Shown: piece by piece, positions 1 through 64,000 of the stretch | How positions within the stretch are numbered: position 1 is the first letter of the stretch | Layout: the number at the start of each line of letters is the position of its first letter | From: Candidatus Iainarchaeum sp. | GTDB taxonomy: Archaea > B1Sed10-29 > WALL01 | DNA: 64,000 nucleotides | Assembly (NCBI GenBank): GCA_021162685.1 | Contig: JAGGYF010000021.1 | Location: 1 to 64,000, forward strand | Direction: 5' to 3' | Notes under the pieces: generated by a model | Database searches by the model: none | What the model was told of the DNA's origin: nothing | What the model saw: the letters and a program-made list of their open reading frames with translations, nothing else | Position numbers and translations under genes: made by a program

Positions 1-13
1 CTCCCAGTGGGTT

Positions 14-495
14 GTTCAAGAAACAGCCTTTATGGAGAAAGAACTGTAACTAAAGTTTCTCTTTTCATTCCATCACCTCAATATATGTTCAAGAAACAGC
101 CTTTATGGAGAAAGAACTGTAACCGCTGTTCAAAACTTTTCTTACTTTCATTTCACCACCTGTTCAAGAAACAGCCTTTATGGAGAAAGAACTGTAACTG
201 TAATTCTCTCTCTTTCAACCTTTTCAGTTTCTACTGTTCAAGAAACAGCCTTTATGGAGAAAGAACTGTAACTATATTTTATCCATTTCTTTACCTTTTC
301 TTCGTAAGGTTCAAGAAACAGCCTTTATGGAGAAAGAACTGTAACCTCAATTTCGCACCACCGATTATATTATGTTCAAACTAGTTCAAGAAACAGCCTT
401 TATGGAGAAAGAACTGTAACAATTCGGATTTGTAATCCATCATCTCTACCAACTCCATGTTCAAGAAACAGCCTTTATGGAGAAAGAACTATAGT
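14..495 (+). CRISPR. CRISPR array (trailer end): 7 repeats GTTCAAGAAACAGCCTTTATGGAGAAAGAACTGTAAC (37 bp), 6 complete spacers of 36-38 bp
   Basis: Identical repeats start at 14, 87, 162, 236, 309, 384. The last copy at 459 is degenerate at its 3' end (..AACTATAGT), which marks the trailer, so the leader lies left of the window. Confidence 0.98.
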
Positions 496-569
496 ATAAG
501 GCAATAGTAGGAGCTTAGTAAGTAAAAGAGGAATGGAAGGGTATTTAAGTTCAAAAAAACAATAAAAGT

Positions 570-1793
570 ATGGTGTTTCGAATGGGAACTAGAAAGGAGG
601 TAAATGGAGTGAATGTTTTGGTATTACCTGTAGGGTATAGTAAGGGATTTATGCCCTTCTTATTGAGGGAATTGAACCCAATGGTTTGCCATTACATTGT
701 AACTGTCGAAAGTTATAGTGGATTTGAACCTATTATGCAGTCTTTTCCAAACATACAATTTAAGAAACATGTTATTGAAGATCCAAAAGATGTTGGAAGA
801 GTAGCTAAAGATATTTTTAGAATAGTGAAGAACATAAAAAATGATGAAAGTGGAAAAATTGTTGTGGATATTACCGGCAGTACAAAACCTATGACTGCAA
901 GTTTGCTTCTCACCGCCTCGTTGCTAAACATAGGCGCGACATATGTTGATGTAAAGTATGACAAGGATAAGAAACCCATACCTGGAACAGAGAGATTGAT
1001 CAGTGTGGATCCTGTATTGAAGACCTCTGGTTACAGTTTATTGAATACGTTAGATGTTTTGTATACTCATTGGGAATATTTGAGTTGCTTTGAAGTGAGT
1101 GAGGGGACCGTCATTGGTGATATATTCAATACATTATTTTTGGGGCTTAGCGAAATAGAATTATTCAACTACCAAAAAGCAAAGGAAGATCTCAGACGGA
1201 GTATTGTTAGATTGGAGAGAATAAGCAAAATAAACTCGCAGCTACAATTAGAGGAAGAACTTGAATGGATTAGTTCATTAATTGATAGGCTACCCCAAAA
1301 AAATGGAGTAGATCAAAAAAACATACAGTGGTTATATATAAATATGGAGAGAAAGGCGAGAAGAGGGATGTATGACGATGCCATACTCAGGGCGTACAGA
1401 TGCCTAGAAATGATTATACAGCTTAGACTAAAAAAATATGGGATAGAAAACACATCTAATGTGCCGATCTCTAAATTACCAGAAGAGTTTAGAAGAAGGT
1501 ATGGCGATGAAACAACCAAACTTACTGCTATGAAAGGATTGGAAGTGTTATATCTGTTCGGAGACTCTTTAGGAAGAAGGTTTTACGAAGAGTTCAGAGA
1601 GGGATCTGTGATTATGAATATCCGGAACTACTCTTACTTAGCACATGGTTGTAATCCAATAGACGGAAAGAAGTACAGCAAAGTAAAAGGAAAAATTGAA
1701 GAGATTATGAAAGAAGCAGGAATAACCATACCCGATGAGAATGAAATCAATTATAGTAAACCTATAAATTTTATGAAATTCATGTGGCTATAA
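570..1793 (+). CDS. CRISPR-associated CARF-HEPN protein (TIGR02710/Csm6-Csx1-like)
   Basis: N-terminal CARF motifs (LPVGYS, DITGSTKPMT) and C-terminal HEPN-type RNYSYLAHG; adjacent to the array. Confidence 0.85.
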   Translation: MVFRMGTRKEVNGVNVLVLPVGYSKGFMPFLLRELNPMVCHYIVTVESYSGFEPIMQSFPNIQFKKHVIEDPKDVGRVAKDIFRIVKNIKNDESGKIVVDITGSTKPMTASLLLTASLLNIGATYVDVKYDKDKKPIPGTERLISVDPVLKTSGYSLLNTLDVLYTHWEYLSCFEVSEGTVIGDIFNTLFLGLSEIELFNYQKAKEDLRRSIVRLERISKINSQLQLEEELEWISSLIDRLPQKNGVDQKNIQWLYINMERKARRGMYDDAILRAYRCLEMIIQLRLKKYGIENTSNVPISKLPEEFRRRYGDETTKLTAMKGLEVLYLFGDSLGRRFYEEFREGSVIMNIRNYSYLAHGCNPIDGKKYSKVKGKIEEIMKEAGITIPDENEINYSKPINFMKFMWL

Positions 1794-1969
1794 TCACTTC
1801 CCTTTAAAGAGGCAGATACGTCTCTCCTTTGCAATTTCGCAGGCAAGGAAGGCAGGTGCAAGGCTTTACTCAAAAGGAGAGCTGAGATAGTTTTTAGGCA
1901 CCATGAGAGAGGGGTTGATGAGTGAAACAGACCGGCTCAAGATAATTGTACAGATTTGGAGGTTGTTGA

Positions 1970-2302
1970 ATGACGATAAAACTGAGTAGAAAAGAAAAAC
2001 AGTTAATCAAAGAGGGAGAGAGGATACTAGAGAAAGAAGAACAAAAGAAAATTGAGAAGATGTCGCCAGAGGAGAGGAAGGAGTATGAGGAGTACAAGAA
2101 GCTGTATGAGAAGATTGACAAGTACAGATGGGCAATAACAAATGCTGAGACAGATGAGGAAGCGAAGAGGATATATGAGGAGGCACAGAGGTACATTGAT
2201 TCGCTTCCAGAGAGAATGCTGAAGAAGTACAGCGCGTTGCTGGGGACTGTTATGGCGCACTACCTGAAAAGGGATCCCGGGTTCAAGGACATAGAGTTTT
2301 AG
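1970..2302 (+). CDS. hypothetical charged helical protein
   Basis: 110-aa ORF preceded by GGAGG, with coding-like codon use. Confidence 0.7.
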   Translation: MTIKLSRKEKQLIKEGERILEKEEQKKIEKMSPEERKEYEEYKKLYEKIDKYRWAITNAETDEEAKRIYEEAQRYIDSLPERMLKKYSALLGTVMAHYLKRDPGFKDIEF

Positions 2303-2361
2303 TTTCTGCTGAAATTGCGGTGCTGGGAAGGACATTGAGAAGGAGATTAGGTAGCTTTTAT

Positions 2362-2452
2362 AGGTAACTTTGTTGATAAGAATGGTAAAGTATTTATATT
2401 ACTTCTTTTATAAGGATAGTTATCAAAAAGGTAACTTTGTTGATAAAAATGG
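2362..2452. promoter_or_regulatory. 24-bp direct repeat plus 27-bp imperfect palindrome upstream of the AbiEi gene (putative operator)
   Basis: AGGTAACTTTGTTGATAARAATGG at 2362-2385 and 2429-2452; TTATCAA..TTGATAA dyad at 2420-2446; TATA-like TTTATA between the copies. Confidence 0.6.
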
Positions 2453-3258
2453 AAAAAAGAAGTTTAGGCAAGGAAGGGACAAAACTTATATCTGCCCTCG
2501 AAAGAAGAGGCGCACTAGTTGTGACTATACCCGATGTGTGCAGAATCACGGGCTGGAGCAGGGACAAAGCAAAGATTCTTATGCACAAGCTGAGCAGGAA
2601 GGGGTGGTTTGAGCGTATTGAAAGAGGCAAGTACCTGTACATCCCCATCCGGGCTATTGAAGGAAAGTGGGCTGAGTACCCCTGGCTCATAGTGCCTAAC
2701 CTAGTAGAGGACTACTACATCTCATACATCACAGCCATGAGCTTCTGGGGGTTCACGGAGCAGATTCCCGTTACGGTCTACGTCGCAACAACAAAGCAGA
2801 AGAAGGAGATCGAGTTCCAGAACTATGTATACAAGTTCGTCAAGCTCGCGCCTTATAAGTTCTTCGGCTGGCAGGAAATAGAGCTCAAGGGAGGGTACAC
2901 ATTAAACATGGCATCAAAGGAAAAAACAATAGTGGACTGCTTTGACAAGCCTAAGTACTGCCTAGGGATAGATGAATGTGCCAAGGCTCTCTACAATGCG
3001 CGCAGACAGATCAGCACTAGAAAGCTCACTGATTACGCGTTGCGTATGAGAAATAAAACGCTTGTAAAACGCTTGGGTTATGTGATGGATCTTCTTGGGA
3101 TGGATGTGCCCAAGAAGCTTGAGAAGCTTGTGAGAAACGACAAAAAGTATGTGCCACTTGACCCTCTCGGCAAAGCCAAGGGCTCAACTGACAAGAAGTG
3201 GAAGATAATTAAGAATATGGAAGAAGAATACTTACTTAGCTTTCTGGAGGGCTTCTAA
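2449..3258 (+). CDS. AbiEi-family (type IV TA) antitoxin / wHTH regulator
   Basis: wHTH (LSRKGWFERIERGKY), YISYITAMSFWGFTEQIP, EKTIVDCFDKP, KRLGY motifs; ATG at 2449 preferred over TTG at 2437. Confidence 0.85.
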   Translation: MEKRSLGKEGTKLISALERRGALVVTIPDVCRITGWSRDKAKILMHKLSRKGWFERIERGKYLYIPIRAIEGKWAEYPWLIVPNLVEDYYISYITAMSFWGFTEQIPVTVYVATTKQKKEIEFQNYVYKFVKLAPYKFFGWQEIELKGGYTLNMASKEKTIVDCFDKPKYCLGIDECAKALYNARRQISTRKLTDYALRMRNKTLVKRLGYVMDLLGMDVPKKLEKLVRNDKKYVPLDPLGKAKGSTDKKWKIIKNMEEEYLLSFLEGF

Positions 3259-3299
3259 CTTTGGTCGTATTCCGAACTGGTGCCTAACCGACCTTGTGG

Positions 3300-3347
3300 T
3301 GTAGTGCCTATAAAACATGAAAAACTTTAAATACTATAGGCACTACA
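3300..3347. promoter_or_regulatory. perfect 13-bp inverted repeat flanking the TATA box of the Fic gene
   Basis: TGTAGTGCCTATA (3300-3312) and TATAGGCACTACA (3335-3347) bracket TTTAAATA (3326-3333). Confidence 0.7.
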
Positions 3348-3355
3348 ATATAACC

Positions 3356-4273
3356 ATGAAAAGTAAAGGCTACATAAGGAAGAAAAGGAACGCACAAGGA
3401 TTTGAGTACTTTGAACTCGTGAAGTCAGTGCGCGTGAAAGGAAAGGTGAAGCAGAAGATTGTAAAGTACCTAGGAGGATTTGCAGAGGCCTCAAAATATG
3501 CAAGGAAACACGGACTCAAAATGCCCAAGTCAGATGAGGCAAGGCTTGATGCAGAGATAGAGGAGCTCAGGAAAGAACTCAGAAAGAAGCGCATGCCGAA
3601 GTCAGTAAAGGAGAGGCTGAAAGATGAGCTCATTAAGGACTGGATCTACAACTCAAACTCTATTGAAGGGAACCCACTGACCTATGAGCAGACCGTAACA
3701 TACCTTGAGACCGGCATACCTGCGGGGAGAAAGTCAAAGAGATGGTACAAGGAGGTAGACAACCACCTGAACGCGATTGAGTACGCATTTGAGCTCGCAA
3801 AGAAGAAAAAGATTGAGGAGAGGGACATACTCACAATACAGGCTCTGCTAACAACAGGAACCATCGAGCCTGAGGCAGTCGGGAAGTACAGAAAAGGATC
3901 GGTGCGCGTGAGGACAGACCCTTCGCAGAGCTTTCCAAACGCAGCAAAGGTTCCATCGCTCATGAGCAACCTTGTGTGGTTCATACAGAAGAACCCTGAA
4001 AAGCTTGCGCCAGTGGAACATGCTGCGCTTGCGCACCTGAAGCTTGTGCAGATACATCCATTCAGGGACGGGAACGGAAGGACTGCAAGAATACTCACAA
4101 ACATCATGCTCATGCAGAACGGCTACCTGCCTGTTGTGATAAGGAAGAGGGACAGACCCAAGTATTTCAAACTCATAAAGAGGTTCCAGAAAAAGGGGGA
4201 GTGGCAGCCGTTCGCGCACTACATCAAGAAGCTTCTGAAGAAGGAGTATGAGTTCTATCTTGCGAACACATAG
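3356..4273 (+). CDS. Fic-domain protein (AMPylase) with N-terminal IS1634-like beta-sheet module
   Basis: Canonical HPFRDGNGRTAR motif and inhibitory-type SNSIEGN motif; N-terminus YFELVKSVRVKGKVKQKIVKYLG; start moved to ATG 3356, downstream of the TATA box. Confidence 0.9.
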   Translation: MKSKGYIRKKRNAQGFEYFELVKSVRVKGKVKQKIVKYLGGFAEASKYARKHGLKMPKSDEARLDAEIEELRKELRKKRMPKSVKERLKDELIKDWIYNSNSIEGNPLTYEQTVTYLETGIPAGRKSKRWYKEVDNHLNAIEYAFELAKKKKIEERDILTIQALLTTGTIEPEAVGKYRKGSVRVRTDPSQSFPNAAKVPSLMSNLVWFIQKNPEKLAPVEHAALAHLKLVQIHPFRDGNGRTARILTNIMLMQNGYLPVVIRKRDRPKYFKLIKRFQKKGEWQPFAHYIKKLLKKEYEFYLANT

Positions 4274-4278
4274 CGGGT

Positions 4279-4521
4279 TTAGACCCTTCTCACCATTACG
4301 TCGCTTCCCTCGTTGTACATGTCGACAAGACCCTCATGCTTCAAAAACAGGCATGTTATCAGAATGCGGATTATGTTGTTCACCGGGTGCTTGTCGCTGT
4401 CCTGCGCGGTGTCCTCGGAGACACCCTCCTCACTGAGCCACTTGTACGCGAGCTTCCGCATGTCCCTTATGGATCTCCAGTCAAGCTTCCTGAAGTCCTC
4501 GAGGTACTTCTCATAGGTCAT
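4279..4521 (-). CDS. small hypothetical protein
   Basis: 80-aa ORF with same codon style as the flanking island genes. Confidence 0.55.
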   Translation of the reverse strand: MTYEKYLEDFRKLDWRSIRDMRKLAYKWLSEEGVSEDTAQDSDKHPVNNIIRILITCLFLKHEGLVDMYNEGSDVMVRRV

Positions 4522-4566
4522 TGGTTATGTTTATGGAGAGGGAAGTTTAAGTGGGTTTTGGGGGTA

Positions 4567-5310
4567 TCAGCACGTCACGGGGGCGGAGGTAACCCTCTCT
4601 CCGTATATTATAACAGTTCCACTATGTTGCCCAAAGTTTTCGATTTGACAGGCGGCCTGCTCACCAGAATTAAGATCATGAGGCGGACAGAACCCCAGCC
4701 TCTCATTGTTGTTACCAACGACTTTAAGGGATCCCGCTTTGATCTTGATCCCAGGAGGAGAGGTATTCGCTACCATTATTGTAGAATTGCATGGCTGGGT
4801 TGCACAACACAAAATAGCATACGCTGAAATAGTTGCCGATGTCTTTTCTGCGGGGTACTTCACCGCAAGGCTTGAATCTTGCTCATTCTCTAGAGCATAG
4901 TCTTTTAAAGTCCCATTACAGTATTCATATGCTGACGACCCGAGCCTCATCCAATTAGTTAGAGACAACCCGTACGGAAGTAAGCAAACCATATCTGACT
5001 CTCGCAGCGAAGTGTTAACCTGCACATACACCTTACATCTATCCCCCTCACGCCCAATTACCTCAAAATACTCTGTCTCGTATCTGTCCCCTGTGCTCAA
5101 TTTTGCTTTTTTGCAATTGATTAACTGATTAGAAAAACAAGTTATATTGCTACCACAATCGATTATTTGTACGGAGTTGGAACATAACGACCGATCATTA
5201 ACCCATCTTCCATCGGCACATTGGTAGGTATTTGGTCCAGAAATAAGGTTTAGACAACCCGTTGTTATTATTAACAGGGTCACTAATGGGATAACAAGTG
5301 TCCTACTCAT
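4567..5310 (-). CDS. Cys-rich secreted lipoprotein
   Basis: Lipobox-like TTGC after hydrophobic signal; GGTGA RBS; many Cys. Confidence 0.7.
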   Translation of the reverse strand: MSRTLVIPLVTLLIITTGCLNLISGPNTYQCADGRWVNDRSLCSNSVQIIDCGSNITCFSNQLINCKKAKLSTGDRYETEYFEVIGREGDRCKVYVQVNTSLRESDMVCLLPYGLSLTNWMRLGSSAYEYCNGTLKDYALENEQDSSLAVKYPAEKTSATISAYAILCCATQPCNSTIMVANTSPPGIKIKAGSLKVVGNNNERLGFCPPHDLNSGEQAACQIENFGQHSGTVIIYGERVTSAPVTC

Positions 5311-5621
5311 ATTCTCACCTTTTCATATTTTTGACTTTAGTTTATATAAACATTAGCTCATTAGGTTAAAGGCTCCTACAGAACTGCTTTCTAGACCTGC
5401 TCTAATAATTATCAGGAAAATTTGAAATTTCTCACAACACTTAAAGGGAGACCACAACTTTATTTAGTCCCACGTGTAGCTTGCACAAAAAAATTAAGCG
5501 AAAGAATAGCTATTGGCAACGAGAAAATTATAGGAGGAGGTGAAAAAACATGACCATCTCAAAGTTGATCGGCTTGATTCTTTCACTAGTTAGCTATTGC
5601 TGTGATTAAGATATTGTTGTT

Positions 5622-6104
5622 CTAGTGCTTCCGGTGTTCCTTTATCCACCTTTTTTCAGCAAACCAGCCGGCAATTGCTCCAATAATCATAGCAATTACA
5701 AAATGACAAATTCCAGCTATGATATAAAACGTAGCTCCAAATAATGCAAACAATGTTGGCATAGTGTTGGTCATAGTACCGCTTTCGGTTAGTTGGGGTT
5801 GAGATAAAATCGCGCCTACAATCAAAGATAATAGAGCTGTAACCAATCCTGACGTTATTGAAAATGTAAACCCATATGATACACCCAAAACAACCCCTTC
5901 GCCTTTACATAATCTCTTTCTAAAAGGATACACTAACAACAAGGGTCCTACAATATCCCAAGCAAAAGTAAATACAAGAAAGAAAAATATGGCAAGTCCG
6001 CCAATCAGTGGGATTAGTCCAAAAAAAGTTGTTGCCATTGAATGAAAAATACCTATACATATGCCACCGATCAACCCTATCCCCACAACCTTTAACAAAT
6101 GCAT
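5622..6104 (-). CDS. Gly-rich multi-pass membrane protein (DUF5518-like)
   Basis: About 4 hydrophobic helices; GGAGG RBS. Confidence 0.7.
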   Translation of the reverse strand: MHLLKVVGIGLIGGICIGIFHSMATTFFGLIPLIGGLAIFFFLVFTFAWDIVGPLLLVYPFRKRLCKGEGVVLGVSYGFTFSITSGLVTALLSLIVGAILSQPQLTESGTMTNTMPTLFALFGATFYIIAGICHFVIAMIIGAIAGWFAEKRWIKEHRKH

Positions 6105-6119
6105 GTTTGTCCCTCCTAT

Positions 6120-7289
6120 TTAAGTATTAAATTTTATTATAATTTGTTGCTTATCCAGCAGTCCATTGTGGAATTGAAGTTCTAATGGTGTGGTCTCATC
6201 AAGTATTTCAAAGACTAAGCTTCCCTCTTCTTCATCTCCTGGTTTTATGCTATATATCCTATCACTAAGCCAACTATTGTGAGTATATTGATACCCTCTG
6301 TCCACAATTAACTTTGCATATCTATAGTGTAGTGGAAAGTTCGTTTCTCTTACTCCATTATTTTTGGCTACTATGTTTATTATCACAAATTTATAACCCT
6401 CATCAGGTTCAAATAAAGAAATTTGTTTAGTGATTCTGGGTTCTTCGAATATTATCGTGATATTTCCTATTGTGATTTGTTCACCAGCATTTGCAATAAT
6501 TGGTGGTGGTGAAATAACAGGTGGCGGTGAAATTTCAAACACATAATAATTTGTATTGTTATCATTTACTGCAGTGTTGCCATTTTCATCAGTCGAAACT
6601 ATCTTAAACTTATATGTTCCTGGATCTAGTTCTTCGATGGTGATTGTATGTGTTGTAGTCATAGAAGGATCGTATACTTCTCTGTTTGGATAAAATGCTC
6701 GCCAGAATACCACCTTGCTATCTGCTGGCTCATCAGATAACCATTCTATAGTTACTGAATCTTGAGTAATGTTTACTACTCTCACATTCGAAATCTTGGG
6801 TGGCTGAAGATCCAATTCTGGGGATGGAGGCATTTTTATTCTGATTGTTTTCTTTACAAACCCTTCCCTAAAACATATAGTAATTTCAGTAGGTGCTTCA
6901 TCTTCAGGTATCTCAAAACTTATCATGACCTTTTTCTCTTCCTTTGGTTTAAATTTAGTATATCTTATTAATGGTTCAATGACCTCATAATCGTAGAGAG
7001 ATCCTCTGTCTGTCTTCAGCTTTAGTTCAGAAAAAGAAGGGAAATGTTCCTCTTCTGTCCCATTATTTTTTACATCTACACTAACTACTACAAGTTTATA
7101 ACCTGAAGTGGCAATGTTGTTATTAAATTCTTGTGCAAAACCAAACGAATTGAATACTAATATAAAATTATCAACGTGTACCTCTTCACGAAATTCAACA
7201 AAACCCTTTTGAGTTTTCTCTGTTGCTATATCTGTTATACACCCACTAATCAAAAATATCAACATTAAAATTAAAAGAACCCTCGTCAT
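6120..7289 (-). CDS. lipoprotein with two DUF4352-like Ig domains flanking an FN3 domain
   Basis: ISGC lipobox; repeated GYK.V.....KNNG...D.G..Y...FEI units; central FN3 (VTIEWLSDEPADS..PGTYKFKI). Confidence 0.75.
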   Translation of the reverse strand: MTRVLLILMLIFLISGCITDIATEKTQKGFVEFREEVHVDNFILVFNSFGFAQEFNNNIATSGYKLVVVSVDVKNNGTEEEHFPSFSELKLKTDRGSLYDYEVIEPLIRYTKFKPKEEKKVMISFEIPEDEAPTEITICFREGFVKKTIRIKMPPSPELDLQPPKISNVRVVNITQDSVTIEWLSDEPADSKVVFWRAFYPNREVYDPSMTTTHTITIEELDPGTYKFKIVSTDENGNTAVNDNNTNYYVFEISPPPVISPPPIIANAGEQITIGNITIIFEEPRITKQISLFEPDEGYKFVIINIVAKNNGVRETNFPLHYRYAKLIVDRGYQYTHNSWLSDRIYSIKPGDEEEGSLVFEILDETTPLELQFHNGLLDKQQIIIKFNT

Positions 7290-7383
7290 GTTGTATTTTA
7301 TGAGTCAAATAGAAATATATGTTTTTCGTCGAAATGTTTTAAAATATTTAATGATTGTTGTAGTTTACATCTAGTCATACCTG

Positions 7384-7728
7384 CTACCCGCACCTTGAAA
7401 TTGCCATTGCTTTCTTCTTTGCTTCCTCTTCTAACTCAGAAGCATACTGATAACAAATCCTCTGATCTAATTCTAGCAATTTCTGGACTACTTCATTTTC
7501 TTTGTTTAGTATGTAAAGCTGCGCCCTTCCTACTTTTCTTGTTTTTTTTATCAATCCGTTCCTAGCAAGTTCGTCAAAAATCTTCCTTATAGTCACTCTT
7601 GACATGCCTATCTCTCTACAAACGTCTGCCATTGAATAATCAAAAATATCATTCTCAATAAAGAAATCCAGCACCCTTAACTGCGACGTTTTACCCAAAA
7701 GTTCTAACAACAATGACATTCGCACCAC
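7384..7728 (-). CDS. winged-helix DNA-binding protein
   Basis: FDYSMADVCREIGMSRVT HTH followed by wing TRKVGRAQLY. Confidence 0.8.
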   Translation of the reverse strand: MVRMSLLLELLGKTSQLRVLDFFIENDIFDYSMADVCREIGMSRVTIRKIFDELARNGLIKKTRKVGRAQLYILNKENEVVQKLLELDQRICYQYASELEEEAKKKAMAISRCG

Positions 7729-7894
7729 ATCCTCTATCCAACCCCATCCTTATTTGCTATAGGACTTATGTTATGCATATGTATAATGCATAGACTATAT
7801 GGTTATTTTTAGTATCATTTAGTATATAAAACGTTAACATTAAATGTTTAGCAACGAAACGAATATATATATAAGTTTGAGTGTAAATTTGGGC

Positions 7895-8200
7895 ATGAAG
7901 TCTAATAAGAAGGACAGACCTTCTCCCAAAAAACTCCGCGCGTGGGTGATAAGAAAGCTTTTTCGACAAGGGTACATTGGTAGGCGACATTGTGGGATAG
8001 ATGACATACTAAGGCCATTACGGCATGATGAAAGGTCTCGGAGAATTGTCAAAGACAAGATAATCCCAGAGTTATTGAAGGAAGAAATGCTCCTTTCTCC
8101 ACATAAAGACAGATATTCCATAAACCCACGAAAGATGGGAGAGGTGAAAATAGTACTCAAAAAATATTTTCCAGAATTAATAAATGGGATAATGGAGTGA
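7895..8200 (+). CDS. hypothetical wHTH-like protein, divergent from the preceding regulator
   Basis: ORF 7844-8200; ATG 7895 lies downstream of a TATA-rich tract; ends with YSINP wing-like motif. Confidence 0.6.
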   Translation: MKSNKKDRPSPKKLRAWVIRKLFRQGYIGRRHCGIDDILRPLRHDERSRRIVKDKIIPELLKEEMLLSPHKDRYSINPRKMGEVKIVLKKYFPELINGIME

Positions 8201-8450
8201 ACAACACGTGGGTAAATAAAAGGCTTGAGCATAAAAAACTGCAGAAGCTAGAAAGGATATTGGGTCAAGTTTGTGAGTTTGCATTTTATCTACCTCCTGA
8301 GCCCCAGGATTTCTTCGCAGGCCTATGGCTCTGCCAACGCTGGGGCTCACCAATACTACGAAAAGTTCATCCACCAATAACGTTACACTACTCATAGACG
8401 CAAAGTATTTAATAGCATAAATGCGATAAGGAGCATGTAAAGGTGGTCTT

Positions 8451-10286
8451 ATGGTTAAGTCACGCGTACTGCTCTTTTTCCTGGCATTGGTGGTGTTGCT
8501 CCCAGTGGCCTTGTCCCTGGATTATACGATTTCAAAGATGGATTTTGTTTTGAATGATGATGGCTCTTTTACTGTTGGTGGGGATCTGATTGTCCAAACA
8601 CAAAATAAGACGCGTGTGTATCTTGTTGGCCTTCATGAGAACTTGGCAATAAGTAATGCAACATTGAATGGAAAAGAGGTACCAGTGTTCCTGGATACAA
8701 ATGGTTATTACCTCTATATAAATGAATCTGGTAGATTTACTCTGAACGGAAAACTGGATATCAAAGGAAAGACGCGCTTAAGAATACCTGGTCCTATCTC
8801 TACCCTTTATATGAAGACTCCTTATTATGAGGAGACATATCACTCAGTAGTTGACAAGGTCATCAATTTCTATACATACAAGCCTCCAACAAGGCCAAAA
8901 TATGTGTTCAATATAATTCTTGAAAAGGATAGAAAATCCTTTTATTATATGATTTATCTGGAAGATTATCAGACAATTACTCTTCCATTGCTCAATGGGG
9001 AGCAGGTTACTGATGTATCAGGAGCCAAGTATGAGTTAAAAGGCAATACGTTGGTGTTGTATCCTCGGGTCGCTCAGATAACTGTTAAGGGTCAGCTAAA
9101 TGAGCTGGATATATACCGAAATCCAAAGCCAGGTTATGTGGTGATTCAATGGGAACCAGTATTGCAAGTAAATGTATCTACGGAGGCAAGCCTTGTGGAT
9201 GAATCTCAATTGCCTGGGAGGTATTCTGTTTTTGACACGCAGAAGGTATACTACTCTTCTAGGGACACATTCGCAATATCAAGCAAGAAGATGGATATGT
9301 TTCCGGGTCTAGTGTTTTCAGTGTCAAGTGAGGCGATAACAGGGGCCATAACGGAGAACGGTTGGCTGGTTCACGACTCGCTGCTGGGATTTTCCAATAC
9401 TGGCCTTGACTATCTGCGGATAAGCATTGGCGACTGGACTCCTCTATACCTGGGCGTAAACGGGCCACGATACCTGACAAGAAGCGGAAAAGACATTTAT
9501 GTTTCAGTACCAAAAACGCGCCGTGGTAATCTTAAACTGATATCCCTGCAAAAGATGTCTTTGGGCGTTGTATCTGTGAAGCAGATATCCTTCCCAACAG
9601 TTTCGTATCCAATCTCGCAGGTGAATGTCAAGCTTTACTACCCGGATACATATGAAGCAATACCTCTAGATGCCAGGGCGTTACATTTTGATTGGCCAGT
9701 TGAGTTGTTCGTGATCCTTGTGTTATCTGGCCTTGCCTTGCTGTTCATAAAGAAGAAGTACAAGGCATTGCTAATTGGTGTCGCGATTTGGATACTCCTG
9801 CAGGTATCCCTTGTGTTTGTTTTGTTGTACCTGGGTGTGATAGCATACCTTGGTTATAAGAAGGTTGAAAAGAAATACATAAAATGGATTGCTATAGGTA
9901 TTGTCGGGCTATCAGTAGTTGCTTTGCTTCTTGGTGGGATAATGTTTGTTATGTCAAGCATGTCTGGTTTCCATGCGCCTGGTCACGAAAGGGTAAAAGC
10001 TGCTCCTGCTCCCACGGTTTCTCATGAGGTTGGATTGGCATCTGTTGAAGTAACGGATAGGGCGGGCTATGTGACTGAAAGAGAAGTGCTTCCAGTTGAA
10101 TTGGCATTGCCACGTTATTCCAAGTCTATAAGGTGGAAATATGCTCTGCTAAACAGGGATGAGGCCCCAGGCATGTCTATACTATTTGTGCATTCCTGGG
10201 TATGGAAGCTGGCTCTGTTCATTCTTGGGTGTGCGATTCTGGTTTTAGCTAAGAGGGAGATAAAGGGCCGTAAGTGGTTGCGTTAG
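8451..10286 (+). CDS. large secreted/membrane protein of unknown function
   Basis: Signal peptide, beta-rich ectodomain, several C-terminal TM helices; 611 aa. Confidence 0.8.
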   Translation: MVKSRVLLFFLALVVLLPVALSLDYTISKMDFVLNDDGSFTVGGDLIVQTQNKTRVYLVGLHENLAISNATLNGKEVPVFLDTNGYYLYINESGRFTLNGKLDIKGKTRLRIPGPISTLYMKTPYYEETYHSVVDKVINFYTYKPPTRPKYVFNIILEKDRKSFYYMIYLEDYQTITLPLLNGEQVTDVSGAKYELKGNTLVLYPRVAQITVKGQLNELDIYRNPKPGYVVIQWEPVLQVNVSTEASLVDESQLPGRYSVFDTQKVYYSSRDTFAISSKKMDMFPGLVFSVSSEAITGAITENGWLVHDSLLGFSNTGLDYLRISIGDWTPLYLGVNGPRYLTRSGKDIYVSVPKTRRGNLKLISLQKMSLGVVSVKQISFPTVSYPISQVNVKLYYPDTYEAIPLDARALHFDWPVELFVILVLSGLALLFIKKKYKALLIGVAIWILLQVSLVFVLLYLGVIAYLGYKKVEKKYIKWIAIGIVGLSVVALLLGGIMFVMSSMSGFHAPGHERVKAAPAPTVSHEVGLASVEVTDRAGYVTEREVLPVELALPRYSKSIRWKYALLNRDEAPGMSILFVHSWVWKLALFILGCAILVLAKREIKGRKWLR

Positions 10287-10306
10287 TATAGTGGAGAGGG
10301 AGTAGG

Positions 10307-11239
10307 TTAGAGTTCGTATTGCTCTTTGACTTGTGCCCATTCTGCGATTGAACGGATGGTATCAAAGTCCTTTTTCTTTATTGCCTCTTTTATGTCTTGA
10401 AGTGCTTGGTAGGAGAGGGGTGTGACCTCCTTGTAGAGTTCTATTGTTTCTTTTCTGAACTGTTTGTCTTTGAGGAAATCTATTATGGGGTTTACGTGGC
10501 TGGCTCCTACGACGATATGTAGTTCGTCTTTCCCTGAGTGGTTGGCAAAAAGGTCTATCATTTCTGCCATGTAGGCGTTTCTGAGATTTAGTAGGAAGGA
10601 GGGGTGCGGTTCTCTTAATATAGCTAGTGGTGTGGGGCTAGGGGTGGATCTGTTCTGTAGAGCAGAGAGCAGTGAGAGTACCTTTCTGAAACTTGTGTTG
10701 AGGAAGAAAAGTTCTTTTGTGAATCCACTTTTGAATGGGTCGCGGAGAAGGAATGGCTTTGTTACCTTTTTGAGGAGAGATGAAGGGTAAGTATGGATGT
10801 ATACAATTGGCATAGTGGGGAGGATGTCCTTTGTTAGTTCGGATAGTTTGTCTCTATCATCGTGTTTTACTGCTCTCTTCCACTCTTCCTTCTTTTCTTT
10901 GTTTAATTTTTTTACGGCTTGTCTGAGCTTGAGGAACCAGTATTTGGCATCATGCCAGATGATGTTTGCAAGTTTGTCTTTTTTGTCCGCCTTCATGAAA
11001 GCACTCTCAAGTCTGTCCCACTCCTTTTTGTCATACATTTCTATGTCATATCTCTCAGAATCAGAAGGGAGAAGGTAATCCAAAAAGCGTTCGTGTAGAA
11101 CAAGTTTTCCGCGGGTGTTCTTTTCAATCTCTTTTATGCCTGGGACCCTTTCTTTTTTGGGCAGATGTAAGATGCCGTACATTTTGATTTTGACGTTTCC
11201 TAGGTTTGTTTCCTTGTAGTAGAAGGGTTTTTTGGGCAT
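10307..11239 (-). CDS. TraB/PrgY/GumN (Tiki)-like protein
   Basis: YGILH, LVLHE, RNAYMA and HIVVGASH motifs; probable start MPKKPF at 11239. Confidence 0.55.
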   Translation of the reverse strand: MPKKPFYYKETNLGNVKIKMYGILHLPKKERVPGIKEIEKNTRGKLVLHERFLDYLLPSDSERYDIEMYDKKEWDRLESAFMKADKKDKLANIIWHDAKYWFLKLRQAVKKLNKEKKEEWKRAVKHDDRDKLSELTKDILPTMPIVYIHTYPSSLLKKVTKPFLLRDPFKSGFTKELFFLNTSFRKVLSLLSALQNRSTPSPTPLAILREPHPSFLLNLRNAYMAEMIDLFANHSGKDELHIVVGASHVNPIIDFLKDKQFRKETIELYKEVTPLSYQALQDIKEAIKKKDFDTIRSIAEWAQVKEQYEL

Positions 11240-11288
11240 ATGGAGATAAGGGAGAACGTATTTAAATGCGTTTTGCAAAATATATGTG

Positions 11289-12819
11289 ATGCCAAAGAAA
11301 AAGAGAGTGTTAATTGTATCGCATACCAGGGCCGATGTCATTTGAGAGAAAGGTGGCAAATCCTCCACTGGGAGCAATGATGATTGCTGATGCAGTAGGG
11401 GGAGAGGTCTATCCGATTAATGCATCAGTTGAGAAGATCCCTGAATTTGTTAAAAGGAGAAGGAAGCCGTATCATGTTGTGGGATTTACTACGTGGCCAG
11501 TGCACTATTTGTACGAAGAAGCAGAGACTATACGGAATCTTGTTGAGGTTATAAAGAGAATAAGAAAAGAGAGGCCAGAGACACTGATTGTTTTGGGTGG
11601 TCACGGAGTACATAATTTTACAGAGCAGTTTATGAAGAATACGCATGCGCATGTTGGTGTTCTGGGTGTGCATGGAGAAGCAGTAGGTGCTATGAAGGAA
11701 TTGGTTGAGAAACTGCCGGAAAACGCTGTGAGAGATGGAGAGTTGACTGAAGAGGCATTTAATGCGCTTAAAGAAGTGAAGGGACTTGTAATAAAGTATA
11801 AGGGAAAACTTTATCACACAGGAGAAAGAGAAGTTCCTCATAGTTTGCCAGCTGTTTCTTACAGAGCAGACAGGGGAGGAGGACAAAAGGTAGCAAAGGA
11901 TAGTGGTCGCGGGAGGGTTGGAGTGGTTGCTGTTTTTCCTGAGAGAGCCCTATGTGAAAAATCTTTGTCGCTCCCGTGTTTGTATTGTGACATGGGGGTG
12001 AAACTGCAGAAGTTCAAGGAGGATAAAGAACTGATGAGGTCAATAACTAAGCCAGATGTGGATAAAACTGTTGCAGAGATTGTAAGAGGAGTTGCTACGT
12101 TTAGGAGGAAAAGGGTACCCGTTTCGTTGTACCATATCTCTTTTCAGTCAGATGCACTCCGCCCTGATTTTGTGTTGGAGGTTATGAAACGGCTTGAGGG
12201 GAAGGGGTATGATCTGAAAAAGTTTGAGTTTGGATGGTTTATGAGGCCAGACCAGCTCACAGATGAGAATATAAAAAAGATAAAAGAGATGAGGAAAAAG
12301 GCATCTATTTCGCTTGCTGTGGGATTGGAATTCGGTAATACTGAAGAGCTAAAAGATGTAAGATTTGCAAGAGGGAAGTATAGATATCCGAGAGATTTGA
12401 GGAAAAGGTTGAAGGATTTGGCAGAGAGTGGCGTATTTGTTAATGCATTCCATATCTTGACAACACCGTTAACAGATCTTGAGAAGTTGAAGAAGAATAT
12501 TGAGTTTGCAGAATGGTCCTGTGAGAATTTGGATCCGCCTATTGTAGTGCAGCCATTTATAGTTCCTGCTGGGTATATGCGTGAGTTAGGATTGCCAGAG
12601 ATGGAGACTGGGTTTGAGATTGATGGGAAGGAATGGATCTTTCCTAAGAGATTTCCATTCATAGCAGATGTAGAGGAACTGGAAAAGATGAGAGATTATC
12701 TGAAAGAGAAAATAAAGGAGTATGGTGGAAAAACGTTGCCTGTACTTCATGCAGCAGGGATATTGTTGAAGACCATTGATAGGGAGATAGAGTTGAAGAG
12801 AGCTAAGAGAAGTAGCTAA
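11289..12819 (+). CDS. B12-binding radical-SAM-like protein, apparently frameshifted near the N-terminus
   Basis: PPLG and IVLGGHG B12-domain motifs, CX7CX2C, VGLEFG. N-terminal MPKKKRVLIV (ATG 11289) is in a different frame from the main ORF 11314-12819. Confidence 0.7.
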
Positions 12820-13067
12820 TACCTGCGCGGGAGTTCCCTTCTGATCAGGTAGCGCTTTTTTGTTCCGGGTTCTGTGTAAGCAAGTTCTTTTGATGGGATG
12901 TCTAGGGCGCTTGGCGTGAATCTGTTTTTACTTGGGTCTTTTTCGAGAGTGTGGGGAGTAGGTACAAGATAGATGATATGGTCCTTTTTTCTGCCTTTGA
13001 TTTAGGGGAGTTATTATCTACAGATGTTACAGAAAAGCATAATAATACAAAAGGGCATAAATGAGAC

Positions 13068-13529
13068 ATGCCTGTTTGTGAGATTTGTGGAAAGGAAACT
13101 AGACATGCAAAAATTGTGTTTATTGAGGGGAGCAAGTTAACTGTTTGTGAGAGATGTGCTGGGCATGGGAATGTGATAAGCGACTACGGAAGAGAGAGAA
13201 AGGTTTATGTGAAAAGGCCGAGGTACAGAAAAGAGGAGAAAACATTTGATGTTGTTGCTGATTATGATAAGATTGTGAGGAGGGAGAGGGAGAAAAGGAA
13301 GTGGAAGCAGGAGGAATTAGCAAAGAAGGTAAATGAGCCAGCATCGTTGATAGAGAGGATAGAGGCTGGGAAGACTATTCCTTCTGAGAAGGTTGCTAGG
13401 AAACTAGAAAAGGTTTTAGGAGTAACGTTATTAGAAGAAGTTCAGAATACAGTTGTTGAAATGCCTGAGGAAAAAACGGAGGCAGTTACGTTAGGGGATA
13501 TTGTGAAGATAAGAAAGAGAAAAAGTTAA
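13068..13529 (+). CDS. mbf1: archaeal multiprotein bridging factor aMBF1
   Basis: CEICG..VCERC zinc ribbon, Cro-type HTH, C-terminal TLGD motif. Confidence 0.92.
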   Translation: MPVCEICGKETRHAKIVFIEGSKLTVCERCAGHGNVISDYGRERKVYVKRPRYRKEEKTFDVVADYDKIVRREREKRKWKQEELAKKVNEPASLIERIEAGKTIPSEKVARKLEKVLGVTLLEEVQNTVVEMPEEKTEAVTLGDIVKIRKRKS

Positions 13530-13885
13530 GGGAAGACAACTGTTACATACTCTACGTTCTCCCCATATATTGTTATCTGGCCTGAAACATTTCCAAGGGC
13601 ACATGTAGTTGATTCCCCTGGTTCTAGTTGAGGTACAGAGCAGGAGAGCGATTCGTTTTCTGCTACGTAAAGTGTTGTTGCATCAAGGGTTTTTGTGTCT
13701 ACATTTGTTATGGATATGTTTCCAGTGGTTGTATTCAGGATTGAGACATCTATTTGGACTTTCTCTGGCTCTTCCTGGGGCGGTTGAATGCTTTGGCCAG
13801 CTGCCCAGAAGTAGAGGGAAACACCAATGATTACTGCGATTGCGATGAGAAAAACTGCTGAAACAGTTTCGCTGATGCCTCTCAT
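13526..13885 (-). CDS. type IV pilin-like protein
   Basis: Class III signal peptide MRG/ISETVSAVFLIAIAV. Confidence 0.75.
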   Translation of the reverse strand: MRGISETVSAVFLIAIAVIIGVSLYFWAAGQSIQPPQEEPEKVQIDVSILNTTTGNISITNVDTKTLDATTLYVAENESLSCSVPQLEPGESTTCALGNVSGQITIYGENVEYVTVVFP

Positions 13886-15039
13886 TTTTTCACCAAGTAG
13901 TAGATGGTTTGTATTGAAACAGAGATAAGTAGGTAGAAGGATTTGAAAAGTGCGTTGATGAATAGGGAAAGATCAAAGTGCATTATGTTGAGTATGTAGT
14001 TGAGGAACAGAGATGCAAAGGAAATGGTGATTCCTACAAAGAAGATGAGGACGTACAGGGAGAGGACGGAAGGCCAGTGTTTCTTCGTGAATAGAATGCT
14101 TCCTTTTATTGCCTCCTTAACGCCTTTCTTTTTTGGAAGTAACGCTGCCTGGGCGACGAAACTTATGAGGAAGAGGTATATGATTGAGAGGGTTATGGTA
14201 AAGATGGATAGAAGTGAGGTTGCGATGTTTAGGTATTGAGGAAAGTAGATGACCCATATACTTGAAAAGAAGAATAGGATTGCGGCTGGGATGGATGCTG
14301 CGAGTATAGAGAGGAATACTGGCTTAACGTGTTTGATGCTTTTCATGAGCTCTTCCTTCTGTTTTATGTTTCGTATGACAAAGGTAAGAGAGATGGAAAG
14401 GAAGATGAGGGAGAAAATAATTAGGAGTAAGCTGTATAATGGACTTGTTGTATCTATGTATTCTGCTGTGAGTATTGGGATGAGTGTAAAGAGGAAAACT
14501 GGGAGATATAGTCGTAGTGAGAGGTTTTGTTTTGATTTTGAGAATGCTTTAAGGATTTCAGACTTCCCTGTTCCGAGGATAAATGTACATATGGCTCCGC
14601 CTAGTGCGCCTGCGTATCCAAGAGATCCTGTGAGGATTACAAAGAGGAAGAAGAGCTCCTGGATAATCTGATAGGACTGAGCAGTGTTTGAGAAGAGGAC
14701 TGTGAGGAATTGCGTTGAGAGCGACATAAGGAGTACCAAAATAAATACAAGGATGAGTGATGCAGTTATGCCAGAGAAGAGTCCAGAAAGCGTGCCGCGT
14801 TCAAGGCGGGATTTCAATTGCTTTGTTGCGAAATAGGAGGAGATGAACCCACCTATAAGTGAAGAACCGATGCCGCCTACAAGGTATAAAAAGAGTAGCA
14901 TGCCAGCGAGTTCTTCCTGTGTGAATGTTGTTTCAGAGAGGAGGGGTTGCATAAAGAGCATTGAGAGGCCAAATAGGGCTGCTGTTATAATACCTCCTAC
15001 AATTGCTGGTGGGATGAGTTCCCTGAGTTTTACTGCCAT
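13882..15039 (-). CDS. multi-pass membrane protein
   Basis: About 10 hydrophobic helices; overlaps the pilin start (ATGA). Confidence 0.75.
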   Translation of the reverse strand: MAVKLRELIPPAIVGGIITAALFGLSMLFMQPLLSETTFTQEELAGMLLFLYLVGGIGSSLIGGFISSYFATKQLKSRLERGTLSGLFSGITASLILVFILVLLMSLSTQFLTVLFSNTAQSYQIIQELFFLFVILTGSLGYAGALGGAICTFILGTGKSEILKAFSKSKQNLSLRLYLPVFLFTLIPILTAEYIDTTSPLYSLLLIIFSLIFLSISLTFVIRNIKQKEELMKSIKHVKPVFLSILAASIPAAILFFFSSIWVIYFPQYLNIATSLLSIFTITLSIIYLFLISFVAQAALLPKKKGVKEAIKGSILFTKKHWPSVLSLYVLIFFVGITISFASLFLNYILNIMHFDLSLFINALFKSFYLLISVSIQTIYYLVKK

Positions 15040-15078
15040 ACGATCACATATGGAATAAGGGAAAGAGGATATAAAAAC

Positions 15079-15808
15079 TTATGCGAAACGCTCCTCACGG
15101 ATCTTTCGCCTTTTCTTTATAATGTCCTTGTAGTAGTCTTTGCCCTTTTGGGTGAGATGGACATTTTTCTCTATCCTGATAAGGTTCTCTTTTTCAAGGT
15201 TAGAAAGAACATTGCTCCAGAGCTGTATCTGTTTTTGTTTTATTGGTTCGTATGCCTGCATTAGATTGTAGTATTATCCTCATTTGTTGCAATGTGTTCA
15301 GAAGTGAAAAGAATGTTCTTCATGATCTTGTTTATGTGCTTTGCGTCTTCTGGATGGAAAAGATGGGGAGAGGCACAGGAAGTATGTCAATATGGATCTT
15401 TCCTTTTTCAAACTCCTTCACCAGATCCTTATTCCTATTTGCTATGTTGTGCTCCTTCATTAGTTTACTGTAAAGACGGTTCCATTGCCTTGCATGCTTT
15501 CCACATTGTGTTTCAAAGTCGCGGTATACTCTCAAAAGGAAATTTCCATCTATTGTTTGAGGATGGTCATCTGAGGAGTATACAAGGAGTAGGTCTATAT
15601 CTGGTAATATTCCGCTTTTCTCTGGGGGTGGTGAATGCTCTATCCTATGGATAACGTCATAGTCACCATAAAAGGGATAGCCCAATCCGAATACGCCAAT
15701 CACAAAAGGAAGTTCTGAGAAAAGTTTCCCAATAGTCTTTGCTTGTTCAAGTGCTTTTTTGTATGGCCGTGACCTGTAATACTCCTTTACCTTTTCCTTC
15801 AAATCCAT
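15079..15808 (-). pseudogene. Pol-beta-type nucleotidyltransferase-like gene, interrupted
   Basis: GxG..PDIDLL and HIDILP motifs in ORF 15332-15808. Protein-like reading continues in another frame to 15261, then a wHTH-like tail at 15079-15261. Confidence 0.5.
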
Positions 15809-15858
15809 ATATGTATTTTCTCAAAAGTTATTTAAATGTTGATGTGATAACTGTTAGC

Positions 15859-17193
15859 ATGATTACTACCACACTCGTAGAATTGCTTTTCTGGGCATTG
15901 GTTCAAGGTGTAATAGTAGGAGTGATTATAAAGAAAGTATATAAAAGGGTGGAGCTTGCAGGTCCTTTACTGCTTTTCAAATCAAAAAAAGGATTGAGAT
16001 GGATTGAACGGCAGAGCAAGCGTTTTAAGAGGTTTTGGCCAGTATATGGAAGTTTTGGCATTATATTGGCATTTGGTTTTGCTGGTGCAATGTATGTCTT
16101 CAGAAAGAAAGTGCTGTGGAAGAGAATTGTTTTAAGTTCATTGGCAAGTTTGTTTTTGGTCGCGCCATACATCTCAAGTATTATTTTATTTGGTGCAAAA
16201 GAGGTAATCCATTTAGATTCAACCCTCTTCCTCATGCTACTAAACTTTGCTTTTGGTTTCTCTATCTCAACGTTTTATCTGTTGCTCTCCCAGGCAGTTA
16301 CAATAGTACATAACTATATAGTGCAAGCACCAGTAGTTGCAATGGTGGGGCCCGCTCTTCCTGGCATAAATGTACAGGGGAGCCCGATACAGGGTATTCC
16401 CTGGTATGGATGGTTTGCATTTCCTATTCTGATTGTAGTCCATGAGTTCTCCCATGGAATCCTAGCAAGGTTTCACAAGTTTAGGGTAAAGGCTACAGGT
16501 TTAGTTATGCTTGGTTTACTCCCGCTTGGCGCATTTGTAGAACCAGATGAAAAACAACTAAGCAGAGGTGCTGTACAAAAGAGGCTGCACGTCTTCTCTG
16601 TGGGAAGCACTGCAAACTATCTAACTTCTGTAGTAGTTACCCTCCTCTTGTTCTCTGCCCTGTATGGCATGAATGCAACTGGAATCTACGAGGAATACGA
16701 AAAGTACCTGGACCATCCGATGGTTACAGTGGTTTCTCCAGACAGTGACGCAGTTGGAAAACTGGAGCCAGGAATGAAGATCCTCTCTGTAAATGGAAAT
16801 GAAACAAAAACAGTCCTTGATATAAACAAGGCCACAGAGTCAGTTGGGCCTGGAAACATAGCAGTTATTGAAACAGACAAAGGAACATTCAATATAACAT
16901 TGAACAAGGATGCGAAGATAGGGATAAGACTGGAACAGACGTATAAACCACTGCCTTTGCACCTAAGTGTTATACAAGGAATAATAAGCTTTTTGGGACT
17001 GGTTGCCTTTTTCAATCTCGTTGTTGGGATCATGAATCTCTTGCCTGCATACCCTCTTGACGGAGGATATATGCTGCAGGGGTTACTAGAGAACAAGGTA
17101 AAAAAGAAGACAGCCAGGAAATTTGTGAAATTTTTGAGTATATTTATACTAGCTTTGTTTATAGTGAACATCCTTCCGTTGATTTTTAGGTAG
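15859..17193 (+). CDS. site-2 protease (M50) with PDZ domain
   Basis: HEFSHG, GAFVEPD and NLLPAYPLDGG motifs; PDZ insert. Confidence 0.92.
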   Translation: MITTTLVELLFWALVQGVIVGVIIKKVYKRVELAGPLLLFKSKKGLRWIERQSKRFKRFWPVYGSFGIILAFGFAGAMYVFRKKVLWKRIVLSSLASLFLVAPYISSIILFGAKEVIHLDSTLFLMLLNFAFGFSISTFYLLLSQAVTIVHNYIVQAPVVAMVGPALPGINVQGSPIQGIPWYGWFAFPILIVVHEFSHGILARFHKFRVKATGLVMLGLLPLGAFVEPDEKQLSRGAVQKRLHVFSVGSTANYLTSVVVTLLLFSALYGMNATGIYEEYEKYLDHPMVTVVSPDSDAVGKLEPGMKILSVNGNETKTVLDINKATESVGPGNIAVIETDKGTFNITLNKDAKIGIRLEQTYKPLPLHLSVIQGIISFLGLVAFFNLVVGIMNLLPAYPLDGGYMLQGLLENKVKKKTARKFVKFLSIFILALFIVNILPLIFR

Positions 17194-17198
17194 CCCTC

Positions 17199-18494
17199 TC
17201 AAATTTGTGTGTTTATTAACCACTTCCATAGTGGAACAAATCTAACCTTCTTCCTATTAATAATTTCTTCTGATTCATAATCGTCTGTGATAACAAGGAG
17301 ATTTTTACATTTTAACTCTGTACTTGCCTTTAAGAGGCCCTTTATCTCCCTGCTTTCCACATCTTCCTTTGAAGATGCAGATGTTACTTGGATAAGTTGC
17401 TTGACTGTTCTGCCGAGTGTCACTACAAAATCAACTTCATGCTGCTTATAATCTCTCCAATAATACAGAGCAAGGTCACTATTCCAATAACTTCTTTTCC
17501 TCATAAGCTCAACTGCAACAATGTTCTCCATCAGTCTCCCCCTATTTTTGGAAAATCTGAAACCGAGGGCGTTGAAAAATCCAGAATCAATGCAGTACAC
17601 CTTCTTTACACTCAATAGCTGTTGCTTAAGAGAATAACTAAACTTCGGAACAAAAAAGAAAAGTCTTGCAGTATTAAAGTAGCGTGAAAATCGCTCAACA
17701 GAATCTAGCGAAAGATTAACAACATGCTTCAACTTGTTGTATGATTGCATTGTTGATATATGCGAAAGGTAGAGATGGGCAAGATTTTCTGCTTTTGCTA
17801 TTTCTTTTATCTCAAAACGTTTTACAATATCTTTTATGATAATATCATTAAAATACTCACGAAGAAGTGTTGTCTTTTCTCTTTTATCTTTTAGCAAGAA
17901 AACTTTCGGAAAGCCACCAAACATTATATACTTTTCTAATGTCCTGAGGAGTTTTATTCTCTTAGTGTATACATCAATTGCAGTGGGGTCTATCCCGTTC
18001 CACATCAACGCTTCTCTGAAACTCAAAGGGAACAACTCAAAGTCTTTATGTCTTCCAGTAAGAACTGTTGCATACTCCTCACTCATGAGTTTTGAAGAAG
18101 AACCTGTCACGACTACATCAATGTTTTTTGCGTCAAGATATAGGCGTGCTGTTTTTTCCCAACCATCAATATTTTGTACCTCATCCAAAACAAGAAGTCG
18201 GGGGAGCCCTTCATTTATATGTTTTTGATATATCTCTACAATCTTTATAATGTCTTCTGATGTGCATTGCTTAAGCCTTGGGTCCTCAAAATTTATTATC
18301 AATGATTGTTTTTTTGGGAATGCAGAAGCTAACATGTATGCTAATGTACTTTTACCAGACCGCCTTATGCCCTTTATAACAAGTATTGTGCCTTTCGTTG
18401 GCTTTGGGACACTCTCCCTTTTCTTTGCCTTCTGTTCAAAATTACCCCATAGATTCCAATCAACAAGTGCCTCTAGTATCGTTGACTCGTTCAT
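17199..18494 (-). CDS. AAA_14 + DUF4143 ATPase
   Basis: GIRRSGKS, LDEVQ, TGSS, GGFP, KVYCID, EVDF motifs. Confidence 0.9.
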   Translation of the reverse strand: MNESTILEALVDWNLWGNFEQKAKKRESVPKPTKGTILVIKGIRRSGKSTLAYMLASAFPKKQSLIINFEDPRLKQCTSEDIIKIVEIYQKHINEGLPRLLVLDEVQNIDGWEKTARLYLDAKNIDVVVTGSSSKLMSEEYATVLTGRHKDFELFPLSFREALMWNGIDPTAIDVYTKRIKLLRTLEKYIMFGGFPKVFLLKDKREKTTLLREYFNDIIIKDIVKRFEIKEIAKAENLAHLYLSHISTMQSYNKLKHVVNLSLDSVERFSRYFNTARLFFFVPKFSYSLKQQLLSVKKVYCIDSGFFNALGFRFSKNRGRLMENIVAVELMRKRSYWNSDLALYYWRDYKQHEVDFVVTLGRTVKQLIQVTSASSKEDVESREIKGLLKASTELKCKNLLVITDDYESEEIINRKKVRFVPLWKWLINTQI

Positions 18495-18583
18495 AGCATT
18501 GTTTATGTGGGAGGATATTTATAAGTCTATCGGTAAGTTTTTGTAAAAAGCTACCGATGTCGTATATAATATCGCTACTCACC

Positions 18584-18952
18584 CTACGAACCGGACCTCT
18601 CAAATGCCTCCCAGCCAATAAACAGAACAACTGCTGATACAAAGAATGCAGGGATAACCAGGGACATGCCTATATTCTTGATCACCATTATTACCACTAT
18701 CAACAGCCCGCCAATGCCAGGCACAATATTCAGAAACCTATCAAATGGCTTCCATGTCTTGCACTTCTCTTTGCATCCATTGTATCCTATCTTAAACCCA
18801 ACACTCCCCAGAATAATTGAGCCTATGGCTGTTATTAGTGGTGTGTAGTATTCAAAAGGAATGCCAAAGTAGTTGAAGGAATATGCTATTGAGATCCCTA
18901 TGCCTGCAAGGATGAACGCATACATGATGCCAAACATAACAGCCTTGTGCAT
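18584..18952 (-). CDS. small 4-TM membrane protein
   Basis: 122-aa hydrophobic ORF. Confidence 0.65.
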   Translation of the reverse strand: MHKAVMFGIMYAFILAGIGISIAYSFNYFGIPFEYYTPLITAIGSIILGSVGFKIGYNGCKEKCKTWKPFDRFLNIVPGIGGLLIVVIMVIKNIGMSLVIPAFFVSAVVLFIGWEAFERSGS

Positions 18953-19180
18953 CTATATCACAATCTTTGTCGGTGCTTTCAGCACAATTTTCCTTGGTTT
19001 CTGCACAGGCCCTGGTGTTGAGTATGTAGCTACTGTGCTCTCATTTAAACACCCGATACCTTTTTGGTAGCCAACATCTGCAAATGCAAGGAATGAAATT
19101 ATGGAACATATAAGAAAAGCTGCGGGAATTGATACAAAGCCGGCACTATGAAATAAAAAGATAAAACCCAAAAATAGGTC

Positions 19181-20269
19181 ATGGTGTTTGTTAGAAAAGA
19201 GAAAGTGAAAGGCCACGAGTACCTATACCTTGTCAAGAGCCTGTGGGTTGAAGGAAAAGGACCGCGACAGAAGACTATAAAATATTTGGGCAAAGCAGAT
19301 TCCGACAGCCAGCTGCTGGCAGGGTTTCCTAGTAAGCAGTATTACGAAAAAGTAGCACAAGAAACAGGATTTAGACTGGACAAGTTGGAGATCGTCTATA
19401 GGATAAACAACCTTCTTTATGAGATGAACAAGAGAGGCGTTATGAGCAAGTTTGTTATGAGAGGAGGAACAGCGTTGAATCTTATCTACTTTAACATTCC
19501 TAGGTTATCTGTTGATATTGATCTAAACTACATTGGGCACTTGGATAGAGAGAAGGCAATTAAAGATAAAGAGGTGATCAGAAAGAAGTTGTTCGAAATC
19601 GGAAGATCGCTTGGTTACGAACCCAAGTTAGCGAAAACCTATTCACAGGATAGATTTGAGTTTTACTACAAGAACATTTATGGTCAAAAAGCACACATCA
19701 AGGTTGAAGTTAATTATATGAACAGAGTGCCTGTTCTTCCTGTCAAAAGGAGAGTGTTGACAACACCGTTTAAAGATGCACCAAAAGCAAGAGTGAAGGT
19801 ATATTGTCCAGAGGAACTTTTTGGTTCAAAGCTTGCAGCACTTGTGGATCGTGCGTACCCAAGGGATATATTTGACGCATATCTTCTCAGCAAAAGCATA
19901 AGAAGGTTTGACGCAAGACTCATAAGAAAGTGTTTTGTGTTCTATGCAAGCCTGAGGAAGAACTATCCTGAATGGAATAGAAAGATAACACTTACAGAGC
20001 GGTCGTATTCAAATTATGTGAAACCTCTTCTTGGTGCCCAGAAGCCAAGACGTGTCGATGTTGTCAATGGAGCACAGAAGGTTCTAAACAAAATACTTAT
20101 GCTTACTAAGGGCGAAAGGGAATATATACGCAACCTTTGGGCAGGCAAATGCGTTCCATCACTTCTCTTTAGGAGGGGAGAGGCCAACAGGAACTTGATG
20201 CTACACCCAACTGTGCTCCAAGTTATTCATTATGTGGATAAAGGGCGTAAATCTCGTTCGGGACAATAA
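19181..20269 (+). CDS. AbiEii-family nucleotidyltransferase toxin with N-terminal IS1634-like beta-sheet module
   Basis: GGTALN..RLSVDIDL, KVEVN, KLAAL..R..PRDIFD motifs; N-terminus YLYLVKSLWVEGKGPRQKTIKYLG. Confidence 0.9.
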   Translation: MVFVRKEKVKGHEYLYLVKSLWVEGKGPRQKTIKYLGKADSDSQLLAGFPSKQYYEKVAQETGFRLDKLEIVYRINNLLYEMNKRGVMSKFVMRGGTALNLIYFNIPRLSVDIDLNYIGHLDREKAIKDKEVIRKKLFEIGRSLGYEPKLAKTYSQDRFEFYYKNIYGQKAHIKVEVNYMNRVPVLPVKRRVLTTPFKDAPKARVKVYCPEELFGSKLAALVDRAYPRDIFDAYLLSKSIRRFDARLIRKCFVFYASLRKNYPEWNRKITLTERSYSNYVKPLLGAQKPRRVDVVNGAQKVLNKILMLTKGEREYIRNLWAGKCVPSLLFRRGEANRNLMLHPTVLQVIHYVDKGRKSRSGQ

Positions 20270-21080
20270 GGTTCCACTCCTCGGCATACACGCCCCTCCT
20301 CACATCCCTGTCAAGATAAAACACCTTTTCAGTTTCTAGGGAATTCTTGAGGCGCTCAATGTCCCTACTTCTAATTCTCCCGAGCCTAGACACCCCAGTA
20401 GATTGGTACTTTAGGACAGTAAGGAAAAAACCAACTTTGGCATTAAGACTCATGTTCTTGTGTTTTAGCGCATACTCTACAACTGTTTTGCTGTCCAAAC
20501 CAGTAAAGGAGAGTATGGAGCGTGCGAACTCCCCCACACCACCAGCATACTTCAGGCGCTCAATACAGTCAACAAATGTTACCTCCTTGGTTGATGTGCA
20601 GATGCGCATACCCTCCCTATCATAGTACTCAAACTCCCCCCACCGCGCAGAGGGGGCAACCCTCTTGAACAAGATTCCACTATATTCAAGTTGTCTGAAG
20701 GGAACCTCACTTGTTATGTACACAAGATTGAAGACTGATGTTGCACCCCCGTGCAACTCAAGCGCAGAGTGATGTGAAACGTAGCAGTACCCACCAATCT
20801 TGTTCATAAGGCCTTGGGCAACATGAAACTTGTCCGCAATGAACTCCTTTCCAACATATCTGTAGGGGACAAGTGCGTAGAGGCCAGCCCCCACCCTCTT
20901 GATGAGCCCTTTCTTTCTCAGGGACTGGACAGCATTTGTAGCTTTTCTGTATACTTTTGTTTTTGGCATTCCTCTGCAGTGCTTGCCTACAAGCTCCCTG
21001 ACCACAGAGAAATCAAACACCCACATCCCGTCCCAGAGCAGGCTTTTGTACACATTATCTGCAATGCCCATTTCTACCAC
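20223..21080 (-). CDS. AbiEi-family antitoxin, convergent with the toxin
   Basis: LRKKGLIKRVGAGLY, YVSHHSALELHG, EVTFVDCIER..YAGG, WNLIVP motifs. Confidence 0.85.
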   Translation of the reverse strand: MVEMGIADNVYKSLLWDGMWVFDFSVVRELVGKHCRGMPKTKVYRKATNAVQSLRKKGLIKRVGAGLYALVPYRYVGKEFIADKFHVAQGLMNKIGGYCYVSHHSALELHGGATSVFNLVYITSEVPFRQLEYSGILFKRVAPSARWGEFEYYDREGMRICTSTKEVTFVDCIERLKYAGGVGEFARSILSFTGLDSKTVVEYALKHKNMSLNAKVGFFLTVLKYQSTGVSRLGRIRSRDIERLKNSLETEKVFYLDRDVRRGVYAEEWNLIVPNEIYALYPHNE

Positions 21081-21091
21081 TTTTTATAAAA

Positions 21092-21113
21092 TTTACTTAT
21101 AATTTTAAGTAAA
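21092..21113. promoter_or_regulatory. inverted repeat in the AbiEi promoter (putative autorepression operator)
   Basis: TTTACTTA-N6-TAAGTAAA immediately upstream of the start codon. Confidence 0.5.
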
Positions 21114-21409
21114 ATAGATATAAAAAGGTAACTGAATTCAAGGGGTTTTCGTAATAGAACTGCTCTGATGGGTCTGGCGTTCGTAATGATAGTAAAGGCA
21201 ATACGTGAGGTGAAACTGTGGGCACACTGACTACAATACTGTTTCTGACTATAACGGGAATGATATGCTACAACTTTTTGTTCGGTCTGAATGAAATAGC
21301 GATGTTCTATATGGTCTGGCTCTTGTTCCCATGTTCTTCTTGGGGGGAAGGGGTGATCCTCTTTTTTGGCTCCAGTTATTCACCAACCAAGAGCAGAGCC
21401 GTACTGTTT

Positions 21410-22090
21410 TTGTAGTGTAAGATTTTATAAACGCTTATATATGCGGAGTCGCGGTGTAGTGTATCAAAAAAATTCCTAGTTTTTGAAGCAGAGTTTTTCT
21501 GTTTGTCTTCTTGGATACATATCAGATGTCCTGTCTCCCATTTCTGTGCGATTCGCGTAGAGAATGTTTTTCACGAAAACAAAAATTACGTATCCCCGAA
21601 AATTTTCGCTTGTAGTGTAAGATTTGGAAAAAGCACCCCGAATTTGGTGGTTAACCTACATCAGGGTTCAAGTTAACCTACATCTGAAGAATTGTCGGAA
21701 AAAAGAAAAAAATTTGGGGAGACGTTTTCCAAGTTTTCCAGAAAAGAGGATTTTTTCGGCGTTACAAATTTTTTCGGGGAAATGCATTCGTCCGTTTTTT
21801 TGTCCCGGCATTACGTACGCTCGGTTTTTGTGCGGTCTCCACTTGGGAAAGAGGGCACAATCACAGACCATTACAATAGAGATTTTAGTTAACCTACATT
21901 TCCAGAATTTTACGGTGTTAATAGTGTTGTTTCTGGTGTGCATGCGCTGCTGTTGTCCCGATGTCCGTGTTCAGTTTTTCACATGAGCATACACCAGTAT
22001 ATTAAAACTGATTTGAAGAACGAATGCATTCGCCCTGTTTCGCGTTTCATTGGGTGTTCCAGTTTTTGTTTTAGGTTAAAATTGTAGTAG
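21410..22090. repeat. non-coding block with dispersed TGTAG-core repeats, palindromes and phased A/T tracts
   Basis: TTGTAGTGTAAGATTT at 21410 and 21610; GTTAACCTACAT at 21650, 21672, 21888; AATGCATTCG at 21781 and 22023; no credible ORF. Confidence 0.75.
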
Positions 22091-22130
22091 CCAAAAAACC
22101 ACAACGTATAAAAACAGACTAGACATAATC

Positions 22131-23315
22131 ATGGGTATGAGACAGTGGTTATGCTTGATTTTGTTGCTCTCTTTGGTATATGCAGGGAGTGCGTTGAGTG
22201 TAGATGACTTTGAGATCCTTATAGAAAATGGTCCACATAAGGTAATCTCTGGACAAAGCATTCAAGTAATAACACATGTACACTTAAATAAGGATGTAGA
22301 TGCCTACAATATAACCATTGGGTTTATATCAGATGTCTTAACCGCAGAACCAAAAACAAGAACAATTGATAAATTAGATAAAGATACTAGTAAGATAACA
22401 TGGGTACTTTATGGCCCAGATGGCACCTACGACCTATCAAATGCCTTCAAAATTATTTCGTGGGATAATTCTGTGAAACTTGAGCTGAACATGAGCAATG
22501 AAACTAAGGATCCAAAGCCTATACTTTCATTGATAACAGATCCTGCAGACCTGTGTGAGAAGCACAAGTTCAAAGGGTTTTGGGGTGAGGATGAGAACTG
22601 CTTTGTGAAGGTATATGTGAATGATACGTTTCAGGGGTTTGCTGATGAGAATGGAGTTTATGAGGAAACGTTGAAGAATTTGGAGTTAATCCCAGGGGAA
22701 AATGTCTTGGTTATAAGGGTTGAGGACCCTGGAAAGAACACAGCTGAGGGAAAAGTTGTAGTAGTGTACAAGCCTCCTCTGATTTCTATGCTAAAGGAAT
22801 ACCTTGTGTATATTGTGCTTGGATTTATTGTGCTTCTGTTTGTTGTTGGAGCTATTGTGTTTGTTGAGATGAAGAAAAAGGAGAAGGAGCATATAGCATC
22901 GCTTTATGAAAAGCAGAAAAAGATTGCAGAGGAATTGGAGAGGTATTGGCAACTTGAGGCAAGGGGCGCATTAACGACTGTGGACAGGAATATGATGGAG
23001 AATGCAAAGAGGGAAATGGAACATATTGCAGAGGAGCTGAGAAAGAAGGATGAAAAGGAGTGGATAAGAAAAGGTTACGAGCTTATTGTTTCATTGATAC
23101 TGCACAAAAATGCGTTCTGGAAACAGAAGGCAATGGCAAATGGTTACTCAAAGGAAGATCTGAAGAAGATTTTGGCTCTCATGAAGAAGAATAGTGATGA
23201 GATTGTTGCAAGGATAGAGGAGCATGTTAAGTTGAAGGGACTGAGGGAGGATTTTGAGAAGAAGGAAATTGAGGAAAGGATAGGATTGTTGGACGATGCT
23301 ATTCATACCTCCTAG
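22131..23315 (+). CDS. single-pass membrane protein: Ig-like ectodomain and cytoplasmic coiled coil
   Basis: Signal peptide, LIPGENVLVIRVEDPGKN Ig motif, TM helix, charged helical tail. Confidence 0.75.
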   Translation: MGMRQWLCLILLLSLVYAGSALSVDDFEILIENGPHKVISGQSIQVITHVHLNKDVDAYNITIGFISDVLTAEPKTRTIDKLDKDTSKITWVLYGPDGTYDLSNAFKIISWDNSVKLELNMSNETKDPKPILSLITDPADLCEKHKFKGFWGEDENCFVKVYVNDTFQGFADENGVYEETLKNLELIPGENVLVIRVEDPGKNTAEGKVVVVYKPPLISMLKEYLVYIVLGFIVLLFVVGAIVFVEMKKKEKEHIASLYEKQKKIAEELERYWQLEARGALTTVDRNMMENAKREMEHIAEELRKKDEKEWIRKGYELIVSLILHKNAFWKQKAMANGYSKEDLKKILALMKKNSDEIVARIEEHVKLKGLREDFEKKEIEERIGLLDDAIHTS

Positions 23316-23481
23316 TTGCCTTTACAAAGATTATGAGTATCAAAACGATGCCTGTGACAATTGGCCATATAAGGTCAACTGTTACATGCCCAGAAATACG
23401 CTGAGCAATATATATTAGGATTGGAAGTGCGCACAAAACAGCAATGATGGAAAGAAAGATATCTGCTTTTTGAGGGTCCAT
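23299..23481 (-). CDS. small 2-TM protein downstream of ftsZ
   Basis: 60 aa; GAGG RBS. Confidence 0.6.
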   Translation of the reverse strand: MDPQKADIFLSIIAVLCALPILIYIAQRISGHVTVDLIWPIVTGIVLILIIFVKATRRYE

Positions 23482-23485
23482 GTCC

Positions 23486-23620
23486 TCAACTCGCTACCTG
23501 TTCGTATTCCTCTGGCTTTATGGATTCTTCTGCTAATTCTATCCAGTCTGAAAATTCATCAGATTCGTCAAGGATTACATCGTCCTCTTTCTTTCGTTTT
23601 GTCTTTTTTGCCATAGGCAT
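23486..23620 (-). CDS. 44-aa basic/acidic peptide downstream of ftsZ (absent from ORF track)
   Basis: MPMAKKTKRKKEDDVILDESDEFSDWIELAEESIKPEEYEQVAS, read by hand; fills the gap between neighbours. Confidence 0.55.
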   Translation of the reverse strand: MPMAKKTKRKKEDDVILDESDEFSDWIELAEESIKPEEYEQVAS

Positions 23621-23643
23621 CACAAATAGAGTATGGAGAGCAC

Positions 23644-24720
23644 CTAAAGGATGCTCTCAATGTCAAGGTCTGCGTTTGGATGGGATTCTGCTGGGAATTC
23701 TATACTTGCTCCCTTTATGTGTGGGCTCTGTACACCTGTGAAGATACCAATTACCTCTATTTTTCCTTCGTACTCTGGAACTATCCTTGACCCCCAGATC
23801 ACCTGGGCACTTGGGTCAATTGCTTCTGTGAGTCTCTCTCCGATTTCGTTTGCTTCTCCAAGTGTTAGGTCTGGACCTCCGGTTATGTGGATTAATGCAC
23901 CTCTTGCTCCTCTGTAGTCAACATCCAAAAGGGAGTTCTTAAGTGTGTCCTGCACTACCTCATCTACCCTTCTGTGGCCCTTTGATTCACCAACAGAGAT
24001 TACAGAAACGCCTCCTGTGCTCATGATTGCTCTTACGTCTGCGTAGTCTAGATTGATCAAAGATGGCACGGTTATTGTTTCTGTAATGCCTTTTACTGCT
24101 CTTGCGATGACTTCATCTGCAACACTAAATGCTTGTTCAATTGGGAGGTTTGGTACTAGTTCAACCAGTCTGTTGTTGTCTATGATAATGACTGTGTCTG
24201 TGACCTTTCTCAATTTTTCAATACCCTCCTCTGCCTTCTGGATTCTTGCTCTCTCCAAGAGGAATGGGAAGGTTACCATTGCAACAACAATTGCGCCCTG
24301 TTCCTTTGCGATGTCTGCTACAATGGGCGCAGAACCAGTTCCTGTTCCTCCACCCATACCTGCTGTTAGGAATACAAGATCAGCATCCTCTAATACCTGA
24401 GCAATAGCTGCCCTGGATACCTCTGCTGCCTTTGCTCCAACCTCTGGATATCCTCCTGCTCCTAGACCCCTTGTGACACTCTGGCCAATGAGCAATTTTT
24501 TTACAGAGTCGTGAACAAGAGCTAAATGCTGCTTATCTGTGTTTAGTGCAATAAGCTCTGCTCCGCTTATTCCAATTCTGGCTAAACGGTTAACAGAGTT
24601 GTTTCCTGCTCCTCCACATCCTACAACAACGATTTTTGGTCCCTCAAAGTCAGTTGTTTGAGGTTTGACGTCCTGTTCATAAGAAATGGCATTTTTAACT
24701 AGGTTCTCCAAGATAATCAC
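23644..24720 (-). CDS. ftsZ: cell division protein FtsZ (FtsZ2-like)
   Basis: [15 protein letters not shown] and INLDYAD motifs. Confidence 0.97.
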
Positions 24721-24917
24721 CTTCCTTATTTATGGGTGAATAAATATAAATAGATTAAGAAATTTTGGATTGGTTTGAATTCAGAACTAAAATCATTGTT
24801 TTATATCTAACTCTTAACTCGTTTATCTGTTTTTCTGATGAAAAAATCAAATCAAGAAAAGGAAAATGAACCTGTGGGACATAAAACGATTTAAATCTAG
24901 ATGTGCAAAAATAAAGT

Positions 24918-25370
24918 ATGGTTGAAGGCACACCAAGATGGGCAGCAAGATTGGGTATTGATATACATCTGAGTGCCATAGAAAGACCAAAAGAGTACAA
25001 ATTGGAGAGTAGGAGAAGCATAGCAAAAACTATCTACGATATTTCTGTACAAAATGGTCTGCCAGAGAGGGTTCTCAGGGTGTTGGAAGTTGCAAAAAAG
25101 GAAGAGGACAAAGAGGTCAGGAAGCATTTGTTGAATGCAGTTTCAAGACATCCATTGGTTATACCGTATACTACTGAGGAAATAAAGGCTATTGTTGATG
25201 CAATTATTAGTCAAGAGGGTATAAGAGAGAAGAATATACTAAGAAATGGGCTGGCTTCACATGTAGATAGGTATGGACTAAAAGAAGAGGAGAGGAGGTT
25301 TATAGAGGAACGAAAGAAAGAAGCACCTATTGATTTGGGTTTTGTTTTAAAAAGAATAAAAATAAAATAA
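24918..25370 (+). CDS. hypothetical protein
   Basis: 150-aa ORF following a TATA box. Confidence 0.65.
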   Translation: MVEGTPRWAARLGIDIHLSAIERPKEYKLESRRSIAKTIYDISVQNGLPERVLRVLEVAKKEEDKEVRKHLLNAVSRHPLVIPYTTEEIKAIVDAIISQEGIREKNILRNGLASHVDRYGLKEEERRFIEERKKEAPIDLGFVLKRIKIK

Positions 25371-25373
25371 TAC

Positions 25374-25645
25374 TGGCGGGCTAGCTGGGGGGCTGGCGGT
25401 CCCCTGTAACCCCAAATCCCGCTTATGGGGGAGTGAATGCCTTGCGGCGGTTTTACGCAAGCACACAGCTCCACTGCCCAACGTTGAGGTTCTGTCCTGA
25501 TTGGCTCTGGGCATGTGTGAACCTGGTCAGGCCCGGGAGGGAGCAGCCATAGCATGTGTTCAGGGCGCTTTCAGGGGTGCAGAACTGAGGAGGGTATGTG
25601 GGTTCAGCTGTGTGTTTGTGTGATTCCCACGCAGGGCGCCCGCCA
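25374..25645 (+). ncRNA. ffs: archaeal signal recognition particle (7S) RNA
   Basis: Terminal pairing TGGCGGGC/GCCCGCCA, Alu-domain CCCTGTAACCC, helix-8 GGTCAGGCCCGGGAGGGAGCAGCC; GC-rich intergenic segment. Confidence 0.92.
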
Positions 25646-25647
25646 CT

Positions 25648-26670
25648 TTATACTTCTCCGCGTAGCATCTCTTCGCTTATTGCGAATGTGTCTTCATCCA
25701 TGAAAAATGAATTGTCAAATGAAATCTTTTTTTTGTACAATGGTTTGGGTTTTCCCACTAGCTCAATGCGTACAAGGTGTGCCTTATACCACACACTACC
25801 TGTCTTTGGTGTGCCTGTATAGAACAGTGCTTTTTTTAGTATTTTGTATGTATCATATTCATCTGCATGTTCTTCAAGTTCTGGATAGTGTATGAAATTT
25901 CTTATGATATCTGTTATGACAAAGTTCATTTTATGGAGCGATTTCTCGTATTCCATCCATTTCTTTTTTGATGAATCAATGTTTGTTAGTGTGGTGTATC
26001 CACTTCCATTTTCCCTAAGTGCTGATGCTGCTCTTGAAATGAATGCTAGGTTTCCTTTTAATGCCTCTGGTGGCTCTGCTACAAATGTATCATAGCCTTT
26101 TATGTGTGATGGCATTGGATTTGCAAGATTAATCCGTTCTGCTGAAAGAGGGAGACCATATTTGGCTGCTATTTTGTTCGTTTTGTTTATGATGCGTTCA
26201 TCTATGTCTATCACCTTTACCTCTTTTGGCATACCTGTTAAAGCAACTGCTGTTCCGAAAAAGTCATCGTCACCAAGAACTAGGATTCTGCAATCCTCAA
26301 CATCCGCACGCTTGTACATAAATGCTATCTTCGCTGCTATGGAATCTGGAGTTATAGCTTCTTGGTAGTATTCTCCTTTTTCTGGTAGGCGCTCTCCAAC
26401 AATCCTTTTCCATTGTTTCATTACTTTGTTTATTTCTTTACTTGGAACAACTCCACGAGATTTACATTTTCTGCATAATACATTCATTCGGGGTTTTCTT
26501 TGCTTTACGAGTCGTATTTTTTTGTTTGTTTTTATGATGCCTTTTTTCTTCATGCTGTTTAGTGTTTTGATTAATTCTTTTACTGTAAAGTCCTGCTGCT
26601 CCACGATCTCCCAAAAAGTCATGGGACCAGATGAAAGAAGTTGTATTATTTGTCTTTCAATGCGTTTCAT
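25648..26670 (-). CDS. bpsA: branched-chain polyamine synthase (N4-bis(aminopropyl)spermidine synthase)
   Basis: N-terminal wHTH and CxxC, ILVLGDDD, DIDER, EPPE, FVITDIIRNF..Y motifs. Confidence 0.85.
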   Translation of the reverse strand: MKRIERQIIQLLSSGPMTFWEIVEQQDFTVKELIKTLNSMKKKGIIKTNKKIRLVKQRKPRMNVLCRKCKSRGVVPSKEINKVMKQWKRIVGERLPEKGEYYQEAITPDSIAAKIAFMYKRADVEDCRILVLGDDDFFGTAVALTGMPKEVKVIDIDERIINKTNKIAAKYGLPLSAERINLANPMPSHIKGYDTFVAEPPEALKGNLAFISRAASALRENGSGYTTLTNIDSSKKKWMEYEKSLHKMNFVITDIIRNFIHYPELEEHADEYDTYKILKKALFYTGTPKTGSVWYKAHLVRIELVGKPKPLYKKKISFDNSFFMDEDTFAISEEMLRGEV

Positions 26671-26681
26671 GGGCTCACCAG

Positions 26682-27710
26682 TTATCTTATTTGGTTCCTT
26701 GCTTTTTCAACTACCTCTGTTTGAGGCATGCGTGAGAGTTCATTTATTATGAACGCTTTATGATGTGTTCTTTTATATATAAGCCTGAGTGCTTTTATTG
26801 CTTCTTCTTGTGCACGCTTTACATTATCTTCACTAGGGTCCTTCAAAAGGATGTAGAGGAGGGCGCGTATCTCATCTTTTGTTTTTGCTTTTGCAAATGC
26901 CTTTATCTCATCTGGATTATTTACAAGACGCGCTGCTTCTGTTATTGGATTTATCTCCTTCTTTGGTAGTGGCTTTAGAGGAACGTTCACTTCATCTAGC
27001 ATAGAGCGAACCAGCTTCTCTACATACTTCTGGTCAATGTAATCAATTGAGATTAGCGGTCGCTTTACCTTTGTCAGCTCAGTTATGTCCCTTCCTAAAT
27101 CTATATCCAGATGGTTTAGAAGATTTATGAGGTCTGATTTCATCTCACTTCTAAAATCCAAAAGGGTTAGGTGCCTATTGTGTGCATCTATCAGATAGTC
27201 CCCAAATCGGTAGAGGTCATCAATTGCTTGTCTTATATCCTCGTTGTGGTGTTCATCAGTACGTTCATAGAGATGTTCCAATGCTGTCCTTACCGCAACA
27301 ACCCTATTGAGTGCATCAAAATGGTAATCAGATGCCTCTATAATATTCTCCTCAGCCTTTGAATAGAGATTAAATATGTTTAATATAGCACTTTTCGCTT
27401 TCTCTTCTGCCTCTTCCTCACTCATGTGGGGGAGGTCTTCTAAAATCTTTATGTTTTTCTCTATTGCTTCTTTTATCTCTCTTCTCTCGTGGATAAGCTG
27501 CATAACCTTTGAGATAGATTCGTGGGTGAGGTGTTTTGTTATTGCATCCGGTACATTTGCCCTCCTAAGTTGTTCTAATGGAACATCTATATGGTTTGGT
27601 CTTGGAACAAACCTGTCCATGTACTTAAACGCCTTTGCTCGTCTATCTTTAAGGGCCTTAAGCGCATTTCTGTATTGCTTTATATCTCTAATAACAGGCA
27701 TGATAATCAT
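26682..27710 (-). CDS. hypothetical alpha-helical protein
   Basis: 342-aa ORF with no recognisable motif. Confidence 0.7.
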   Translation of the reverse strand: MIIMPVIRDIKQYRNALKALKDRRAKAFKYMDRFVPRPNHIDVPLEQLRRANVPDAITKHLTHESISKVMQLIHERREIKEAIEKNIKILEDLPHMSEEEAEEKAKSAILNIFNLYSKAEENIIEASDYHFDALNRVVAVRTALEHLYERTDEHHNEDIRQAIDDLYRFGDYLIDAHNRHLTLLDFRSEMKSDLINLLNHLDIDLGRDITELTKVKRPLISIDYIDQKYVEKLVRSMLDEVNVPLKPLPKKEINPITEAARLVNNPDEIKAFAKAKTKDEIRALLYILLKDPSEDNVKRAQEEAIKALRLIYKRTHHKAFIINELSRMPQTEVVEKARNQIR

Positions 27711-27753
27711 TTGTGCAAAAAAGTATATAAAGTTTTAACGCACTAATAGACTT

Positions 27754-28362
27754 ATGAACATTTTAGTGGTGGGTAGCCCCTGCGCGGGGAAAACTACCTT
27801 ATGCAGGGGTCTGGAACGATACGGGTTTGAACATGTGTCCATAGACCAGTTCAGAGACAAGGCATGGGATGAGTTTACTGCTGAGGATGAGAAAAGGATA
27901 TATAACAAATTTTTCTCATACATATCTGGTAGAGACTGGCTGGCAATTGACACACCGGGCATATCTCCATTCTTTCAGGAAAAGAGGTGGATACTGAGAA
28001 ATGCCAAAGTTATCAAACTTGAGGCCAGTTTGGAAACATGTCTAAAACGACTAGAGAGGAGAAGGCAGAAGAGAGATATAACGCCTGAATTGTTGAGATG
28101 GCTTTATTCCTGCTCAACTGTCTTGAAGGCTGATTTCGTAGTAAACACAGATGAACACACACCATCACAAACATTAAGGAAGGTTATTGAGTTTATAAAC
28201 AGCAGTGAGGATGAAGGGGAAGATATAACACTTGATGAGGTTGTGCGCCTCAGAGAAAAACCCTTTATCTCGCCGAAATTTAAGATGCGGGATATTGGTG
28301 CGATTGCAAAGCTTAAAAAAGATGCGTTCCTAAGGAGGGTGTTCAGTAGGAACAGGTTATAG
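27754..28362 (+). CDS. P-loop NMP-kinase-like protein
   Basis: GSPCAGKTT Walker A; LETCLKRLERR lid. Confidence 0.8.
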   Translation: MNILVVGSPCAGKTTLCRGLERYGFEHVSIDQFRDKAWDEFTAEDEKRIYNKFFSYISGRDWLAIDTPGISPFFQEKRWILRNAKVIKLEASLETCLKRLERRRQKRDITPELLRWLYSCSTVLKADFVVNTDEHTPSQTLRKVIEFINSSEDEGEDITLDEVVRLREKPFISPKFKMRDIGAIAKLKKDAFLRRVFSRNRL

Positions 28363-28370
28363 GTGAGTAT

Positions 28371-29252
28371 ATGAAAAAAATCTTGCTGGTATGTTTGCTT
28401 TTGTTTTCTATGGCATTTGCCCAACCAGAGGTTGTAAAAGTTGGTACGTACATATTGAATGTGGGGAAGTATAACATAGAGGAGGGCTCGTATACAGCTG
28501 ATTTTTATTTGTGGTTTAAGTGGAACGGGAGTATAAAACCAGACACATTTGAATTTATGAATGGAAAACCAGAACATGTGGAGTTGGATATAGAAGAACC
28601 AGGATATTTGTTTTATAGGGTCTATGGAGAGTTCTATGAAACTGCTAACCTGAAGAACTATCCTGTTGATACGCAAACACTTACAATTAAAGTTGAGGAT
28701 AGTGTGCATACTACTGATGAAGTAGTGTATGTGCCAGATGACGCGGAAATCGGCATTGATAATGAACTGAATGTTTTAGGATGGGACCTAAAAAACAGTA
28801 CATACTATGTTACTGGATCCTATTATCCAAACTGGGATGAGAATTATTCAAGGTATGTGCATAGCATAACAATTGCAAGGCCAGAATCAACACTCTGGAA
28901 AACATTGCTTCCATTCTTCTTTATAATATTGAGCGCATGGGCATGTTTCTTCCTGCCACTGCATAAACTTGGCGAGAAACTTGCATTAGGAGGTACTGCT
29001 CTTCTTTCCTCTGTTGTTTTCCATTTATATTTAACAGAGCAGATACCACCTGTAGGGTATGTTGTGCTTGCGGATGAGATTGCAATCTCTATGTATGCAA
29101 TGCTCGTGTTCACGATTATGGCATTTATTGCGGTTGAATCTTTGGTAATAAAAAAGGAGATGGAGAAGGCGAGAAAATTAAACAATTGGTTTAAGGTAAT
29201 ATCTATCCTGGTGCCTGTCTTTGTATTCGCCTTGATAAGTTTGGTGAGCTAA
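28371..29252 (+). CDS. pentameric ligand-gated ion channel (pLGIC/Pro-loop family)
   Basis: Signal peptide, ADFYLWFKW, NYPVDTQ (Pro-loop), GWDL, pre-M1 R, four TM helices, IPPVGY M2-M3 loop. Confidence 0.85.
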   Translation: MKKILLVCLLLFSMAFAQPEVVKVGTYILNVGKYNIEEGSYTADFYLWFKWNGSIKPDTFEFMNGKPEHVELDIEEPGYLFYRVYGEFYETANLKNYPVDTQTLTIKVEDSVHTTDEVVYVPDDAEIGIDNELNVLGWDLKNSTYYVTGSYYPNWDENYSRYVHSITIARPESTLWKTLLPFFFIILSAWACFFLPLHKLGEKLALGGTALLSSVVFHLYLTEQIPPVGYVVLADEIAISMYAMLVFTIMAFIAVESLVIKKEMEKARKLNNWFKVISILVPVFVFALISLVS

Positions 29253-30160
29253 TGCAAGACAAAAGATTGATACAACATGGGATGATGGAGATAACGGGAG
29301 AGCAATTACCGTTCTGGAAAAAGAGGAAAGAGGCAAAGAGGTTTGGCCACACCTTGCTTAAAGATTTTTGGGAGTGGAATAAAGAGGGAAAAGAAGATGA
29401 GCCGTTTGAGACGCGGTTCAATAGGTTTTTGAGGGAAAGGTTTGGAGAGGATGCAAAGTTCTTTGGTTTTATGCCCTGGGTATATGCACACTTAAAGGAT
29501 AGGACGCTTGATGAATATATGGAGATAGAAAAGCGTATATTGGATATACTCAGAGAAAAAGGAATAAATGCAAGATCAAGTGGTAGGTTGATGCTGTTCA
29601 AGTATTTAGGCATACGGGGAGATGATGAGATAAAGGCACATACAGACCTTGATTTTGTTGTAAGGGAGAAAGACCTTGAAAAGTTGAGAAAGATGGACCT
29701 TAGTGAGCATGGGTTATATTATGCACCAAATTCGCTGAGTGGCATGGTTGTATATGGTAACTCCAGGGGGATGGTCAGAGAAAAACCTGTTGTTGAGAAA
29801 CAGGTAAGTTTTATACTCACAGAAGAGGATGGGATTCAAAAGATTGATTTTGTAACTCCAGGAGTAAATGAACTAAGAATCCCAAGGGGAAGACATATTG
29901 TTGAAATAAAAAAGCCTGAGTATATCACACCATTTACAACCGCTGCGTATAAATTGTTCAGGTTGTCTGGGAATGACATTGCAGATTTTAAGATTATCGC
30001 AAAACATAACAAACTTGGAAGGTTGTTCAGATCAGGTGAGTTGTTATATGAGTTAAAAAAGAAACCGAGGTTAGCGAAGGAGAGACTGGAAAAATTGAAG
30101 AGATATCTGGGAGAGGAGCACCATAAGCATATTGATTCACTTATGGAAAAGCTTGGATAA
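29252..30160 (+). CDS. hypothetical protein, possible nucleotidyltransferase fold
   Basis: SSG..HTDLDFVV and KIDFV motifs. Confidence 0.55.
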   Translation: MQDKRLIQHGMMEITGEQLPFWKKRKEAKRFGHTLLKDFWEWNKEGKEDEPFETRFNRFLRERFGEDAKFFGFMPWVYAHLKDRTLDEYMEIEKRILDILREKGINARSSGRLMLFKYLGIRGDDEIKAHTDLDFVVREKDLEKLRKMDLSEHGLYYAPNSLSGMVVYGNSRGMVREKPVVEKQVSFILTEEDGIQKIDFVTPGVNELRIPRGRHIVEIKKPEYITPFTTAAYKLFRLSGNDIADFKIIAKHNKLGRLFRSGELLYELKKKPRLAKERLEKLKRYLGEEHHKHIDSLMEKLG

Positions 30161-30201
30161 TATATATATACTATGATGAATAAAGTTAGGTTGGTGTTCA
30201 A

Positions 30202-32274
30202 ATGCCAGCACAGGATTTCAGAAAAAATCTGCCTCATCTTATCGCACTTGCTGTACTTCTCTTTGCATTGATTATCGTTGCTACAAAAGCAGGTATTATG
30301 CGATGCTCAGACCTTGGAAACAGTTATTGTGATGTGTATTATACAATTGTTGGAAAGCCAAAGGTTATGATAATATACGACCCAGATGATAATGGCGCAA
30401 TGGGTGATGTAAGGGCATTGGCAAGGATAATACAGGATCAAAATGGGGTGCCTGTACGTTTGATAGATATTGACAAGGTCTCAGCAGGTATGTTGAAGGA
30501 CTATGATGTCGTTGTTGTGGAACATGCTAGGAGGATTCCTACGGAAAAGTTGCTCATATTAAAAGAATATGTGTTCAATGATATGGGGAGATTGGTTTGG
30601 GTTGGGAACTCTGGTACAATTGGTGCGAACAAAGACCAGTTATGTAAGACCGTTGAGTATAGTGTCAAATGGACACAAGTTGATGGAACGCATATAGAGG
30701 ATAAAACGTCAAGGGTTTGTGTAAAAGAGGGAGATATCCCATTTGATACAGAAGAAAGTGTTTCGCAGAGAATGGCAAAGAAAAAGGAGGCATTGGTTGA
30801 GAAGGCATGGGGCCAATTGGAGAGTATTTGTGAGGATGCTTTCCAGGGAACATTAAGTAATGTTAAAAAGAAGGATGGTTATCCATGTGAGATACCATCA
30901 AATGCAAAGTTCTCAAATGTGTATATAAACTGGAAGAATGAGGAGACCTTCAAGGAGGTTGTGAACCCTTGGGTGAGAGGAGAGTATGAAGTACTTGGGA
31001 AGGAGAAGACAGATGAGGGAATAGATTTTGGAGGAACTGTTTTGGGCATATCGTTTATTGCGGATGACTACGCAGTGAAGGAATACACGATGTATTCAAA
31101 GAGCATTACTGATATACAAAAGGCACTTGTAGAGGCACATATTGGATTCGTGGAATGCTCAAATAGCATAAGAGAAAGCACATGTAACATTGCATCAAAA
31201 CAGGCCACTGTATTCTCTGACCTCAGCAGTTTGAAGGGAACAAAAAATAACGCAGAGACAATGCTCAATGGATTTGTTTCAACACTTAATAGCATGGCAG
31301 TAAATAAAGAAAACCAGAATGAGAGCGCAGCAGCAACAATCATAAGGAATGCTGCTAATGAGATAAATGCAGAAAAAGAATCTATTAAATCAATAACATT
31401 TGAGACTGATGAGATACCAACACAAGAAGTGATGACTAATTTGGAGAATATGAAGATACATGTGCAGAATGCGAAGAATCAACTTATTATATTAAAAGGC
31501 AGTGAGACAGATGACACAGTGATAAAACAGTATGATAGTATGATTGCGCAATGTGAAAGCACAATACATGCTATTGATACAGAGATCAATGCATTGAATA
31601 CACATATAAGTGAGTATAATGATTGTCTGAAACAATCTGCAGGGACATTATCAGATGAGTTATCAAAAGGGATTGGGGACAAAGAAAAGGCAGATGCCAT
31701 TCTAGGATATGCTAGCCCGCTTATTGATGAGGGAGGAATAGTGAATTTTATACTAGAGGTTACGGATGAGAAAGGAATAAAGCCAGAATGGAAAACCGTC
31801 AAGGAAAAACTAGAAGCTATGGATCCTACTGTTGTATGCAGAAGTAACTCAACTAAGATAAAGGAAGGATTTTTGGCAGCAGCAGAGGCAATAGAGCTGG
31901 CAGGAGAGGCAAGGGAGAGCATAAATCCACAGAAAGAAGCAACGTCCATGGCAACATTACAAGCAGCTGACGAATATCATGCACTAGTGCAGGGCATATC
32001 AAAGTCTATTGAATTGGTAAAAGAGGGGCCAGACGGAAAAAAGTATCCAGTGCCGTTTGTGTTAGTACAGACCTCACACGCACACACATATACAGTTACG
32101 CAGCTGAAGATAACTCCAGAGTATAAGGGTATTGGAGAGTGGCCAGCTATAACAGTAAAAGACCCCAAATTTGGCACACATAGTTTTGGTAGAGGCGTTG
32201 TAGTGTTCTATGCGTTCCCGCCTGAGACAGACGAGATATTCGTGAATAACCTAGTGGAGTATATATTATACTGA
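30202..32274 (+). CDS. membrane-anchored protein: class I GATase-like domain split by a large helical insert
   Basis: N-terminal TM; YDVVVVEH..YV..GRLVWVG; C-terminal GRGVVVFYAFPP..NLVEYI. Confidence 0.7.
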   Translation: MPAQDFRKNLPHLIALAVLLFALIIVATKAGIMRCSDLGNSYCDVYYTIVGKPKVMIIYDPDDNGAMGDVRALARIIQDQNGVPVRLIDIDKVSAGMLKDYDVVVVEHARRIPTEKLLILKEYVFNDMGRLVWVGNSGTIGANKDQLCKTVEYSVKWTQVDGTHIEDKTSRVCVKEGDIPFDTEESVSQRMAKKKEALVEKAWGQLESICEDAFQGTLSNVKKKDGYPCEIPSNAKFSNVYINWKNEETFKEVVNPWVRGEYEVLGKEKTDEGIDFGGTVLGISFIADDYAVKEYTMYSKSITDIQKALVEAHIGFVECSNSIRESTCNIASKQATVFSDLSSLKGTKNNAETMLNGFVSTLNSMAVNKENQNESAAATIIRNAANEINAEKESIKSITFETDEIPTQEVMTNLENMKIHVQNAKNQLIILKGSETDDTVIKQYDSMIAQCESTIHAIDTEINALNTHISEYNDCLKQSAGTLSDELSKGIGDKEKADAILGYASPLIDEGGIVNFILEVTDEKGIKPEWKTVKEKLEAMDPTVVCRSNSTKIKEGFLAAAEAIELAGEARESINPQKEATSMATLQAADEYHALVQGISKSIELVKEGPDGKKYPVPFVLVQTSHAHTYTVTQLKITPEYKGIGEWPAITVKDPKFGTHSFGRGVVVFYAFPPETDEIFVNNLVEYILY

Positions 32275-32352
32275 AAAACCACAACATTTATAAGTAAGGC
32301 ATGCTATTAAATAAGAATGTAATATATTTTGCAAAATGAGGAGGAGCATAAC

Positions 32353-33225
32353 ATGGCATACTATCAAGATGAAGGTGTAACAAAACAATTTGAGGCAGCA
32401 ATCCCTATTCTGATAATATTGCTTTTGATTATAGGGGTTATTGCCCTAAATCCAGGGATTGTTAGAGGCATCCCAGTGTTGGGGGACCTGTTTGGAAAAC
32501 CAACAATTAACGTGCTGATTATAGGAGAATCAGCAGCAGAGGCAAATGACTGGAGAGAATATCTAACAGGTGACCTAGCAAAAAAGGTATTTGGGAATCC
32601 TCTGAACATAGAGGTTATAACAGACAATCAGTATAACAAGATAAGCTCTGCAGATTGGATAAAAAGCCAGGGATATGACATCATAGTGTTAACTGCAACA
32701 GACCTCACGCCTTCACTGCAAATAACATTGAAGGAGTGGGTGCAGAACGGAGGAAAGCTCATTGTAGTTGGTACAGGAGGAACGCAGCCAAACGGGAGAT
32801 GGGCAGAACTCGGAACAGTGCTTCCAGTAAGCTGTCCTGGGAATGACTGCACTGGTGTTATAGAAACAGTTTATGCACCAACACTATACATACAGGAAGG
32901 CATGTTTGACAATGGATTGGCAAAGAATGTAGACACAGCAACACCTATGACAGATGCAAATGGAAGCATAAATGTTGCTAATGTGGTTGTGAAGAACCAG
33001 CACATCCTTTACATAGGTGGATTCAAGAGCCCAGAAGAAGTGAAAGCAGGACAAGTGGGTAACATATATCCATGTGTAACAGAAAACTCAAAGATTGCTG
33101 GTGGAAAGGTAGTGTACATTAGTTTCAATCCAACAAGGGAGAACATAACACCAGAGGTAAAGCAAAGTTTGATAATAAACCTCTTAGCCTATGTCGCAGG
33201 TATGCCTGGATACCAAAGTGTTTGA
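32353..33225 (+). CDS. membrane-anchored class I GATase-like (ThuA/DUF4350-type) protein
   Basis: GAGGAG RBS; TM; YDIIVL..WVQNGGKLIVVG; GGKVVYISFNP. Confidence 0.7.
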   Translation: MAYYQDEGVTKQFEAAIPILIILLLIIGVIALNPGIVRGIPVLGDLFGKPTINVLIIGESAAEANDWREYLTGDLAKKVFGNPLNIEVITDNQYNKISSADWIKSQGYDIIVLTATDLTPSLQITLKEWVQNGGKLIVVGTGGTQPNGRWAELGTVLPVSCPGNDCTGVIETVYAPTLYIQEGMFDNGLAKNVDTATPMTDANGSINVANVVVKNQHILYIGGFKSPEEVKAGQVGNIYPCVTENSKIAGGKVVYISFNPTRENITPEVKQSLIINLLAYVAGMPGYQSV

Positions 33226-33235
33226 GGGGATGTAA

Positions 33236-34117
33236 ATGGCGTACTATGGAGGAGACCAAAAAAGATATGCTGAAATGGCCATACCCATCATCTTAGTGAT
33301 ATTGGTTGCACTGGTGGTGGGTGTCAAGGTATTTGGGCTAAACATCCCTGTGATCAGCGACATCATGGGCGGAGGAAAAGCAACACACACGCTGATTATA
33401 ACAAATGAGCAGGACTTAGAGTCGGCAAAGCAATTTGCAACAGATATCAGCAGCAGGGTAACAAAGATAACGCCTGTTGTTGATCCAAATGTTGTTCAGC
33501 ATTTAAAACCAGGATATATAACAAGTAACAACTATGACCTAGTAATATTGTATGGAGACAATACAGCACTAACATATGATGCAAGAAAAGAGATCACAGC
33601 CTATGTGAATAACGGCGGCTCTTTGCTTATAGTAAAGGGCGCAGGATTAAAAGGACTTAATGCAGATGGTACACCAAGTGAATACATCTTTGGATGGGAT
33701 GTGGACGACTTGGCTACGATTATAAAGTTCAGCCCAGATTGCCCAACACTTACAGAATGCAATGATGTAAATGCAATAACAGTGACACCAGACCAGATGC
33801 ACGATGTTACATTGACACCAGTTCAGTGGGAGCACCCAATGATTGAGAGGATTGGATTGAATGCCCCTCTCAGCATTGACATAACAAAGTATCCTAACTT
33901 CAAAGGTATTGTTAGGGTTGTTGATAGTGAGAATAAGAAGGTTGCATGGATTGACTGGTATGACGCAGATGGAAAACCACATTCAGCGCCTGCTATTATA
34001 GGCTACAATGCAGGTGTAACGGGTGGAAGAATCGTGTATCTAGCGTACAACCCATTGGAACTCAACCAGGAAGACTTGTTTAGGAATGTGATTATGTGGG
34101 TCACAAAGGAAACATAG
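33236..34117 (+). CDS. membrane-anchored class I GATase-like protein (paralog)
   Basis: TM; YDLVILY..YVNNGGSLLIV; GGRIVYLAYNP. Confidence 0.7.
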   Translation: MAYYGGDQKRYAEMAIPIILVILVALVVGVKVFGLNIPVISDIMGGGKATHTLIITNEQDLESAKQFATDISSRVTKITPVVDPNVVQHLKPGYITSNNYDLVILYGDNTALTYDARKEITAYVNNGGSLLIVKGAGLKGLNADGTPSEYIFGWDVDDLATIIKFSPDCPTLTECNDVNAITVTPDQMHDVTLTPVQWEHPMIERIGLNAPLSIDITKYPNFKGIVRVVDSENKKVAWIDWYDADGKPHSAPAIIGYNAGVTGGRIVYLAYNPLELNQEDLFRNVIMWVTKET

Positions 34118-34151
34118 TGACCCATGCTCCTCCTCTTTCTTTTGTGATACT

Positions 34152-34724
34152 ATGGAGATACATGAGATAAAAGCAAAAGGTGTAACAGAAAGAGTAGACC
34201 ATGCTAAATACAAGGATAAGGTCGCGTATCCTGTTTTTATGAAGATGAGGGCTTCTCCTATTCTCTCCCTATTCTCACTTGATGCACCTGGCAAGTTGAA
34301 TCACTGGGACCATGTGTCCTTCCATGAGCGATTAGCACAAGGCAAGGAACCAGAACTCGTGTTTCTGAATACACATAAGGGGTTGGTGAGTTTCACAAAG
34401 GAACACCTACCAATTTTGAGGGCCCTCTCCACAGAATTGCTCAACTATCAATTGGAGTTCATGTTGAAAGGAGAGCAGGCACTTAACAAGATGAGGGGAA
34501 AGATAGGAGATGTAGAAATAGATGGTATTCGTTTTGTATCAACAACAGAGGGGAACGAGCCAGTAGTGTATAGAAAAGCAGATAAGGAAGCAGAAAAAGC
34601 ACTAAAAGATAAACCACCTGGTTCAACATTTAAGTCAAAAGAGGGCATTGAATATATTAAATTGGATAGCGGGGAGATTATTGATAAGAAGGTGTTTGAT
34701 ATCCTGAAGGAGTATGTTGGATAA
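34152..34724 (+). CDS. hypothetical protein
   Basis: 190-aa ORF. Confidence 0.65.
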   Translation: MEIHEIKAKGVTERVDHAKYKDKVAYPVFMKMRASPILSLFSLDAPGKLNHWDHVSFHERLAQGKEPELVFLNTHKGLVSFTKEHLPILRALSTELLNYQLEFMLKGEQALNKMRGKIGDVEIDGIRFVSTTEGNEPVVYRKADKEAEKALKDKPPGSTFKSKEGIEYIKLDSGEIIDKKVFDILKEYVG

Positions 34725-34725
34725 A

Positions 34726-37389
34726 CTATCTTTTTCTTGTTCTCTCATACAAAGAGTCTACCCTGTCAATTGTGTCACATTCATCAGGAGACCTATCCTC
34801 CCTTATTCTAATCAGTCTGGGAAACCTCAGTGCGTAGCCTGAACTGTATGTTGGGCTCTTTTGGATTTCTTGATAACCTACTTCAACAACAAGGGCAGGT
34901 CTTAATTTTACAAATTTTCCCTTTTGCTCAAGCATATCATTTTTGAGGATATCAGTAAGGTATTGCAACTGCTCATCTGTAAGGCCTGTTGCCATCTTTC
35001 CTATTTCTAAGAATTCGTTTGTGTCTGGATCTCTGCATGCCAAAACAAAGGAACCAAGCCAGTTTGCTCTTCTTCCTTCTCCCCAGTATGCTCCAACAAT
35101 CACAAGGTCAAGGGTCTCTGAAATTGGTTTTAATTTATACATATAGCCAACCCTTGAACCTGGTTTGTATTCTGCATCTAGGTTCTTTATCATAACACCC
35201 TCGTGTCCCTTTTCTAATGCTTCTTTGTAGAATGCTTCTGCTTCCTTTTCATCTGAGGTGATTAATGCTTTTGAGAGATAAATCTTCCCTGGAGTTTCCT
35301 TGAGTATCTTTTTCAGTGTTGCTCTTCTATTCTTAAACGGTGCATCTATGTAACTCTCATTGTTGAGGTACATACAGTCAAATAGATATAATACGCAAGG
35401 AATCTTCTTGACCATCTCATCTATACCATACTTTCGTTTTATTCTTCTGGAAAGATTTTGGAAGGGTAGAGGATGTTCATGTTCATCAACAGCAACTGCC
35501 TCTCCTTCTATAATTGCATTTTCGCACTTGACTGCTTCCTTGACTGCTTCAACAACATCTGGGAACTGTTTTGTTACATTTTCAAGGCGGCGTGTGAAGA
35601 GTGTTATCTTATCGTTCTGTATATGTACCTGGCAGTTATGCAAAGATAAGAGAGTGGAGCAATAGCTCTCATCCCCCTCTACTTCCAGGTTGTATACGAC
35701 TGTTCTTGGATCTGGATGCTGAACTTCTTCCAATTTTAGTAGTTTCACAAGGAGATAGTTACCTCTTAGTTTTGTTGCCCGATTATTCTTTGTTATAATC
35801 AACTTGAAGTATGTGCTCCCATTTACCCTAAAGCGTTTAACTCCAAAAACCATACCAAATTTCAGAGCAATAAGTTGAGCAGAAGATGCTAGTTGCGCCT
35901 CTTTTGTTACAACGGTTGTGCGACCGTCTTTGTCAACATGTCCATCAGCATCTATCCACCCCTTTAAGAAGGATTGGAATTGTTCTTTGGTAACACCAAA
36001 AAACCACTCCGGTAGCCTTTTCTCCCTGAAGTTTCTTGACAACCAACTAAGAAACGCCCTGTCTGTCCAGTATATAGAAATGCCTCCATTGTGTGTATAC
36101 TCTGAAATATTTGTTATGCCAAACTCCTTACACACTATTTTTTTATAGAACTCTTTAAGTTTTACATCCCTTTTGTTGAACATTAATCCTATGCGGTGGG
36201 TCTTATTGTATTCATTTGAAAATCCGTCTCCTACCCAATAACCTATAAATCTGAAAAAATTATTGTTTAACCTAAATGTTTTTTTGTAGCCATCAATTGT
36301 TTTGAGGGTCATTTGCTTTGGAATAGGTTTTGATTTTAATTTTGGAAGTGGGAATGCAACATAACATGATTTATCTAACTTTTCAACAGGAACCCAGGAG
36401 AGCTTATCGCCTTTTAAAGCAAGTATTTTGTGTCCCTCTGTTATCTTAAACTCATGACCATAGAATGTTTGCAACCTGAAAATACGTTCATGTTTATCAA
36501 TTTTACGCTTCATTTTGGCTGTAATCTTTTTGTATCTCCCCTTATGTGTCAGAACATAATCGCCAGGTTTTATGTTCCGTATAGATTTTATGCCCTCTCC
36601 TTTTATGTATAAAGGAGTGAGACCTGTAATGCAACGCATTCCATCGTATTTGTATTCAAATGCTGCTGGTTTGAACGATTCAAATGCTTCTTTTATGGAG
36701 TGTACAGCCTGTGCAAGCATGGGTTTAAGAGGTCTCCCAAGTTTTATCTGTATTTTTGATAATCCTTCATTCCCTTTTTCTCTGGCTATCTCAGCAACTT
36801 CGCCATAATCATTTATCAGGGAGTATGCTCTCTCAACAAGATTTACATCAACATCAAATGCATTGCTTATCGCATCTCTTATAATGCCTTCACCAACACC
36901 TAGTCTCATCTCTCCAAGCAATAGCCTAACAAGATATTTTACTTCATCTGGCGATGCATTGTTCAGCAATTCAACAACATATTTTACTTTTCTGTCCTGG
37001 GACTTCGCTCCTTCCAAGTGAGAGATTTTATCTATGACATGGTATACTTCCTTCAAGGATAGGGGAAGTGCCTGTAGTGTCATCTGTACCTTGTGCTTGA
37101 ATAGGTTTTGCGCTGCAATCCCTGTATCTCCTGTCTTTGTTATCTCCATCTCAACCTTTTTCTCTGAGATGCCTGTTGCCAGGGATATGCACTTAATCAT
37201 CATCTTCTCTGCAACACCTACCTCCCTTCTATCCCAAGGAGGAAAGGCGCGCCCCTGAGCAAATAGAATAACATATTTTAGGTCTTGACCAGCGTTTTTT
37301 AACATGTCTGTTACTATATCTGTCATCTCAAGGCGTTTTGTCGTATTCTCTAATTTTTTCAGGTATTTCACAACCTCAGAGAGCTCCAT
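34726..37389 (-). CDS. lig: ATP-dependent DNA ligase (intein-containing)
   Basis: PMLA, EYKYDGMR (motif I), EGE, EGVMIK, YKLK, LRFPR; probable start MELSEV at 37389. Confidence 0.96.
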   Translation of the reverse strand: MELSEVVKYLKKLENTTKRLEMTDIVTDMLKNAGQDLKYVILFAQGRAFPPWDRREVGVAEKMMIKCISLATGISEKKVEMEITKTGDTGIAAQNLFKHKVQMTLQALPLSLKEVYHVIDKISHLEGAKSQDRKVKYVVELLNNASPDEVKYLVRLLLGEMRLGVGEGIIRDAISNAFDVDVNLVERAYSLINDYGEVAEIAREKGNEGLSKIQIKLGRPLKPMLAQAVHSIKEAFESFKPAAFEYKYDGMRCITGLTPLYIKGEGIKSIRNIKPGDYVLTHKGRYKKITAKMKRKIDKHERIFRLQTFYGHEFKITEGHKILALKGDKLSWVPVEKLDKSCYVAFPLPKLKSKPIPKQMTLKTIDGYKKTFRLNNNFFRFIGYWVGDGFSNEYNKTHRIGLMFNKRDVKLKEFYKKIVCKEFGITNISEYTHNGGISIYWTDRAFLSWLSRNFREKRLPEWFFGVTKEQFQSFLKGWIDADGHVDKDGRTTVVTKEAQLASSAQLIALKFGMVFGVKRFRVNGSTYFKLIITKNNRATKLRGNYLLVKLLKLEEVQHPDPRTVVYNLEVEGDESYCSTLLSLHNCQVHIQNDKITLFTRRLENVTKQFPDVVEAVKEAVKCENAIIEGEAVAVDEHEHPLPFQNLSRRIKRKYGIDEMVKKIPCVLYLFDCMYLNNESYIDAPFKNRRATLKKILKETPGKIYLSKALITSDEKEAEAFYKEALEKGHEGVMIKNLDAEYKPGSRVGYMYKLKPISETLDLVIVGAYWGEGRRANWLGSFVLACRDPDTNEFLEIGKMATGLTDEQLQYLTDILKNDMLEQKGKFVKLRPALVVEVGYQEIQKSPTYSSGYALRFPRLIRIREDRSPDECDTIDRVDSLYERTRKR
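35635..36633 (-). mobile_element. 333-aa intein with LAGLIDADG homing endonuclease
   Basis: Begins CITGLTP right after KYDGMR; TEGH block B; FIGYWVGDG and FLKGWIDADG; ends LHN followed by Cys+1. Confidence 0.95.
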
Positions 37390-37491
37390 ACTGGATAGAT
37401 AGGTAGAAAATCTATTAAAAACTATGCTATTTTTAAATATGAATTTGCACAAAATATAGTACAAGAACCTTTTGAACAGGAGGTATCAAAT

Positions 37492-37773
37492 ATGGCAGAG
37501 GAAAACACAGTTTTCATAGGAAAAAAGGGCGTAATGAGTTACGTCCTAGCAGTTGTAACCCAGTTCAACCAAGGCGCGAACGAGGTTACCATAAAAGCAA
37601 GAGGTAGGGCGATTTCAAGGGCTGTTGACGTAGCGGAAATCGTCCGAAATAGGTTCGTGCAGGACGCCAAGGTAAAGGATATCAAGATATCCACAGAGGA
37701 ACTAGAGAAGAAGGAAGAAGGAGAAGGTAACGCAACAAAGGTCAGTGCAATTGAAATAACCTTGGCAAAATAA
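37492..37773 (+). CDS. albA: DNA/RNA-binding protein Alba
   Basis: [25 protein letters not shown]. Confidence 0.97.
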
Positions 37774-37825
37774 ATCGGTAAGGTGGATCTTTTCCACCTT
37801 TCACTACCGATTGAAAGGTGGAAAG

Positions 37826-38320
37826 ATGAAATCCCCAATATGTGAAGTATGTGTAAAGAGTGGGGTCCTTTGTTCAGCGTGCAATCAGAAACTTGCGGAT
37901 GGTAAGATCAGCGAAAATGACTTACGCCTAGCCAGGCTTCTATACAAACTTGAAGAAAAACAACTCACAAAAAATGTCTCTTTCTCAAAGACCATTGACA
38001 TAGGGGATATGTTGCTAGTTTTAACAGAAGGAAATGTTGCTAACCTTATTGGTAGGGGCGGACGTATTGTTAGGTTATTGAGCAAAGAATTTGACAAAAA
38101 GGTAAGGATCATAAACAGCACAGATACAAAGCGAGCGCTTCAAGACCTTGTCGCACCTGCCAGAGTGCTTGGAATAAATATACTCTACACACCAAATGGA
38201 GAAAAAACAAAGGTTATTATAGCAAAGGAGGATGAGGATAAGCTCATTGCCCCACTAGAAGTTTTGCAAAAAGCAGCAAATGCATTATCAAACAAAGAGG
38301 TTGTCCTCGTTTTAGAATAA
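37826..38320 (+). CDS. NusA-like KH-domain protein with N-terminal zinc site
   Basis: PICEVC..LCSAC; IGRGG KH loop; PARVLGIN. Confidence 0.85.
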   Translation: MKSPICEVCVKSGVLCSACNQKLADGKISENDLRLARLLYKLEEKQLTKNVSFSKTIDIGDMLLVLTEGNVANLIGRGGRIVRLLSKEFDKKVRIINSTDTKRALQDLVAPARVLGINILYTPNGEKTKVIIAKEDEDKLIAPLEVLQKAANALSNKEVVLVLE

Positions 38321-38352
38321 TTTTTTATATAATAACGGCTTAAAGTGAGTCT

Positions 38353-39648
38353 ATGAAACGCACACATTATTCAAGGCAGATAACAAAAGGGATGGATGGA
38401 CAACGCGTTAAGGTTGCTGGTTGGGTATCAAATCTTAGGAAGTTGGGAAGCATCGCGTTTATCAAATTAAGAGACAGGGAAGGATTTATCCAGATAACGC
38501 TTGTTAAAAACAAAATGCCAGAATTATTCAATATTATTGATGAATTGACTATTGAGAGTGTAATCAGTGTGGATGGGATAGTAAAGGCAAATGAGCAAGC
38601 ACCAAATGGAGTAGAGGTCCTCCCAGAAAACATTGAGATATTATCAAAAGCAGAAACTCCTCTTCCAATGGACATATCTGGAAAGATAGAGAGTGAACTT
38701 GAGACGAGGTTGAATGCCAGATTTATGGATCTGAGGCAGCCAAAGGTTGAAGCTGTGTTTATGATAAGAGATGGTGTACTTACTGCGATTAGAGAGTACT
38801 TGGAAGACCAAGGGTTTATTGAGATACACACACCAAAAATCGTAGCAGCTGGTGCAGAAGGTGGTGCAACACTCTTCCCAGTGAAATATTTTGAAAAGGA
38901 TGCCTACTTAAATCAGAGTCCTCAGCTTTTCAAGCAAATCATGATGTCAACTGGGCTGGATAGGGTATATGAGATTGCGCCTGCGTTTAGAGCAGAACCA
39001 TCTGCAACCACTCGCCATTTAAGTGAATTCACAAGTTTTGATTTTGAAATGGCGTTTATAGATTCGCAGGAAGATGTTATGAAAACGCTTGAAAATTGTA
39101 TTGTGCATGTATTCAATCATGTGAAGAAACATGAACAAGATTTTTTGGATGTGCTAGGTATTGAATTGGAAGTACCAAAAACTCCATTTAAGAGGATAAC
39201 ATTTGAAGAAGCAAAGGGATTGTTGAAAACAAAGGGGAAAATAGTTGTAGACGATCTTGATACAGAAGCGGAAAGGTTGCTTGGAACTGTTATGGAAGAA
39301 CCTTTCTACTTTATAACAGGATTCCCATCAGACACTAAACCGTTCTACATAATGGAGGATGAAGATAATCCAACATTGAGCTATTCTTTTGACCTTGATT
39401 ACAAAGGAGTTGAAATGGCATCTGGTGGGCAGAGAGAACATAGGTATGGAAAGCTTATTGAGAGGATGAAGCGATTTGGGTTAAACCCTGCAGATTTCTC
39501 CTTTTACCTCAATGCGTTCAAATATGGTATGCCGCCACATGGGGGGATGGGCTTAGGGATTGAGCGGCTTGTGCAGAAGATGTTAAACTTAGGAAATGTG
39601 AGGGAAACTGTGCTATTCCCAAGGGATAAAACGCGGTTGGTTCCATGA
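38353..39648 (+). CDS. aspS: aspartate--tRNA ligase (archaeal type)
   Basis: [33 protein letters not shown] motifs. Confidence 0.96.
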
Positions 39649-39929
39649 GCGATGAACTTGTTGAAAAAGTTTACAAAGCACTCATGAGAGCAAGAGAAGA
39701 GATGGCTGGGGATGTCTTCTCTATTTCTAAACCTGTGCCAGAGTGGAGAGAAGTTGAAGAAGAGTGGCTTCCAGAACATATTGCTGAAAGAATTATGAGG
39801 GAATACAATTTACATACGGGCTTATCAGAGGATGCGCGCACAGTTATAAAAAACATGTTGAGAAGAGCTAAAACAAAGAAGAGGGTTGAGGAGATCATTA
39901 GATATGTGAAAGATGTTAGGAAAATTTGA
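39645..39929 (+). CDS. small hypothetical protein
   Basis: ATGA-coupled to aspS. Confidence 0.6.
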   Translation: MSDELVEKVYKALMRAREEMAGDVFSISKPVPEWREVEEEWLPEHIAERIMREYNLHTGLSEDARTVIKNMLRRAKTKKRVEEIIRYVKDVRKI

Positions 39930-40398
39930 TGTGAGAATCCAAAACCAAATGTGAAAAGTAGCTCAGAAATGCAAGAATAGAGAACTCCACTCCTAACCAT
40001 ATGCCTTTCCAAAAATAGATCCAGAGGAAGATTAGGATTGCATAGACAGCACATGCTTTTATCGTGTGTGTTGCACCCCTATGTCTTGGCCTTATCAGAA
40101 TGAATAAGGAAAAGATGGTGATTGTCACAAGGAACACATGTGCTAAGCTTTCAAATGGATTTGAAAAACTAAATCTAGAAGAAAATGCAAATGAAAACGC
40201 ACTCAGAAAAACGATCAGTTCTAACCATTTTCCTATCTTTGACTTTGGTGTGTCTGTATCTGGCGCTAAACTGCCTAAGAATGAAACGAAGAATGAAACT
40301 AACACCAAATTGATGTCCCAATGTCTGAAATAGAGAAATAAAACAAAAATGGCCCAGATGCCAATACCAATAAGCGAGTGTGTCTTGAAATCAGCCAT
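39916..40398 (-). CDS. YdjM-like membrane metal-dependent hydrolase
   Basis: THS, LAPDTD, HRGATH and SHLVLD motifs. Confidence 0.85.
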   Translation of the reverse strand: MADFKTHSLIGIGIWAIFVLFLYFRHWDINLVLVSFFVSFLGSLAPDTDTPKSKIGKWLELIVFLSAFSFAFSSRFSFSNPFESLAHVFLVTITIFSLFILIRPRHRGATHTIKACAVYAILIFLWIYFWKGIWLGVEFSILAFLSYFSHLVLDSHIKFS

Positions 40399-40918
40399 AT
40401 AACCCCTCATTTATTCTTGGTAATAAAGCCATAAGTACTGCATAATAGGTGTAATCGTCCCTTTTCATAATGCCTTTTGTTAGTTCTCCTATGATGCCAT
40501 ATTCCCTCAGCTCAATATCTTTTCTTTTGAACACACCAATTGCTGCTTCTGTTGCTTCTTTGCCTTCTAAGATGCCTTCAATGACCTTTGGTGGAAATTC
40601 AAAATCAGGAGAACTCCCTATTGTTATCCTTCCGTCCTTGTCAGCTATTGCACACCATGTTGTGTTTAGGTAACCAGTAATTGTTTGGGGAACCTTCTTT
40701 AGTCCTGCTTCTATACCAACTCCGATGTCACCGTACTTCAATGCGCCTGTTGCTCTGTTTATTGCACCCTGTATTGTTTCCTCATCTGTCATTGGTTGTT
40801 TTGATATTTTTGAATCAACGTCTACACCAAAGATATCTATGTCATTGTAGTACAACGAGAATGCTTTTTTAACAGCATTGATTTTTGCTTTTCTTTTGCT
40901 CCCAACTGCTATCTTCAT
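40391..40918 (-). CDS. inosine/xanthosine triphosphatase (YjjX/DUF84)
   Basis: IAVGS..KINAV, QP..ETIQGAINRA, VGIEAG motifs. Confidence 0.88.
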   Translation of the reverse strand: MKIAVGSKRKAKINAVKKAFSLYYNDIDIFGVDVDSKISKQPMTDEETIQGAINRATGALKYGDIGVGIEAGLKKVPQTITGYLNTTWCAIADKDGRITIGSSPDFEFPPKVIEGILEGKEATEAAIGVFKRKDIELREYGIIGELTKGIMKRDDYTYYAVLMALLPRINEGLYG

Positions 40919-40920
40919 AA

Positions 40921-41475
40921 CTATTCCTCCATTATAAAAACTGCTGCTGCAAGAACTGTTGTCCATAGTCCTGCTTTATGCCCCCTTGCTGTTTGAGCTA
41001 TGCTCCTTGTTTTCACTATCTTCCCAGCCATAAGGTATGCCTTTTTTCTTTCATCCCATGCCCTATCTGGATCCATGTCTATGCCCAATGTAGATGCCAA
41101 CATGGATGCTGCTAAATCCTCTGCATAATCTGCTGCCTTTCTTTCTGTTTCCCCGAATGAATGATGCTCACTTAGGTATCCATACATTGTCTTATCTGCA
41201 GGGATCGCACATCCAACTGCTGCTGATATCATCCTGTTTGGCTCATTTGTTTGATTATGGGCCATAACTGTGAATGCTATTTGACCAGGTTTCAGTTTTT
41301 TTATGCCTTTTTCCTTGGTGATTATTTTACAACCAGGAGGCAGGATGCTGGAAACAGAAACTAAGTTACAATGTTGTATACCTGCATTTCTCAGAGCTAG
41401 TTCAAATGATTGGAGTTTGTGCTTGTGAATGCCAACACCTTTTGTAAAAAACACTTGCTTTGGAATAAAATTCAT
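40921..41475 (-). CDS. pdaD: pyruvoyl-dependent arginine decarboxylase
   Basis: SFELALRNAGI..NLVSVSSILP cleavage site; GYLSEHH. Confidence 0.92.
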   Translation of the reverse strand: MNFIPKQVFFTKGVGIHKHKLQSFELALRNAGIQHCNLVSVSSILPPGCKIITKEKGIKKLKPGQIAFTVMAHNQTNEPNRMISAAVGCAIPADKTMYGYLSEHHSFGETERKAADYAEDLAASMLASTLGIDMDPDRAWDERKKAYLMAGKIVKTRSIAQTARGHKAGLWTTVLAAAVFIMEE

Positions 41476-41532
41476 GGTTGTCACCTGAGAGGAATAACTA
41501 TAATTACACAAAAGCGTATAAAAAATATGGTG

Positions 41533-42933
41533 TTATGTTCTGATTAGGTCTTTATCCATTTCTTTTGGTCTGTCTAGGTCTAGAATGCGGAGGATTGTTG
41601 GCGCGATATTGTACAAAAATCCTCTCTTCCTTATGCGCTTTACTTTTTCTGAAACAACTATGCACGGAACAGGGTTCAATGTATGAGCTGTACAGGGAGA
41701 CCCATTCGGAAGGAACATCTGTTCTGCATTTCCATGGTCTGCGACAATAATATAGTCATCAAATAATGGTGTTATCTTGCCTAAACATTTATCAACTGCT
41801 TCTACGGCTTTTACAGTTGATTTGTAGTTTCCTGTATGGCCAACCATGTCTCCATTTGCATAGTTTAAAACAACTAGATCGTATTTGCCTGCAATCCTTT
41901 CTAGCTTATCAGTAATTTTGTATGCACTCATTTCTGGTTTTAGATCATATGTTGGAACCTTTGGAGAAGGGATAAGTGCCCTGTCTTCCCCCTTAAATGG
42001 TTTTTCTCGCTCGCCTGAGAAGAAATAGGTTACATGTGCATACTTCTCTGTTTCAGCAATTCTCAACTGTTTCATTTTATAGTCGCTTATGACCTCACCT
42101 AAAGTATGTTTTACATAATGGGGTTTAAATGCAATCTTTTCATTCAATGTTTTGTCATACTCTGACATAGAAACAAAGTACACGTTCATCTTTTTCAGAA
42201 ATAATCTTGTCAACTGTCTTGCTCTATCCCCCCTGAAATTGAAAAATACAACTGCATCCCCATCTCGTATAATCCCGTTGGGGTTTACCACAGTTGGCTT
42301 AACAAACTCGTCTGTTTCTCCACGCGCATATGCATTAAGCACTGCTTCTTTTGCTGTTTTTGCTTTGAATCCAACGCCTTGTGTCAAACACTTAAATGCC
42401 TTCTCTGTTCTGCTCCATCTTTTATCTCTGTCCATTGCATAGTATCTCCCACAAACGGTTGCTACGTTTTTGAATTGCTTTATATATTTCAATGCGCTTT
42501 TAGGAGGGGTGTCTCTTCCATCTAAAAATGCGTGGATGTAAGCATCTGGCCTCATCTTTAATAGTGCTTTCAGGTGCCGTATGTGAGAATGCACGCCTTG
42601 GTCAGAGAGCAAACCGATGAAATGCACTCGTTTATGTTTGCATGCGTTGACCAAAAACCTGTTTTTAAAAAAAGAACCGTCTTTTATGGCGTTGTCTATC
42701 TCAACCATTTTTTGCGGGATTAACCTACCAGCACCTAAATGAAGATGCCCAACTTCAGAACCGCCCATAAATCCTTTCGGAAGACCAACAGCCTTTCCGT
42801 GTGCTTTTAGCAATGCATGTGGCCCTTTTTTCCACAATCTATCAAAGTTTGGAGTCTTCGCATTCCTTATGGCATTGCCTTTTATCTTCCTGGAATACCC
42901 CCATCCATCCAGAATAATCAAACCAAATGTCAT
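41533..42933 (-). CDS. gpmI: 2,3-BPG-independent phosphoglycerate mutase, bacterial GpmI type
   Basis: IILDGWG, SEVGH, DGRD, GRYYAMDRD, ETEKYAHVT, DMVGH, ADHGNAE motifs. Confidence 0.95.
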   Translation of the reverse strand: MTFGLIILDGWGYSRKIKGNAIRNAKTPNFDRLWKKGPHALLKAHGKAVGLPKGFMGGSEVGHLHLGAGRLIPQKMVEIDNAIKDGSFFKNRFLVNACKHKRVHFIGLLSDQGVHSHIRHLKALLKMRPDAYIHAFLDGRDTPPKSALKYIKQFKNVATVCGRYYAMDRDKRWSRTEKAFKCLTQGVGFKAKTAKEAVLNAYARGETDEFVKPTVVNPNGIIRDGDAVVFFNFRGDRARQLTRLFLKKMNVYFVSMSEYDKTLNEKIAFKPHYVKHTLGEVISDYKMKQLRIAETEKYAHVTYFFSGEREKPFKGEDRALIPSPKVPTYDLKPEMSAYKITDKLERIAGKYDLVVLNYANGDMVGHTGNYKSTVKAVEAVDKCLGKITPLFDDYIIVADHGNAEQMFLPNGSPCTAHTLNPVPCIVVSEKVKRIRKRGFLYNIAPTILRILDLDRPKEMDKDLIRT

Positions 42934-42934
42934 C

Positions 42935-44203
42935 CTAACCCTTTCCAGCGTATGGTGCTTGTGTGTGCTCCTCAATCCTTAATAATTGGTTATACTTTGC
43001 TAGTCTCTCTCCTCTACATGGTGCGCCTGCTTTTATTTGCTTTGCTCCAATAGCAACAGCAAAATCAGATATAAAAGAATCGCATGTCTCTCCTGACCTG
43101 TGTGAAACCATAATATTCCAACCAGCGCGGTCAGCCATCCTGGCAGCGCTCATTGCCTCTGATACTGTTCCTACCTGATTTAATTTTAATAGCAATGCAT
43201 TTGCTGCTCTTTTTCTTATACCCAAAACAATACGCTCTGCATTTGTCACAAAAATGTCATCGCCAGTAATCTGGACATTTTCCCCTATTGCTTCAACCAG
43301 TGCTGCGAAACTATCAAAATCCTGTTCATGGAATGGGTCCTCTATGTTTATGATAGGATATTTCTCAACAAGTTTTATGTAGTATTTCAATAGCTGCTCT
43401 GAACTCATCTTCTTTGTGCCCATATTGTACTTTTTTGATTTGTACAGAGAGCTTGCAGCAACATCCATAGCAAATGCAACCTTTTTCTTGTGTCCTGCTT
43501 TTTTTACAGCTGCTTCAAGAAGTTTCAGTGCCTCCTCTGCTGTTTTGATAGGAGCAACAAATCCGCCCTCATCCCCAACACCTATTGCTGCATTTTTAAA
43601 TTTGCTCTGGAGGATTGATTTAAGTGCATGATATGTTTCAGTGCTTATGCGCATTGCTTCTGAAAATGACTCAGCACCTATTGGCGCAATCATAAATTCC
43701 TGGATAGGAAGTTTATTCATCGCATGCTTTCCGCCATTTATTACATTAAAAAATGGGATGGGCATCTTGAATTCTATACCCGCATGCTCATATATTGGCG
43801 AGAGGTGTTCGTAAAGCCAGCACTCCTTTGAGCTTGCTGCTGCTTTTGCACATGCCATAGATACTGCAAGTATTGTATTAGCGCCTAGATGCGACTTGTT
43901 TTTTGTGCCATCTAATTCAATGAGTAGATGATCAATTCCCTCCTGGTCTCTGCAATCCCTACCCAACAGTTCCTTTTCAATCATCTTTATGTTCTCAACT
44001 GCTTTTAAAACACCTAAGCCATTATATGCCTTCCCGCCATCTCTCAGCTCTACTGCTTCTAATTTGCCTTTTGAGACACCAGAAGGCACACTTGCTCTTC
44101 CAAAGCCCTTTCCGCTCTGTACATCCACTTCTATGGTGGGGTTGCCCCTAGAATCAAAAATCTGCCTTGCTCTAACCGCAGTAATCTCATACTTTCCTAT
44201 CAT
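42935..44203 (-). CDS. eno: enolase
   Basis: DSRGNPT, GDEGG, SHRSGET, ERLAKYNQLLRIEE motifs. Confidence 0.97.
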   Translation of the reverse strand: MIGKYEITAVRARQIFDSRGNPTIEVDVQSGKGFGRASVPSGVSKGKLEAVELRDGGKAYNGLGVLKAVENIKMIEKELLGRDCRDQEGIDHLLIELDGTKNKSHLGANTILAVSMACAKAAASSKECWLYEHLSPIYEHAGIEFKMPIPFFNVINGGKHAMNKLPIQEFMIAPIGAESFSEAMRISTETYHALKSILQSKFKNAAIGVGDEGGFVAPIKTAEEALKLLEAAVKKAGHKKKVAFAMDVAASSLYKSKKYNMGTKKMSSEQLLKYYIKLVEKYPIINIEDPFHEQDFDSFAALVEAIGENVQITGDDIFVTNAERIVLGIRKRAANALLLKLNQVGTVSEAMSAARMADRAGWNIMVSHRSGETCDSFISDFAVAIGAKQIKAGAPCRGERLAKYNQLLRIEEHTQAPYAGKG

Positions 44204-44265
44204 CTACTCACCAAGGAGTAGAAACGAAGAAATAGTTTATAAAGGTTGAGGAGAGTGAGCAGAGC

Positions 44266-45909
44266 TCACATCTCCATTCCGGGCATGCCTCCCATTCCTC
44301 CACCTGGAGGAGAAGGTGTTTCCTTCTTGGCTGAAGCTGCAATGATATCATCAATCCTCAGAATCATCTCTGCAGCTTCTCCTGCACTTGTTATGGCTTG
44401 TTCCTTGATTCTTGCTGGCTCTATTACATGAAGTTTCATCATGTCAGATATCTTTCCTCTGAAGACGTCTACACCAGCATTCTTATCTCCCTTTTCGTGC
44501 CTTGCTCTCAATTCTACAAGTGTATCAATGGAGTCCATACCTGCGCTCTCAGCTAGTGTTCTTGGTATAATCTCCAAGGCTGAGGCGAATGCTGAAATTG
44601 CCAATTGTTCCCTTCCTCCAACTGTCTTCGCATACTTGTTGAGTTCAAGTGCCAGCTCAATCTCGCATGCTCCACCACCTGGAAGTATCTTTCCGTCCTC
44701 AATTGCGCTTGCAACAACACCGATAGCATCGTTTACTGCTCTCTCTGCCTCATCCACAACGTGCTCTGTACCTCCTCTTACAAGGATTGTTACTGCCTTT
44801 GGATCCTTGCAGTTCTCTACAAAGATCATGTCCTCGCCAGCGATCTTCCTTTCCTCAACAACACCTGCATAACCCAAATCCTTTGAGCTGAGGTCTTTTA
44901 TACTTGTTACAATGTTTGCGCCTGTTGCTCTTGCTAACTTCTCCATGTCTGATTTTTTCACTCTTCTGACTGCCAGAATGCCCTCCTTTGCCAAGAAGTG
45001 CTGTGCCATGTCATCTATGCCCTTCTGGCAGAACACCACATTTGCTCCGCTTGCTTTTATCTGGTCTACCATCTTCTTGAGCATCTGCTCTTCCTGGTCT
45101 AGGAATGCTTGTAGTTGGTCTGGGCTTGTTATTCTTATCTCTGCATCTGTCTCTGTTTCCTTTACTTCAAGTGCTGAATCAATCAGTGCGATCTTTGCCC
45201 TCTTTACAATCTTTGGCATGTTTGAGTGCACTCTTTCCTTATCAATTACAATCCCGTTTATGAGCTCTGTATCTGCGAGGTCTCCTCCTTGCTTTTTCTC
45301 AAGTTTTATGTAATCCTTGTCAATGACTATCTCTCCGTTGTATTCCTCTGCAACCTGCTTTACTGCCTTTACAACAATCTTCGCAAGGTCCTCTCTTGCT
45401 TTTTCCGCGCCCTTGCCAGTCATTGCTGTCATTGCGAGTTGCTGCAAAACCTTGTCATCATCAAATGTTACCTTTGTTGATATCTTGTCAAGGATTTGGA
45501 GTGCCTTTGCTGCTGCCATATTATATCCTTTTACAATGACACTTGGATGAATCTTCTTATCAAGTAGTGCATCTGCATTTTTGAGAAGTTCTCCTGCTAG
45601 TACCACTGCTGTTGTTGTTCCGTCGCCTACCTCTTCATCCTGTGTCTTTGCGACCTCTACCATCATCTTTCCTGCTGGATGTTCAACAGACATCTCATCA
45701 AGGATTGTTGCACCATCGTTTGTGATTACTATGTCGCCTAGTTCATCAACAAGCATCTTGTCCATACCTTTTGGACCAAGTGTGCTTCTAACAGCATTTG
45801 CAACTGCCATTGCAACAACCATATTTGTCTTTTGGGCATCTCTGCCCAGGATTCGTTGAGCTCCCTCTGGGAGCACTAATATTGGTTGACCTTGTATCTG
45901 TTGTGTCAT
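44266..45909 (-). CDS. ths: thermosome (group II chaperonin) subunit
   Basis: [19 protein letters not shown] tail. Confidence 0.98.
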
Positions 45910-46047
45910 ATCTATCACTCTCCTTTAAAAATTCTCATTAAAATGAGTGGTTATATTTGATGTATATCTACTTTATAAATGTTGCTAAATGCTGGATATG
46001 GAGTTGACAGATTAGGTATATATAAAAGGTATGCACTAATATAAAAC

Positions 46048-46827
46048 ATGGCAAAAAGATTATTGCAAGTTGTGTGGGGTTGGGCTAGATCTGTAAAAGA
46101 GCTATTTTGGGGTATAGTCTGGGTAGTTTTGCACCCCATACAGTTTATCATAGAGGTGTTTGGACTGGTATATAGCCTCATACTCTCTGCCACGCACATA
46201 CACAAAGCTGGTTCATTTCTAAAAGGCGCACTTTACGAGCCATATAGGGCAATGACTGTCATGGCTGTTGTTGGTGGGGTATTAGCATTTTATTCTCATT
46301 TTCTTCATGCTGACGAGTTCTCTGCCATTGCTGCCATACTCCTATCAGCATCTGGATTCGCATATATAATGTGGCGCTCTGTTGAGTTCTTTCATGGAAA
46401 ACACAAAACAGCAGATGCTATTGATGGGTTTATATTTGTCACAGAACTGCTTCCAGTTGTAAGCAGCATTGCAATAGTTGCAAGGTTCGTGAGGTTTCAA
46501 ACAGTATTGGCAAGAACATCAGCTATGACAGGAAGACTAACAGGAAATGTTGCGAGGAGCGGAAGCATAGTTAGGAGCACTACTGCAGTACGTGCTGCAT
46601 CAAGAAGCAGCAGAGGAGTATTGAAGGCAGCAACTGCGCAGAATAAAATACTGAAAAGTTTTTCAAAGGTGCATAAGGCAACATTACACACACTGGAAAC
46701 CGCTCAACCAGTTATAAGTATTGGTGAATGGGTGAACCACTGGTTAAAGGTCGGGGATAGTATTAGCAGAGAGGTTATTGATACACTTAGGGGAGTTGAA
46801 AGAGAGATCAAGGGTATGAGGAGATAA
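46048..46827 (+). CDS. hypothetical membrane protein
   Basis: Several TM helices followed by an Arg-spaced segment. Confidence 0.65.
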   Translation: MAKRLLQVVWGWARSVKELFWGIVWVVLHPIQFIIEVFGLVYSLILSATHIHKAGSFLKGALYEPYRAMTVMAVVGGVLAFYSHFLHADEFSAIAAILLSASGFAYIMWRSVEFFHGKHKTADAIDGFIFVTELLPVVSSIAIVARFVRFQTVLARTSAMTGRLTGNVARSGSIVRSTTAVRAASRSSRGVLKAATAQNKILKSFSKVHKATLHTLETAQPVISIGEWVNHWLKVGDSISREVIDTLRGVEREIKGMRR

Positions 46828-47195
46828 GCTCTATCGCCTTCTTTAGGTGAGGTGTTGCATCTAATTGTTTTGCGTCCTCAATTGAAAAGAATTTTCCATC
46901 TACTGCTTCATTCAAATCTAATGTTATTTCATCATTAGATTCGCAGAGAAAGAATGCAACCATTTCATTCTCTACATCATCTTCTATGTGGAATGTTCCC
47001 AAAAATATTAATGGCGCTTTTATTCCAACACTCTTCAAACAGTTAACCGCAGTTGTTTCGTATGTCTCTTCAGCTAGCACATGGGAAGCGACACTTGTAC
47101 TCCACTTCCCAGGATATCTCTTTTTTCTCAAACTTCTCCTCCTGCAGAAGATTTCCAATCCTTTCATCATTTTTGTTTACGATGTCAACTATCAT
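46808..47195 (-). pseudogene. IDI type-1/NUDIX-like gene with internal deletion and frameshift
   Basis: MIVDIVNKNDERIG (ATG 47195) is out of frame with RRS..K.YPGKW..SVASHV; the intervening His-containing segment is missing. Confidence 0.65.
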
Positions 47196-48034
47196 AGAAT
47201 CACCAATGCGCTTGCTCCTAAAATCATGAGGATTGCCCCTATTATCCTGTTTATAATCTGTTTTCTCTCTTTAAGCCAGACAAAACCAACTACAACTGTC
47301 ACAAGAACCAGAAGTCTTGAAACAGGATACACGACACTTGCGTCCATTATTTTATATGCATTCAAAAGGAAGATGTAGGAGGATGCTGCGCACACGGATG
47401 CAATCATCACAAAGATTCCTTTATCCCAGAATAGCTTTTTTATGTGCTTTCTATTTGCCATGGGCAAAAGAAGCATTGCAGGTATCAAAAATGACAAAAA
47501 TCCGTAAAAGATAGGGTCAAAAAAGTTCATGTTATACTTATCAATAATTGTTATGAATCCTACTACAATGGCACCAGCAATCGCAATGTTAACTCCTGGA
47601 TGTCTTAGGTGTTTAAATGCGCCTTTCTTCCACGTAAGGATTGCAATGCCCAAAACAATCAGAATTACTCCAAGCATTTTGTAAACTGTGAATACCTCCT
47701 TCAACAAAACAATGGCAAAAATAAACGAGAACAGAGACCTTGTGGATTCTATGGGAGTATGTAATGATATATCTACTGTTTTCATGGAAACAAAGTGTAA
47801 TACAGTACTGCAAAACCATAAGACGTGCGCTGATATAAGCAACAACCACGGCATTAGATCAGTTGGTAAACTGAAATGGTACATAAAGAGGAGAGGAACA
47901 TAGAAAATTGCTCCAAAAAGAGAGAAAAGAAAACCTAATGCAATCTCATCATGTGCCTTTATGGAATACTTCTGTACTGCAAACCCTAAACCGCCGAAGA
48001 TAATCACATACAGAAGGTATAACATGCCATACAT
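47192..48034 (-). CDS. EamA/DMT family transporter
   Basis: Two 5-TM repeats; LLKE and WLKE motifs. Confidence 0.88.
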   Translation of the reverse strand: MYGMLYLLYVIIFGGLGFAVQKYSIKAHDEIALGFLFSLFGAIFYVPLLFMYHFSLPTDLMPWLLLISAHVLWFCSTVLHFVSMKTVDISLHTPIESTRSLFSFIFAIVLLKEVFTVYKMLGVILIVLGIAILTWKKGAFKHLRHPGVNIAIAGAIVVGFITIIDKYNMNFFDPIFYGFLSFLIPAMLLLPMANRKHIKKLFWDKGIFVMIASVCAASSYIFLLNAYKIMDASVVYPVSRLLVLVTVVVGFVWLKERKQIINRIIGAILMILGASALVIL

Positions 48035-48038
48035 AGTA

Positions 48039-48815
48039 TCACATTAAAACACATTCGCCTTCTATGCATATGTAATCTTTTCCTAGGTAGCTACAACTCT
48101 GATTGGTGGTGCATTCAGCAACACAAACACATGTATTTTCTTTACATTTTGGATTTGGGAACATTCTTGTACAATTCGTATGTTCGCAATCTTCATCCTT
48201 CAAGCATTCTATGAGTCTTTGCTTAATCATATCCCATTTATTATCTAAGTATGCCCACTCCACTCTTCCACGATTAACAGCAACAGTAGCATTATGCGGG
48301 GTAATAACCTGCAACAGAACTTGTCCGCTTCGGTTTCCATAGCCAGCGTGCCTACACTCAAATGTAAAATAGAAAACCCAACAATATGGGCATCTCGCTG
48401 TTTCGTATGAAACAAATGTGAAAGAATCTGGAATGCCATCAAACAGGAACGTTGGACTATTCAGAACAAAATCCTCTGCAATCTGCCTTGACACCTCCAC
48501 TGTTAATTTAGAGCATATATCCTCATCAGCGCAGTACTCCTTTTCTATGATCTCCTTACATGCTTGGCTTGTATATTCTGGACTCACCAATGGGCAGTGT
48601 ATAACTGTACCATCCGCTCTGTAGTAGTCAAAACCTCTGCCAGGTGTTGAATAAACAACCTTATACGCATTATCTAAACATAAATTGACAGCAGAAATAT
48701 TTTGTTCACCACAGAAATCATATGGGCTTGGTTGAGGGATTGGAGAGGGATATTGAGGTTGTTGAACGCATCCTGTCACAAAAATAAGTATGATAACTAG
48801 AAATTTTCTTAGCAT
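48039..48815 (-). CDS. Cys-rich lipoprotein
   Basis: VTGC lipobox; GYGNRSGQVLLQVITPH segment; Cys-rich repeats. Confidence 0.75.
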   Translation of the reverse strand: MLRKFLVIILIFVTGCVQQPQYPSPIPQPSPYDFCGEQNISAVNLCLDNAYKVVYSTPGRGFDYYRADGTVIHCPLVSPEYTSQACKEIIEKEYCADEDICSKLTVEVSRQIAEDFVLNSPTFLFDGIPDSFTFVSYETARCPYCWVFYFTFECRHAGYGNRSGQVLLQVITPHNATVAVNRGRVEWAYLDNKWDMIKQRLIECLKDEDCEHTNCTRMFPNPKCKENTCVCVAECTTNQSCSYLGKDYICIEGECVLM

Positions 48816-48850
48816 GAGGAATTATTGTATGTGATAATATAAAAAGATGA

Positions 48851-49555
48851 CTAATCATGGAGCTTACATATGTGTGGCATCTCTAATTTGTGTTTGGCTC
48901 TTTCCATCATCTCCTGTAGCAAACGAGAGATATTGCCACTCTTTAATTGCTTATCTATTTCCTCGTAAGTCATACCTATCTCTTCCTCATCTGTTTGCCC
49001 TTCCCACAGTCTCGCGGATGGTTTCTTACGAACAATAGAGTGAGGAATACCTAAGAACTCTGCCACCTCAAAAACCTCTGTTTTATAGAGGTCACCAATA
49101 GGCAGGATATCACATGCACCGTCACCGTATTTTGTGAAATAGCCCAACAGAAGTTCTGTTTTATTGCCTGTACCTGCAACTAGGCGATTCATAAGGTTTG
49201 CATAATAGTACAGAATAGTCATGCGTAATCTTGGCCTAAGATTACCCAACACCCTCCTATCTGTTGTTTCGTTTCCACATAGCTTCTCAAGCTCCAAAAC
49301 AAGGTCTGAAATATCAACAACGCGTGCCTCTATGCCAAGCCAGTGGATAAATTCAATAACATGTTTCCTATCCTCCATGGGTGTTTCCCTTGATGGCATA
49401 AACACGCCTAGAACCTTCTCTCTACCGAGTGCTTTAAGGCAAAGTGTTGCTGTGACAGAGGAATCAACACCACCAGAAATACCAACAACCACACCATTTG
49501 GCGCATGTTCTCTGATGAAGGAGATTATCTTATCAACTGCATAACTAGGCTCCAT
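48851..49555 (-). CDS. nadE: NH3-dependent NAD+ synthetase
   Basis: SGGVDS, GYFTKYGDG, PSARLWEGQTDE motifs. Confidence 0.96.
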   Translation of the reverse strand: MEPSYAVDKIISFIREHAPNGVVVGISGGVDSSVTATLCLKALGREKVLGVFMPSRETPMEDRKHVIEFIHWLGIEARVVDISDLVLELEKLCGNETTDRRVLGNLRPRLRMTILYYYANLMNRLVAGTGNKTELLLGYFTKYGDGACDILPIGDLYKTEVFEVAEFLGIPHSIVRKKPSARLWEGQTDEEEIGMTYEEIDKQLKSGNISRLLQEMMERAKHKLEMPHICKLHD

Positions 49556-49559
49556 TATA

Positions 49560-50387
49560 TCACTCCCTTGCCTTTTTTGTTTTCATGCGGAGTATTGCAG
49601 CAATAAGTGCGCCAAATGCACTAAGCACAGACATGATGACAAATGCTAGAAGGGATACCATCATATTTACCTGGCTTGGATCCAAGAATTTTATTATTCT
49701 GAACAATGAAAGCATGCTTGCAATTGTGAAAACCACGAAGAAGAGAACGGGCATAAATGCTCCGTATATCAACTCTGGCAATACTGGGATTTCATAGTGT
49801 TCCTTTACACTAATAAAGATAGTACCAATAGCTATCAATAAAACAAATACATAAAATGTCCAGAAATAACTATGTAACTCAGGTGGTTTTTCTAAGAACT
49901 GAACATACTCTCCTTTTTGTAGTGAGAAGCCTCTAAATTCATCGCGGTTCCACCATCCCTTTGCCCCAAGTACTTCTTCATTATCCAATGCCTTAAAAAC
50001 AGCAACTGTTTTGTTAGGCAGACCAAGGATAGATGGATCAAGTCTTAGTTTTGTAAATGCCGCGCTTGCAATCCAATAGTTTAGATAAGTATACGAATAT
50101 GGAGTTACGGGTGGTGCTTCAATATCATTTGCCAATTGTTTTGCTCTATCTGCCACGGTCTTGTATTGCCTTGAGAGTTCTCCTTGATTTTCAGTATATG
50201 CTTGTGTTGCCTTAGCATTCATTAGTTCGGATATTTGGAGTAGGTCCTGTTTTACCTGATTGACCTGAGAAGAGTATTGAGCATGGAGAAAGACGCCATA
50301 TATACTGCCAATGAAAAAGAAGAGGGCTGAACCAATAAGTGCGGTCCTTACCAGGTCCTTAAAGCTGAAAAAATCACTTAGTTGCAT
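49560..50387 (-). CDS. hypothetical membrane protein
   Basis: N-terminal TM, soluble domain, three C-terminal TMs. Confidence 0.7.
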   Translation of the reverse strand: MQLSDFFSFKDLVRTALIGSALFFFIGSIYGVFLHAQYSSQVNQVKQDLLQISELMNAKATQAYTENQGELSRQYKTVADRAKQLANDIEAPPVTPYSYTYLNYWIASAAFTKLRLDPSILGLPNKTVAVFKALDNEEVLGAKGWWNRDEFRGFSLQKGEYVQFLEKPPELHSYFWTFYVFVLLIAIGTIFISVKEHYEIPVLPELIYGAFMPVLFFVVFTIASMLSLFRIIKFLDPSQVNMMVSLLAFVIMSVLSAFGALIAAILRMKTKKARE

Positions 50388-50432
50388 ATCTAGGCTAACG
50401 CAATGGTTTTTTATATACTTTGCTATTATTCA

Positions 50433-51674
50433 TCAGACAAACCAGTGTGGGATAAAAAGTACCCTTGTTTTGCCAAATTTTTTGATTCCAAAGTCTTTTT
50501 CCGCAAATACAATGGCTTTTTTCGGTTTGTAGGTATTCAAGAAACTCAAGAACCCCCTTCCGGGCTTCCCAAATGATTTGACCTCTATTGGCACAATTTC
50601 ATTTTTTCTCAACAGAATAAAGTCAACTTCCGCTTTTGCCGTTGTCCGCCAGTGTCTTATCTCTCCAAAGGATTTTATCTCGTTCAAAATAAAGTTCTCC
50701 AAGATCTTTCCCCTATCCGTTCTCTGATCTGGGAAATTGAAATTGTTTATAACAGCGTTTCTGAGTCCGATATCATAAACGTAAACTTTTCTGCTTTTTT
50801 TCAGTTCTGTAACTAAGTTTTTGTGAAATGGAGAAATAAGTTCAACAACATAGGTATTAATGAGTATGTTAAGATAGTTCTCAAAGGTTTTATAATCAAT
50901 TTTCAAATCATTTGCAACAGTAGAGGGCTCAATTAGATTCCCAATACTAAAACTGATGTACCTCATCAATTTTCTATATTTTTCAAGGTGTCGTACATTA
51001 AAAAAGAAAAAAACATCTTTTTCCAGATAGGTTCGGTAAAGGTTTTTTAATAGTTCCTTTTTTATCTCCTGGTCCTTTTCCTTCACTATTGCCGGAAATC
51101 CGCCAAACGTAACATATTCATCAAGTAGGGCCTTAAACTCTTTCTCAAAGCCTACCTCAATACTCACTTTTTGTCCATTCAAGAAACTAACTACGTTTTG
51201 TTTATTCTCGCAAAAGATTTTATGCAAATCCTTTGCTTTCCACATCAAAAATTCTTCAAAATTTAGTGGTAAAAGTTCAAAGTAAACTGCTCTTCCAACC
51301 AGATATTTTCCGATTTCAACCTTGACATCAAAAGATCCGGAACCAGTAATAAATACTTTCAAATTTGGGAATAGGTCATATAGGAGTTTTATATTTTTTC
51401 CTGCCTTTTTTGAATATTGTGCTTCATCAATAAACAGCTTTCTTTTTTCAGCAAATCTTTTAGCAAACAACTTTGGTGTTTCCTCAAATGTTCTAAGCAA
51501 ATCTTCGTCTTCTAAGGTTACATAACTTCCCCCAAGTTTGTTTTTTAGATGCAGGAATAGTGTAGTTTTTCCACTCTGCCTCGGTCCTTTGACTAAAATT
51601 GCCTCCCTTCTTTTCAGCCATTTCTCCATTTCTTTCTCTATAATTCTTGGATAATACTCCATAGATAATAGCAT
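50433..51674 (-). CDS. AAA_14 + DUF4143 ATPase
   Basis: GPRQSGKT, IDEAQ, GGFP, KVYVYD, EVDF..PIEVK motifs. Confidence 0.9.
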   Translation of the reverse strand: MLLSMEYYPRIIEKEMEKWLKRREAILVKGPRQSGKTTLFLHLKNKLGGSYVTLEDEDLLRTFEETPKLFAKRFAEKRKLFIDEAQYSKKAGKNIKLLYDLFPNLKVFITGSGSFDVKVEIGKYLVGRAVYFELLPLNFEEFLMWKAKDLHKIFCENKQNVVSFLNGQKVSIEVGFEKEFKALLDEYVTFGGFPAIVKEKDQEIKKELLKNLYRTYLEKDVFFFFNVRHLEKYRKLMRYISFSIGNLIEPSTVANDLKIDYKTFENYLNILINTYVVELISPFHKNLVTELKKSRKVYVYDIGLRNAVINNFNFPDQRTDRGKILENFILNEIKSFGEIRHWRTTAKAEVDFILLRKNEIVPIEVKSFGKPGRGFLSFLNTYKPKKAIVFAEKDFGIKKFGKTRVLFIPHWFV

Positions 51675-51729
51675 TATTTTTAGATATATTTAAATCTTTT
51701 GTTTGGACCATTTAAAAGGCAAAAGAGAC

Positions 51730-52347
51730 CTATTTTCCCAGTTTTGATTTGACCTTCTTCAATCTAAAGAAGTTTTCCCTGCCAAGCTCCTCTAGTCTAA
51801 ATTCAATATATTTTGCTGTATTTCGTAGGTTTACAAGGACTATGTATTCAAGCGCATTTACGCGCCTTTTTGTCTTTTTTATGTCCTCTGCAAGTATCTT
51901 GACCTTCTCCTCTGCCTCTGCTAATTCAATTGCCTGTTTCAGAATCTTCCTGAATGTTGAAACCGTCTCATCCAGAAGTACAGAGGAATCATATAACCCA
52001 TATTCTGGCATCGTTTTCTCCTCTTCTTCCATGTGTATTTTGGGAATTACAGCACCCATGATATTTGTAGTGGATGCAGTTATTGAGATACTCGGATTCA
52101 CTGCAAGACTTGCAGATTCAACTGCTATTTTTCCCATGACTGCTTCCAACTTGGCCAATGTTCTATACGCATTGTCTATGTTCTTCTCTAATTCCTCCCT
52201 TTTCTGTTTTGCATATCTCACACTATCAAAAAACTCCATGACCAACGCATCTCTCTTTTCCTTTAGTAGTGCATGTCCTTTCTCTGCTAACGCTATCTGT
52301 TTCCTTATCCTCAGCAATTCCATCCTTGTTGGCTTTACTGTTGCCAT
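51730..52347 (-). CDS. atpD: A-type ATP synthase subunit D
   Basis: PTRMEL, LLKEKRDAL, TKRRVNALE motifs. Confidence 0.96.
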   Translation of the reverse strand: MATVKPTRMELLRIRKQIALAEKGHALLKEKRDALVMEFFDSVRYAKQKREELEKNIDNAYRTLAKLEAVMGKIAVESASLAVNPSISITASTTNIMGAVIPKIHMEEEEKTMPEYGLYDSSVLLDETVSTFRKILKQAIELAEAEEKVKILAEDIKKTKRRVNALEYIVLVNLRNTAKYIEFRLEELGRENFFRLKKVKSKLGK

Positions 52348-52351
52348 AACA

Positions 52352-53725
52352 TCATGTCCTGTACTTTGGATGATACTTCTTTATGTGCGCTTCACTTATC
52401 CTCTTGAGCTCTTCCTCTGGTAGGTCTGCAAGGAGTTTCCAACCAATATCCAGTGTTGTTTCTATGCTCCTGTTCTCCTCATATCCCTGAGCAACAAACT
52501 CTTTCTCAAACCTATCCGCGAATATTAGGTATTTTTTGTCTCGTGGTGAAAGTGCTTCTTCTCCTATGACTGCAACCAGGTCACGTAAATTTCTTCCCTC
52601 TGCATATGCAGCATAAAGTTGATTACTGACACCTGAATGGTCTTCCCTTGTCTTTTTATGCCCAATGCCCTTGTTCATCAATCGTGATAGGCAAGGAAGC
52701 ACATCAATTGGAGGATATATGTTCTTCCTGTGCAAATCTCGCTTCAAAACAATTTGTCCTTCTGTAATATAACCAGTAAGGTCTGGTATAGGATGTGTGA
52801 TGTCGTCATCAGGCATTGTAACAATAGGCATCTGCGTAATGCTTCCTTTTCTTCCCTTTATCTTTCCTGCTCTCTCGTATATTGTTGCTAAGTCTGTGTA
52901 CATGTAACCAGGATACCCTCTTCTTCCAGGTACCTCCTCCCTCGCAGCAGCAATCTGTCTCAAACTCTCACAATAGTTTGTCATGTCTGTCAGTATAACC
53001 AAAACATGCATGTCCTTCTCAAATGCGAGATATTCTGCTGCTGTTAGTGCAACCCTGGGAGTAATAATTCTTTCAATCGCTGGGTCATCTGCAAGGTTCA
53101 GAAACATTGTAACCTTCTCAAGTGCCCCTGTTCTCTCAAAATCCCTCATGAAGAAACGTGCTTCTTCATAGGTAACACCCATTGCAGCAAATATGACTGA
53201 AAATTCCTCCTCTCTACCGAGTACTCTTGCCTGCCTTGCTATCTGTGCTGCAAGTTGGTTGTGGGGCAACCCAGAACCAGAGAATATAGGTAACTTCTGT
53301 CCCCTGACAAGCGTGTTCATGCCGTCTATGGCTGAAATACCTGTCTGGATAAAGTCCTCTGGATAGTCACGTGAAGAGGGATTTATCGGCTCTCCGTTTA
53401 TATCTCTCTTTTCATCAGGCACAATTGGGGGCCCATGTAAAGGATTTCCCTTTCCGTCAAAAATTCTACCAACCATCTCATCTGAAACAGCAATCTTCAT
53501 TGTTTCTCCTGTGAACCTTATGCGTGTTGATGAGGTATTAAGGCCAGATGTACTTTCAAATACCTGAACAACTGCTAACCCCTCTGATGTTTCAAGAACC
53601 TGGCCTGTTCTTATCTCTCCCCCTGGTCCCTCTATCTTAACTACCTCACCATATCCTGCTCTATCAACACCCTCAACAATAACTAATGGTCCTGTAATCT
53701 CCTTCACTGACATGTACTCTTTCAT
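52352..53725 (-). CDS. atpB: A-type ATP synthase subunit B
   Basis: [28 protein letters not shown] motifs. Confidence 0.98.
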
Positions 53726-55428
53726 TGTTTCACCCCCAATTGTTCTACAATATCATGCTCTATCTTCTTCACGTCTATCTCCTCTACATATTTCATTCGT
53801 GCTATTTCGGAGCGTACTGGCAACGTTGCAATTTCAGAGAGTGTTTTGTGTTTTATTGCCTCTTTTGCATGATGGACAAACATCATAATCAAGCGTAACA
53901 TATCAAACTGCTTCTTAGGTGAACAATACGCATCAACTTCGTGGAAAGCGTTTTGTTGGAGATAATCCTCTCTCAACATTCTGCCTGCCTCCAAAATAAC
54001 TTGGTCTTCTGGTGGCAATGCATCCGGCCCTACTAACTGAACGATTTCTTGTAACTCTGCCTCCTTCTGCAATATTACCATTGCCTCGTCTCTGAGTTTT
54101 CTCCATCCTGGCGAAACATGCTCATTATACCACTCTGTTACATTATCCAGATATAGTGAATAACTTGTAAGCCAGTTTATTGCTGGGAAGTGTCTCCTAT
54201 TTGCTAATGCTGCATCAAGCGCCCAGAACACTTTGGTTATACGTAGTGTGTTCTGAGTTACTGGTTCTGAGAAGTCACCGCCCGGAGGTGAAACTGCACC
54301 AACAAGTGAAACTGAACCAATTTCACCAGAAAATGCCTTTACTCTTCCTGCTCTCTCATAGAACTCTGCAAGTTTTGCTGCGAGATAAGCTGGATATCCT
54401 TCCTCACCAGGCATCTCCTCAAGTCTACCTGAAATCTCTCTCATTGCCTCTGCCCATCTGGATGTAGAGTCAGCAAGCATAGTAACGTCATATCCTTGGT
54501 CTCTATAATACTCACCAATTGTTACTCCTGTATACACTGATGCCTCTCTTGCAGCAACTGGCATGTTTGATGTATTTGCGATGAGCACTGTTCGTTCTAT
54601 AAGTTTATCTCCTGTTTTTGGATCAACAAGTTCTGGAAACTCCTGTAACACATCTGTCATCTCGTTGCCTCGCTCACCGCATCCTACAAAGATTATAACA
54701 TCTGCATCACACCATTTTGCTAACGAATGTTGTGTCACAGTTTTCCCTGCTCCAAATGGCCCTGGAATTGCTGCTGTTCCTCCCTTTGCAATGGGGAAGA
54801 ATGTGTCCAAAATTCTTTGTCCAGAGATAAGAGGGGTGTCAGGATCCAGTTTTTGTTCGTATGGTCTCTTTTTCCTAACTGGCCATTTGTGTGCCAGAAA
54901 AACCTCTTTTCCATCTATTGTTCCGATGGGGTCGCGGATAGAATACTTTCCTGACTTTATATCGCCTACTTTTCCAGCAAACGGAGCAAGAATCCTATGC
55001 TCAATTGTTTTTGATTCCTGGACTGTACCTAGAACTTGTCCTGCCTTTACCTTTGCGCCCTTCTTTACTTTTGCTTCAAATTCCCATTTTTTTCTTTCAT
55101 TTAGTGCAGGTACATCTATTCCCCTTGCAATGAAGTCTCCTGACTTCTGCTTCATTTTTTCTAATGGTCTTTGGATACCATCATAGATTGACTTCAAAAG
55201 ACCTGGTCCCAATTCTACGCATAGGGGTTCGTGCGTATCAACAACCTTCTCCCCTGGCTTTAGTCCAGAGGTTTCCTCATAAACTTGTATTGTTGCTTTA
55301 TCTCTAACTAAACCAATGATCTCACCTATAAGGTTTTCCTCACCAACCCTTACTACATCATATACCTTAGCGTCCTTCATGTCTTTTGCAATAACAACTG
55401 GTCCTGAAATTTTAGATATTACTCCCAT
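53722..55428 (-). CDS. atpA: A-type ATP synthase subunit A (no intein)
   Basis: [28 protein letters not shown] motifs. Confidence 0.98.
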
Positions 55429-55432
55429 TTTT

Positions 55433-55729
55433 TCACCCCTTAACCTCAACATTAAATCCTATTGCTTCTTTCGTTATCTCATCAAGAATGTTCTGTCTTT
55501 CCTCGCCTGGTTTCTCAGGAAGAGGAATGACAATAGGGAATGTTCTCTTTCTCCTTGACTTCACAAAATTTTCTACCTCCTCATAGTATTGATATGTTGT
55601 GATTATGATGCCAGCATCCATATCTACATTATGAAGTGCATGTTCTTTAGTTTCGGCAATAACTCCTTCTATACCAGCTAACCTAAATCCAATAACAAAC
55701 CTTCTTGGTCCTATTGCCTGGATCTTCAT
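55433..55729 (-). CDS. atpF: A-type ATP synthase subunit F
   Basis: GFRLAGI motif; operon position. Confidence 0.9.
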
Positions 55730-56850
55730 ATATTTATCACTTCCTCAATCTCTTTTTCTGAAAATCCCCCTGCTTTCATATGTATAATGGCTCGTATATT
55801 TGCAACCTCAACAGTTTTGGAATGTATATATGAGAGCAAAGGTCCAGCATTTAACATGTTTCCAAGTGCAATGCTCTTTATGAACCTCAATACCTCTTTG
55901 TTCAATGCTCTTTCATATGGTCTGAGTGAATGTGTCTTCTCTGCTTCTTGTCTAACAGAAGTTAATATCTCACCGTATTCTGTGTCCTCTAAAGACAACA
56001 CAACTGCATCTGGGTTCTCTGCATCAGCAATTGCATATAACTTCTTGTACAACCTACCTATTGGAATGAGCATCCCCCTTACAATGTCTGTTTGTGCACC
56101 AATCTTTTTCAACCTCAGCAATGTCATTATATTATAAACATCAATCAACTTTTCAAGATACTGCCTGAACACAGGTAAACGTGCATACCCTACTGTTGTT
56201 TCAAGCACCCACCTATCTAATGCGTTTTCTATGTAACCAACATTTTTTGTTCGTTTGTATTCCGGAAGTGCTTTTGCGATAACAGAAGAGAATTCTGAAT
56301 CTTGCAACTTTGAGAGCAGCTCATCCGTATCTGAAGAAGATGCATAATCCTGTAGTATCCTGTCTGTCTCATCCCATGGAACATATGTTGGCTCTTTCCC
56401 AGCATGCTTTGCTCTCAATATTTCCTTCAAATTTGAAACAAACCAGAACTCTTTCAGATAAAGAGATAATGGCTTCTCAACATCGTCTGGTGCCATTGAG
56501 AGTATTCTTTTGTACGTATCCAGAAGTGCCTTTTTTAATCCGATATCTATCCTCTCTGTCTTGACAATATACGGCTCGTATTCCGTTCTTTCAAGAATTG
56601 ATAAAACCTCAGATGCATCTCTTGTAGAGAGCATCTCAGAGTACTGGGTTTTGCTCAAAAGTTTCCCAGACATTGCATTTGCACGCGCATTTGGATATAC
56701 GTATTTTGCAATGCCTATGATGTACCAAATGATTGGCACAAAGATTGCAAGTAGCAAAACAAGAGAGAAAACTATAAGCAGAGCTAGGAAAACAACGGGG
56801 TCCTCAAACCCAAATGCTTGTGCTATTGGTAAGACGCTCTCAAAACTCAT
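55726..56850 (-). CDS. atpC: A-type ATP synthase subunit C with N-terminal TM extension
   Basis: YVYPNAR, EVANIRAI motifs; operon position. Confidence 0.88.
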   Translation of the reverse strand: MSFESVLPIAQAFGFEDPVVFLALLIVFSLVLLLAIFVPIIWYIIGIAKYVYPNARANAMSGKLLSKTQYSEMLSTRDASEVLSILERTEYEPYIVKTERIDIGLKKALLDTYKRILSMAPDDVEKPLSLYLKEFWFVSNLKEILRAKHAGKEPTYVPWDETDRILQDYASSSDTDELLSKLQDSEFSSVIAKALPEYKRTKNVGYIENALDRWVLETTVGYARLPVFRQYLEKLIDVYNIMTLLRLKKIGAQTDIVRGMLIPIGRLYKKLYAIADAENPDAVVLSLEDTEYGEILTSVRQEAEKTHSLRPYERALNKEVLRFIKSIALGNMLNAGPLLSYIHSKTVEVANIRAIIHMKAGGFSEKEIEEVINI

Positions 56851-57413
56851 CGTATCTCCTTTGTTATCAATTGCCTTATTGCATCCATATCTGTCTCAAT
56901 AACATTTGATAATGTGTTGTCTATCTTTACTCCTGAACGTGTTTCTATAATAACACCTGGCTCGTCTAGGTCATAGACCACTTCATACTTCATCTTCAAT
57001 GAATCATAAATCTCTTTATCCCTTTTATTGAGATGAATAATCACATCCTTTGTAGAAAGTTCTTTTACTGCTTCTTTTATCCTCTTCTCAAGAAATGCCT
57101 TGTATTTTTTCTTATCAAAAGTCCTCTTCTTTATACTATCTTTTACCTGCTTCATCACCTTATTAATTATCTTTTCTCTCTCCTCAAGATATTTCATCCT
57201 AACTCTTATCTCTGCATCAGCAATGATTCTACTTGTCTCAAACTCAATCTTTCTTTTGTTCTCCTCTTCTATCTTCTCCCTTTTCTGTTTTGCTTCTTTC
57301 TCTGCCTGCTTCATGATCTCCTCTGCTTTTTCCTTTGCTTCTCTGATGATACTCTCCTCTTCTGTCTTTGCCTTCTTTTCTATCTCATGCACAAGTTTTT
57401 CTATGCCTATCAT
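56847..57413 (-). CDS. atpE: A-type ATP synthase subunit E
   Basis: Charged coiled coil; GVII..IDNTL; operon position. Confidence 0.85.
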   Translation of the reverse strand: MIGIEKLVHEIEKKAKTEEESIIREAKEKAEEIMKQAEKEAKQKREKIEEENKRKIEFETSRIIADAEIRVRMKYLEEREKIINKVMKQVKDSIKKRTFDKKKYKAFLEKRIKEAVKELSTKDVIIHLNKRDKEIYDSLKMKYEVVYDLDEPGVIIETRSGVKIDNTLSNVIETDMDAIRQLITKEIR

Positions 57414-57417
57414 TGTA

Positions 57418-58383
57418 TCACCCTAACAGCCCCACTCCAAGCATTATAAGGATCGCAACAAGCAATCCAAGTATTGCAAATGTTTCTGGGATAACTGCAA
57501 GTACTAATCCCTTTCCTAATGAGGTGGGGTTTTTTGCGATGCCCATTATCCCACCAGACGCCACAATTCCTTGTCCAATGGCTGAAAGACCAGCAAATCC
57601 AATAGAGACCCCTGCTGCTATTGCTGCAAATCCTGCTACCTCACCAAGGTTTGTTGGCTTTCCAGAAATGATGCCAATGAAGAAGAGTATGAGTATTGCT
57701 ATGAGTAAACCATAGATTGCTTGTGTTTCTGGAAGGACGGAAAATGCCATTGCCTTTCCAAATAGTTCGCTCTTCTCTGATACTGCTCCAACACCTGAAG
57801 CAGCAGCAATTCCTTGTCCAATGGCTGAAAGACCAGCAACGCCAACTGCAATACCTGCTCCAATGGCTGCCAGTCCTGCAACATCACCAAGGTTTGTTGG
57901 CTCTCCAGAAATGATACCCATGAAGAAGAGTATGAGTATTGCTATGAGTAAACCATAGATTGCTTGTGTTTCTGGAAGGACAGAGAACACCATGGATTTT
58001 CCAAACATTTTGGAGTCACGTGCAGTTGCTCCTGCACCTGCTGCTGATGCTATTCCTTGTCCAATGGCTGAAAGACCAGCAACGCCAACTGCAATACCTG
58101 CTCCAATGGCTGCTAATGCCATTGGCAACGTTATCTCACGTGGTGCTCCGCCCAATATGCCAACACCCATCATAATCAAAACCGCAATAAGGAAGCCATA
58201 AAACCCTTGTGTCTGCGGAATTGCCTGGAAAATAATTGCTGTTGAGAACTTCTTTGGGTTCTCAGCAACAATACCTGCACCTGCAGCACCGGCAATACCT
58301 GCTCCAATACCTGCTGACAACCCCGCAATACCAACTGCAAGGGCAGCTCCAATAAGTGCAATCGCAACCTCAACTCCTATCAT
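57418..58383 (-). CDS. atpK: A-type ATP synthase proteolipid subunit K/c with four hairpins
   Basis: Four ~81-aa units ending PQTQ, PETQ, PETQ, PETF. Confidence 0.93.
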   Translation of the reverse strand: MIGVEVAIALIGAALAVGIAGLSAGIGAGIAGAAGAGIVAENPKKFSTAIIFQAIPQTQGFYGFLIAVLIMMGVGILGGAPREITLPMALAAIGAGIAVGVAGLSAIGQGIASAAGAGATARDSKMFGKSMVFSVLPETQAIYGLLIAILILFFMGIISGEPTNLGDVAGLAAIGAGIAVGVAGLSAIGQGIAAASGVGAVSEKSELFGKAMAFSVLPETQAIYGLLIAILILFFIGIISGKPTNLGEVAGFAAIAAGVSIGFAGLSAIGQGIVASGGIMGIAKNPTSLGKGLVLAVIPETFAILGLLVAILIMLGVGLLG

Positions 58384-60353
58384 TTTATCACCACATGTTT
58401 TGTTTTTATTGAAAACGGAGAAAAGAGCTCTCCACCGCTCTCGTAGAACTTACTAAAGAATTCAACATAATGCAATCTTAAAGAGTGAATAAATGAACCC
58501 AATGCATTCATCACAAAGTTAAATGTATGACCTGCTATGAAAACAATAATTCCTATAAGTATGCCAATGTAGGGGAGATCCCATACAATCTGTGTGAGTA
58601 TGTTCACTGTTAGTGCAATACCACCAGTTGCAAGTGCTAATGCCAGCAACCTAGAATACGACAAAACATCACCAAGCATGCCTGTCACATTCATCATACC
58701 TAATGCTTTTTCGTTATAGATGAATAATGCAAGAGCTAACAGCATCATGAGCATACCAAGATTTTGGAAGGGCGTCATAGCATACACTACTGCACCATAC
58801 ATAAGGAATAAGAAACTGAACTTATCAAGTAGTGCTTGTTTTAGATTTCCTTTTCTTATAAGCTCAAATGCACCTATCATAAGACCAACGGTTAGATGTA
58901 AAGCACCTACCACAAGTGCTGCCTCAAGTATGAGGATCGGGTTCTTAATAGGATCAAGTGTTTGTCCGAAGAGATTAAACGCCAAGGTATCAACATTGCT
59001 CCCTGTTAGTGCGTTATATGCCATCACACCAACAGTACCAAGATAGCCGCCAGTAAGCACGCCAAAGATAATTGTGAATAATCCTGCCCAAGTAAGTATA
59101 TATGCCAAATCCCTTATTGTGCCCTTTGTTTTGAGATATAACAACAATCCAAGTGCAGAAAGAATAATGCCATAAACAGTATCTGTCAGCATTAAACCAA
59201 AGTATATAAGGAACATTGGCGCGAGCATAGGTGTTGGATCAATCTCTCCATATTTTGGAGGGGCATACATGTTTGTGAGCATCTCAAATGGCTTTAATGG
59301 TTTTGGATTATCAAGAAGTACGGGCGGTTCTTCTCCTTCATCTGGTTTAAGTTTCCTTATCACTGCTTGTCCATCTGTCTCCTTCATTATCAAATGTTCA
59401 AATGCCTTGTATTTTTTTGAGGGAACCCATGCTTCTATGTATGTAGTGTAGTGTGTTCTACCAAACCATGTCCTTATCTCTGACCTCTCTACCTCCAATT
59501 CCAATACATCATATAACACATCCAATTCCTGCTCGTACCTCTTTGCAATACGGAGTATCTTCCCAATCACCTCTTTCCTCTTCTCCTCTAACTGCTTTAT
59601 CTCCTTCTTTATATGTTCTATCAGGTGTGATGGCTTTCCTTTCATATCTGGTATATCAATGTGTGAAAATCTCGCTATCCTCATTACCTTTTCAAACTCG
59701 CGTATGTCTTCCTTTAGTATAACGACAACTGCAAATGTCCTCTCCTCTTTTGCTGTTGTGTGTACAAAATAACCATGCTTTATGTGCTTATGCATTTCTT
59801 CCCTGAGCAATGATGGCTTCTCCACAAATCCAATGAACGTTTTTGTGTATTTCCCTTCCCTTAAAAATTCAAGGTCAATATCTAACGCAAGCGTCTCAAG
59901 AAGTTCAAGATTGGAACGTAGGTCATTTATCCTATCATCAATTTCCTCCATTTGTGCCTCAAGTGGTTTTGTTTTTTCTTCTATCGCATCAAGAAGGCGT
60001 GTTGCGTTCTTTACCTTCTCTTTAAGCTCCTTTTCTGTAACCACTACCCTCTTCTTATCCTCCACACCAATAAACTGGGCAATAATACTCTTCTCCTTTT
60101 TTGGCTTTGCACTATTGAACAGGTCAAGTATTCTCCGTGCCCTCAAAAGGTTCCTTGATATCTCTGGCCCCTCCTCTTTTAGTTCGTTTTTAACAAGCAA
60201 TGCTTTCAGTGGTCCAGATTTTATTTTATCCGATATGTCTACAATCTCACAATTAGAAAATGTGTGGAGTCTATCAACAACCCTATCGCAATGGTCCGAA
60301 CTTATTATCACTCCAACCTTCTGCATTGCTGCTGGTCTGAACATGTATTTCAC
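58380..60353 (-). CDS. atpI: A-type ATP synthase subunit I (a)
   Basis: EIDPT, LSYSRLLAL, LRLHYVEFF motifs. Confidence 0.96.
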   Translation of the reverse strand: MKYMFRPAAMQKVGVIISSDHCDRVVDRLHTFSNCEIVDISDKIKSGPLKALLVKNELKEEGPEISRNLLRARRILDLFNSAKPKKEKSIIAQFIGVEDKKRVVVTEKELKEKVKNATRLLDAIEEKTKPLEAQMEEIDDRINDLRSNLELLETLALDIDLEFLREGKYTKTFIGFVEKPSLLREEMHKHIKHGYFVHTTAKEERTFAVVVILKEDIREFEKVMRIARFSHIDIPDMKGKPSHLIEHIKKEIKQLEEKRKEVIGKILRIAKRYEQELDVLYDVLELEVERSEIRTWFGRTHYTTYIEAWVPSKKYKAFEHLIMKETDGQAVIRKLKPDEGEEPPVLLDNPKPLKPFEMLTNMYAPPKYGEIDPTPMLAPMFLIYFGLMLTDTVYGIILSALGLLLYLKTKGTIRDLAYILTWAGLFTIIFGVLTGGYLGTVGVMAYNALTGSNVDTLAFNLFGQTLDPIKNPILILEAALVVGALHLTVGLMIGAFELIRKGNLKQALLDKFSFLFLMYGAVVYAMTPFQNLGMLMMLLALALFIYNEKALGMMNVTGMLGDVLSYSRLLALALATGGIALTVNILTQIVWDLPYIGILIGIIVFIAGHTFNFVMNALGSFIHSLRLHYVEFFSKFYESGGELFSPFSIKTKHVVIK

Positions 60354-60670
60354 GATAGAATATGTAACAAAACCTTATTCACTGCTTTGGGGATCGCCTT
60401 CTGTGCTTTTGATTGCATGGACATGAGATTTTTGTTGCCTTTTTCTAGGATTTTCTGTGCTTGTGCTTCTGCCTTCTTCTTCTCAGAGACGAGGAGGGAT
60501 TCTGCGTCCTTTTTGGCCTTCTTCTCCTCTGCAAGAACATACTTTTCTGCATCCTTCTTGGCCTTCTCTACTATCCCCTCTGCCCTCTTTCTTGCCTGCT
60601 CTATACGTGCAAATGCCTGTTCCTCTGCCTTTTTAATGTGTTTCAAGGATTCAATTGCCAATCTGCCCAC
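60350..60670 (-). CDS. atpH: A-type ATP synthase subunit H/G
   Basis: IKKAEEQA..ARKRA coiled coil; first gene of the operon. Confidence 0.8.
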   Translation of the reverse strand: MGRLAIESLKHIKKAEEQAFARIEQARKRAEGIVEKAKKDAEKYVLAEEKKAKKDAESLLVSEKKKAEAQAQKILEKGNKNLMSMQSKAQKAIPKAVNKVLLHILS

Positions 60671-60714
60671 CCCAAAAATAGGGATTTAAATTATACACAC
60701 TCAGTTTAAAAAGG

Positions 60715-60825
60715 TTATCTCTTTTTTCTGAACTTAGAAAGAGACTCCAGGAGGGGATAGGTATACACAGAATACCATTTCTTCTTTTTCTTCTCCTTTT
60801 CCTTCTTGGCCTTTTTCCTTGGCAT
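60715..60825 (-). CDS. 36-aa highly basic peptide (absent from ORF track)
   Basis: MPRKKAKKEKEKKKKKWYSVYTYPLLESLSKFRKKR; TTTTTAAA about 25 nt upstream. Confidence 0.45.
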   Translation of the reverse strand: MPRKKAKKEKEKKKKKWYSVYTYPLLESLSKFRKKR

Positions 60826-60899
60826 GTAATACATTATCTCTCCCCTATTTTAAAAAGGTTTCCAGTACCTGTTTAAATAACTAGGTCTATAATGTATGC

Positions 60900-61727
60900 A
60901 TGCAATTTGGAGGAAAGTGCTTTGGGAAGATGAGAGAGGTTGTAGTGCACAGGCCAGGATATGAATTCAAAATCATTACAGACCCACAAAAGTGGGGTTT
61001 TGCTGGAAAGCCTCATCTGGAGACATCCCAGAAGGAGCATGACCTTCGTACAGATATTTTAAAGGGTGAAGGAGTTAATGTGCATTATATTGGAACAGAA
61101 GAGGCAACAAGCGCTAACCTTTTTATGACAAATGATTTAGGTGTTTGCACAAGTAAAGGTATAATCCTTGCGAACTTCAAATCAAGACACAGAAGGGGCG
61201 AAGAACTTTACCTACAACTCTTTGCAATGGAAAAAGATATCCCTGTTGTTGGGCAGATAAAAAATGAGGCATTTGAGGCAGGGGACCTTGTCACATTATC
61301 CGAAAAATTAATACTATGCGGGCTTGGAAGAACAACAATGGAAGGCATAAAACAACTCACACACTACTTAGATGTTGCAGTCATGCCTGTTGATATAAGC
61401 AAAGAGTACAAACATTTGAATAAAGTTTTCGCCATGGTTGACAGACAGCTTGCAGTAATATACAAAAAGGCATTTAATGCTTCATTTTTTGATTTTCTTC
61501 GCAGAAAGAACATAGAACTTGTACCAATATATGAAGAGGAGCAGGCACTCATGGCTGCAAATGTGCTTACATTAGAAGCAGGAAAGGTAGTAATGGTGGA
61601 TGCTGCGCCAAGAGCAAGGAGGGAGTTAGAAAAGAGAGGTGTTGATGTGATAACAACTGATATGCGAGAATTATCAAAGGGTGACTGTGGTCCCCGTTCT
61701 CTAGTTCTCACGCTGTACAGAAGTTAG
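60900..61727 (+). CDS. amidinotransferase/arginine deiminase-fold (pentein) protein with altered active site
   Basis: LxEVVVHRP, EHD, RRGEE, FEAGD, ANVL, ELSKG..GPRS motifs. Confidence 0.8.
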   Translation: MQFGGKCFGKMREVVVHRPGYEFKIITDPQKWGFAGKPHLETSQKEHDLRTDILKGEGVNVHYIGTEEATSANLFMTNDLGVCTSKGIILANFKSRHRRGEELYLQLFAMEKDIPVVGQIKNEAFEAGDLVTLSEKLILCGLGRTTMEGIKQLTHYLDVAVMPVDISKEYKHLNKVFAMVDRQLAVIYKKAFNASFFDFLRRKNIELVPIYEEEQALMAANVLTLEAGKVVMVDAAPRARRELEKRGVDVITTDMRELSKGDCGPRSLVLTLYRS

Positions 61728-61833
61728 GCAAACCGGTGTATAAGCCAGAAAGTTAGCAATATAAGAATCAACGAAACCGTAACAGGCAAAAGCATTGTTA
61801 AATCCATGCTAACCCTCTGGACGTGGCTAAACA

Positions 61834-62622
61834 TCAAGAAATAATTTCTTTTATCCTCCTTTTCTCCTCTTCTGTTAGGAGATTTAGATCAACATCCAAT
61901 TCCTCTGCCCACGGGCAGTGCACAACATTTTGGATAAATGGATAGAAATCATTTTCCTCTAGATTCAATACATTGGAAATACCTTTTTCATCTATCTCCT
62001 TTATTGCCAGGTTCCTCAAGCTCCCCTCGTGTGCCTTCCTCATATTTGTTGCTCCAACAACAACAGTCTTTATAAAGTCCTGCTCAACAACCTCGTTATA
62101 ATCTTTTCCTTTTAGTAAGTCCTTGACGACGCTCTCGTTCAAACCCAACTTTGACATAATGTCCTTTCTCTCTGCATTTCTTTCCAGAAGAATCCATTGT
62201 ACTGGTCTGTTCATATACACATAACTTGTGATTAGGGTATGGGCATCTTCTATGCCTCTTTCAAAAAGTTTGTTTTTATGTTCGGCAAGTTTTTCAACAA
62301 ATCTTTTAAACATGTTTTCCTCATCAATCGTAAAGTGTGTTTTATCTTTCAGCTCTATTACCTTATTGATCTCAGTAGGAGAGATGCCTGTTATCTCAGC
62401 AATCTCATTGACCCTACCAGCCATGCCTTCCAAAGACCTCCTTATACCTGGGTACCACCTATTCAGCAATTCACCAGCAAAAAGTGTTCTTGGCTTTTCA
62501 TTGATTTTATGCACAGCATATCCTAGACTTCTGAGATGGTTCTCCCAGTGCTCTGGAAACTCTTTTCCTCCTTTCATGAGGATAATACCAAAACGCTTTG
62601 ATTGCTTTAGTTGTTCTACCAT
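61834..62622 (-). CDS. divergent nucleoside-diphosphate-kinase-like protein
   Basis: IILMK, VGATN..A.EGSLR and NVVH motifs, with a long insertion. Confidence 0.5.
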   Translation of the reverse strand: MVEQLKQSKRFGIILMKGGKEFPEHWENHLRSLGYAVHKINEKPRTLFAGELLNRWYPGIRRSLEGMAGRVNEIAEITGISPTEINKVIELKDKTHFTIDEENMFKRFVEKLAEHKNKLFERGIEDAHTLITSYVYMNRPVQWILLERNAERKDIMSKLGLNESVVKDLLKGKDYNEVVEQDFIKTVVVGATNMRKAHEGSLRNLAIKEIDEKGISNVLNLEENDFYPFIQNVVHCPWAEELDVDLNLLTEEEKRRIKEIIS

Positions 62623-62751
62623 TGTGTCACCTGGGAAGCATCATCTACGCAAAAATCATTTAAAAACATTTTGTTTTCATACTTTTTCATACAGTATTAA
62701 ATATGAGAATTGTGCATTAACTATATGGCATTAATTTCGCGAGGTGGGTGT

Positions 62752-63846
62752 ATGAAAACAACTATAAGTGTGATAAAAGCAGATATCGGAGGCTTTCCTG
62801 GCCATGTTTCTGTGCATAAGGAATGTATGGAGATAGCAGATAAAGAACTTGGGGCTGCCAAGAATAATGGTCTGATAAATGATTACAGAATTATGCGCTG
62901 TGGTGATGACTTAGAACTTATTATGTCCCATACAAAAGGGATAAACAATGAGGAGATACATAAACTTGCTTGGGACACATTTATTAAGGCAACAGAAAAA
63001 GCAAAGTCTTTGAAGTTGTATGGTGCTGGGCAAGACCTACTTTCAGATTCCTTTTCAGGTAACGTGAAAGGAATGGGACCAGGTGTTGCTGAAATAGAAT
63101 TTGAGGAAAGGAAAAGTGACCCACTAATTATATTTATGGCTGATAAAACAGCACCGGGTGCGTGGAATCTCCCGTTATACAAAATCTTTGCTGATCCATT
63201 TAATACTGCTGGGTTAGTAATCGATCCCAAGATGCACGATGGTTTTGTTTTTGAGGTACATGATGTAATAGACAACAAAAGGATTGAATTAAAATGCCCA
63301 GAAGAGAGTTACGACCTACTTTCTCTAATCGGCGCAACGGACAGGTATTGCGTAAAGTCTGTCAAAAAGAAGAATGGCGAGATATGTTCCGTATCATCTA
63401 CTCAAAGACTCAATTTTATGGCAGGAAGATATATAGGAAAGGACGATCCAGTTTGCATTGTAAGAGCACAAAGCGGGTTTCCTGCTGTTGGTGAAGTCCT
63501 AGAACCATTTGCATTCCCATTCATGGTAAAAGGATGGATGAGAGGGAGTCATCATGGGCCATTCATGCCTGTGCCTTTTGAAAAAGCGAATCCATCAAGA
63601 TTTGATGGTCCTCCAAGAGTGATTGCTGCTGGATTTCAAGTTTCTAATGGAATGTTGATAGGGCCATCTGACCTATTTGATGACCCGAGTTTTGATAAGG
63701 CTAGGGCTGAAACAAATCTAATTGCCGATTATATAAGGAGGCACGGCCCATTTGAACCGCATAGGCTCCCAATGGATGAAATGGAGTATACAACCCTTCC
63801 AGGTGTATTGGAAAAACTAAAATCTAGGTTTGAGGTGATTGAATGA
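62752..63846 (+). CDS. fbp: fructose-1,6-bisphosphate aldolase/phosphatase
   Basis: [36 protein letters not shown] motifs. Confidence 0.97.
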
Positions 63847-64000
63847 TAAAGGTTGGTGTGAACGGTTATGGTGTAATTGGGAAGAGGGTTGCATACGCTA
63901 TAACAAAGCAAGATGACATGGAACTTGTTGGAATAGCAAAAACGAAGCCAGACTTCAATGCTATGACTGCAATTGAAAAGAACCATGATGTCTACTGCTC
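63843..64000 (+). CDS. gap: archaeal type II GAPDH (5' part, truncated by window end)
   Basis: [25 protein letters not shown]. Confidence 0.93.

Follow-up and report, generated by a model that had tools for sequence, protein, structure and literature searches.

Two capped enzyme genes and their AbiEi-type neighbours

The window, by which we mean the whole 64,000-nucleotide stretch of DNA that was analysed, contains two enzyme genes with a similar N-terminal extension, here called the module or cap, at loci separated by 15.8 kb of unrelated genes. The first locus begins with an AbiEi-type regulator or antitoxin gene (P0001, 2437..3258, plus strand, 273 aa) which matched Pfam AbiEi_1 (E 1.4e-6, 29 bits, cut-off 22.2) and, under the cut-off of 25, AbiEi_4 (E 2.8e-5, 24.6 bits); its match to NCBIfam TAA_AbiEi was weak. 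P0001 shares 59% identity with the AbiEi genes which are paired with capped AbiEii genes in a relative's genome (G002), and no AbiEii partner adjoins it in the window. A HEPN gene of Csm6 type is found immediately upstream of the pair formed by P0001 and the capped Fic gene.

The capped Fic gene (P0005, 3356..4273, plus strand, 305 aa) probably starts at 3356, where the gene caller places its start, within an open frame of 3317-4273 (+); the module starts at Met1 in relatives of this protein. Residues 19-53 of the open frame read YIRKKRNAQGFEYFELVKSVRVKGKVKQKIVKYLG, and the module (3356..3475, plus strand, approx. 40 aa) ends in KYLG. The sequence SNSIEG (residues 113-118, 3653..3670, plus strand), located N-terminal to the Fic core on the same chain, fits (S/T)xxxE(G/N), which we take to be the Fic auto-inhibition motif, presumably of 'class II'. 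Pfam Fic was matched at residues 166-265 (E 9.5e-18), the stretch HPFRDGNGRTAR (4055..4090, plus strand) has the form HxFx(D/E)GNGRxxR of the Fic active-site motif, and the solved structure closest to the core was FICD (E 1.5e-28 over residues 89-308), all of which place the enzyme among Fic-domain proteins. None of the solved Fic structures includes the module, the best aligned stretches beginning at query residue 74 at the earliest.

At the second locus is a capped AbiEii nucleotidyltransferase gene (P0003, 19181..20269, plus strand, 362 aa) with Pfam AbiEii matched at residues 78-266 (E 2.3e-31). Its module occupies residues 1-37 (19181..19291, plus strand), of which residues 3-37 read FVRKEKVKGHEYLYLVKSLWVEGKGPRQKTIKYLG. 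The GG ... DxD nucleotidyltransferase motif (19463..19522, plus strand) consists of G95, G96, D112 and D114, which were invariant in an alignment of five capped AbiEii proteins and which we assume to be catalytic by analogy with pol-beta-type nucleotidyltransferases. Converging on this gene is an AbiEi-like gene (P0004, 20223..21080, minus strand, 285 aa) whose own Pfam matches are weak and which was recognized by its similarity to P0001 (BLASTP E 3e-17 over 181 aa). Thus both capped genes do adjoin an AbiEi-type gene, as the earlier note had claimed, P0001 being assigned through Pfam AbiEi_1 and P0004 through BLASTP.

The N-terminal module and IS1634-family transposases

BLASTP aligned the two N-termini with 18 identities in 36 positions (E 4e-5) and found no further segment between the Fic and AbiEii proteins at E below 1. 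After both window rows had been removed, 50 standalone modules taken from other genomes and from metagenomes were made into a hidden Markov model (HMM), which was run against the 18,105 six-frame open reading frames of the whole 1.11-Mb genome. It matched exactly two, the Fic and AbiEii frames (E 7.6e-17 and 4.9e-11), and no other at E ≤ 10. By their sequences, therefore, both N-termini represent the same homologous module of approx. 40 aa, which bears out the suggestion in the earlier note that a single motif is carried by both enzymes, and that canonical Fic and AbiEii proteins lack it agrees with the extent of the Pfam Fic and AbiEii models, which exclude the module.

When residues 1-40 of the AbiEii protein were modelled with AF2 and an alignment of 52 sequences, pLDDT was 86-92 (89, 91, 92 and 86 for the first four ten-residue blocks) and strands were placed at residues 2-9, 12-23 and 27-38, while single-sequence AF2 of the Fic module gave strands at 5-11, 17-27 and 30-38 with low confidence. 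The module is thus predicted with high confidence to be a three-stranded antiparallel beta-sheet, a bare meander with exposed edge strands. It is rich in basic and aromatic residues, and the first 40 residues contain on average 10.1 K+R versus 3.0 D+E over the 52 aligned modules, a net charge of approx. +7. The AF2 model shows the three-stranded sheet which the earlier note had predicted; the AP2- or integrase-N-like character expected there drew no significant match. Foldseek returned nothing at E ≤ 0.001 (best E 1.1), and in an exhaustive VIA-align search every chain stayed below Z 5, those ranked first being small, unrelated sheets; PC4/Pur-alpha-like folds reached Z 3.0-3.4, within the chance range of the tool, and the integrase arm-type domain 3jtz scored Z 2.8 at rank 32.

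The module is real and is unannotated in Pfam, NCBIfam and the PDB, although it may already stand in the InterPro, CDD or HH-suite databases. Among the 52 modules no Pfam-A 2025 family recurred at E ≤ 10, NCBIfam 20.0 held no model for the module (15 modules gave two scattered chance matches), and no PDB sequence covered it (best profile match E 0.24).

The earlier note had likened the motif to the N-terminus of IS1634-family transposases, and this resemblance was confirmed. A profile (A5) made only from standalone modules and the two window sequences, with no transposase included, retrieved six PF01609 proteins and P0158 from a 5.8-billion-protein database at E 1e-10 to 1e-14, and all seven passed NCBIfam NF033559 with 219-350 bits (cut-off 100). 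Four transposase N-termini picked solely by NF033559 were aligned with A5 by hhalign at a probability of 97.1% (E 7.1e-11, 49 columns). Sequence comparison therefore confirms the module as the N-terminal domain of IS1634-family transposases, at the same Met1 position. The NF033559 model begins at approx. residue 27 of these transposases and so takes in no more than the final strand; in Pfam this N-terminal region is without a model, and we found no published description of its function.

Fusion partners and the role of the module

The module was found in 3120 of 1.84 billion cluster representatives at E ≤ 1e-3, in 164 of them at E ≤ 1e-10, and in 63 of 401 archaeal genomes; its hosts are archaea and some bacteria. 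It starts at residues 1-4 in 130 of the best 150 matches and also occurs alone, as proteins of 50-80 aa. Some proteins have it in tandem, as P0006 does with two stretches within 102 aa. By hand count, the 120 matches listed contained a B12-binding pair in 24, Uma2 in 21, Fic in 11, DDE_Tnp_1 in 6, and AbiEii, DnaJ, NUDIX, Zn_ribbon_recom and PF20600 in one each, with 53 having no Pfam domain at all. Fusions to HNH and MC1 were present among the best 150 matches, and one protein combined the module with HTH_32/29/23. For the DnaJ, NUDIX and Pterin_4a partners there is no obvious need for DNA. Module sequences did not cluster by fusion partner, and the two window modules, 46% identical to each other, are no closer than either is to modules on other partners. 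The module is thus promiscuous, being fused to many unrelated C-terminal domains, and is probably a general module rather than the marker of a new toxin system.

The earlier note had proposed just such a system, in which an AbiEi gene and a capped toxin, either Fic or AbiEii, form a modular defence family and the cap, seen there as domesticated from a transposase, serves toxin autoregulation or targeting. Both capped window enzymes adjoin AbiEi-type genes, as do the capped AbiEii genes of G002, and the Csm6-type HEPN gene upstream of the first pair would suit a defence setting. For Fic, however, the proposal is contradicted by gene neighbourhoods. Capped Fic genes numbered 30 copies in 25 archaeal genomes, and the window copy was the only one with an AbiEi-type neighbour; the other 29 had none, a contig end cutting off the upstream side in two of these loci, and genome-wide searches placed no AbiEi_1 or AbiEi_4 match within 20 kb of any of the 29. 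As most module-bearing proteins are non-toxins, the module is often standalone and the two window modules show no special kinship, we regard a family of AbiEi and capped toxins as highly improbable. Co-occurrence with AbiEi was upheld for capped AbiEii (3/3 loci) and failed for capped Fic (1/30).

Among archaea the capped Fic instead occurs widely as a solo gene, and the AbiEi gene beside it in the window would be incidental. No neighbour family recurred in three or more capped Fic loci except further Fic copies. In a Fic toxin-antitoxin pair a separate antitoxin gene supplies the inhibitory helix in trans, while the inhibitory-type motif of the capped Fic sits in cis on its own chain. With its FICD-like core and cis motif the protein therefore does not have the appearance of a toxin-antitoxin toxin and, there being no conserved neighbour either, we rejected it as a two-gene toxin. 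Its annotation as the toxin partner of AbiEi is unwarranted, and the pairing of Fic with AbiEi in the window is not to be taken for a defence system. The module on Fic would rather yield a FICD-like AMP-transferase that is tethered to DNA, regulated by it or able to repress itself.

For capped AbiEii, AbiEi adjacency holds as it does for uncapped AbiEii, but the arrangement differs. The window AbiEii gene and P0004 are convergent, with 3' ends overlapping by 47 nt, and G002 has two capped AbiEii loci which are also convergent with AbiEi (overlaps of 27 and 50 nt), so that all three capped loci examined, from two related genomes, share a convergent overlapping AbiEi. By comparison, those uncapped AbiEii genes for which an AbiEi was detected (10 genes, five genomes) were all co-directional with it, and the window's own genome also holds two canonical uncapped AbiEi-AbiEii pairs. 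Of the nearest 120 AbiEii relatives, 5 carried the cap; the fusion is rare and to date is known from DPANN archaea, and cap and convergent arrangement may reflect a single evolutionary event. Since a convergent toxin gene is not co-transcribed with abiEi, the cap plausibly would give the toxin gene control of its own promoter, or would target the enzyme.

What the module itself does is best explained, in our judgement, by a small, autonomous, promiscuous basic domain which heads IS1634 transposases and which probably binds DNA; homology, predicted fold, distribution, fusions and gene order are observed, DNA binding and the roles on Fic and AbiEii inferred. Pointing to DNA binding are its N-terminal place in a DDE transposase, its fusions to nuclease and chromatin proteins, and the B12-binding_2 + B12-binding fusions among its relatives, in which it sits where CarH/LitR-type regulators have a MerR domain. 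One of three such B12 fusions examined for photolyase adjacency lay directly upstream of a photolyase gene. No operator-like repeats common to the upstream regions of the capped genes were seen by eye.

A bare three-stranded meander predicted to have exposed edge strands could also act as an oligomerisation or protein-protein sheet, through edge-to-edge dimerisation or docking of partners, with no binding of nucleic acid. Tandem duplicates such as P0006, the enzymes and chaperone J-domain among the partners which have no obvious DNA link, and the Fic protein CbFic2, whose activity is described as being switched by dimerisation (PMC10628234), are all consistent with such a role. The net charge of approx. 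+7 over 40 residues and the HNH, Uma2 and MC1 fusions argue against it. So do its place at the N-terminus of DDE transposases and its standing where CarH has a DNA-binding domain, and we consider this role rather unlikely. A second alternative is RNA or single-stranded nucleic acid (tRNA, for instance) as the ligand, the module bringing AbiEii and other enzymes to RNA. AbiEii/DUF1814 relatives of MenT type modify tRNA, so an RNA ligand is conceivable for a module this basic, and there is a weak resemblance to PC4, Pur-alpha and Whirly-type ssDNA/RNA-binding sheets, although at Z 3.0-3.4 it falls in the chance range of VIA-align. Transposases and B12 regulators, however, work on double-stranded DNA, and 115 of the nearest 120 AbiEii relatives do without the cap, which is therefore dispensable for substrate recognition; this leaves an RNA or single-stranded ligand a quite improbable one.

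Carrying DNA binding further, we tentatively suggest, at somewhat less than an even chance, that the module ('IS1634-N') is an undescribed, widespread sequence-specific DNA-binding domain repeatedly recruited by archaea to make one-component regulators and DNA-gated enzymes. These might comprise a B12 light sensor without a MerR domain in ammonia-oxidising archaea, a pan-archaeal DNA-tethered FICD-like AMP-transferase, and a DPANN variant of AbiE in which the toxin would act as repressor of the promoter from which it is expressed, with the antitoxin gene overlapping the toxin gene in antisense. Should DNA binding be the function of the module, IS1634 transposases would have their missing end-recognition domain named and thousands of short 'hypothetical' archaeal proteins would gain a function. 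For DPANN and ammonia-oxidising archaea, where regulators are poorly known, candidate transcription factors would also come to light, among them a B12-dependent sensor whose DNA-binding head is new.

Comparison with known systems

The window proteins have a domain in common with the IS1634 (IS4-related) transposases but are not members of that family, since the DDE catalytic domain (PF01609/NF033559) present there is absent from both the Fic and the AbiEii protein, and NF033559 found no match in their own genome. The integrase arm-type, Tn916 Int-N and AP2 domains resemble the predicted module in being small antiparallel sheets of three strands, rich in basic and aromatic residues, at the N-terminus of an enzyme of recombinase type, but no significant sequence or structure match was obtained (3jtz at Z 2.8, no Pfam match at E ≤ 10) and a relationship would be tentative. 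The B12-dependent light-responsive regulators CarH and LitR resemble relatives of the module, rather than the window proteins, in their B12-binding_2 + B12-binding domains; CarH has a MerR-type DNA-binding domain, which the module replaces in these relatives.

FICD/HYPE and the window Fic both have an intact Fic motif with a (S/T)xxxE(G/N)-type motif upstream on the same chain, but FICD has a TPR N-terminus in place of the module. CbFic2 (PMC10628234) and CccR (PMC9755527) are described as bacterial proteins in which a Fic AMP-transferase is joined to a C-terminal HTH DNA-binding domain, and in which binding to DNA either switches the enzyme's activity or represses the promoter of its own gene. 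The window Fic is likewise an AMP-transferase joined to a putative DNA-binding domain; unlike them it carries an N-terminal beta-sheet of presumed function and its hosts are archaea. Canonical AbiE is described as an autoregulated bicistronic operon of abiEi then abiEii (Dy et al. 2014, PMC3985639). Like this type IV toxin-antitoxin or abortive infection system, the window combines a PF08843 nucleotidyltransferase whose GG...DxD is intact with an adjacent AbiEi-type gene, but the abiEi-then-abiEii operon is replaced by convergent genes with the 47-nt 3' overlap and the toxin has an extra N-terminal domain, making the capped convergent AbiEii a small, testable departure from the canonical AbiE operon.

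The module on the Fic and AbiEii proteins of the window

The Fic gene lies in an open frame at 3317-4273 (forward strand) with a likely start at 3356, giving a protein of 305 aa as reported by the gene caller, and its Pfam Fic domain covers residues 166-265 (E 9.5e-18). The AbiEii gene (19181-20269, forward strand) encodes a protein with a Pfam AbiEii domain at residues 78-266 (E 2.3e-31). BLASTP aligned the N-termini of the two proteins with 18/36 identities (E 4e-5), and no segment outside the N-termini aligned at E below 1. An HMM of 50 standalone modules, taken from other organisms and leaving out both window sequences, gave exactly two matches among the 18,105 ORFs read in six frames from the 1.11-Mb genome, and these were the window copies (E 7.6e-17 and 4.9e-11). 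The proposal of the earlier note that one motif is carried by both enzymes was thus confirmed by BLASTP and by an HMM of outside sequences, which links the two N-termini and matches nothing else in the genome. A loose regular expression run over six frames of the genome found nothing beyond the two known copies, and a word-indexed search with the 45-aa N-terminus of Fic, a method too insensitive for such a short region, returned only the query itself. The two modules share 46% identity over match columns and either one compares with the modules on other partners at class means of 0.39-0.58; they are not nearer to each other than either is to modules found elsewhere.

Each enzyme gene also adjoins an AbiEi-type gene, as the same note had stated. 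The gene next to Fic (2437-3258, forward strand) scored above the Pfam AbiEi_1 cut-off and the gene next to AbiEii (20223-21080, reverse strand) matched it by BLASTP (E 3e-17). A Csm6-type HEPN protein (570-1793, forward strand; Pfam Cas_Cas02710, E 1.1e-25) is encoded just upstream of the AbiEi-Fic pair, and an ATPase with AAA_14 and DUF4143 domains (17199-18494, reverse strand; E 7e-35 and 3e-25) is encoded on the opposite strand approximately 700 nt upstream of the capped AbiEii. The 16-kb span between the loci is not one island, because ordinary genes lie between and beyond them: a B12-binding radical SAM enzyme (11314-12819, forward strand), an M50 peptidase (15739-17193, forward strand) and FtsZ (23644-24720, reverse strand).

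Annotation, distribution and transposase relatives of the module

In its relatives the module starts at the initiator methionine, and in 130 of the 150 best database matches the alignment begins at residues 1-4. The consensus is M-x-[FY]-[VI]-R-x-K-x-[IV]-K-G-x-x-Y-x-Y-L-V-x-S-x-R-x-x-G-K-V-R-Q-K-V-x-x-Y-L-G, and the first 40 residues of 52 aligned modules contain on average 10.1 K+R against 3.0 D+E. AlphaFold2, run with an alignment of 52 sequences, predicted three antiparallel strands (residues 2-9, 12-23 and 27-38) with pLDDT values of 89, 91, 92 and 86 over the first four ten-residue blocks. Foldseek against the PDB gave no match at E <= 0.001 (best E 1.1) and no chain reached Z 5 in an exhaustive search with VIA-align, where the lower scores included an integrase arm-type domain (Z 2.8, rank 32) and sheets of PC4/Pur-alpha type (Z 3.0-3.4). 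Fold comparison is uninformative for so small a sheet and provides no evidence of a new fold. That these strands serve as an oligomerisation sheet is in our judgement unlikely, and a role of this positively charged domain in binding RNA or single-stranded DNA less likely still; we prefer DNA binding, on the grounds set out in the last section.

Pfam searches of 52 modules gave no recurring match even at E <= 10, NCBIfam searches of 15 modules gave two scattered matches which we read as chance, and a sequence-profile search of the PDB gave no match (best E 0.24). The nearest ESM Atlas clusters were unnamed hypothetical proteins of 47-48 aa. The sole named lead there was DUF6788 (score 0.76); the DUF6788 (PF20586) proteins of three loci (L059-L061, in genomes G014, G056 and G032) have a Cys-rich motif, CGKxNCxC, and after it a hairpin, HGPYWY...NGK...Y[IV]GK, which is similar to strands 2-3 of the module, and a distant kinship is possible. 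Full-text literature searches found no publication describing the module. It is a real, widespread domain which is without annotation in the Pfam, NCBIfam and PDB libraries searched.

HMMER searches of 1.84 billion cluster representatives gave 3120 matches at E <= 1e-3 and 164 at E <= 1e-10. Short proteins were the majority among the best 150 of the 3120, and the Pfam tally for these 150 was B12-binding 5, AbiEii 3, DnaJ 2, and one each of Fic, Pterin_4a, HNH and MC1. For longer proteins we counted partners by hand in the 120 best retrieved by profile A5, which was built only from standalone modules and the two window sequences. B12-binding_2 plus B12-binding domains were present in 24 (some named Nitrosarchaeum), Uma2 nucleases in 21 (some cyanobacterial), Fic/Doc in 11, DDE_Tnp_1 in six, and AbiEii, DnaJ, NUDIX, Zn_ribbon_recom and PF20600 in one each, while 53 had no Pfam domain, a number of these bearing the label Woesearchaeota or Nanoarchaeota. 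An archaeal sample contained 90 matches in 63/401 genomes (E <= 1e-6), and in the phylum of the window's organism the module was present in 7/31 genomes (E <= 1e-5). Open frames under 200 aa held 46 of the 90; the 44 longer matches, classified with local seeds and Pfam, comprised 28 Fic, eight IS1634 transposases, three AbiEii, three B12 fusions, one HTH_32/29 protein and one unknown. From this breadth of fusion partners and from the standalone forms it follows that the module is a promiscuous domain whose presence does not mark a protein as a toxin.

The HTH protein (locus L078, G266:C44, 1417-2064, reverse strand) consists of 215 aa with the module and HTH_32/HTH_29/HTH_23, and possibly represents the DNA-binding portion of a different kind of transposase. 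Standalone module genes of 57-62 aa at L056, L057 and L058 (genomes G021, G023 and G027) lie in a neighbourhood conserved across three genera of one family, which suggests that the short ORFs are real genes. Downstream of them on the opposite strand is an ORF of 188-194 aa, and the one tested, that of L056, has a winged-helix domain. The B12 fusion at L052 (G033:C1, 5246-6082; module, B12-binding_2 and B12-binding) is directly upstream of a DNA photolyase gene (6084-7409). No photolyase neighbour was found at the B12 fusions L073 and L074, and photolyase adjacency as a general trait (1/3) was set aside.

The resemblance of the motif to the N-terminus of IS1634 transposases, which the earlier note had put forward, proved right. 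From a collection of 5.8 billion proteins A5 retrieved six DDE_Tnp_1 proteins and a further protein, P0158, and 7/7 scored above the cut-off of the NCBIfam IS1634 model NF033559 (219-350 bits vs 100), a model which begins at about residue 27 of these transposases, so that of the module it spans no more than the last strand. For an independent check, NF033559 alone was used to pick four transposases in related genomes, and their first 60 residues were aligned; A5 matched this alignment with a probability of 97.1% (E 7.1e-11, 49 columns). An earlier comparison, in which three of the sequences had been chosen with the module HMM, had given 96.9%. No IS1634 transposase was found in the window's own genome. 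The domain connects IS1634 transposases to many archaeal proteins.

Gene neighbourhoods of capped Fic and capped AbiEii

The census of capped Fic comprised 30 genes in 25 genomes, two weaker matches having been added. A four-sequence AbiEi HMM run on the flanks of all 30 found AbiEi nowhere but in the window, and genome-wide searches with Pfam AbiEi_1 and AbiEi_4 found none within 20 kb of the 29 others, of which two have the upstream side truncated by a contig end. Two weak AbiEi_4 matches did lie on contigs with a capped Fic gene, but 23 and 40 kb distant. No neighbour family recurred in at least three capped Fic loci except further Fic copies. In the closest relative, G002, the ORF that precedes the orthologous capped Fic (34% identity, full length) has no relation to AbiEi. 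The adjacency of AbiEi thus fails to hold for Fic (29/29 other genes without such a neighbour) and is best read as incidental. The new system of AbiEi with capped toxins put forward in the earlier note is unsupported, since the Fic-AbiEi pairing occurs only in the window (1/30) and the module is found on many non-toxin proteins; we regard it as very improbable.

Among solved structures the Fic core is nearest to human/animal FICD (E 1.5e-28, residues 89-308). An intact HPFRDGNGRTAR motif, which we take to be the Fic motif, is present in the chain, with SNSIEG, presumably an inhibitory-type motif of the (S/T)xxxE(G/N) type, upstream of it. The single-sequence AlphaFold2 model of the whole protein was poor (mean pLDDT 45) and was used for secondary structure only. 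Capped Fic occurs widely as a solo gene, carries a putative inhibitory-type motif in cis and does not look like the toxin member of a gene pair. The AbiEi at 2437-3258 looks like an orphan of a capped-AbiEii kind of locus, because it has 59% identity to the AbiEi genes paired with capped AbiEii in G002. An antisense 12-aa match to the C-terminus of a capped AbiEii from G002 (3235-3270, reverse strand; 83% identity, E 0.052) overlaps the 3' end of this AbiEi gene; it was rejected as an AbiEii remnant, the match probably being forced by conserved AbiEi coding sequence. Some genomes have two capped Fic genes near each other, divergent or tandem, as at L085 (G167:C3, 4129-5019, reverse strand, and 6042-6959, forward strand) and L100 (G095:C2, 1589-2521 and 4696-5649), and the window's genome has a second short Fic/Doc-like ORF (C24:7585-7692).

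Capped AbiEii is rare. The module was present on 5/120 nearest AbiEii relatives, namely the window protein P0003, P0010 and three metagenomic proteins (P0057, P0270, P0299). In a collection of 185,579 species genomes, from which records of the window's own genome were possibly left out, only one Candidatus Iainarchaeum MAG, G002, gave matches that extended beyond the cap, at two loci; this MAG belongs to the same family as the window's organism. In all three capped loci with visible context the AbiEi and toxin genes are convergent, with 3' ends that overlap by 47 nt in the window and, at the two G002 loci, by 27 and 50 nt. Among uncapped AbiEii genes for which an AbiEi was detected (five genomes), 10/10 were co-directional with it and nine had abiEi first; two of these co-directional pairs, both canonical, lie in the window's own genome, outside the window (C12:17225-18291, forward strand; C36:33169-34298, reverse strand). 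According to Dy et al. (2014; PMC3985639) canonical abiEi followed by abiEii forms an autoregulated bicistronic operon; nine uncapped pairs are alike in having abiEi first, whereas the capped loci are convergent. The link between cap and convergent arrangement is drawn from two related genomes and may go back to one evolutionary event.

Proposed function and comparison with known proteins

The most likely function of the module is in our view DNA binding, which we favour with some reserve on grounds that are indirect: its N-terminal position in transposases, its MerR-like place, the photolyase gene that adjoins one B12 fusion (1/3), its DNA-related partners (HNH, Uma2, MC1 and transposase-type HTH) and its positive charge. 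End-recognition domains are usually found at the N-terminus of DDE transposases. A look by eye for common operator motifs upstream of capped genes gave nothing usable. We infer that the module is a small DNA-binding-type domain fused to effector domains. On AbiEii it could give a separately transcribed toxin gene its own control, whereas on Fic its role would be to tether the enzyme to DNA or to gate it there, or to enable Fic to repress its own promoter.

In CarH/LitR regulators a MerR DNA-binding domain stands where the B12 fusions have the module, and the L052 protein has a CarH-like layout with the module instead of the MerR domain. For Fic, the reports on CbFic2 (PMC10628234) and CccR (PMC9755527) assign DNA tethering or gating, or repression of the own promoter, to a C-terminal HTH. 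As described there, these proteins and the window's Fic are alike in joining Fic to a DNA-binding-type domain, which in CbFic2 and CccR is the C-terminal HTH and in the window's Fic would be the N-terminal module.

Follow-up and report, generated by a model that had tools for sequence, protein, structure and literature searches.

The number of ion sites that pass in one turn of a rotor sets the ions spent per ATP and thereby the smallest membrane gradient that still allows ATP synthesis. In the window analyzed here, which is the whole 64,000-nucleotide stretch of a Candidatus Iainarchaeum sp. contig, the rotor gene atpK/ahaK fuses four c-subunit hairpins in one chain, and the question that this locus raises is how many ions such a chain would carry, how it came to be and what it would do for the cell. 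Our reading, to which we assign a probability of roughly 0.78, is that ahaK encodes the rotor subunit K of an A1AO ATP synthase with four hairpins and three predicted Na+-type sites, that it belongs to a family of multi-hairpin proteins, that its internal repeat reflects gene conversion between old paralogs, that it was probably not built in place and that it most likely serves Na+-driven ATP synthesis.

The gene lies in an operon of the A-type order ahaH-I-K-E-C-F-A, all on one strand, with K adjoining subunit I:

60350..60670, minus strand: ahaH, 106 aa (open reading frame; PF21585 match below the curated cutoff)
58380..60353, minus strand: ahaI, stator subunit a/I, 657 aa (open reading frame; PF01496)
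57418..58383, minus strand: atpK/ahaK, 321-aa rotor proteolipid of four fused hairpins with 8 transmembrane helices (open reading frame; PF00137 four times)
56847..57413, minus strand: ahaE, peripheral stalk, 188 aa (open reading frame; PF01991)
55726..56850, minus strand: ahaC, rotor socket subunit C/d, 374 aa (open reading frame; PF01992)
55433..55729, minus strand: ahaF, 98 aa (open reading frame; PF01990)
53722..55452, minus strand: ahaA, catalytic subunit A, 576 aa (open reading frame; PF00006, PF22919, PF16886 and PF02874)

The ahaI stop codon overlaps the ahaK start (ATGA), which indicates that the two genes are translationally coupled. A first-pass annotation, made from the letters alone, had called the reading frame a c subunit of 321 aa and four hairpins, and this is borne out: the Pfam profile PF00137 (ATP-synt_C) matches ahaK in four stretches (E = 8.1e-65; 215.4 bits against a cutoff of 24), and in a profile scan of the whole genome, each hairpin scored 53.6 to 67.4 bits. 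These four matches were the only ones in the PF00137 scan of the 1.11-Mb assembly, in which no second c-subunit gene was found; the A1AO ATP synthase has one rotor proteolipid (subunit K/c), namely, ahaK.

The signatures of the four hairpins, each given as the helix-1 position and the helix-2 motif, were read from profile-aligned columns and are A / PQTQ..Y for hairpin 1, Q / PETQ..Y for hairpins 2 and 3 and Q / PETF..L for hairpin 4:

58123..58383, minus strand: hairpin 1, aa 1-87; A28 and Q57, with no carboxylate and no helix-1 Gln; T58, Q59 and Y62 kept
57880..58122, minus strand: hairpin 2, "a-type" internal, aa 88-168; Q109, E138, T139, Q140 and Y143
57637..57879, minus strand: hairpin 3, "b-type" internal with an AVSEK-type loop, aa 169-249; Q190, E219, T220, Q221 and Y224
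57418..57636, minus strand: hairpin 4, aa 250-321 and stop; Q271, E300 and T301, with the +2 Gln replaced by F302 and the +5 Tyr by L305

The annotation had noticed that hairpin 1 lacks the carboxylate (PQTQ) and that hairpins 2 to 4 carry Q...PET, with the downstream Tyr in hairpins 2 and 3. The aligned columns agree, with Q57 in hairpin 1, where A28 occupies the helix-1 position, and with L305 at the Tyr position of hairpin 4.

The AlphaFold2 model of ahaK is all-helical (mean pLDDT, 91.9; pTM, 0.89). NtpK of the Enterococcus hirae V-type Na+-ATPase (PDB 2BL2, chain A) is its best solved match both by fold (TM-score on target, 0.84; rmsd, 1.9 over 148 columns; 34% identity) and by sequence (E = 7.7e-18); every solved chain leaves about half or more of the model uncovered (TM-score on query, ≤0.42). 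According to the accessible part of PMC2359735, the Na+ ligands of NtpK are L61, T64, Q65, Q110 and E139, together with Y68. Hairpin 1 aligns to NtpK residues 14-81, so that T58, Q59 and Y62 correspond to T64, Q65 and Y68, and hairpin 4 aligns to residues 84-155, with Q271 and E300 corresponding to Q110 and E139. The ligand positions correspond one to one: in both proteins, the first hairpin has no carboxylate and supplies Thr, Gln and Tyr, and the last supplies Gln and Glu. NtpK has two hairpins and one site, whereas ahaK, in which two complete hairpins are inserted between an NtpK-like first and last hairpin, would have three sites in four.

Each ion site of ahaK would lie between neighboring hairpins, with the helix-1 Gln and the helix-2 Glu coming from hairpin i+1 and the Thr, the Gln and the supporting Tyr from helix 2 of hairpin i, as in NtpK. 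Hairpin 1 would be a donor with no carboxylate of its own, its T58, Q59 and Y62 completing the site of hairpin 2; hairpin 4 would contribute a carboxylate, having lost the ligands directed toward the next subunit, whose hairpin 1 is siteless (F302 and L305 are predicted on that face). It is this arrangement of the two outer hairpins that yields three sites per four hairpins. The predicted site pairs are Q109/E138 with T58-Q59-Y62, Q190/E219 with T139-Q140-Y143, and Q271/E300 with T220-Q221-Y224. The three glutamates that had been proposed to bind ions, E138, E219 and E300, all have complete ligand sets by the NtpK alignment, and the residues matching the NtpK ligands are invariant in 12/12 aligned four-hairpin proteins. 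Thus, ahaK is predicted to contain three complete Na+-type sites in four hairpins, and from the ligand set, Na+ coupling is predicted; the Na+-site motif rule is the one given in the methods of the preprint 10.64898/2026.10.01.756066. A site of the type found in E. hirae NtpK and the I. tartaricus c subunit calls for Gln or Glu in helix 1 and Glu in helix 2, joined on the adjacent helix 2 by Ser or Thr at +1, a polar residue at +2 and Tyr at +5, and all three predicted sites of ahaK fit this description.

The searchable literature describes archaeal c subunits of only 1, 2, 3 or 13 hairpins. Thermococcales such as Pyrococcus furiosus and Thermococcus onnurineus have two-hairpin, one-site "V-type" c subunits, with the same first and last hairpin types as ahaK. 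The accessible text of PMC9171764 places two-hairpin c subunits of this kind in a Na+-coupled A1AO context, and PMC2359735, again in part, gives the proteolipid of Methanocaldococcus jannaschii and the Methanococcales as triplicated. The triplicated K is a multi-hairpin A-type subunit like ahaK but has one internal hairpin, whereas ahaK has two. The M. jannaschii proteolipid holds two carboxylates in three hairpins and would be the n = 3 case of a rule of n hairpins and n-1 sites. At the other extreme, subunit K of Methanopyrus kandleri has 13 hairpins with Na+-type ligands in one chain (PMC2359735, same excerpt). None of those 13 hairpins has lost a ligand, and a single chain is believed to make up the entire ring; in ahaK, in contrast, hairpin 1 carries no site, and a ring must be put together from several chains.

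Public archaeal genomes fill much of the range between these forms. We considered 119 related protein clusters, drawn from the best 120 of 400 matches, and 79 species loci, out of 449 genome stretches. The canonical four-hairpin, three-site pattern was present in 38 of the 119 clusters and 16 of the 79 loci, and hence in 38/44 of the four-hairpin clusters and 16/18 of the four-hairpin loci in these sets; the closest whole-protein relatives of ahaK within the best 120 of 400 matches, P0074 (70% identity) and P0076 (69%), both have four hairpins. Canonical six-hairpin forms, which include those of the cultured Methanogenium marinum, Methanoculleus frigidifontis and Methanocalculus species, made up 43 clusters of the 119 (from the same best 120 of 400) and 45 loci of the 79. 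Forms with 5, 6, 7 and 12 hairpins likewise obey the n-1 rule, open frames of twelve hairpins being present at the examined loci, and P0087 is a three-hairpin database protein with two carboxylates in its three hairpins. Multi-hairpin K forms, from four to twelve, occur in Hydrothermarchaeota, Thermoplasmata, Undinarchaeota, Methanomicrobiales and others, and they share the architecture and the invariant ligands of ahaK, which fits the family in its first hairpin (A.PQTQ..Y), its internal hairpins (Q.PETQ..Y) and its last (Q and E retained, +2 Gln and +5 Tyr absent). The family appears to be built from a siteless first hairpin, n-2 complete internal hairpins and a last hairpin, with n = 3-7 and 12. 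The ahaK gene is unlike the other multi-hairpin K genes in that it belongs to a lineage of small genomes in which the remaining members encode two-hairpin subunits and in that the helices of hairpins 2 and 3 are unusually completely homogenized.

No paper on four-, five-, six-, seven- or twelve-hairpin K was found in a literature search, although the supplements of the 2026 preprint may hold a census. That preprint (10.64898/2026.10.01.756066) was the only literature match for "multi-hairpin" together with ATP synthase; its methods mention "several multi-hairpin structures," and the accessible remainder of its text names only two-, four- and 13-hairpin cases. The first-pass annotation knew of no four-hairpin form and took the view that one already described and common would tell against its account. 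The implied rarity has to be given up, as the form is common in databases, but the lack of a describing paper stands. A K subunit of four hairpins is frequent among public archaeal genomes and hardly described in papers.

Hairpins 2 and 3 form a repeat with a 243-bp period, which Tandem Repeats Finder placed at 57564-58117 (2.3 copies; 84% matches) and in which a repeat search found a 204-nt pair at 87% identity within ahaK. Three segments are relevant here:

57677-57738 and 57920-57981: 62-nt block, helix 2 of hairpin 3 and of hairpin 2, exactly identical at an offset of 243; candidate gene-conversion tract
57809-57870 and 58052-58113: 62-nt block, helix 1 of hairpin 3 and of hairpin 2, exactly identical at an offset of 243; candidate gene-conversion tract
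57739..57810, minus strand: loop block of hairpin 3, unit codons 24-47, with about 32 of 72 nt different from its hairpin 2 counterpart at 57982-58053

The period and the identical stretches of about 60 bp had been seen in the first pass, and both are confirmed; the positions then given, 57661/57904 and 57812/58055, were a few bases off the exact starts of 57677/57920 and 57809/58052. It had also been argued from the differing loops that the repeat is no simple assembly echo, and we concur, since 40 of the 243 nt distinguish hairpin 2 from hairpin 3, and most of these fall in the loop.

The further claim, that of a recent 243-bp internal duplication, did not survive. Among codons for the same residue in hairpins 2 and 3, 0/40 differ in the helix blocks and 10/25 elsewhere (Fisher P = 1.8e-5), and the latter level is that of hairpin 2 or 3 against hairpin 4 (12/28). 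A ranking of 1117 hairpins by the 24-residue loop block puts the sister hairpin only in places 327 and 357, at 54% identity: the best matches to the loop of hairpin 2 are internal hairpins of P0001, P0101 and P0091 (79-75%), and those to the loop of hairpin 3 are next-to-last hairpins of P0074, P0011 and L033 (83%). For either loop, the nearest counterparts are hairpins that occupy the matching position in other lineages, as expected from gene conversion, and the synonymous split together with the loop ranks indicates that hairpins 2 and 3 are old paralogs whose helices were recently homogenized. The two internal hairpins would then represent old "a" and "b" paralogs common to other lineages, and the 243-bp periodicity would have been produced by recent gene conversion of their helices. 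This homogenization is unusually complete, 0/40 being the lowest value in 71 genes (ahaK and 70 other loci); at the other loci, the most alike internal pair mostly shows many synonymous differences in the same helix blocks (13/35 in L017), and even the near-identical pair of L040 has 1/40.

The relatives of this genome bear on where the operon came from. All seven other c-bearing genomes of the class, among them the family and order relatives G002, G004, G005, G006, G007 and G009, have two-hairpin subunits with the signatures V.PQTQ..Y and Q.AETP..F. These "V-type" subunits of the family and order share the first and last hairpin types of ahaK but have one site in two hairpins, against three in four. 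In quick LG+G4 tree searches on selected rows (35 of the 75 extracted rows for subunit I), the subunit I sequences of six relatives formed one clade (SH-aLRT, 100) with this genome outside. With the family labels taken as given, forcing this genome together with its three family mates was rejected for subunit I (p-AU = 2e-135) and gave a P value of 0.013 for subunit A, whereas its placement as sister to the whole clade of relatives was not rejected (p-AU = 0.66 for subunit I and 0.32 for subunit A). The hairpin tree, which is unrooted, has only 72 columns and contains many unresolved forks, grouped the first hairpins of 27 proteins in one clade (SH-aLRT, 97) and put hairpin 4 in the clade (96) that the closing hairpins of multi-hairpin proteins form, with the last hairpins of the relatives in another. 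At this resolution, the first-pass proposal that a V-type-like ancestor of two hairpins and one site regained sites by duplication is conceivable. Expansion in place from the two-hairpin gene of the family is disfavored, since the trees of subunits I and A do not put this operon inside the group of two-hairpin operons of its family. From these trees, ahaK probably entered, or stayed in, the lineage already in multi-hairpin form; because the sister placement was not rejected, a possible course of events is that the operon descended vertically from deep within the order and that it was the relatives that exchanged theirs.

Public data give partial support to the assembly of ahaK, in the form of short assembly contigs from 4 runs of one study that may include the source sample, with one further run contributing a small share. 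The contigs tile ahaK, with none spanning the whole gene, and break exactly at the repeat edges. One of them (X4) bridges the junction of hairpins 2 and 3 at 57809-57984 with 0 differences, another covers 57955-58532, from hairpin 2 through hairpin 1 into subunit I, and a contig of run X2 has a variant linker between two units, so that related strains co-occur; the conserved blocks are common to these strains.

Two other accounts of the repeat must be set against gene conversion between old paralogs. If a 243-bp unit had recently been duplicated in tandem and in place, turning a three-hairpin gene (and ultimately a two-hairpin, one-site gene) into one of four hairpins, the period at 84-87% identity, the two identical 62-nt blocks and the two-hairpin, one-site K of the family and order relatives would all find an explanation; moreover, a genuine recent duplication of hairpins exists in the family, namely, hairpins 3 and 4 of L040, whose helices match at 99% and whose loops match at 100%. 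Such a duplication is expected to leave uniform low divergence and copies that are mutually closest throughout, however, and hairpins 2 and 3 instead show a mosaic of divergence and loops with nearer kin in other lineages. The four-hairpin layout, moreover, is already present in the 38 related clusters counted above, and the operon is not nested within those of the family, so we consider this account very unlikely. The identical helix blocks could alternatively stem from a recent duplication after which one loop was replaced by recombination. As for the assembly, short reads may have been misjoined or the units miscounted, in which case the true number of internal hairpins would differ: exact repeats of 62 nt exceed many assembly k-mers, no contig crosses the gene, and related strains are mixed in the data. 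Since the public support consists of short contigs of one study only, one internal unit more or fewer is conceivable. Nevertheless, every unique segment and junction was recovered (hairpin 4/hairpin 3, the hairpin 3 loop, hairpin 3/hairpin 2, the hairpin 2 loop, and hairpin 2/hairpin 1 to subunit I), the frame is intact with complete ligand sets, and the same layout was assembled independently at 16 of the 79 species loci. An artifact is therefore most improbable, and gene conversion between old paralogs in a genuine four-hairpin gene is the account that we prefer.

With three sites in four hairpins, the ion/ATP ratio would be 1.5-fold that of a two-hairpin, one-site ring with the same number of hairpins. 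A1 has three catalytic sites, so that each K chain in the ring accounts for one ion per ATP; for inferred ring sizes of 20 hairpins with 15 sites and 24 hairpins with 18 sites, the ratio would be 5 and 6, respectively, compared with 3.3-4 for the rings of the relatives. By the equation in the accessible text of PMC9171764, a higher ratio is the direction expected for ATP synthesis at a low driving force. A 14-gene Mbh/Mrp-type hydrogenase operon, whose large subunit has both NiFe CxxC motifs, is present elsewhere in the genome (G000:C38). Operons of this type are a known kind of Na+-gradient generator and play that role in Thermococcales. It can be envisioned that the enzyme makes ATP from the small Na+ gradient of an Mbh-type ferredoxin:H+ hydrogenase, and Na+-driven ATP synthesis powered in this way is, judging from gene content, its most likely physiological role.

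Both the direction and the ion of this proposal can be disputed. The enzyme may run mainly in reverse, so that ATP hydrolysis pumps Na+ (or H+) and energizes the membrane of a fermentative, host-dependent archaeon with a small genome; a high ratio would then mean more ions pumped per ATP and a lower maximal gradient. Searches of the 98%-complete genome for an H+-pyrophosphatase, an oxaloacetate decarboxylase beta subunit and Rnf detected none of the three, in keeping with such a reversal, and the enzyme seems dispensable in the group, since 23 of the 31 genomes of the class, many of them incomplete, have no detected c subunit. The complete Mbh/Mrp-type operon with its intact NiFe large subunit argues the other way, as does the suitability of a higher ratio for synthesis at a low driving force (PMC9171764, as cited), and we regard reversal as unlikely. 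It is also distinctly unlikely that H+, alone or alongside Na+, occupies the sites in spite of their Na+-type motif. Ion prediction from motifs is a rule of thumb only, and the preprint 10.64898/2026.10.01.756066 labels unusual multi-hairpin arrangements "H+/Na+" in its methods; however, each of the three sites retains all five NtpK ligand positions as well as the supporting Tyr. Na+-driven synthesis with three sites per chain is thus the reading that we retain.

In itself, ahaK adds a family member and evolutionary detail, not a new kind of system, and its value is modest: it can be set against close relatives that have one site in two hairpins where it has three in four, and it offers a clear example of gene conversion within the gene of a rotor. 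The family extends the standard list of 1, 2, 3 or 13 hairpins by a continuous series of 4, 5, 6, 7 and 12 that follows one rule and has hundreds of database relatives. We tentatively suggest, as an idea more doubtful than the reading of ahaK itself, that these proteins form a modular "gearbox" undescribed in the literature, in which a siteless first hairpin and a last hairpin enclose a variable number of internal hairpins of the alternating old types a and b. The internal number might change by unequal recombination and gene conversion, which would add, remove and homogenize internal hairpins (n = 3, 4, 5, 6, 7 and 12), and operons might move between lineages, so that the ion/ATP ratio would jump in a single step. 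If this is true, the jump here would be from one site in two hairpins, as in the other c-bearing genomes of the class, to three in four, in a vent archaeon with otherwise the same Mbh-type Na+ energetics, and a comparison of this genome with its two-hairpin relatives, as a matched pair provided by nature, would allow the gear ratio to be related to the minimum driving force for ATP synthesis. An Mbh-like large subunit was also found in 5/5 relatives examined, so the energy source does not explain why the higher gear occurs in this genome only.

In this analysis, we have found that K (atpK/ahaK), the rotor subunit K/c gene of the window, is, by its sequence, a real and intact four-hairpin, three-site rotor subunit of predicted Na+ type with a clear gene-conversion signature. 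The open reading frame encodes 321 residues, in which the Pfam ATP-synt_C profile matches four times (E 8.1e-65), and its same-strand neighbors are the A-type ATP synthase subunits H, I, E, C, F, and A, the subunit I stop and K start overlapping as ATGA. A profile scan of the whole 1.11-Mb assembly (98% complete) yielded only the four c-subunit hairpins of K (HP1 to HP4); therefore, K is the only c/K gene of this genome.

57418-58383, minus strand: K
57677-57738 and 57920-57981: 62-nt block, identical in HP3 and HP2
57809-57870 and 58052-58113: second 62-nt block, identical in HP3 and HP2
57564-57596 and 57807-57839: 33-nt block, identical in helix 1 of HP4 and of HP3
57406-57422 and 58376-58392: 17-nt repeat (16/17 identical) covering the ribosome-binding site and first codons of K and E

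The 17-nt repeat contains GGTGAT, three bases, and ATGATAGG; the K and E proteins both begin Met-Ile-Gly. An AlphaFold2 model of K, for which the input alignment comprised 12 four-hairpin proteins, was all-helical and confident (mean pLDDT 91.9, pTM 0.89). Its top solved match was E. hirae NtpK (2bl2_A; target TM-score 0.84, rmsd 1.9 Å, 34% identity), which spans just half of the K chain; no solved chain with larger coverage was found.

Hairpins were delimited by splitting K at residues 87, 168, and 249, and all of them were aligned to one profile; phmmer placed HP1 on NtpK residues 14 to 81 and HP4 on residues 84 to 155. The Na+ ligands of NtpK are Leu61 (carbonyl), Thr64, and Gln65 of helix 2, Gln110 of helix 3, and Glu139 of helix 4, and Tyr68 supports the glutamate (PMC2359735); therefore, each site is formed between two adjacent hairpins. 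Read between adjacent hairpins, K has exactly three complete predicted sites.

Hairpin motifs and predicted ion sites of K
HP1: helix-1 position A; helix-2 motif PQTQ..Y
HP2: helix-1 position Q; helix-2 motif PETQ..Y
HP3: helix-1 position Q; helix-2 motif PETQ..Y
HP4: helix-1 position Q; helix-2 motif PETF..L
Site HP1/HP2: T58, Q59, Y62 with Q109, E138
Site HP2/HP3: T139, Q140, Y143 with Q190, E219
Site HP3/HP4: T220, Q221, Y224 with Q271, E300

HP4 has lost both the +2 Gln and the +5 Tyr; its surface at these positions is expected to contact the siteless HP1 of the next chain. That K has four hairpins with three ion-site glutamates, as the first-pass annotation had read it, is borne out by the four profile matches, the three complete ligand sets, and the invariance of the site residues in 12/12 aligned four-hairpin proteins. 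It follows from the motif rule in the methods of a 2026 preprint (10.64898/2026.10.01.756066) that all three are predicted to be Na+-type sites.

The same annotation had proposed a recent duplication of HP2 and HP3, and this did not hold. The two differ at 40 of 243 nt, very unevenly spread: about 32 of these positions fall in the 72-nt loop block between the identical blocks. Among codons for the same residue, 0/40 differ in the helix blocks versus 10/25 elsewhere (Fisher p 1.8e-5). Helix synonymous sites are free to vary, since 12/28 such codons differ when the helices of HP4 are compared with those of HP2 or HP3; this level matches that of HP2/HP3 outside the identical blocks, where the two have therefore diverged like old paralogs. 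For the helix blocks, the sister ranks first (100%); in the loop block, mutual identity is 54% and the sister ranks 357th (for HP3) and 327th (for HP2) of 1,117 hairpins. The HP3 loop is nearest to next-to-last hairpins of Undinarchaeota-type proteins (83%), and the HP2 loop is nearest to internal hairpins of protein clusters P0001, P0101, and P0091 (75 to 79%). The same two loop types alternate in the closest proteins among the matches listed, e.g., P0009 (first, a, b, a, b, last). Given these loop neighbors, the codon contrast, and the alternating loops, the simplest account is that HP2 and HP3 represent two old types of internal hairpin and that their helices appear to have been recently homogenized by gene conversion. 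The identical 33-nt helix-1 block suggests that homogenization may extend to HP4 too.

In 70 other loci, the most-alike internal hairpin pair mostly carries many synonymous differences in the same helix blocks, and a few show true recent duplication, with 99 to 100% identity throughout. One of these is L040 (from position 5991), a five-hairpin gene of a Methanomicrobiales MAG: its hairpins 3 and 4 (DNA identity 99% in helices, 100% in the loop) are a truly recent duplication that produced the five-hairpin form.

A gene built of near-repeats might be an assembly artifact. Public data from four runs of one hydrothermal vent metagenome study, with the source sample possibly among these runs, consist of short contigs that tile K with breaks at repeat edges, none spanning the whole gene; one crosses the HP2/HP3 junction without differences, and another of 578 nt runs from HP2 into subunit I. 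An artifact is unlikely, given that the same four-hairpin layout recurs independently in other species. In run X2 (window ~57923-58125), a contig contains an HP2-like unit (4 differences in 130 nt) that is followed, after a different 37-nt linker, by the head of the next unit. This linker indicates that the study also sampled a related strain, or a related species, whose K gene differs slightly.

As to function, with three sites on each chain and three catalytic sites, every ATP would cost as many ions as the ring has K chains: 5 if the ring has 20 hairpins and 6 if it has 24, compared with 3.3 to 4 for a two-hairpin, one-site ring of equal size at these assumed ring sizes. Both sizes follow solved V/A-type rings. 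At a higher ion/ATP ratio, synthesis can proceed on a smaller gradient (PMC9171764). A likely source of an ion gradient in this small-genome archaeon is an operon on contig 38.

L101, 1705-9473, plus strand: 14-gene Mbh/Mrp-type membrane-bound [NiFe] hydrogenase operon (MnhE, MrpF, MnhG, MbhD, MbhE, MnhB, NuoK-like, antiporter subunit, one unnamed ORF, small subunit, 30-kDa subunit, large subunit, NuoH-like, ferredoxin)

The large subunit keeps both NiFe CxxC motifs, and searches of the 98%-complete assembly revealed neither H+-pyrophosphatase nor oxaloacetate decarboxylase nor Rnf. Ferredoxin-driven H2 evolution would thus build a small Na+ gradient for a high-ratio Na+ ATP synthase; we prefer this reading because the higher ratio lowers the gradient needed, the operon is present, and the other generators were not found. 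It is less likely that the enzyme runs instead as an ATP-driven pump. The hydrogenase large subunit occurs in 5/5 relatives examined and so does not account for a higher gear confined to this genome.

Those relatives have a different rotor, with which K contrasts interestingly. Our collection contains 31 genomes of the class; a c subunit occurs in 8, and in the 7 besides this one it has two hairpins; the six fetched show the classic two-hairpin, one-site form (V/L.PQTQ..Y and Q.AETP..F). In tblastn comparisons, the I, C, E, and F subunits encoded in the operon are nearer to copies beside multi-hairpin K genes than to those of the relatives (for I, 37%/402 bits against a Hydrothermarchaeota locus versus 28 to 30%/238 to 287 bits), and subunit A is about equally near to both. 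In a quick LG+G4 tree of subunit I (35 of 75 extracted rows, hand-chosen to span taxa), all six relatives fall in a single clade (SH-aLRT 100), and our genome lies outside it. Constraining it with three family mates was rejected (p-AU 2e-135), and constraining it with all six relatives was not rejected (p 0.66, likelihood slightly higher); subunit A (30 of 55 rows) gave the same picture (p 0.013 and 0.32, respectively). A hairpin tree was built on 72 columns from 110 hairpins of 28 selected proteins, after removal of rows with >25 gaps. In it, the siteless first hairpins, 27 in all, group in a single clade (97), whereas the first hairpin of the remaining protein, the two-site G032, stands apart; the 20 last hairpins that come from multi-hairpin proteins, HP4 among them, make up a clade (96) apart from the relatives' last hairpins. 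The tree tests and hairpin clades indicate that at least one operon exchange, on either side, separates this genome from its family mates, and K was most likely already multi-hairpin.

K is an ordinary member of a widespread, barely published family. A protein search with K gave 400 matches, of which the best 120 were listed and the 119 nonquery clusters were classified by profile columns; in a one-genome-per-species scan, 449 stretches encoded a K relative, and the best 79 loci were examined.

Builds among the best matches to K
Protein clusters (119 nonquery clusters among the best 120 of 400 matches): canonical four-hairpin/three-site, 38; five-hairpin, 12; six-hairpin, 43; canonical three-hairpin, 1; remainder partial or irregular, including five seven-hairpin chains
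Species loci (best 79 of 449 stretches): canonical four-hairpin/three-site, 16; five-hairpin, 3; six-hairpin, 45; canonical twelve-hairpin, 3; irregular or cut, 12

The hairpin number, at first thought unusual, is therefore not novel. Holders include Hydrothermarchaeota, Thermoplasmata, Undinarchaeota, DHVE2, and Methanomicrobiales, with six-hairpin forms in the cultured Methanogenium marinum, Methanoculleus frigidifontis, Methanocalculus taiwanensis, and M. chunghsingensis. The common rule is a siteless first hairpin, n-2 complete hairpins, and a last hairpin. The known forms are given as "1, 2, 3, or even 13 hairpins" (PMC9171764) or as 2, 3, and 13 hairpins (PMC2359735), and our literature searches found no description of 4- to 7- or 12-hairpin K subunits in searchable papers. 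Some four- and five-hairpin proteins (P0069, P0071, P0072, and P0088) carry N-terminal PKD-type domains (PF00801, PF18911), an extension that the K protein of the window lacks.

Twelve-hairpin genes, for which no paper was found, have open frames of 966 to 1,190 aa (L016, L024, L026, L027, L031, L032, and L041) and come from Thermococci-labeled, Undinarchaeota, and Thermoplasmata MAGs; their size is similar to that of the 13-hairpin Methanopyrus protein. Some have one siteless hairpin and 11 sites; others resemble two fused six-hairpin units (or 6+3+3). L034, from a record labeled Halanaerobiaceae bacterium, has an archaeal-type K frame of at least 10 hairpins on a 5-kb contig; this frame was probably misbinned and is not bacterial. 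Another genome of the same domain (G037) has 14 PF00137 matches, distributed among several open frames of small contigs; one of these frames has four hairpins and is truncated where its contig ends. This distribution suggests several multi-hairpin K genes or one fragmented long gene.
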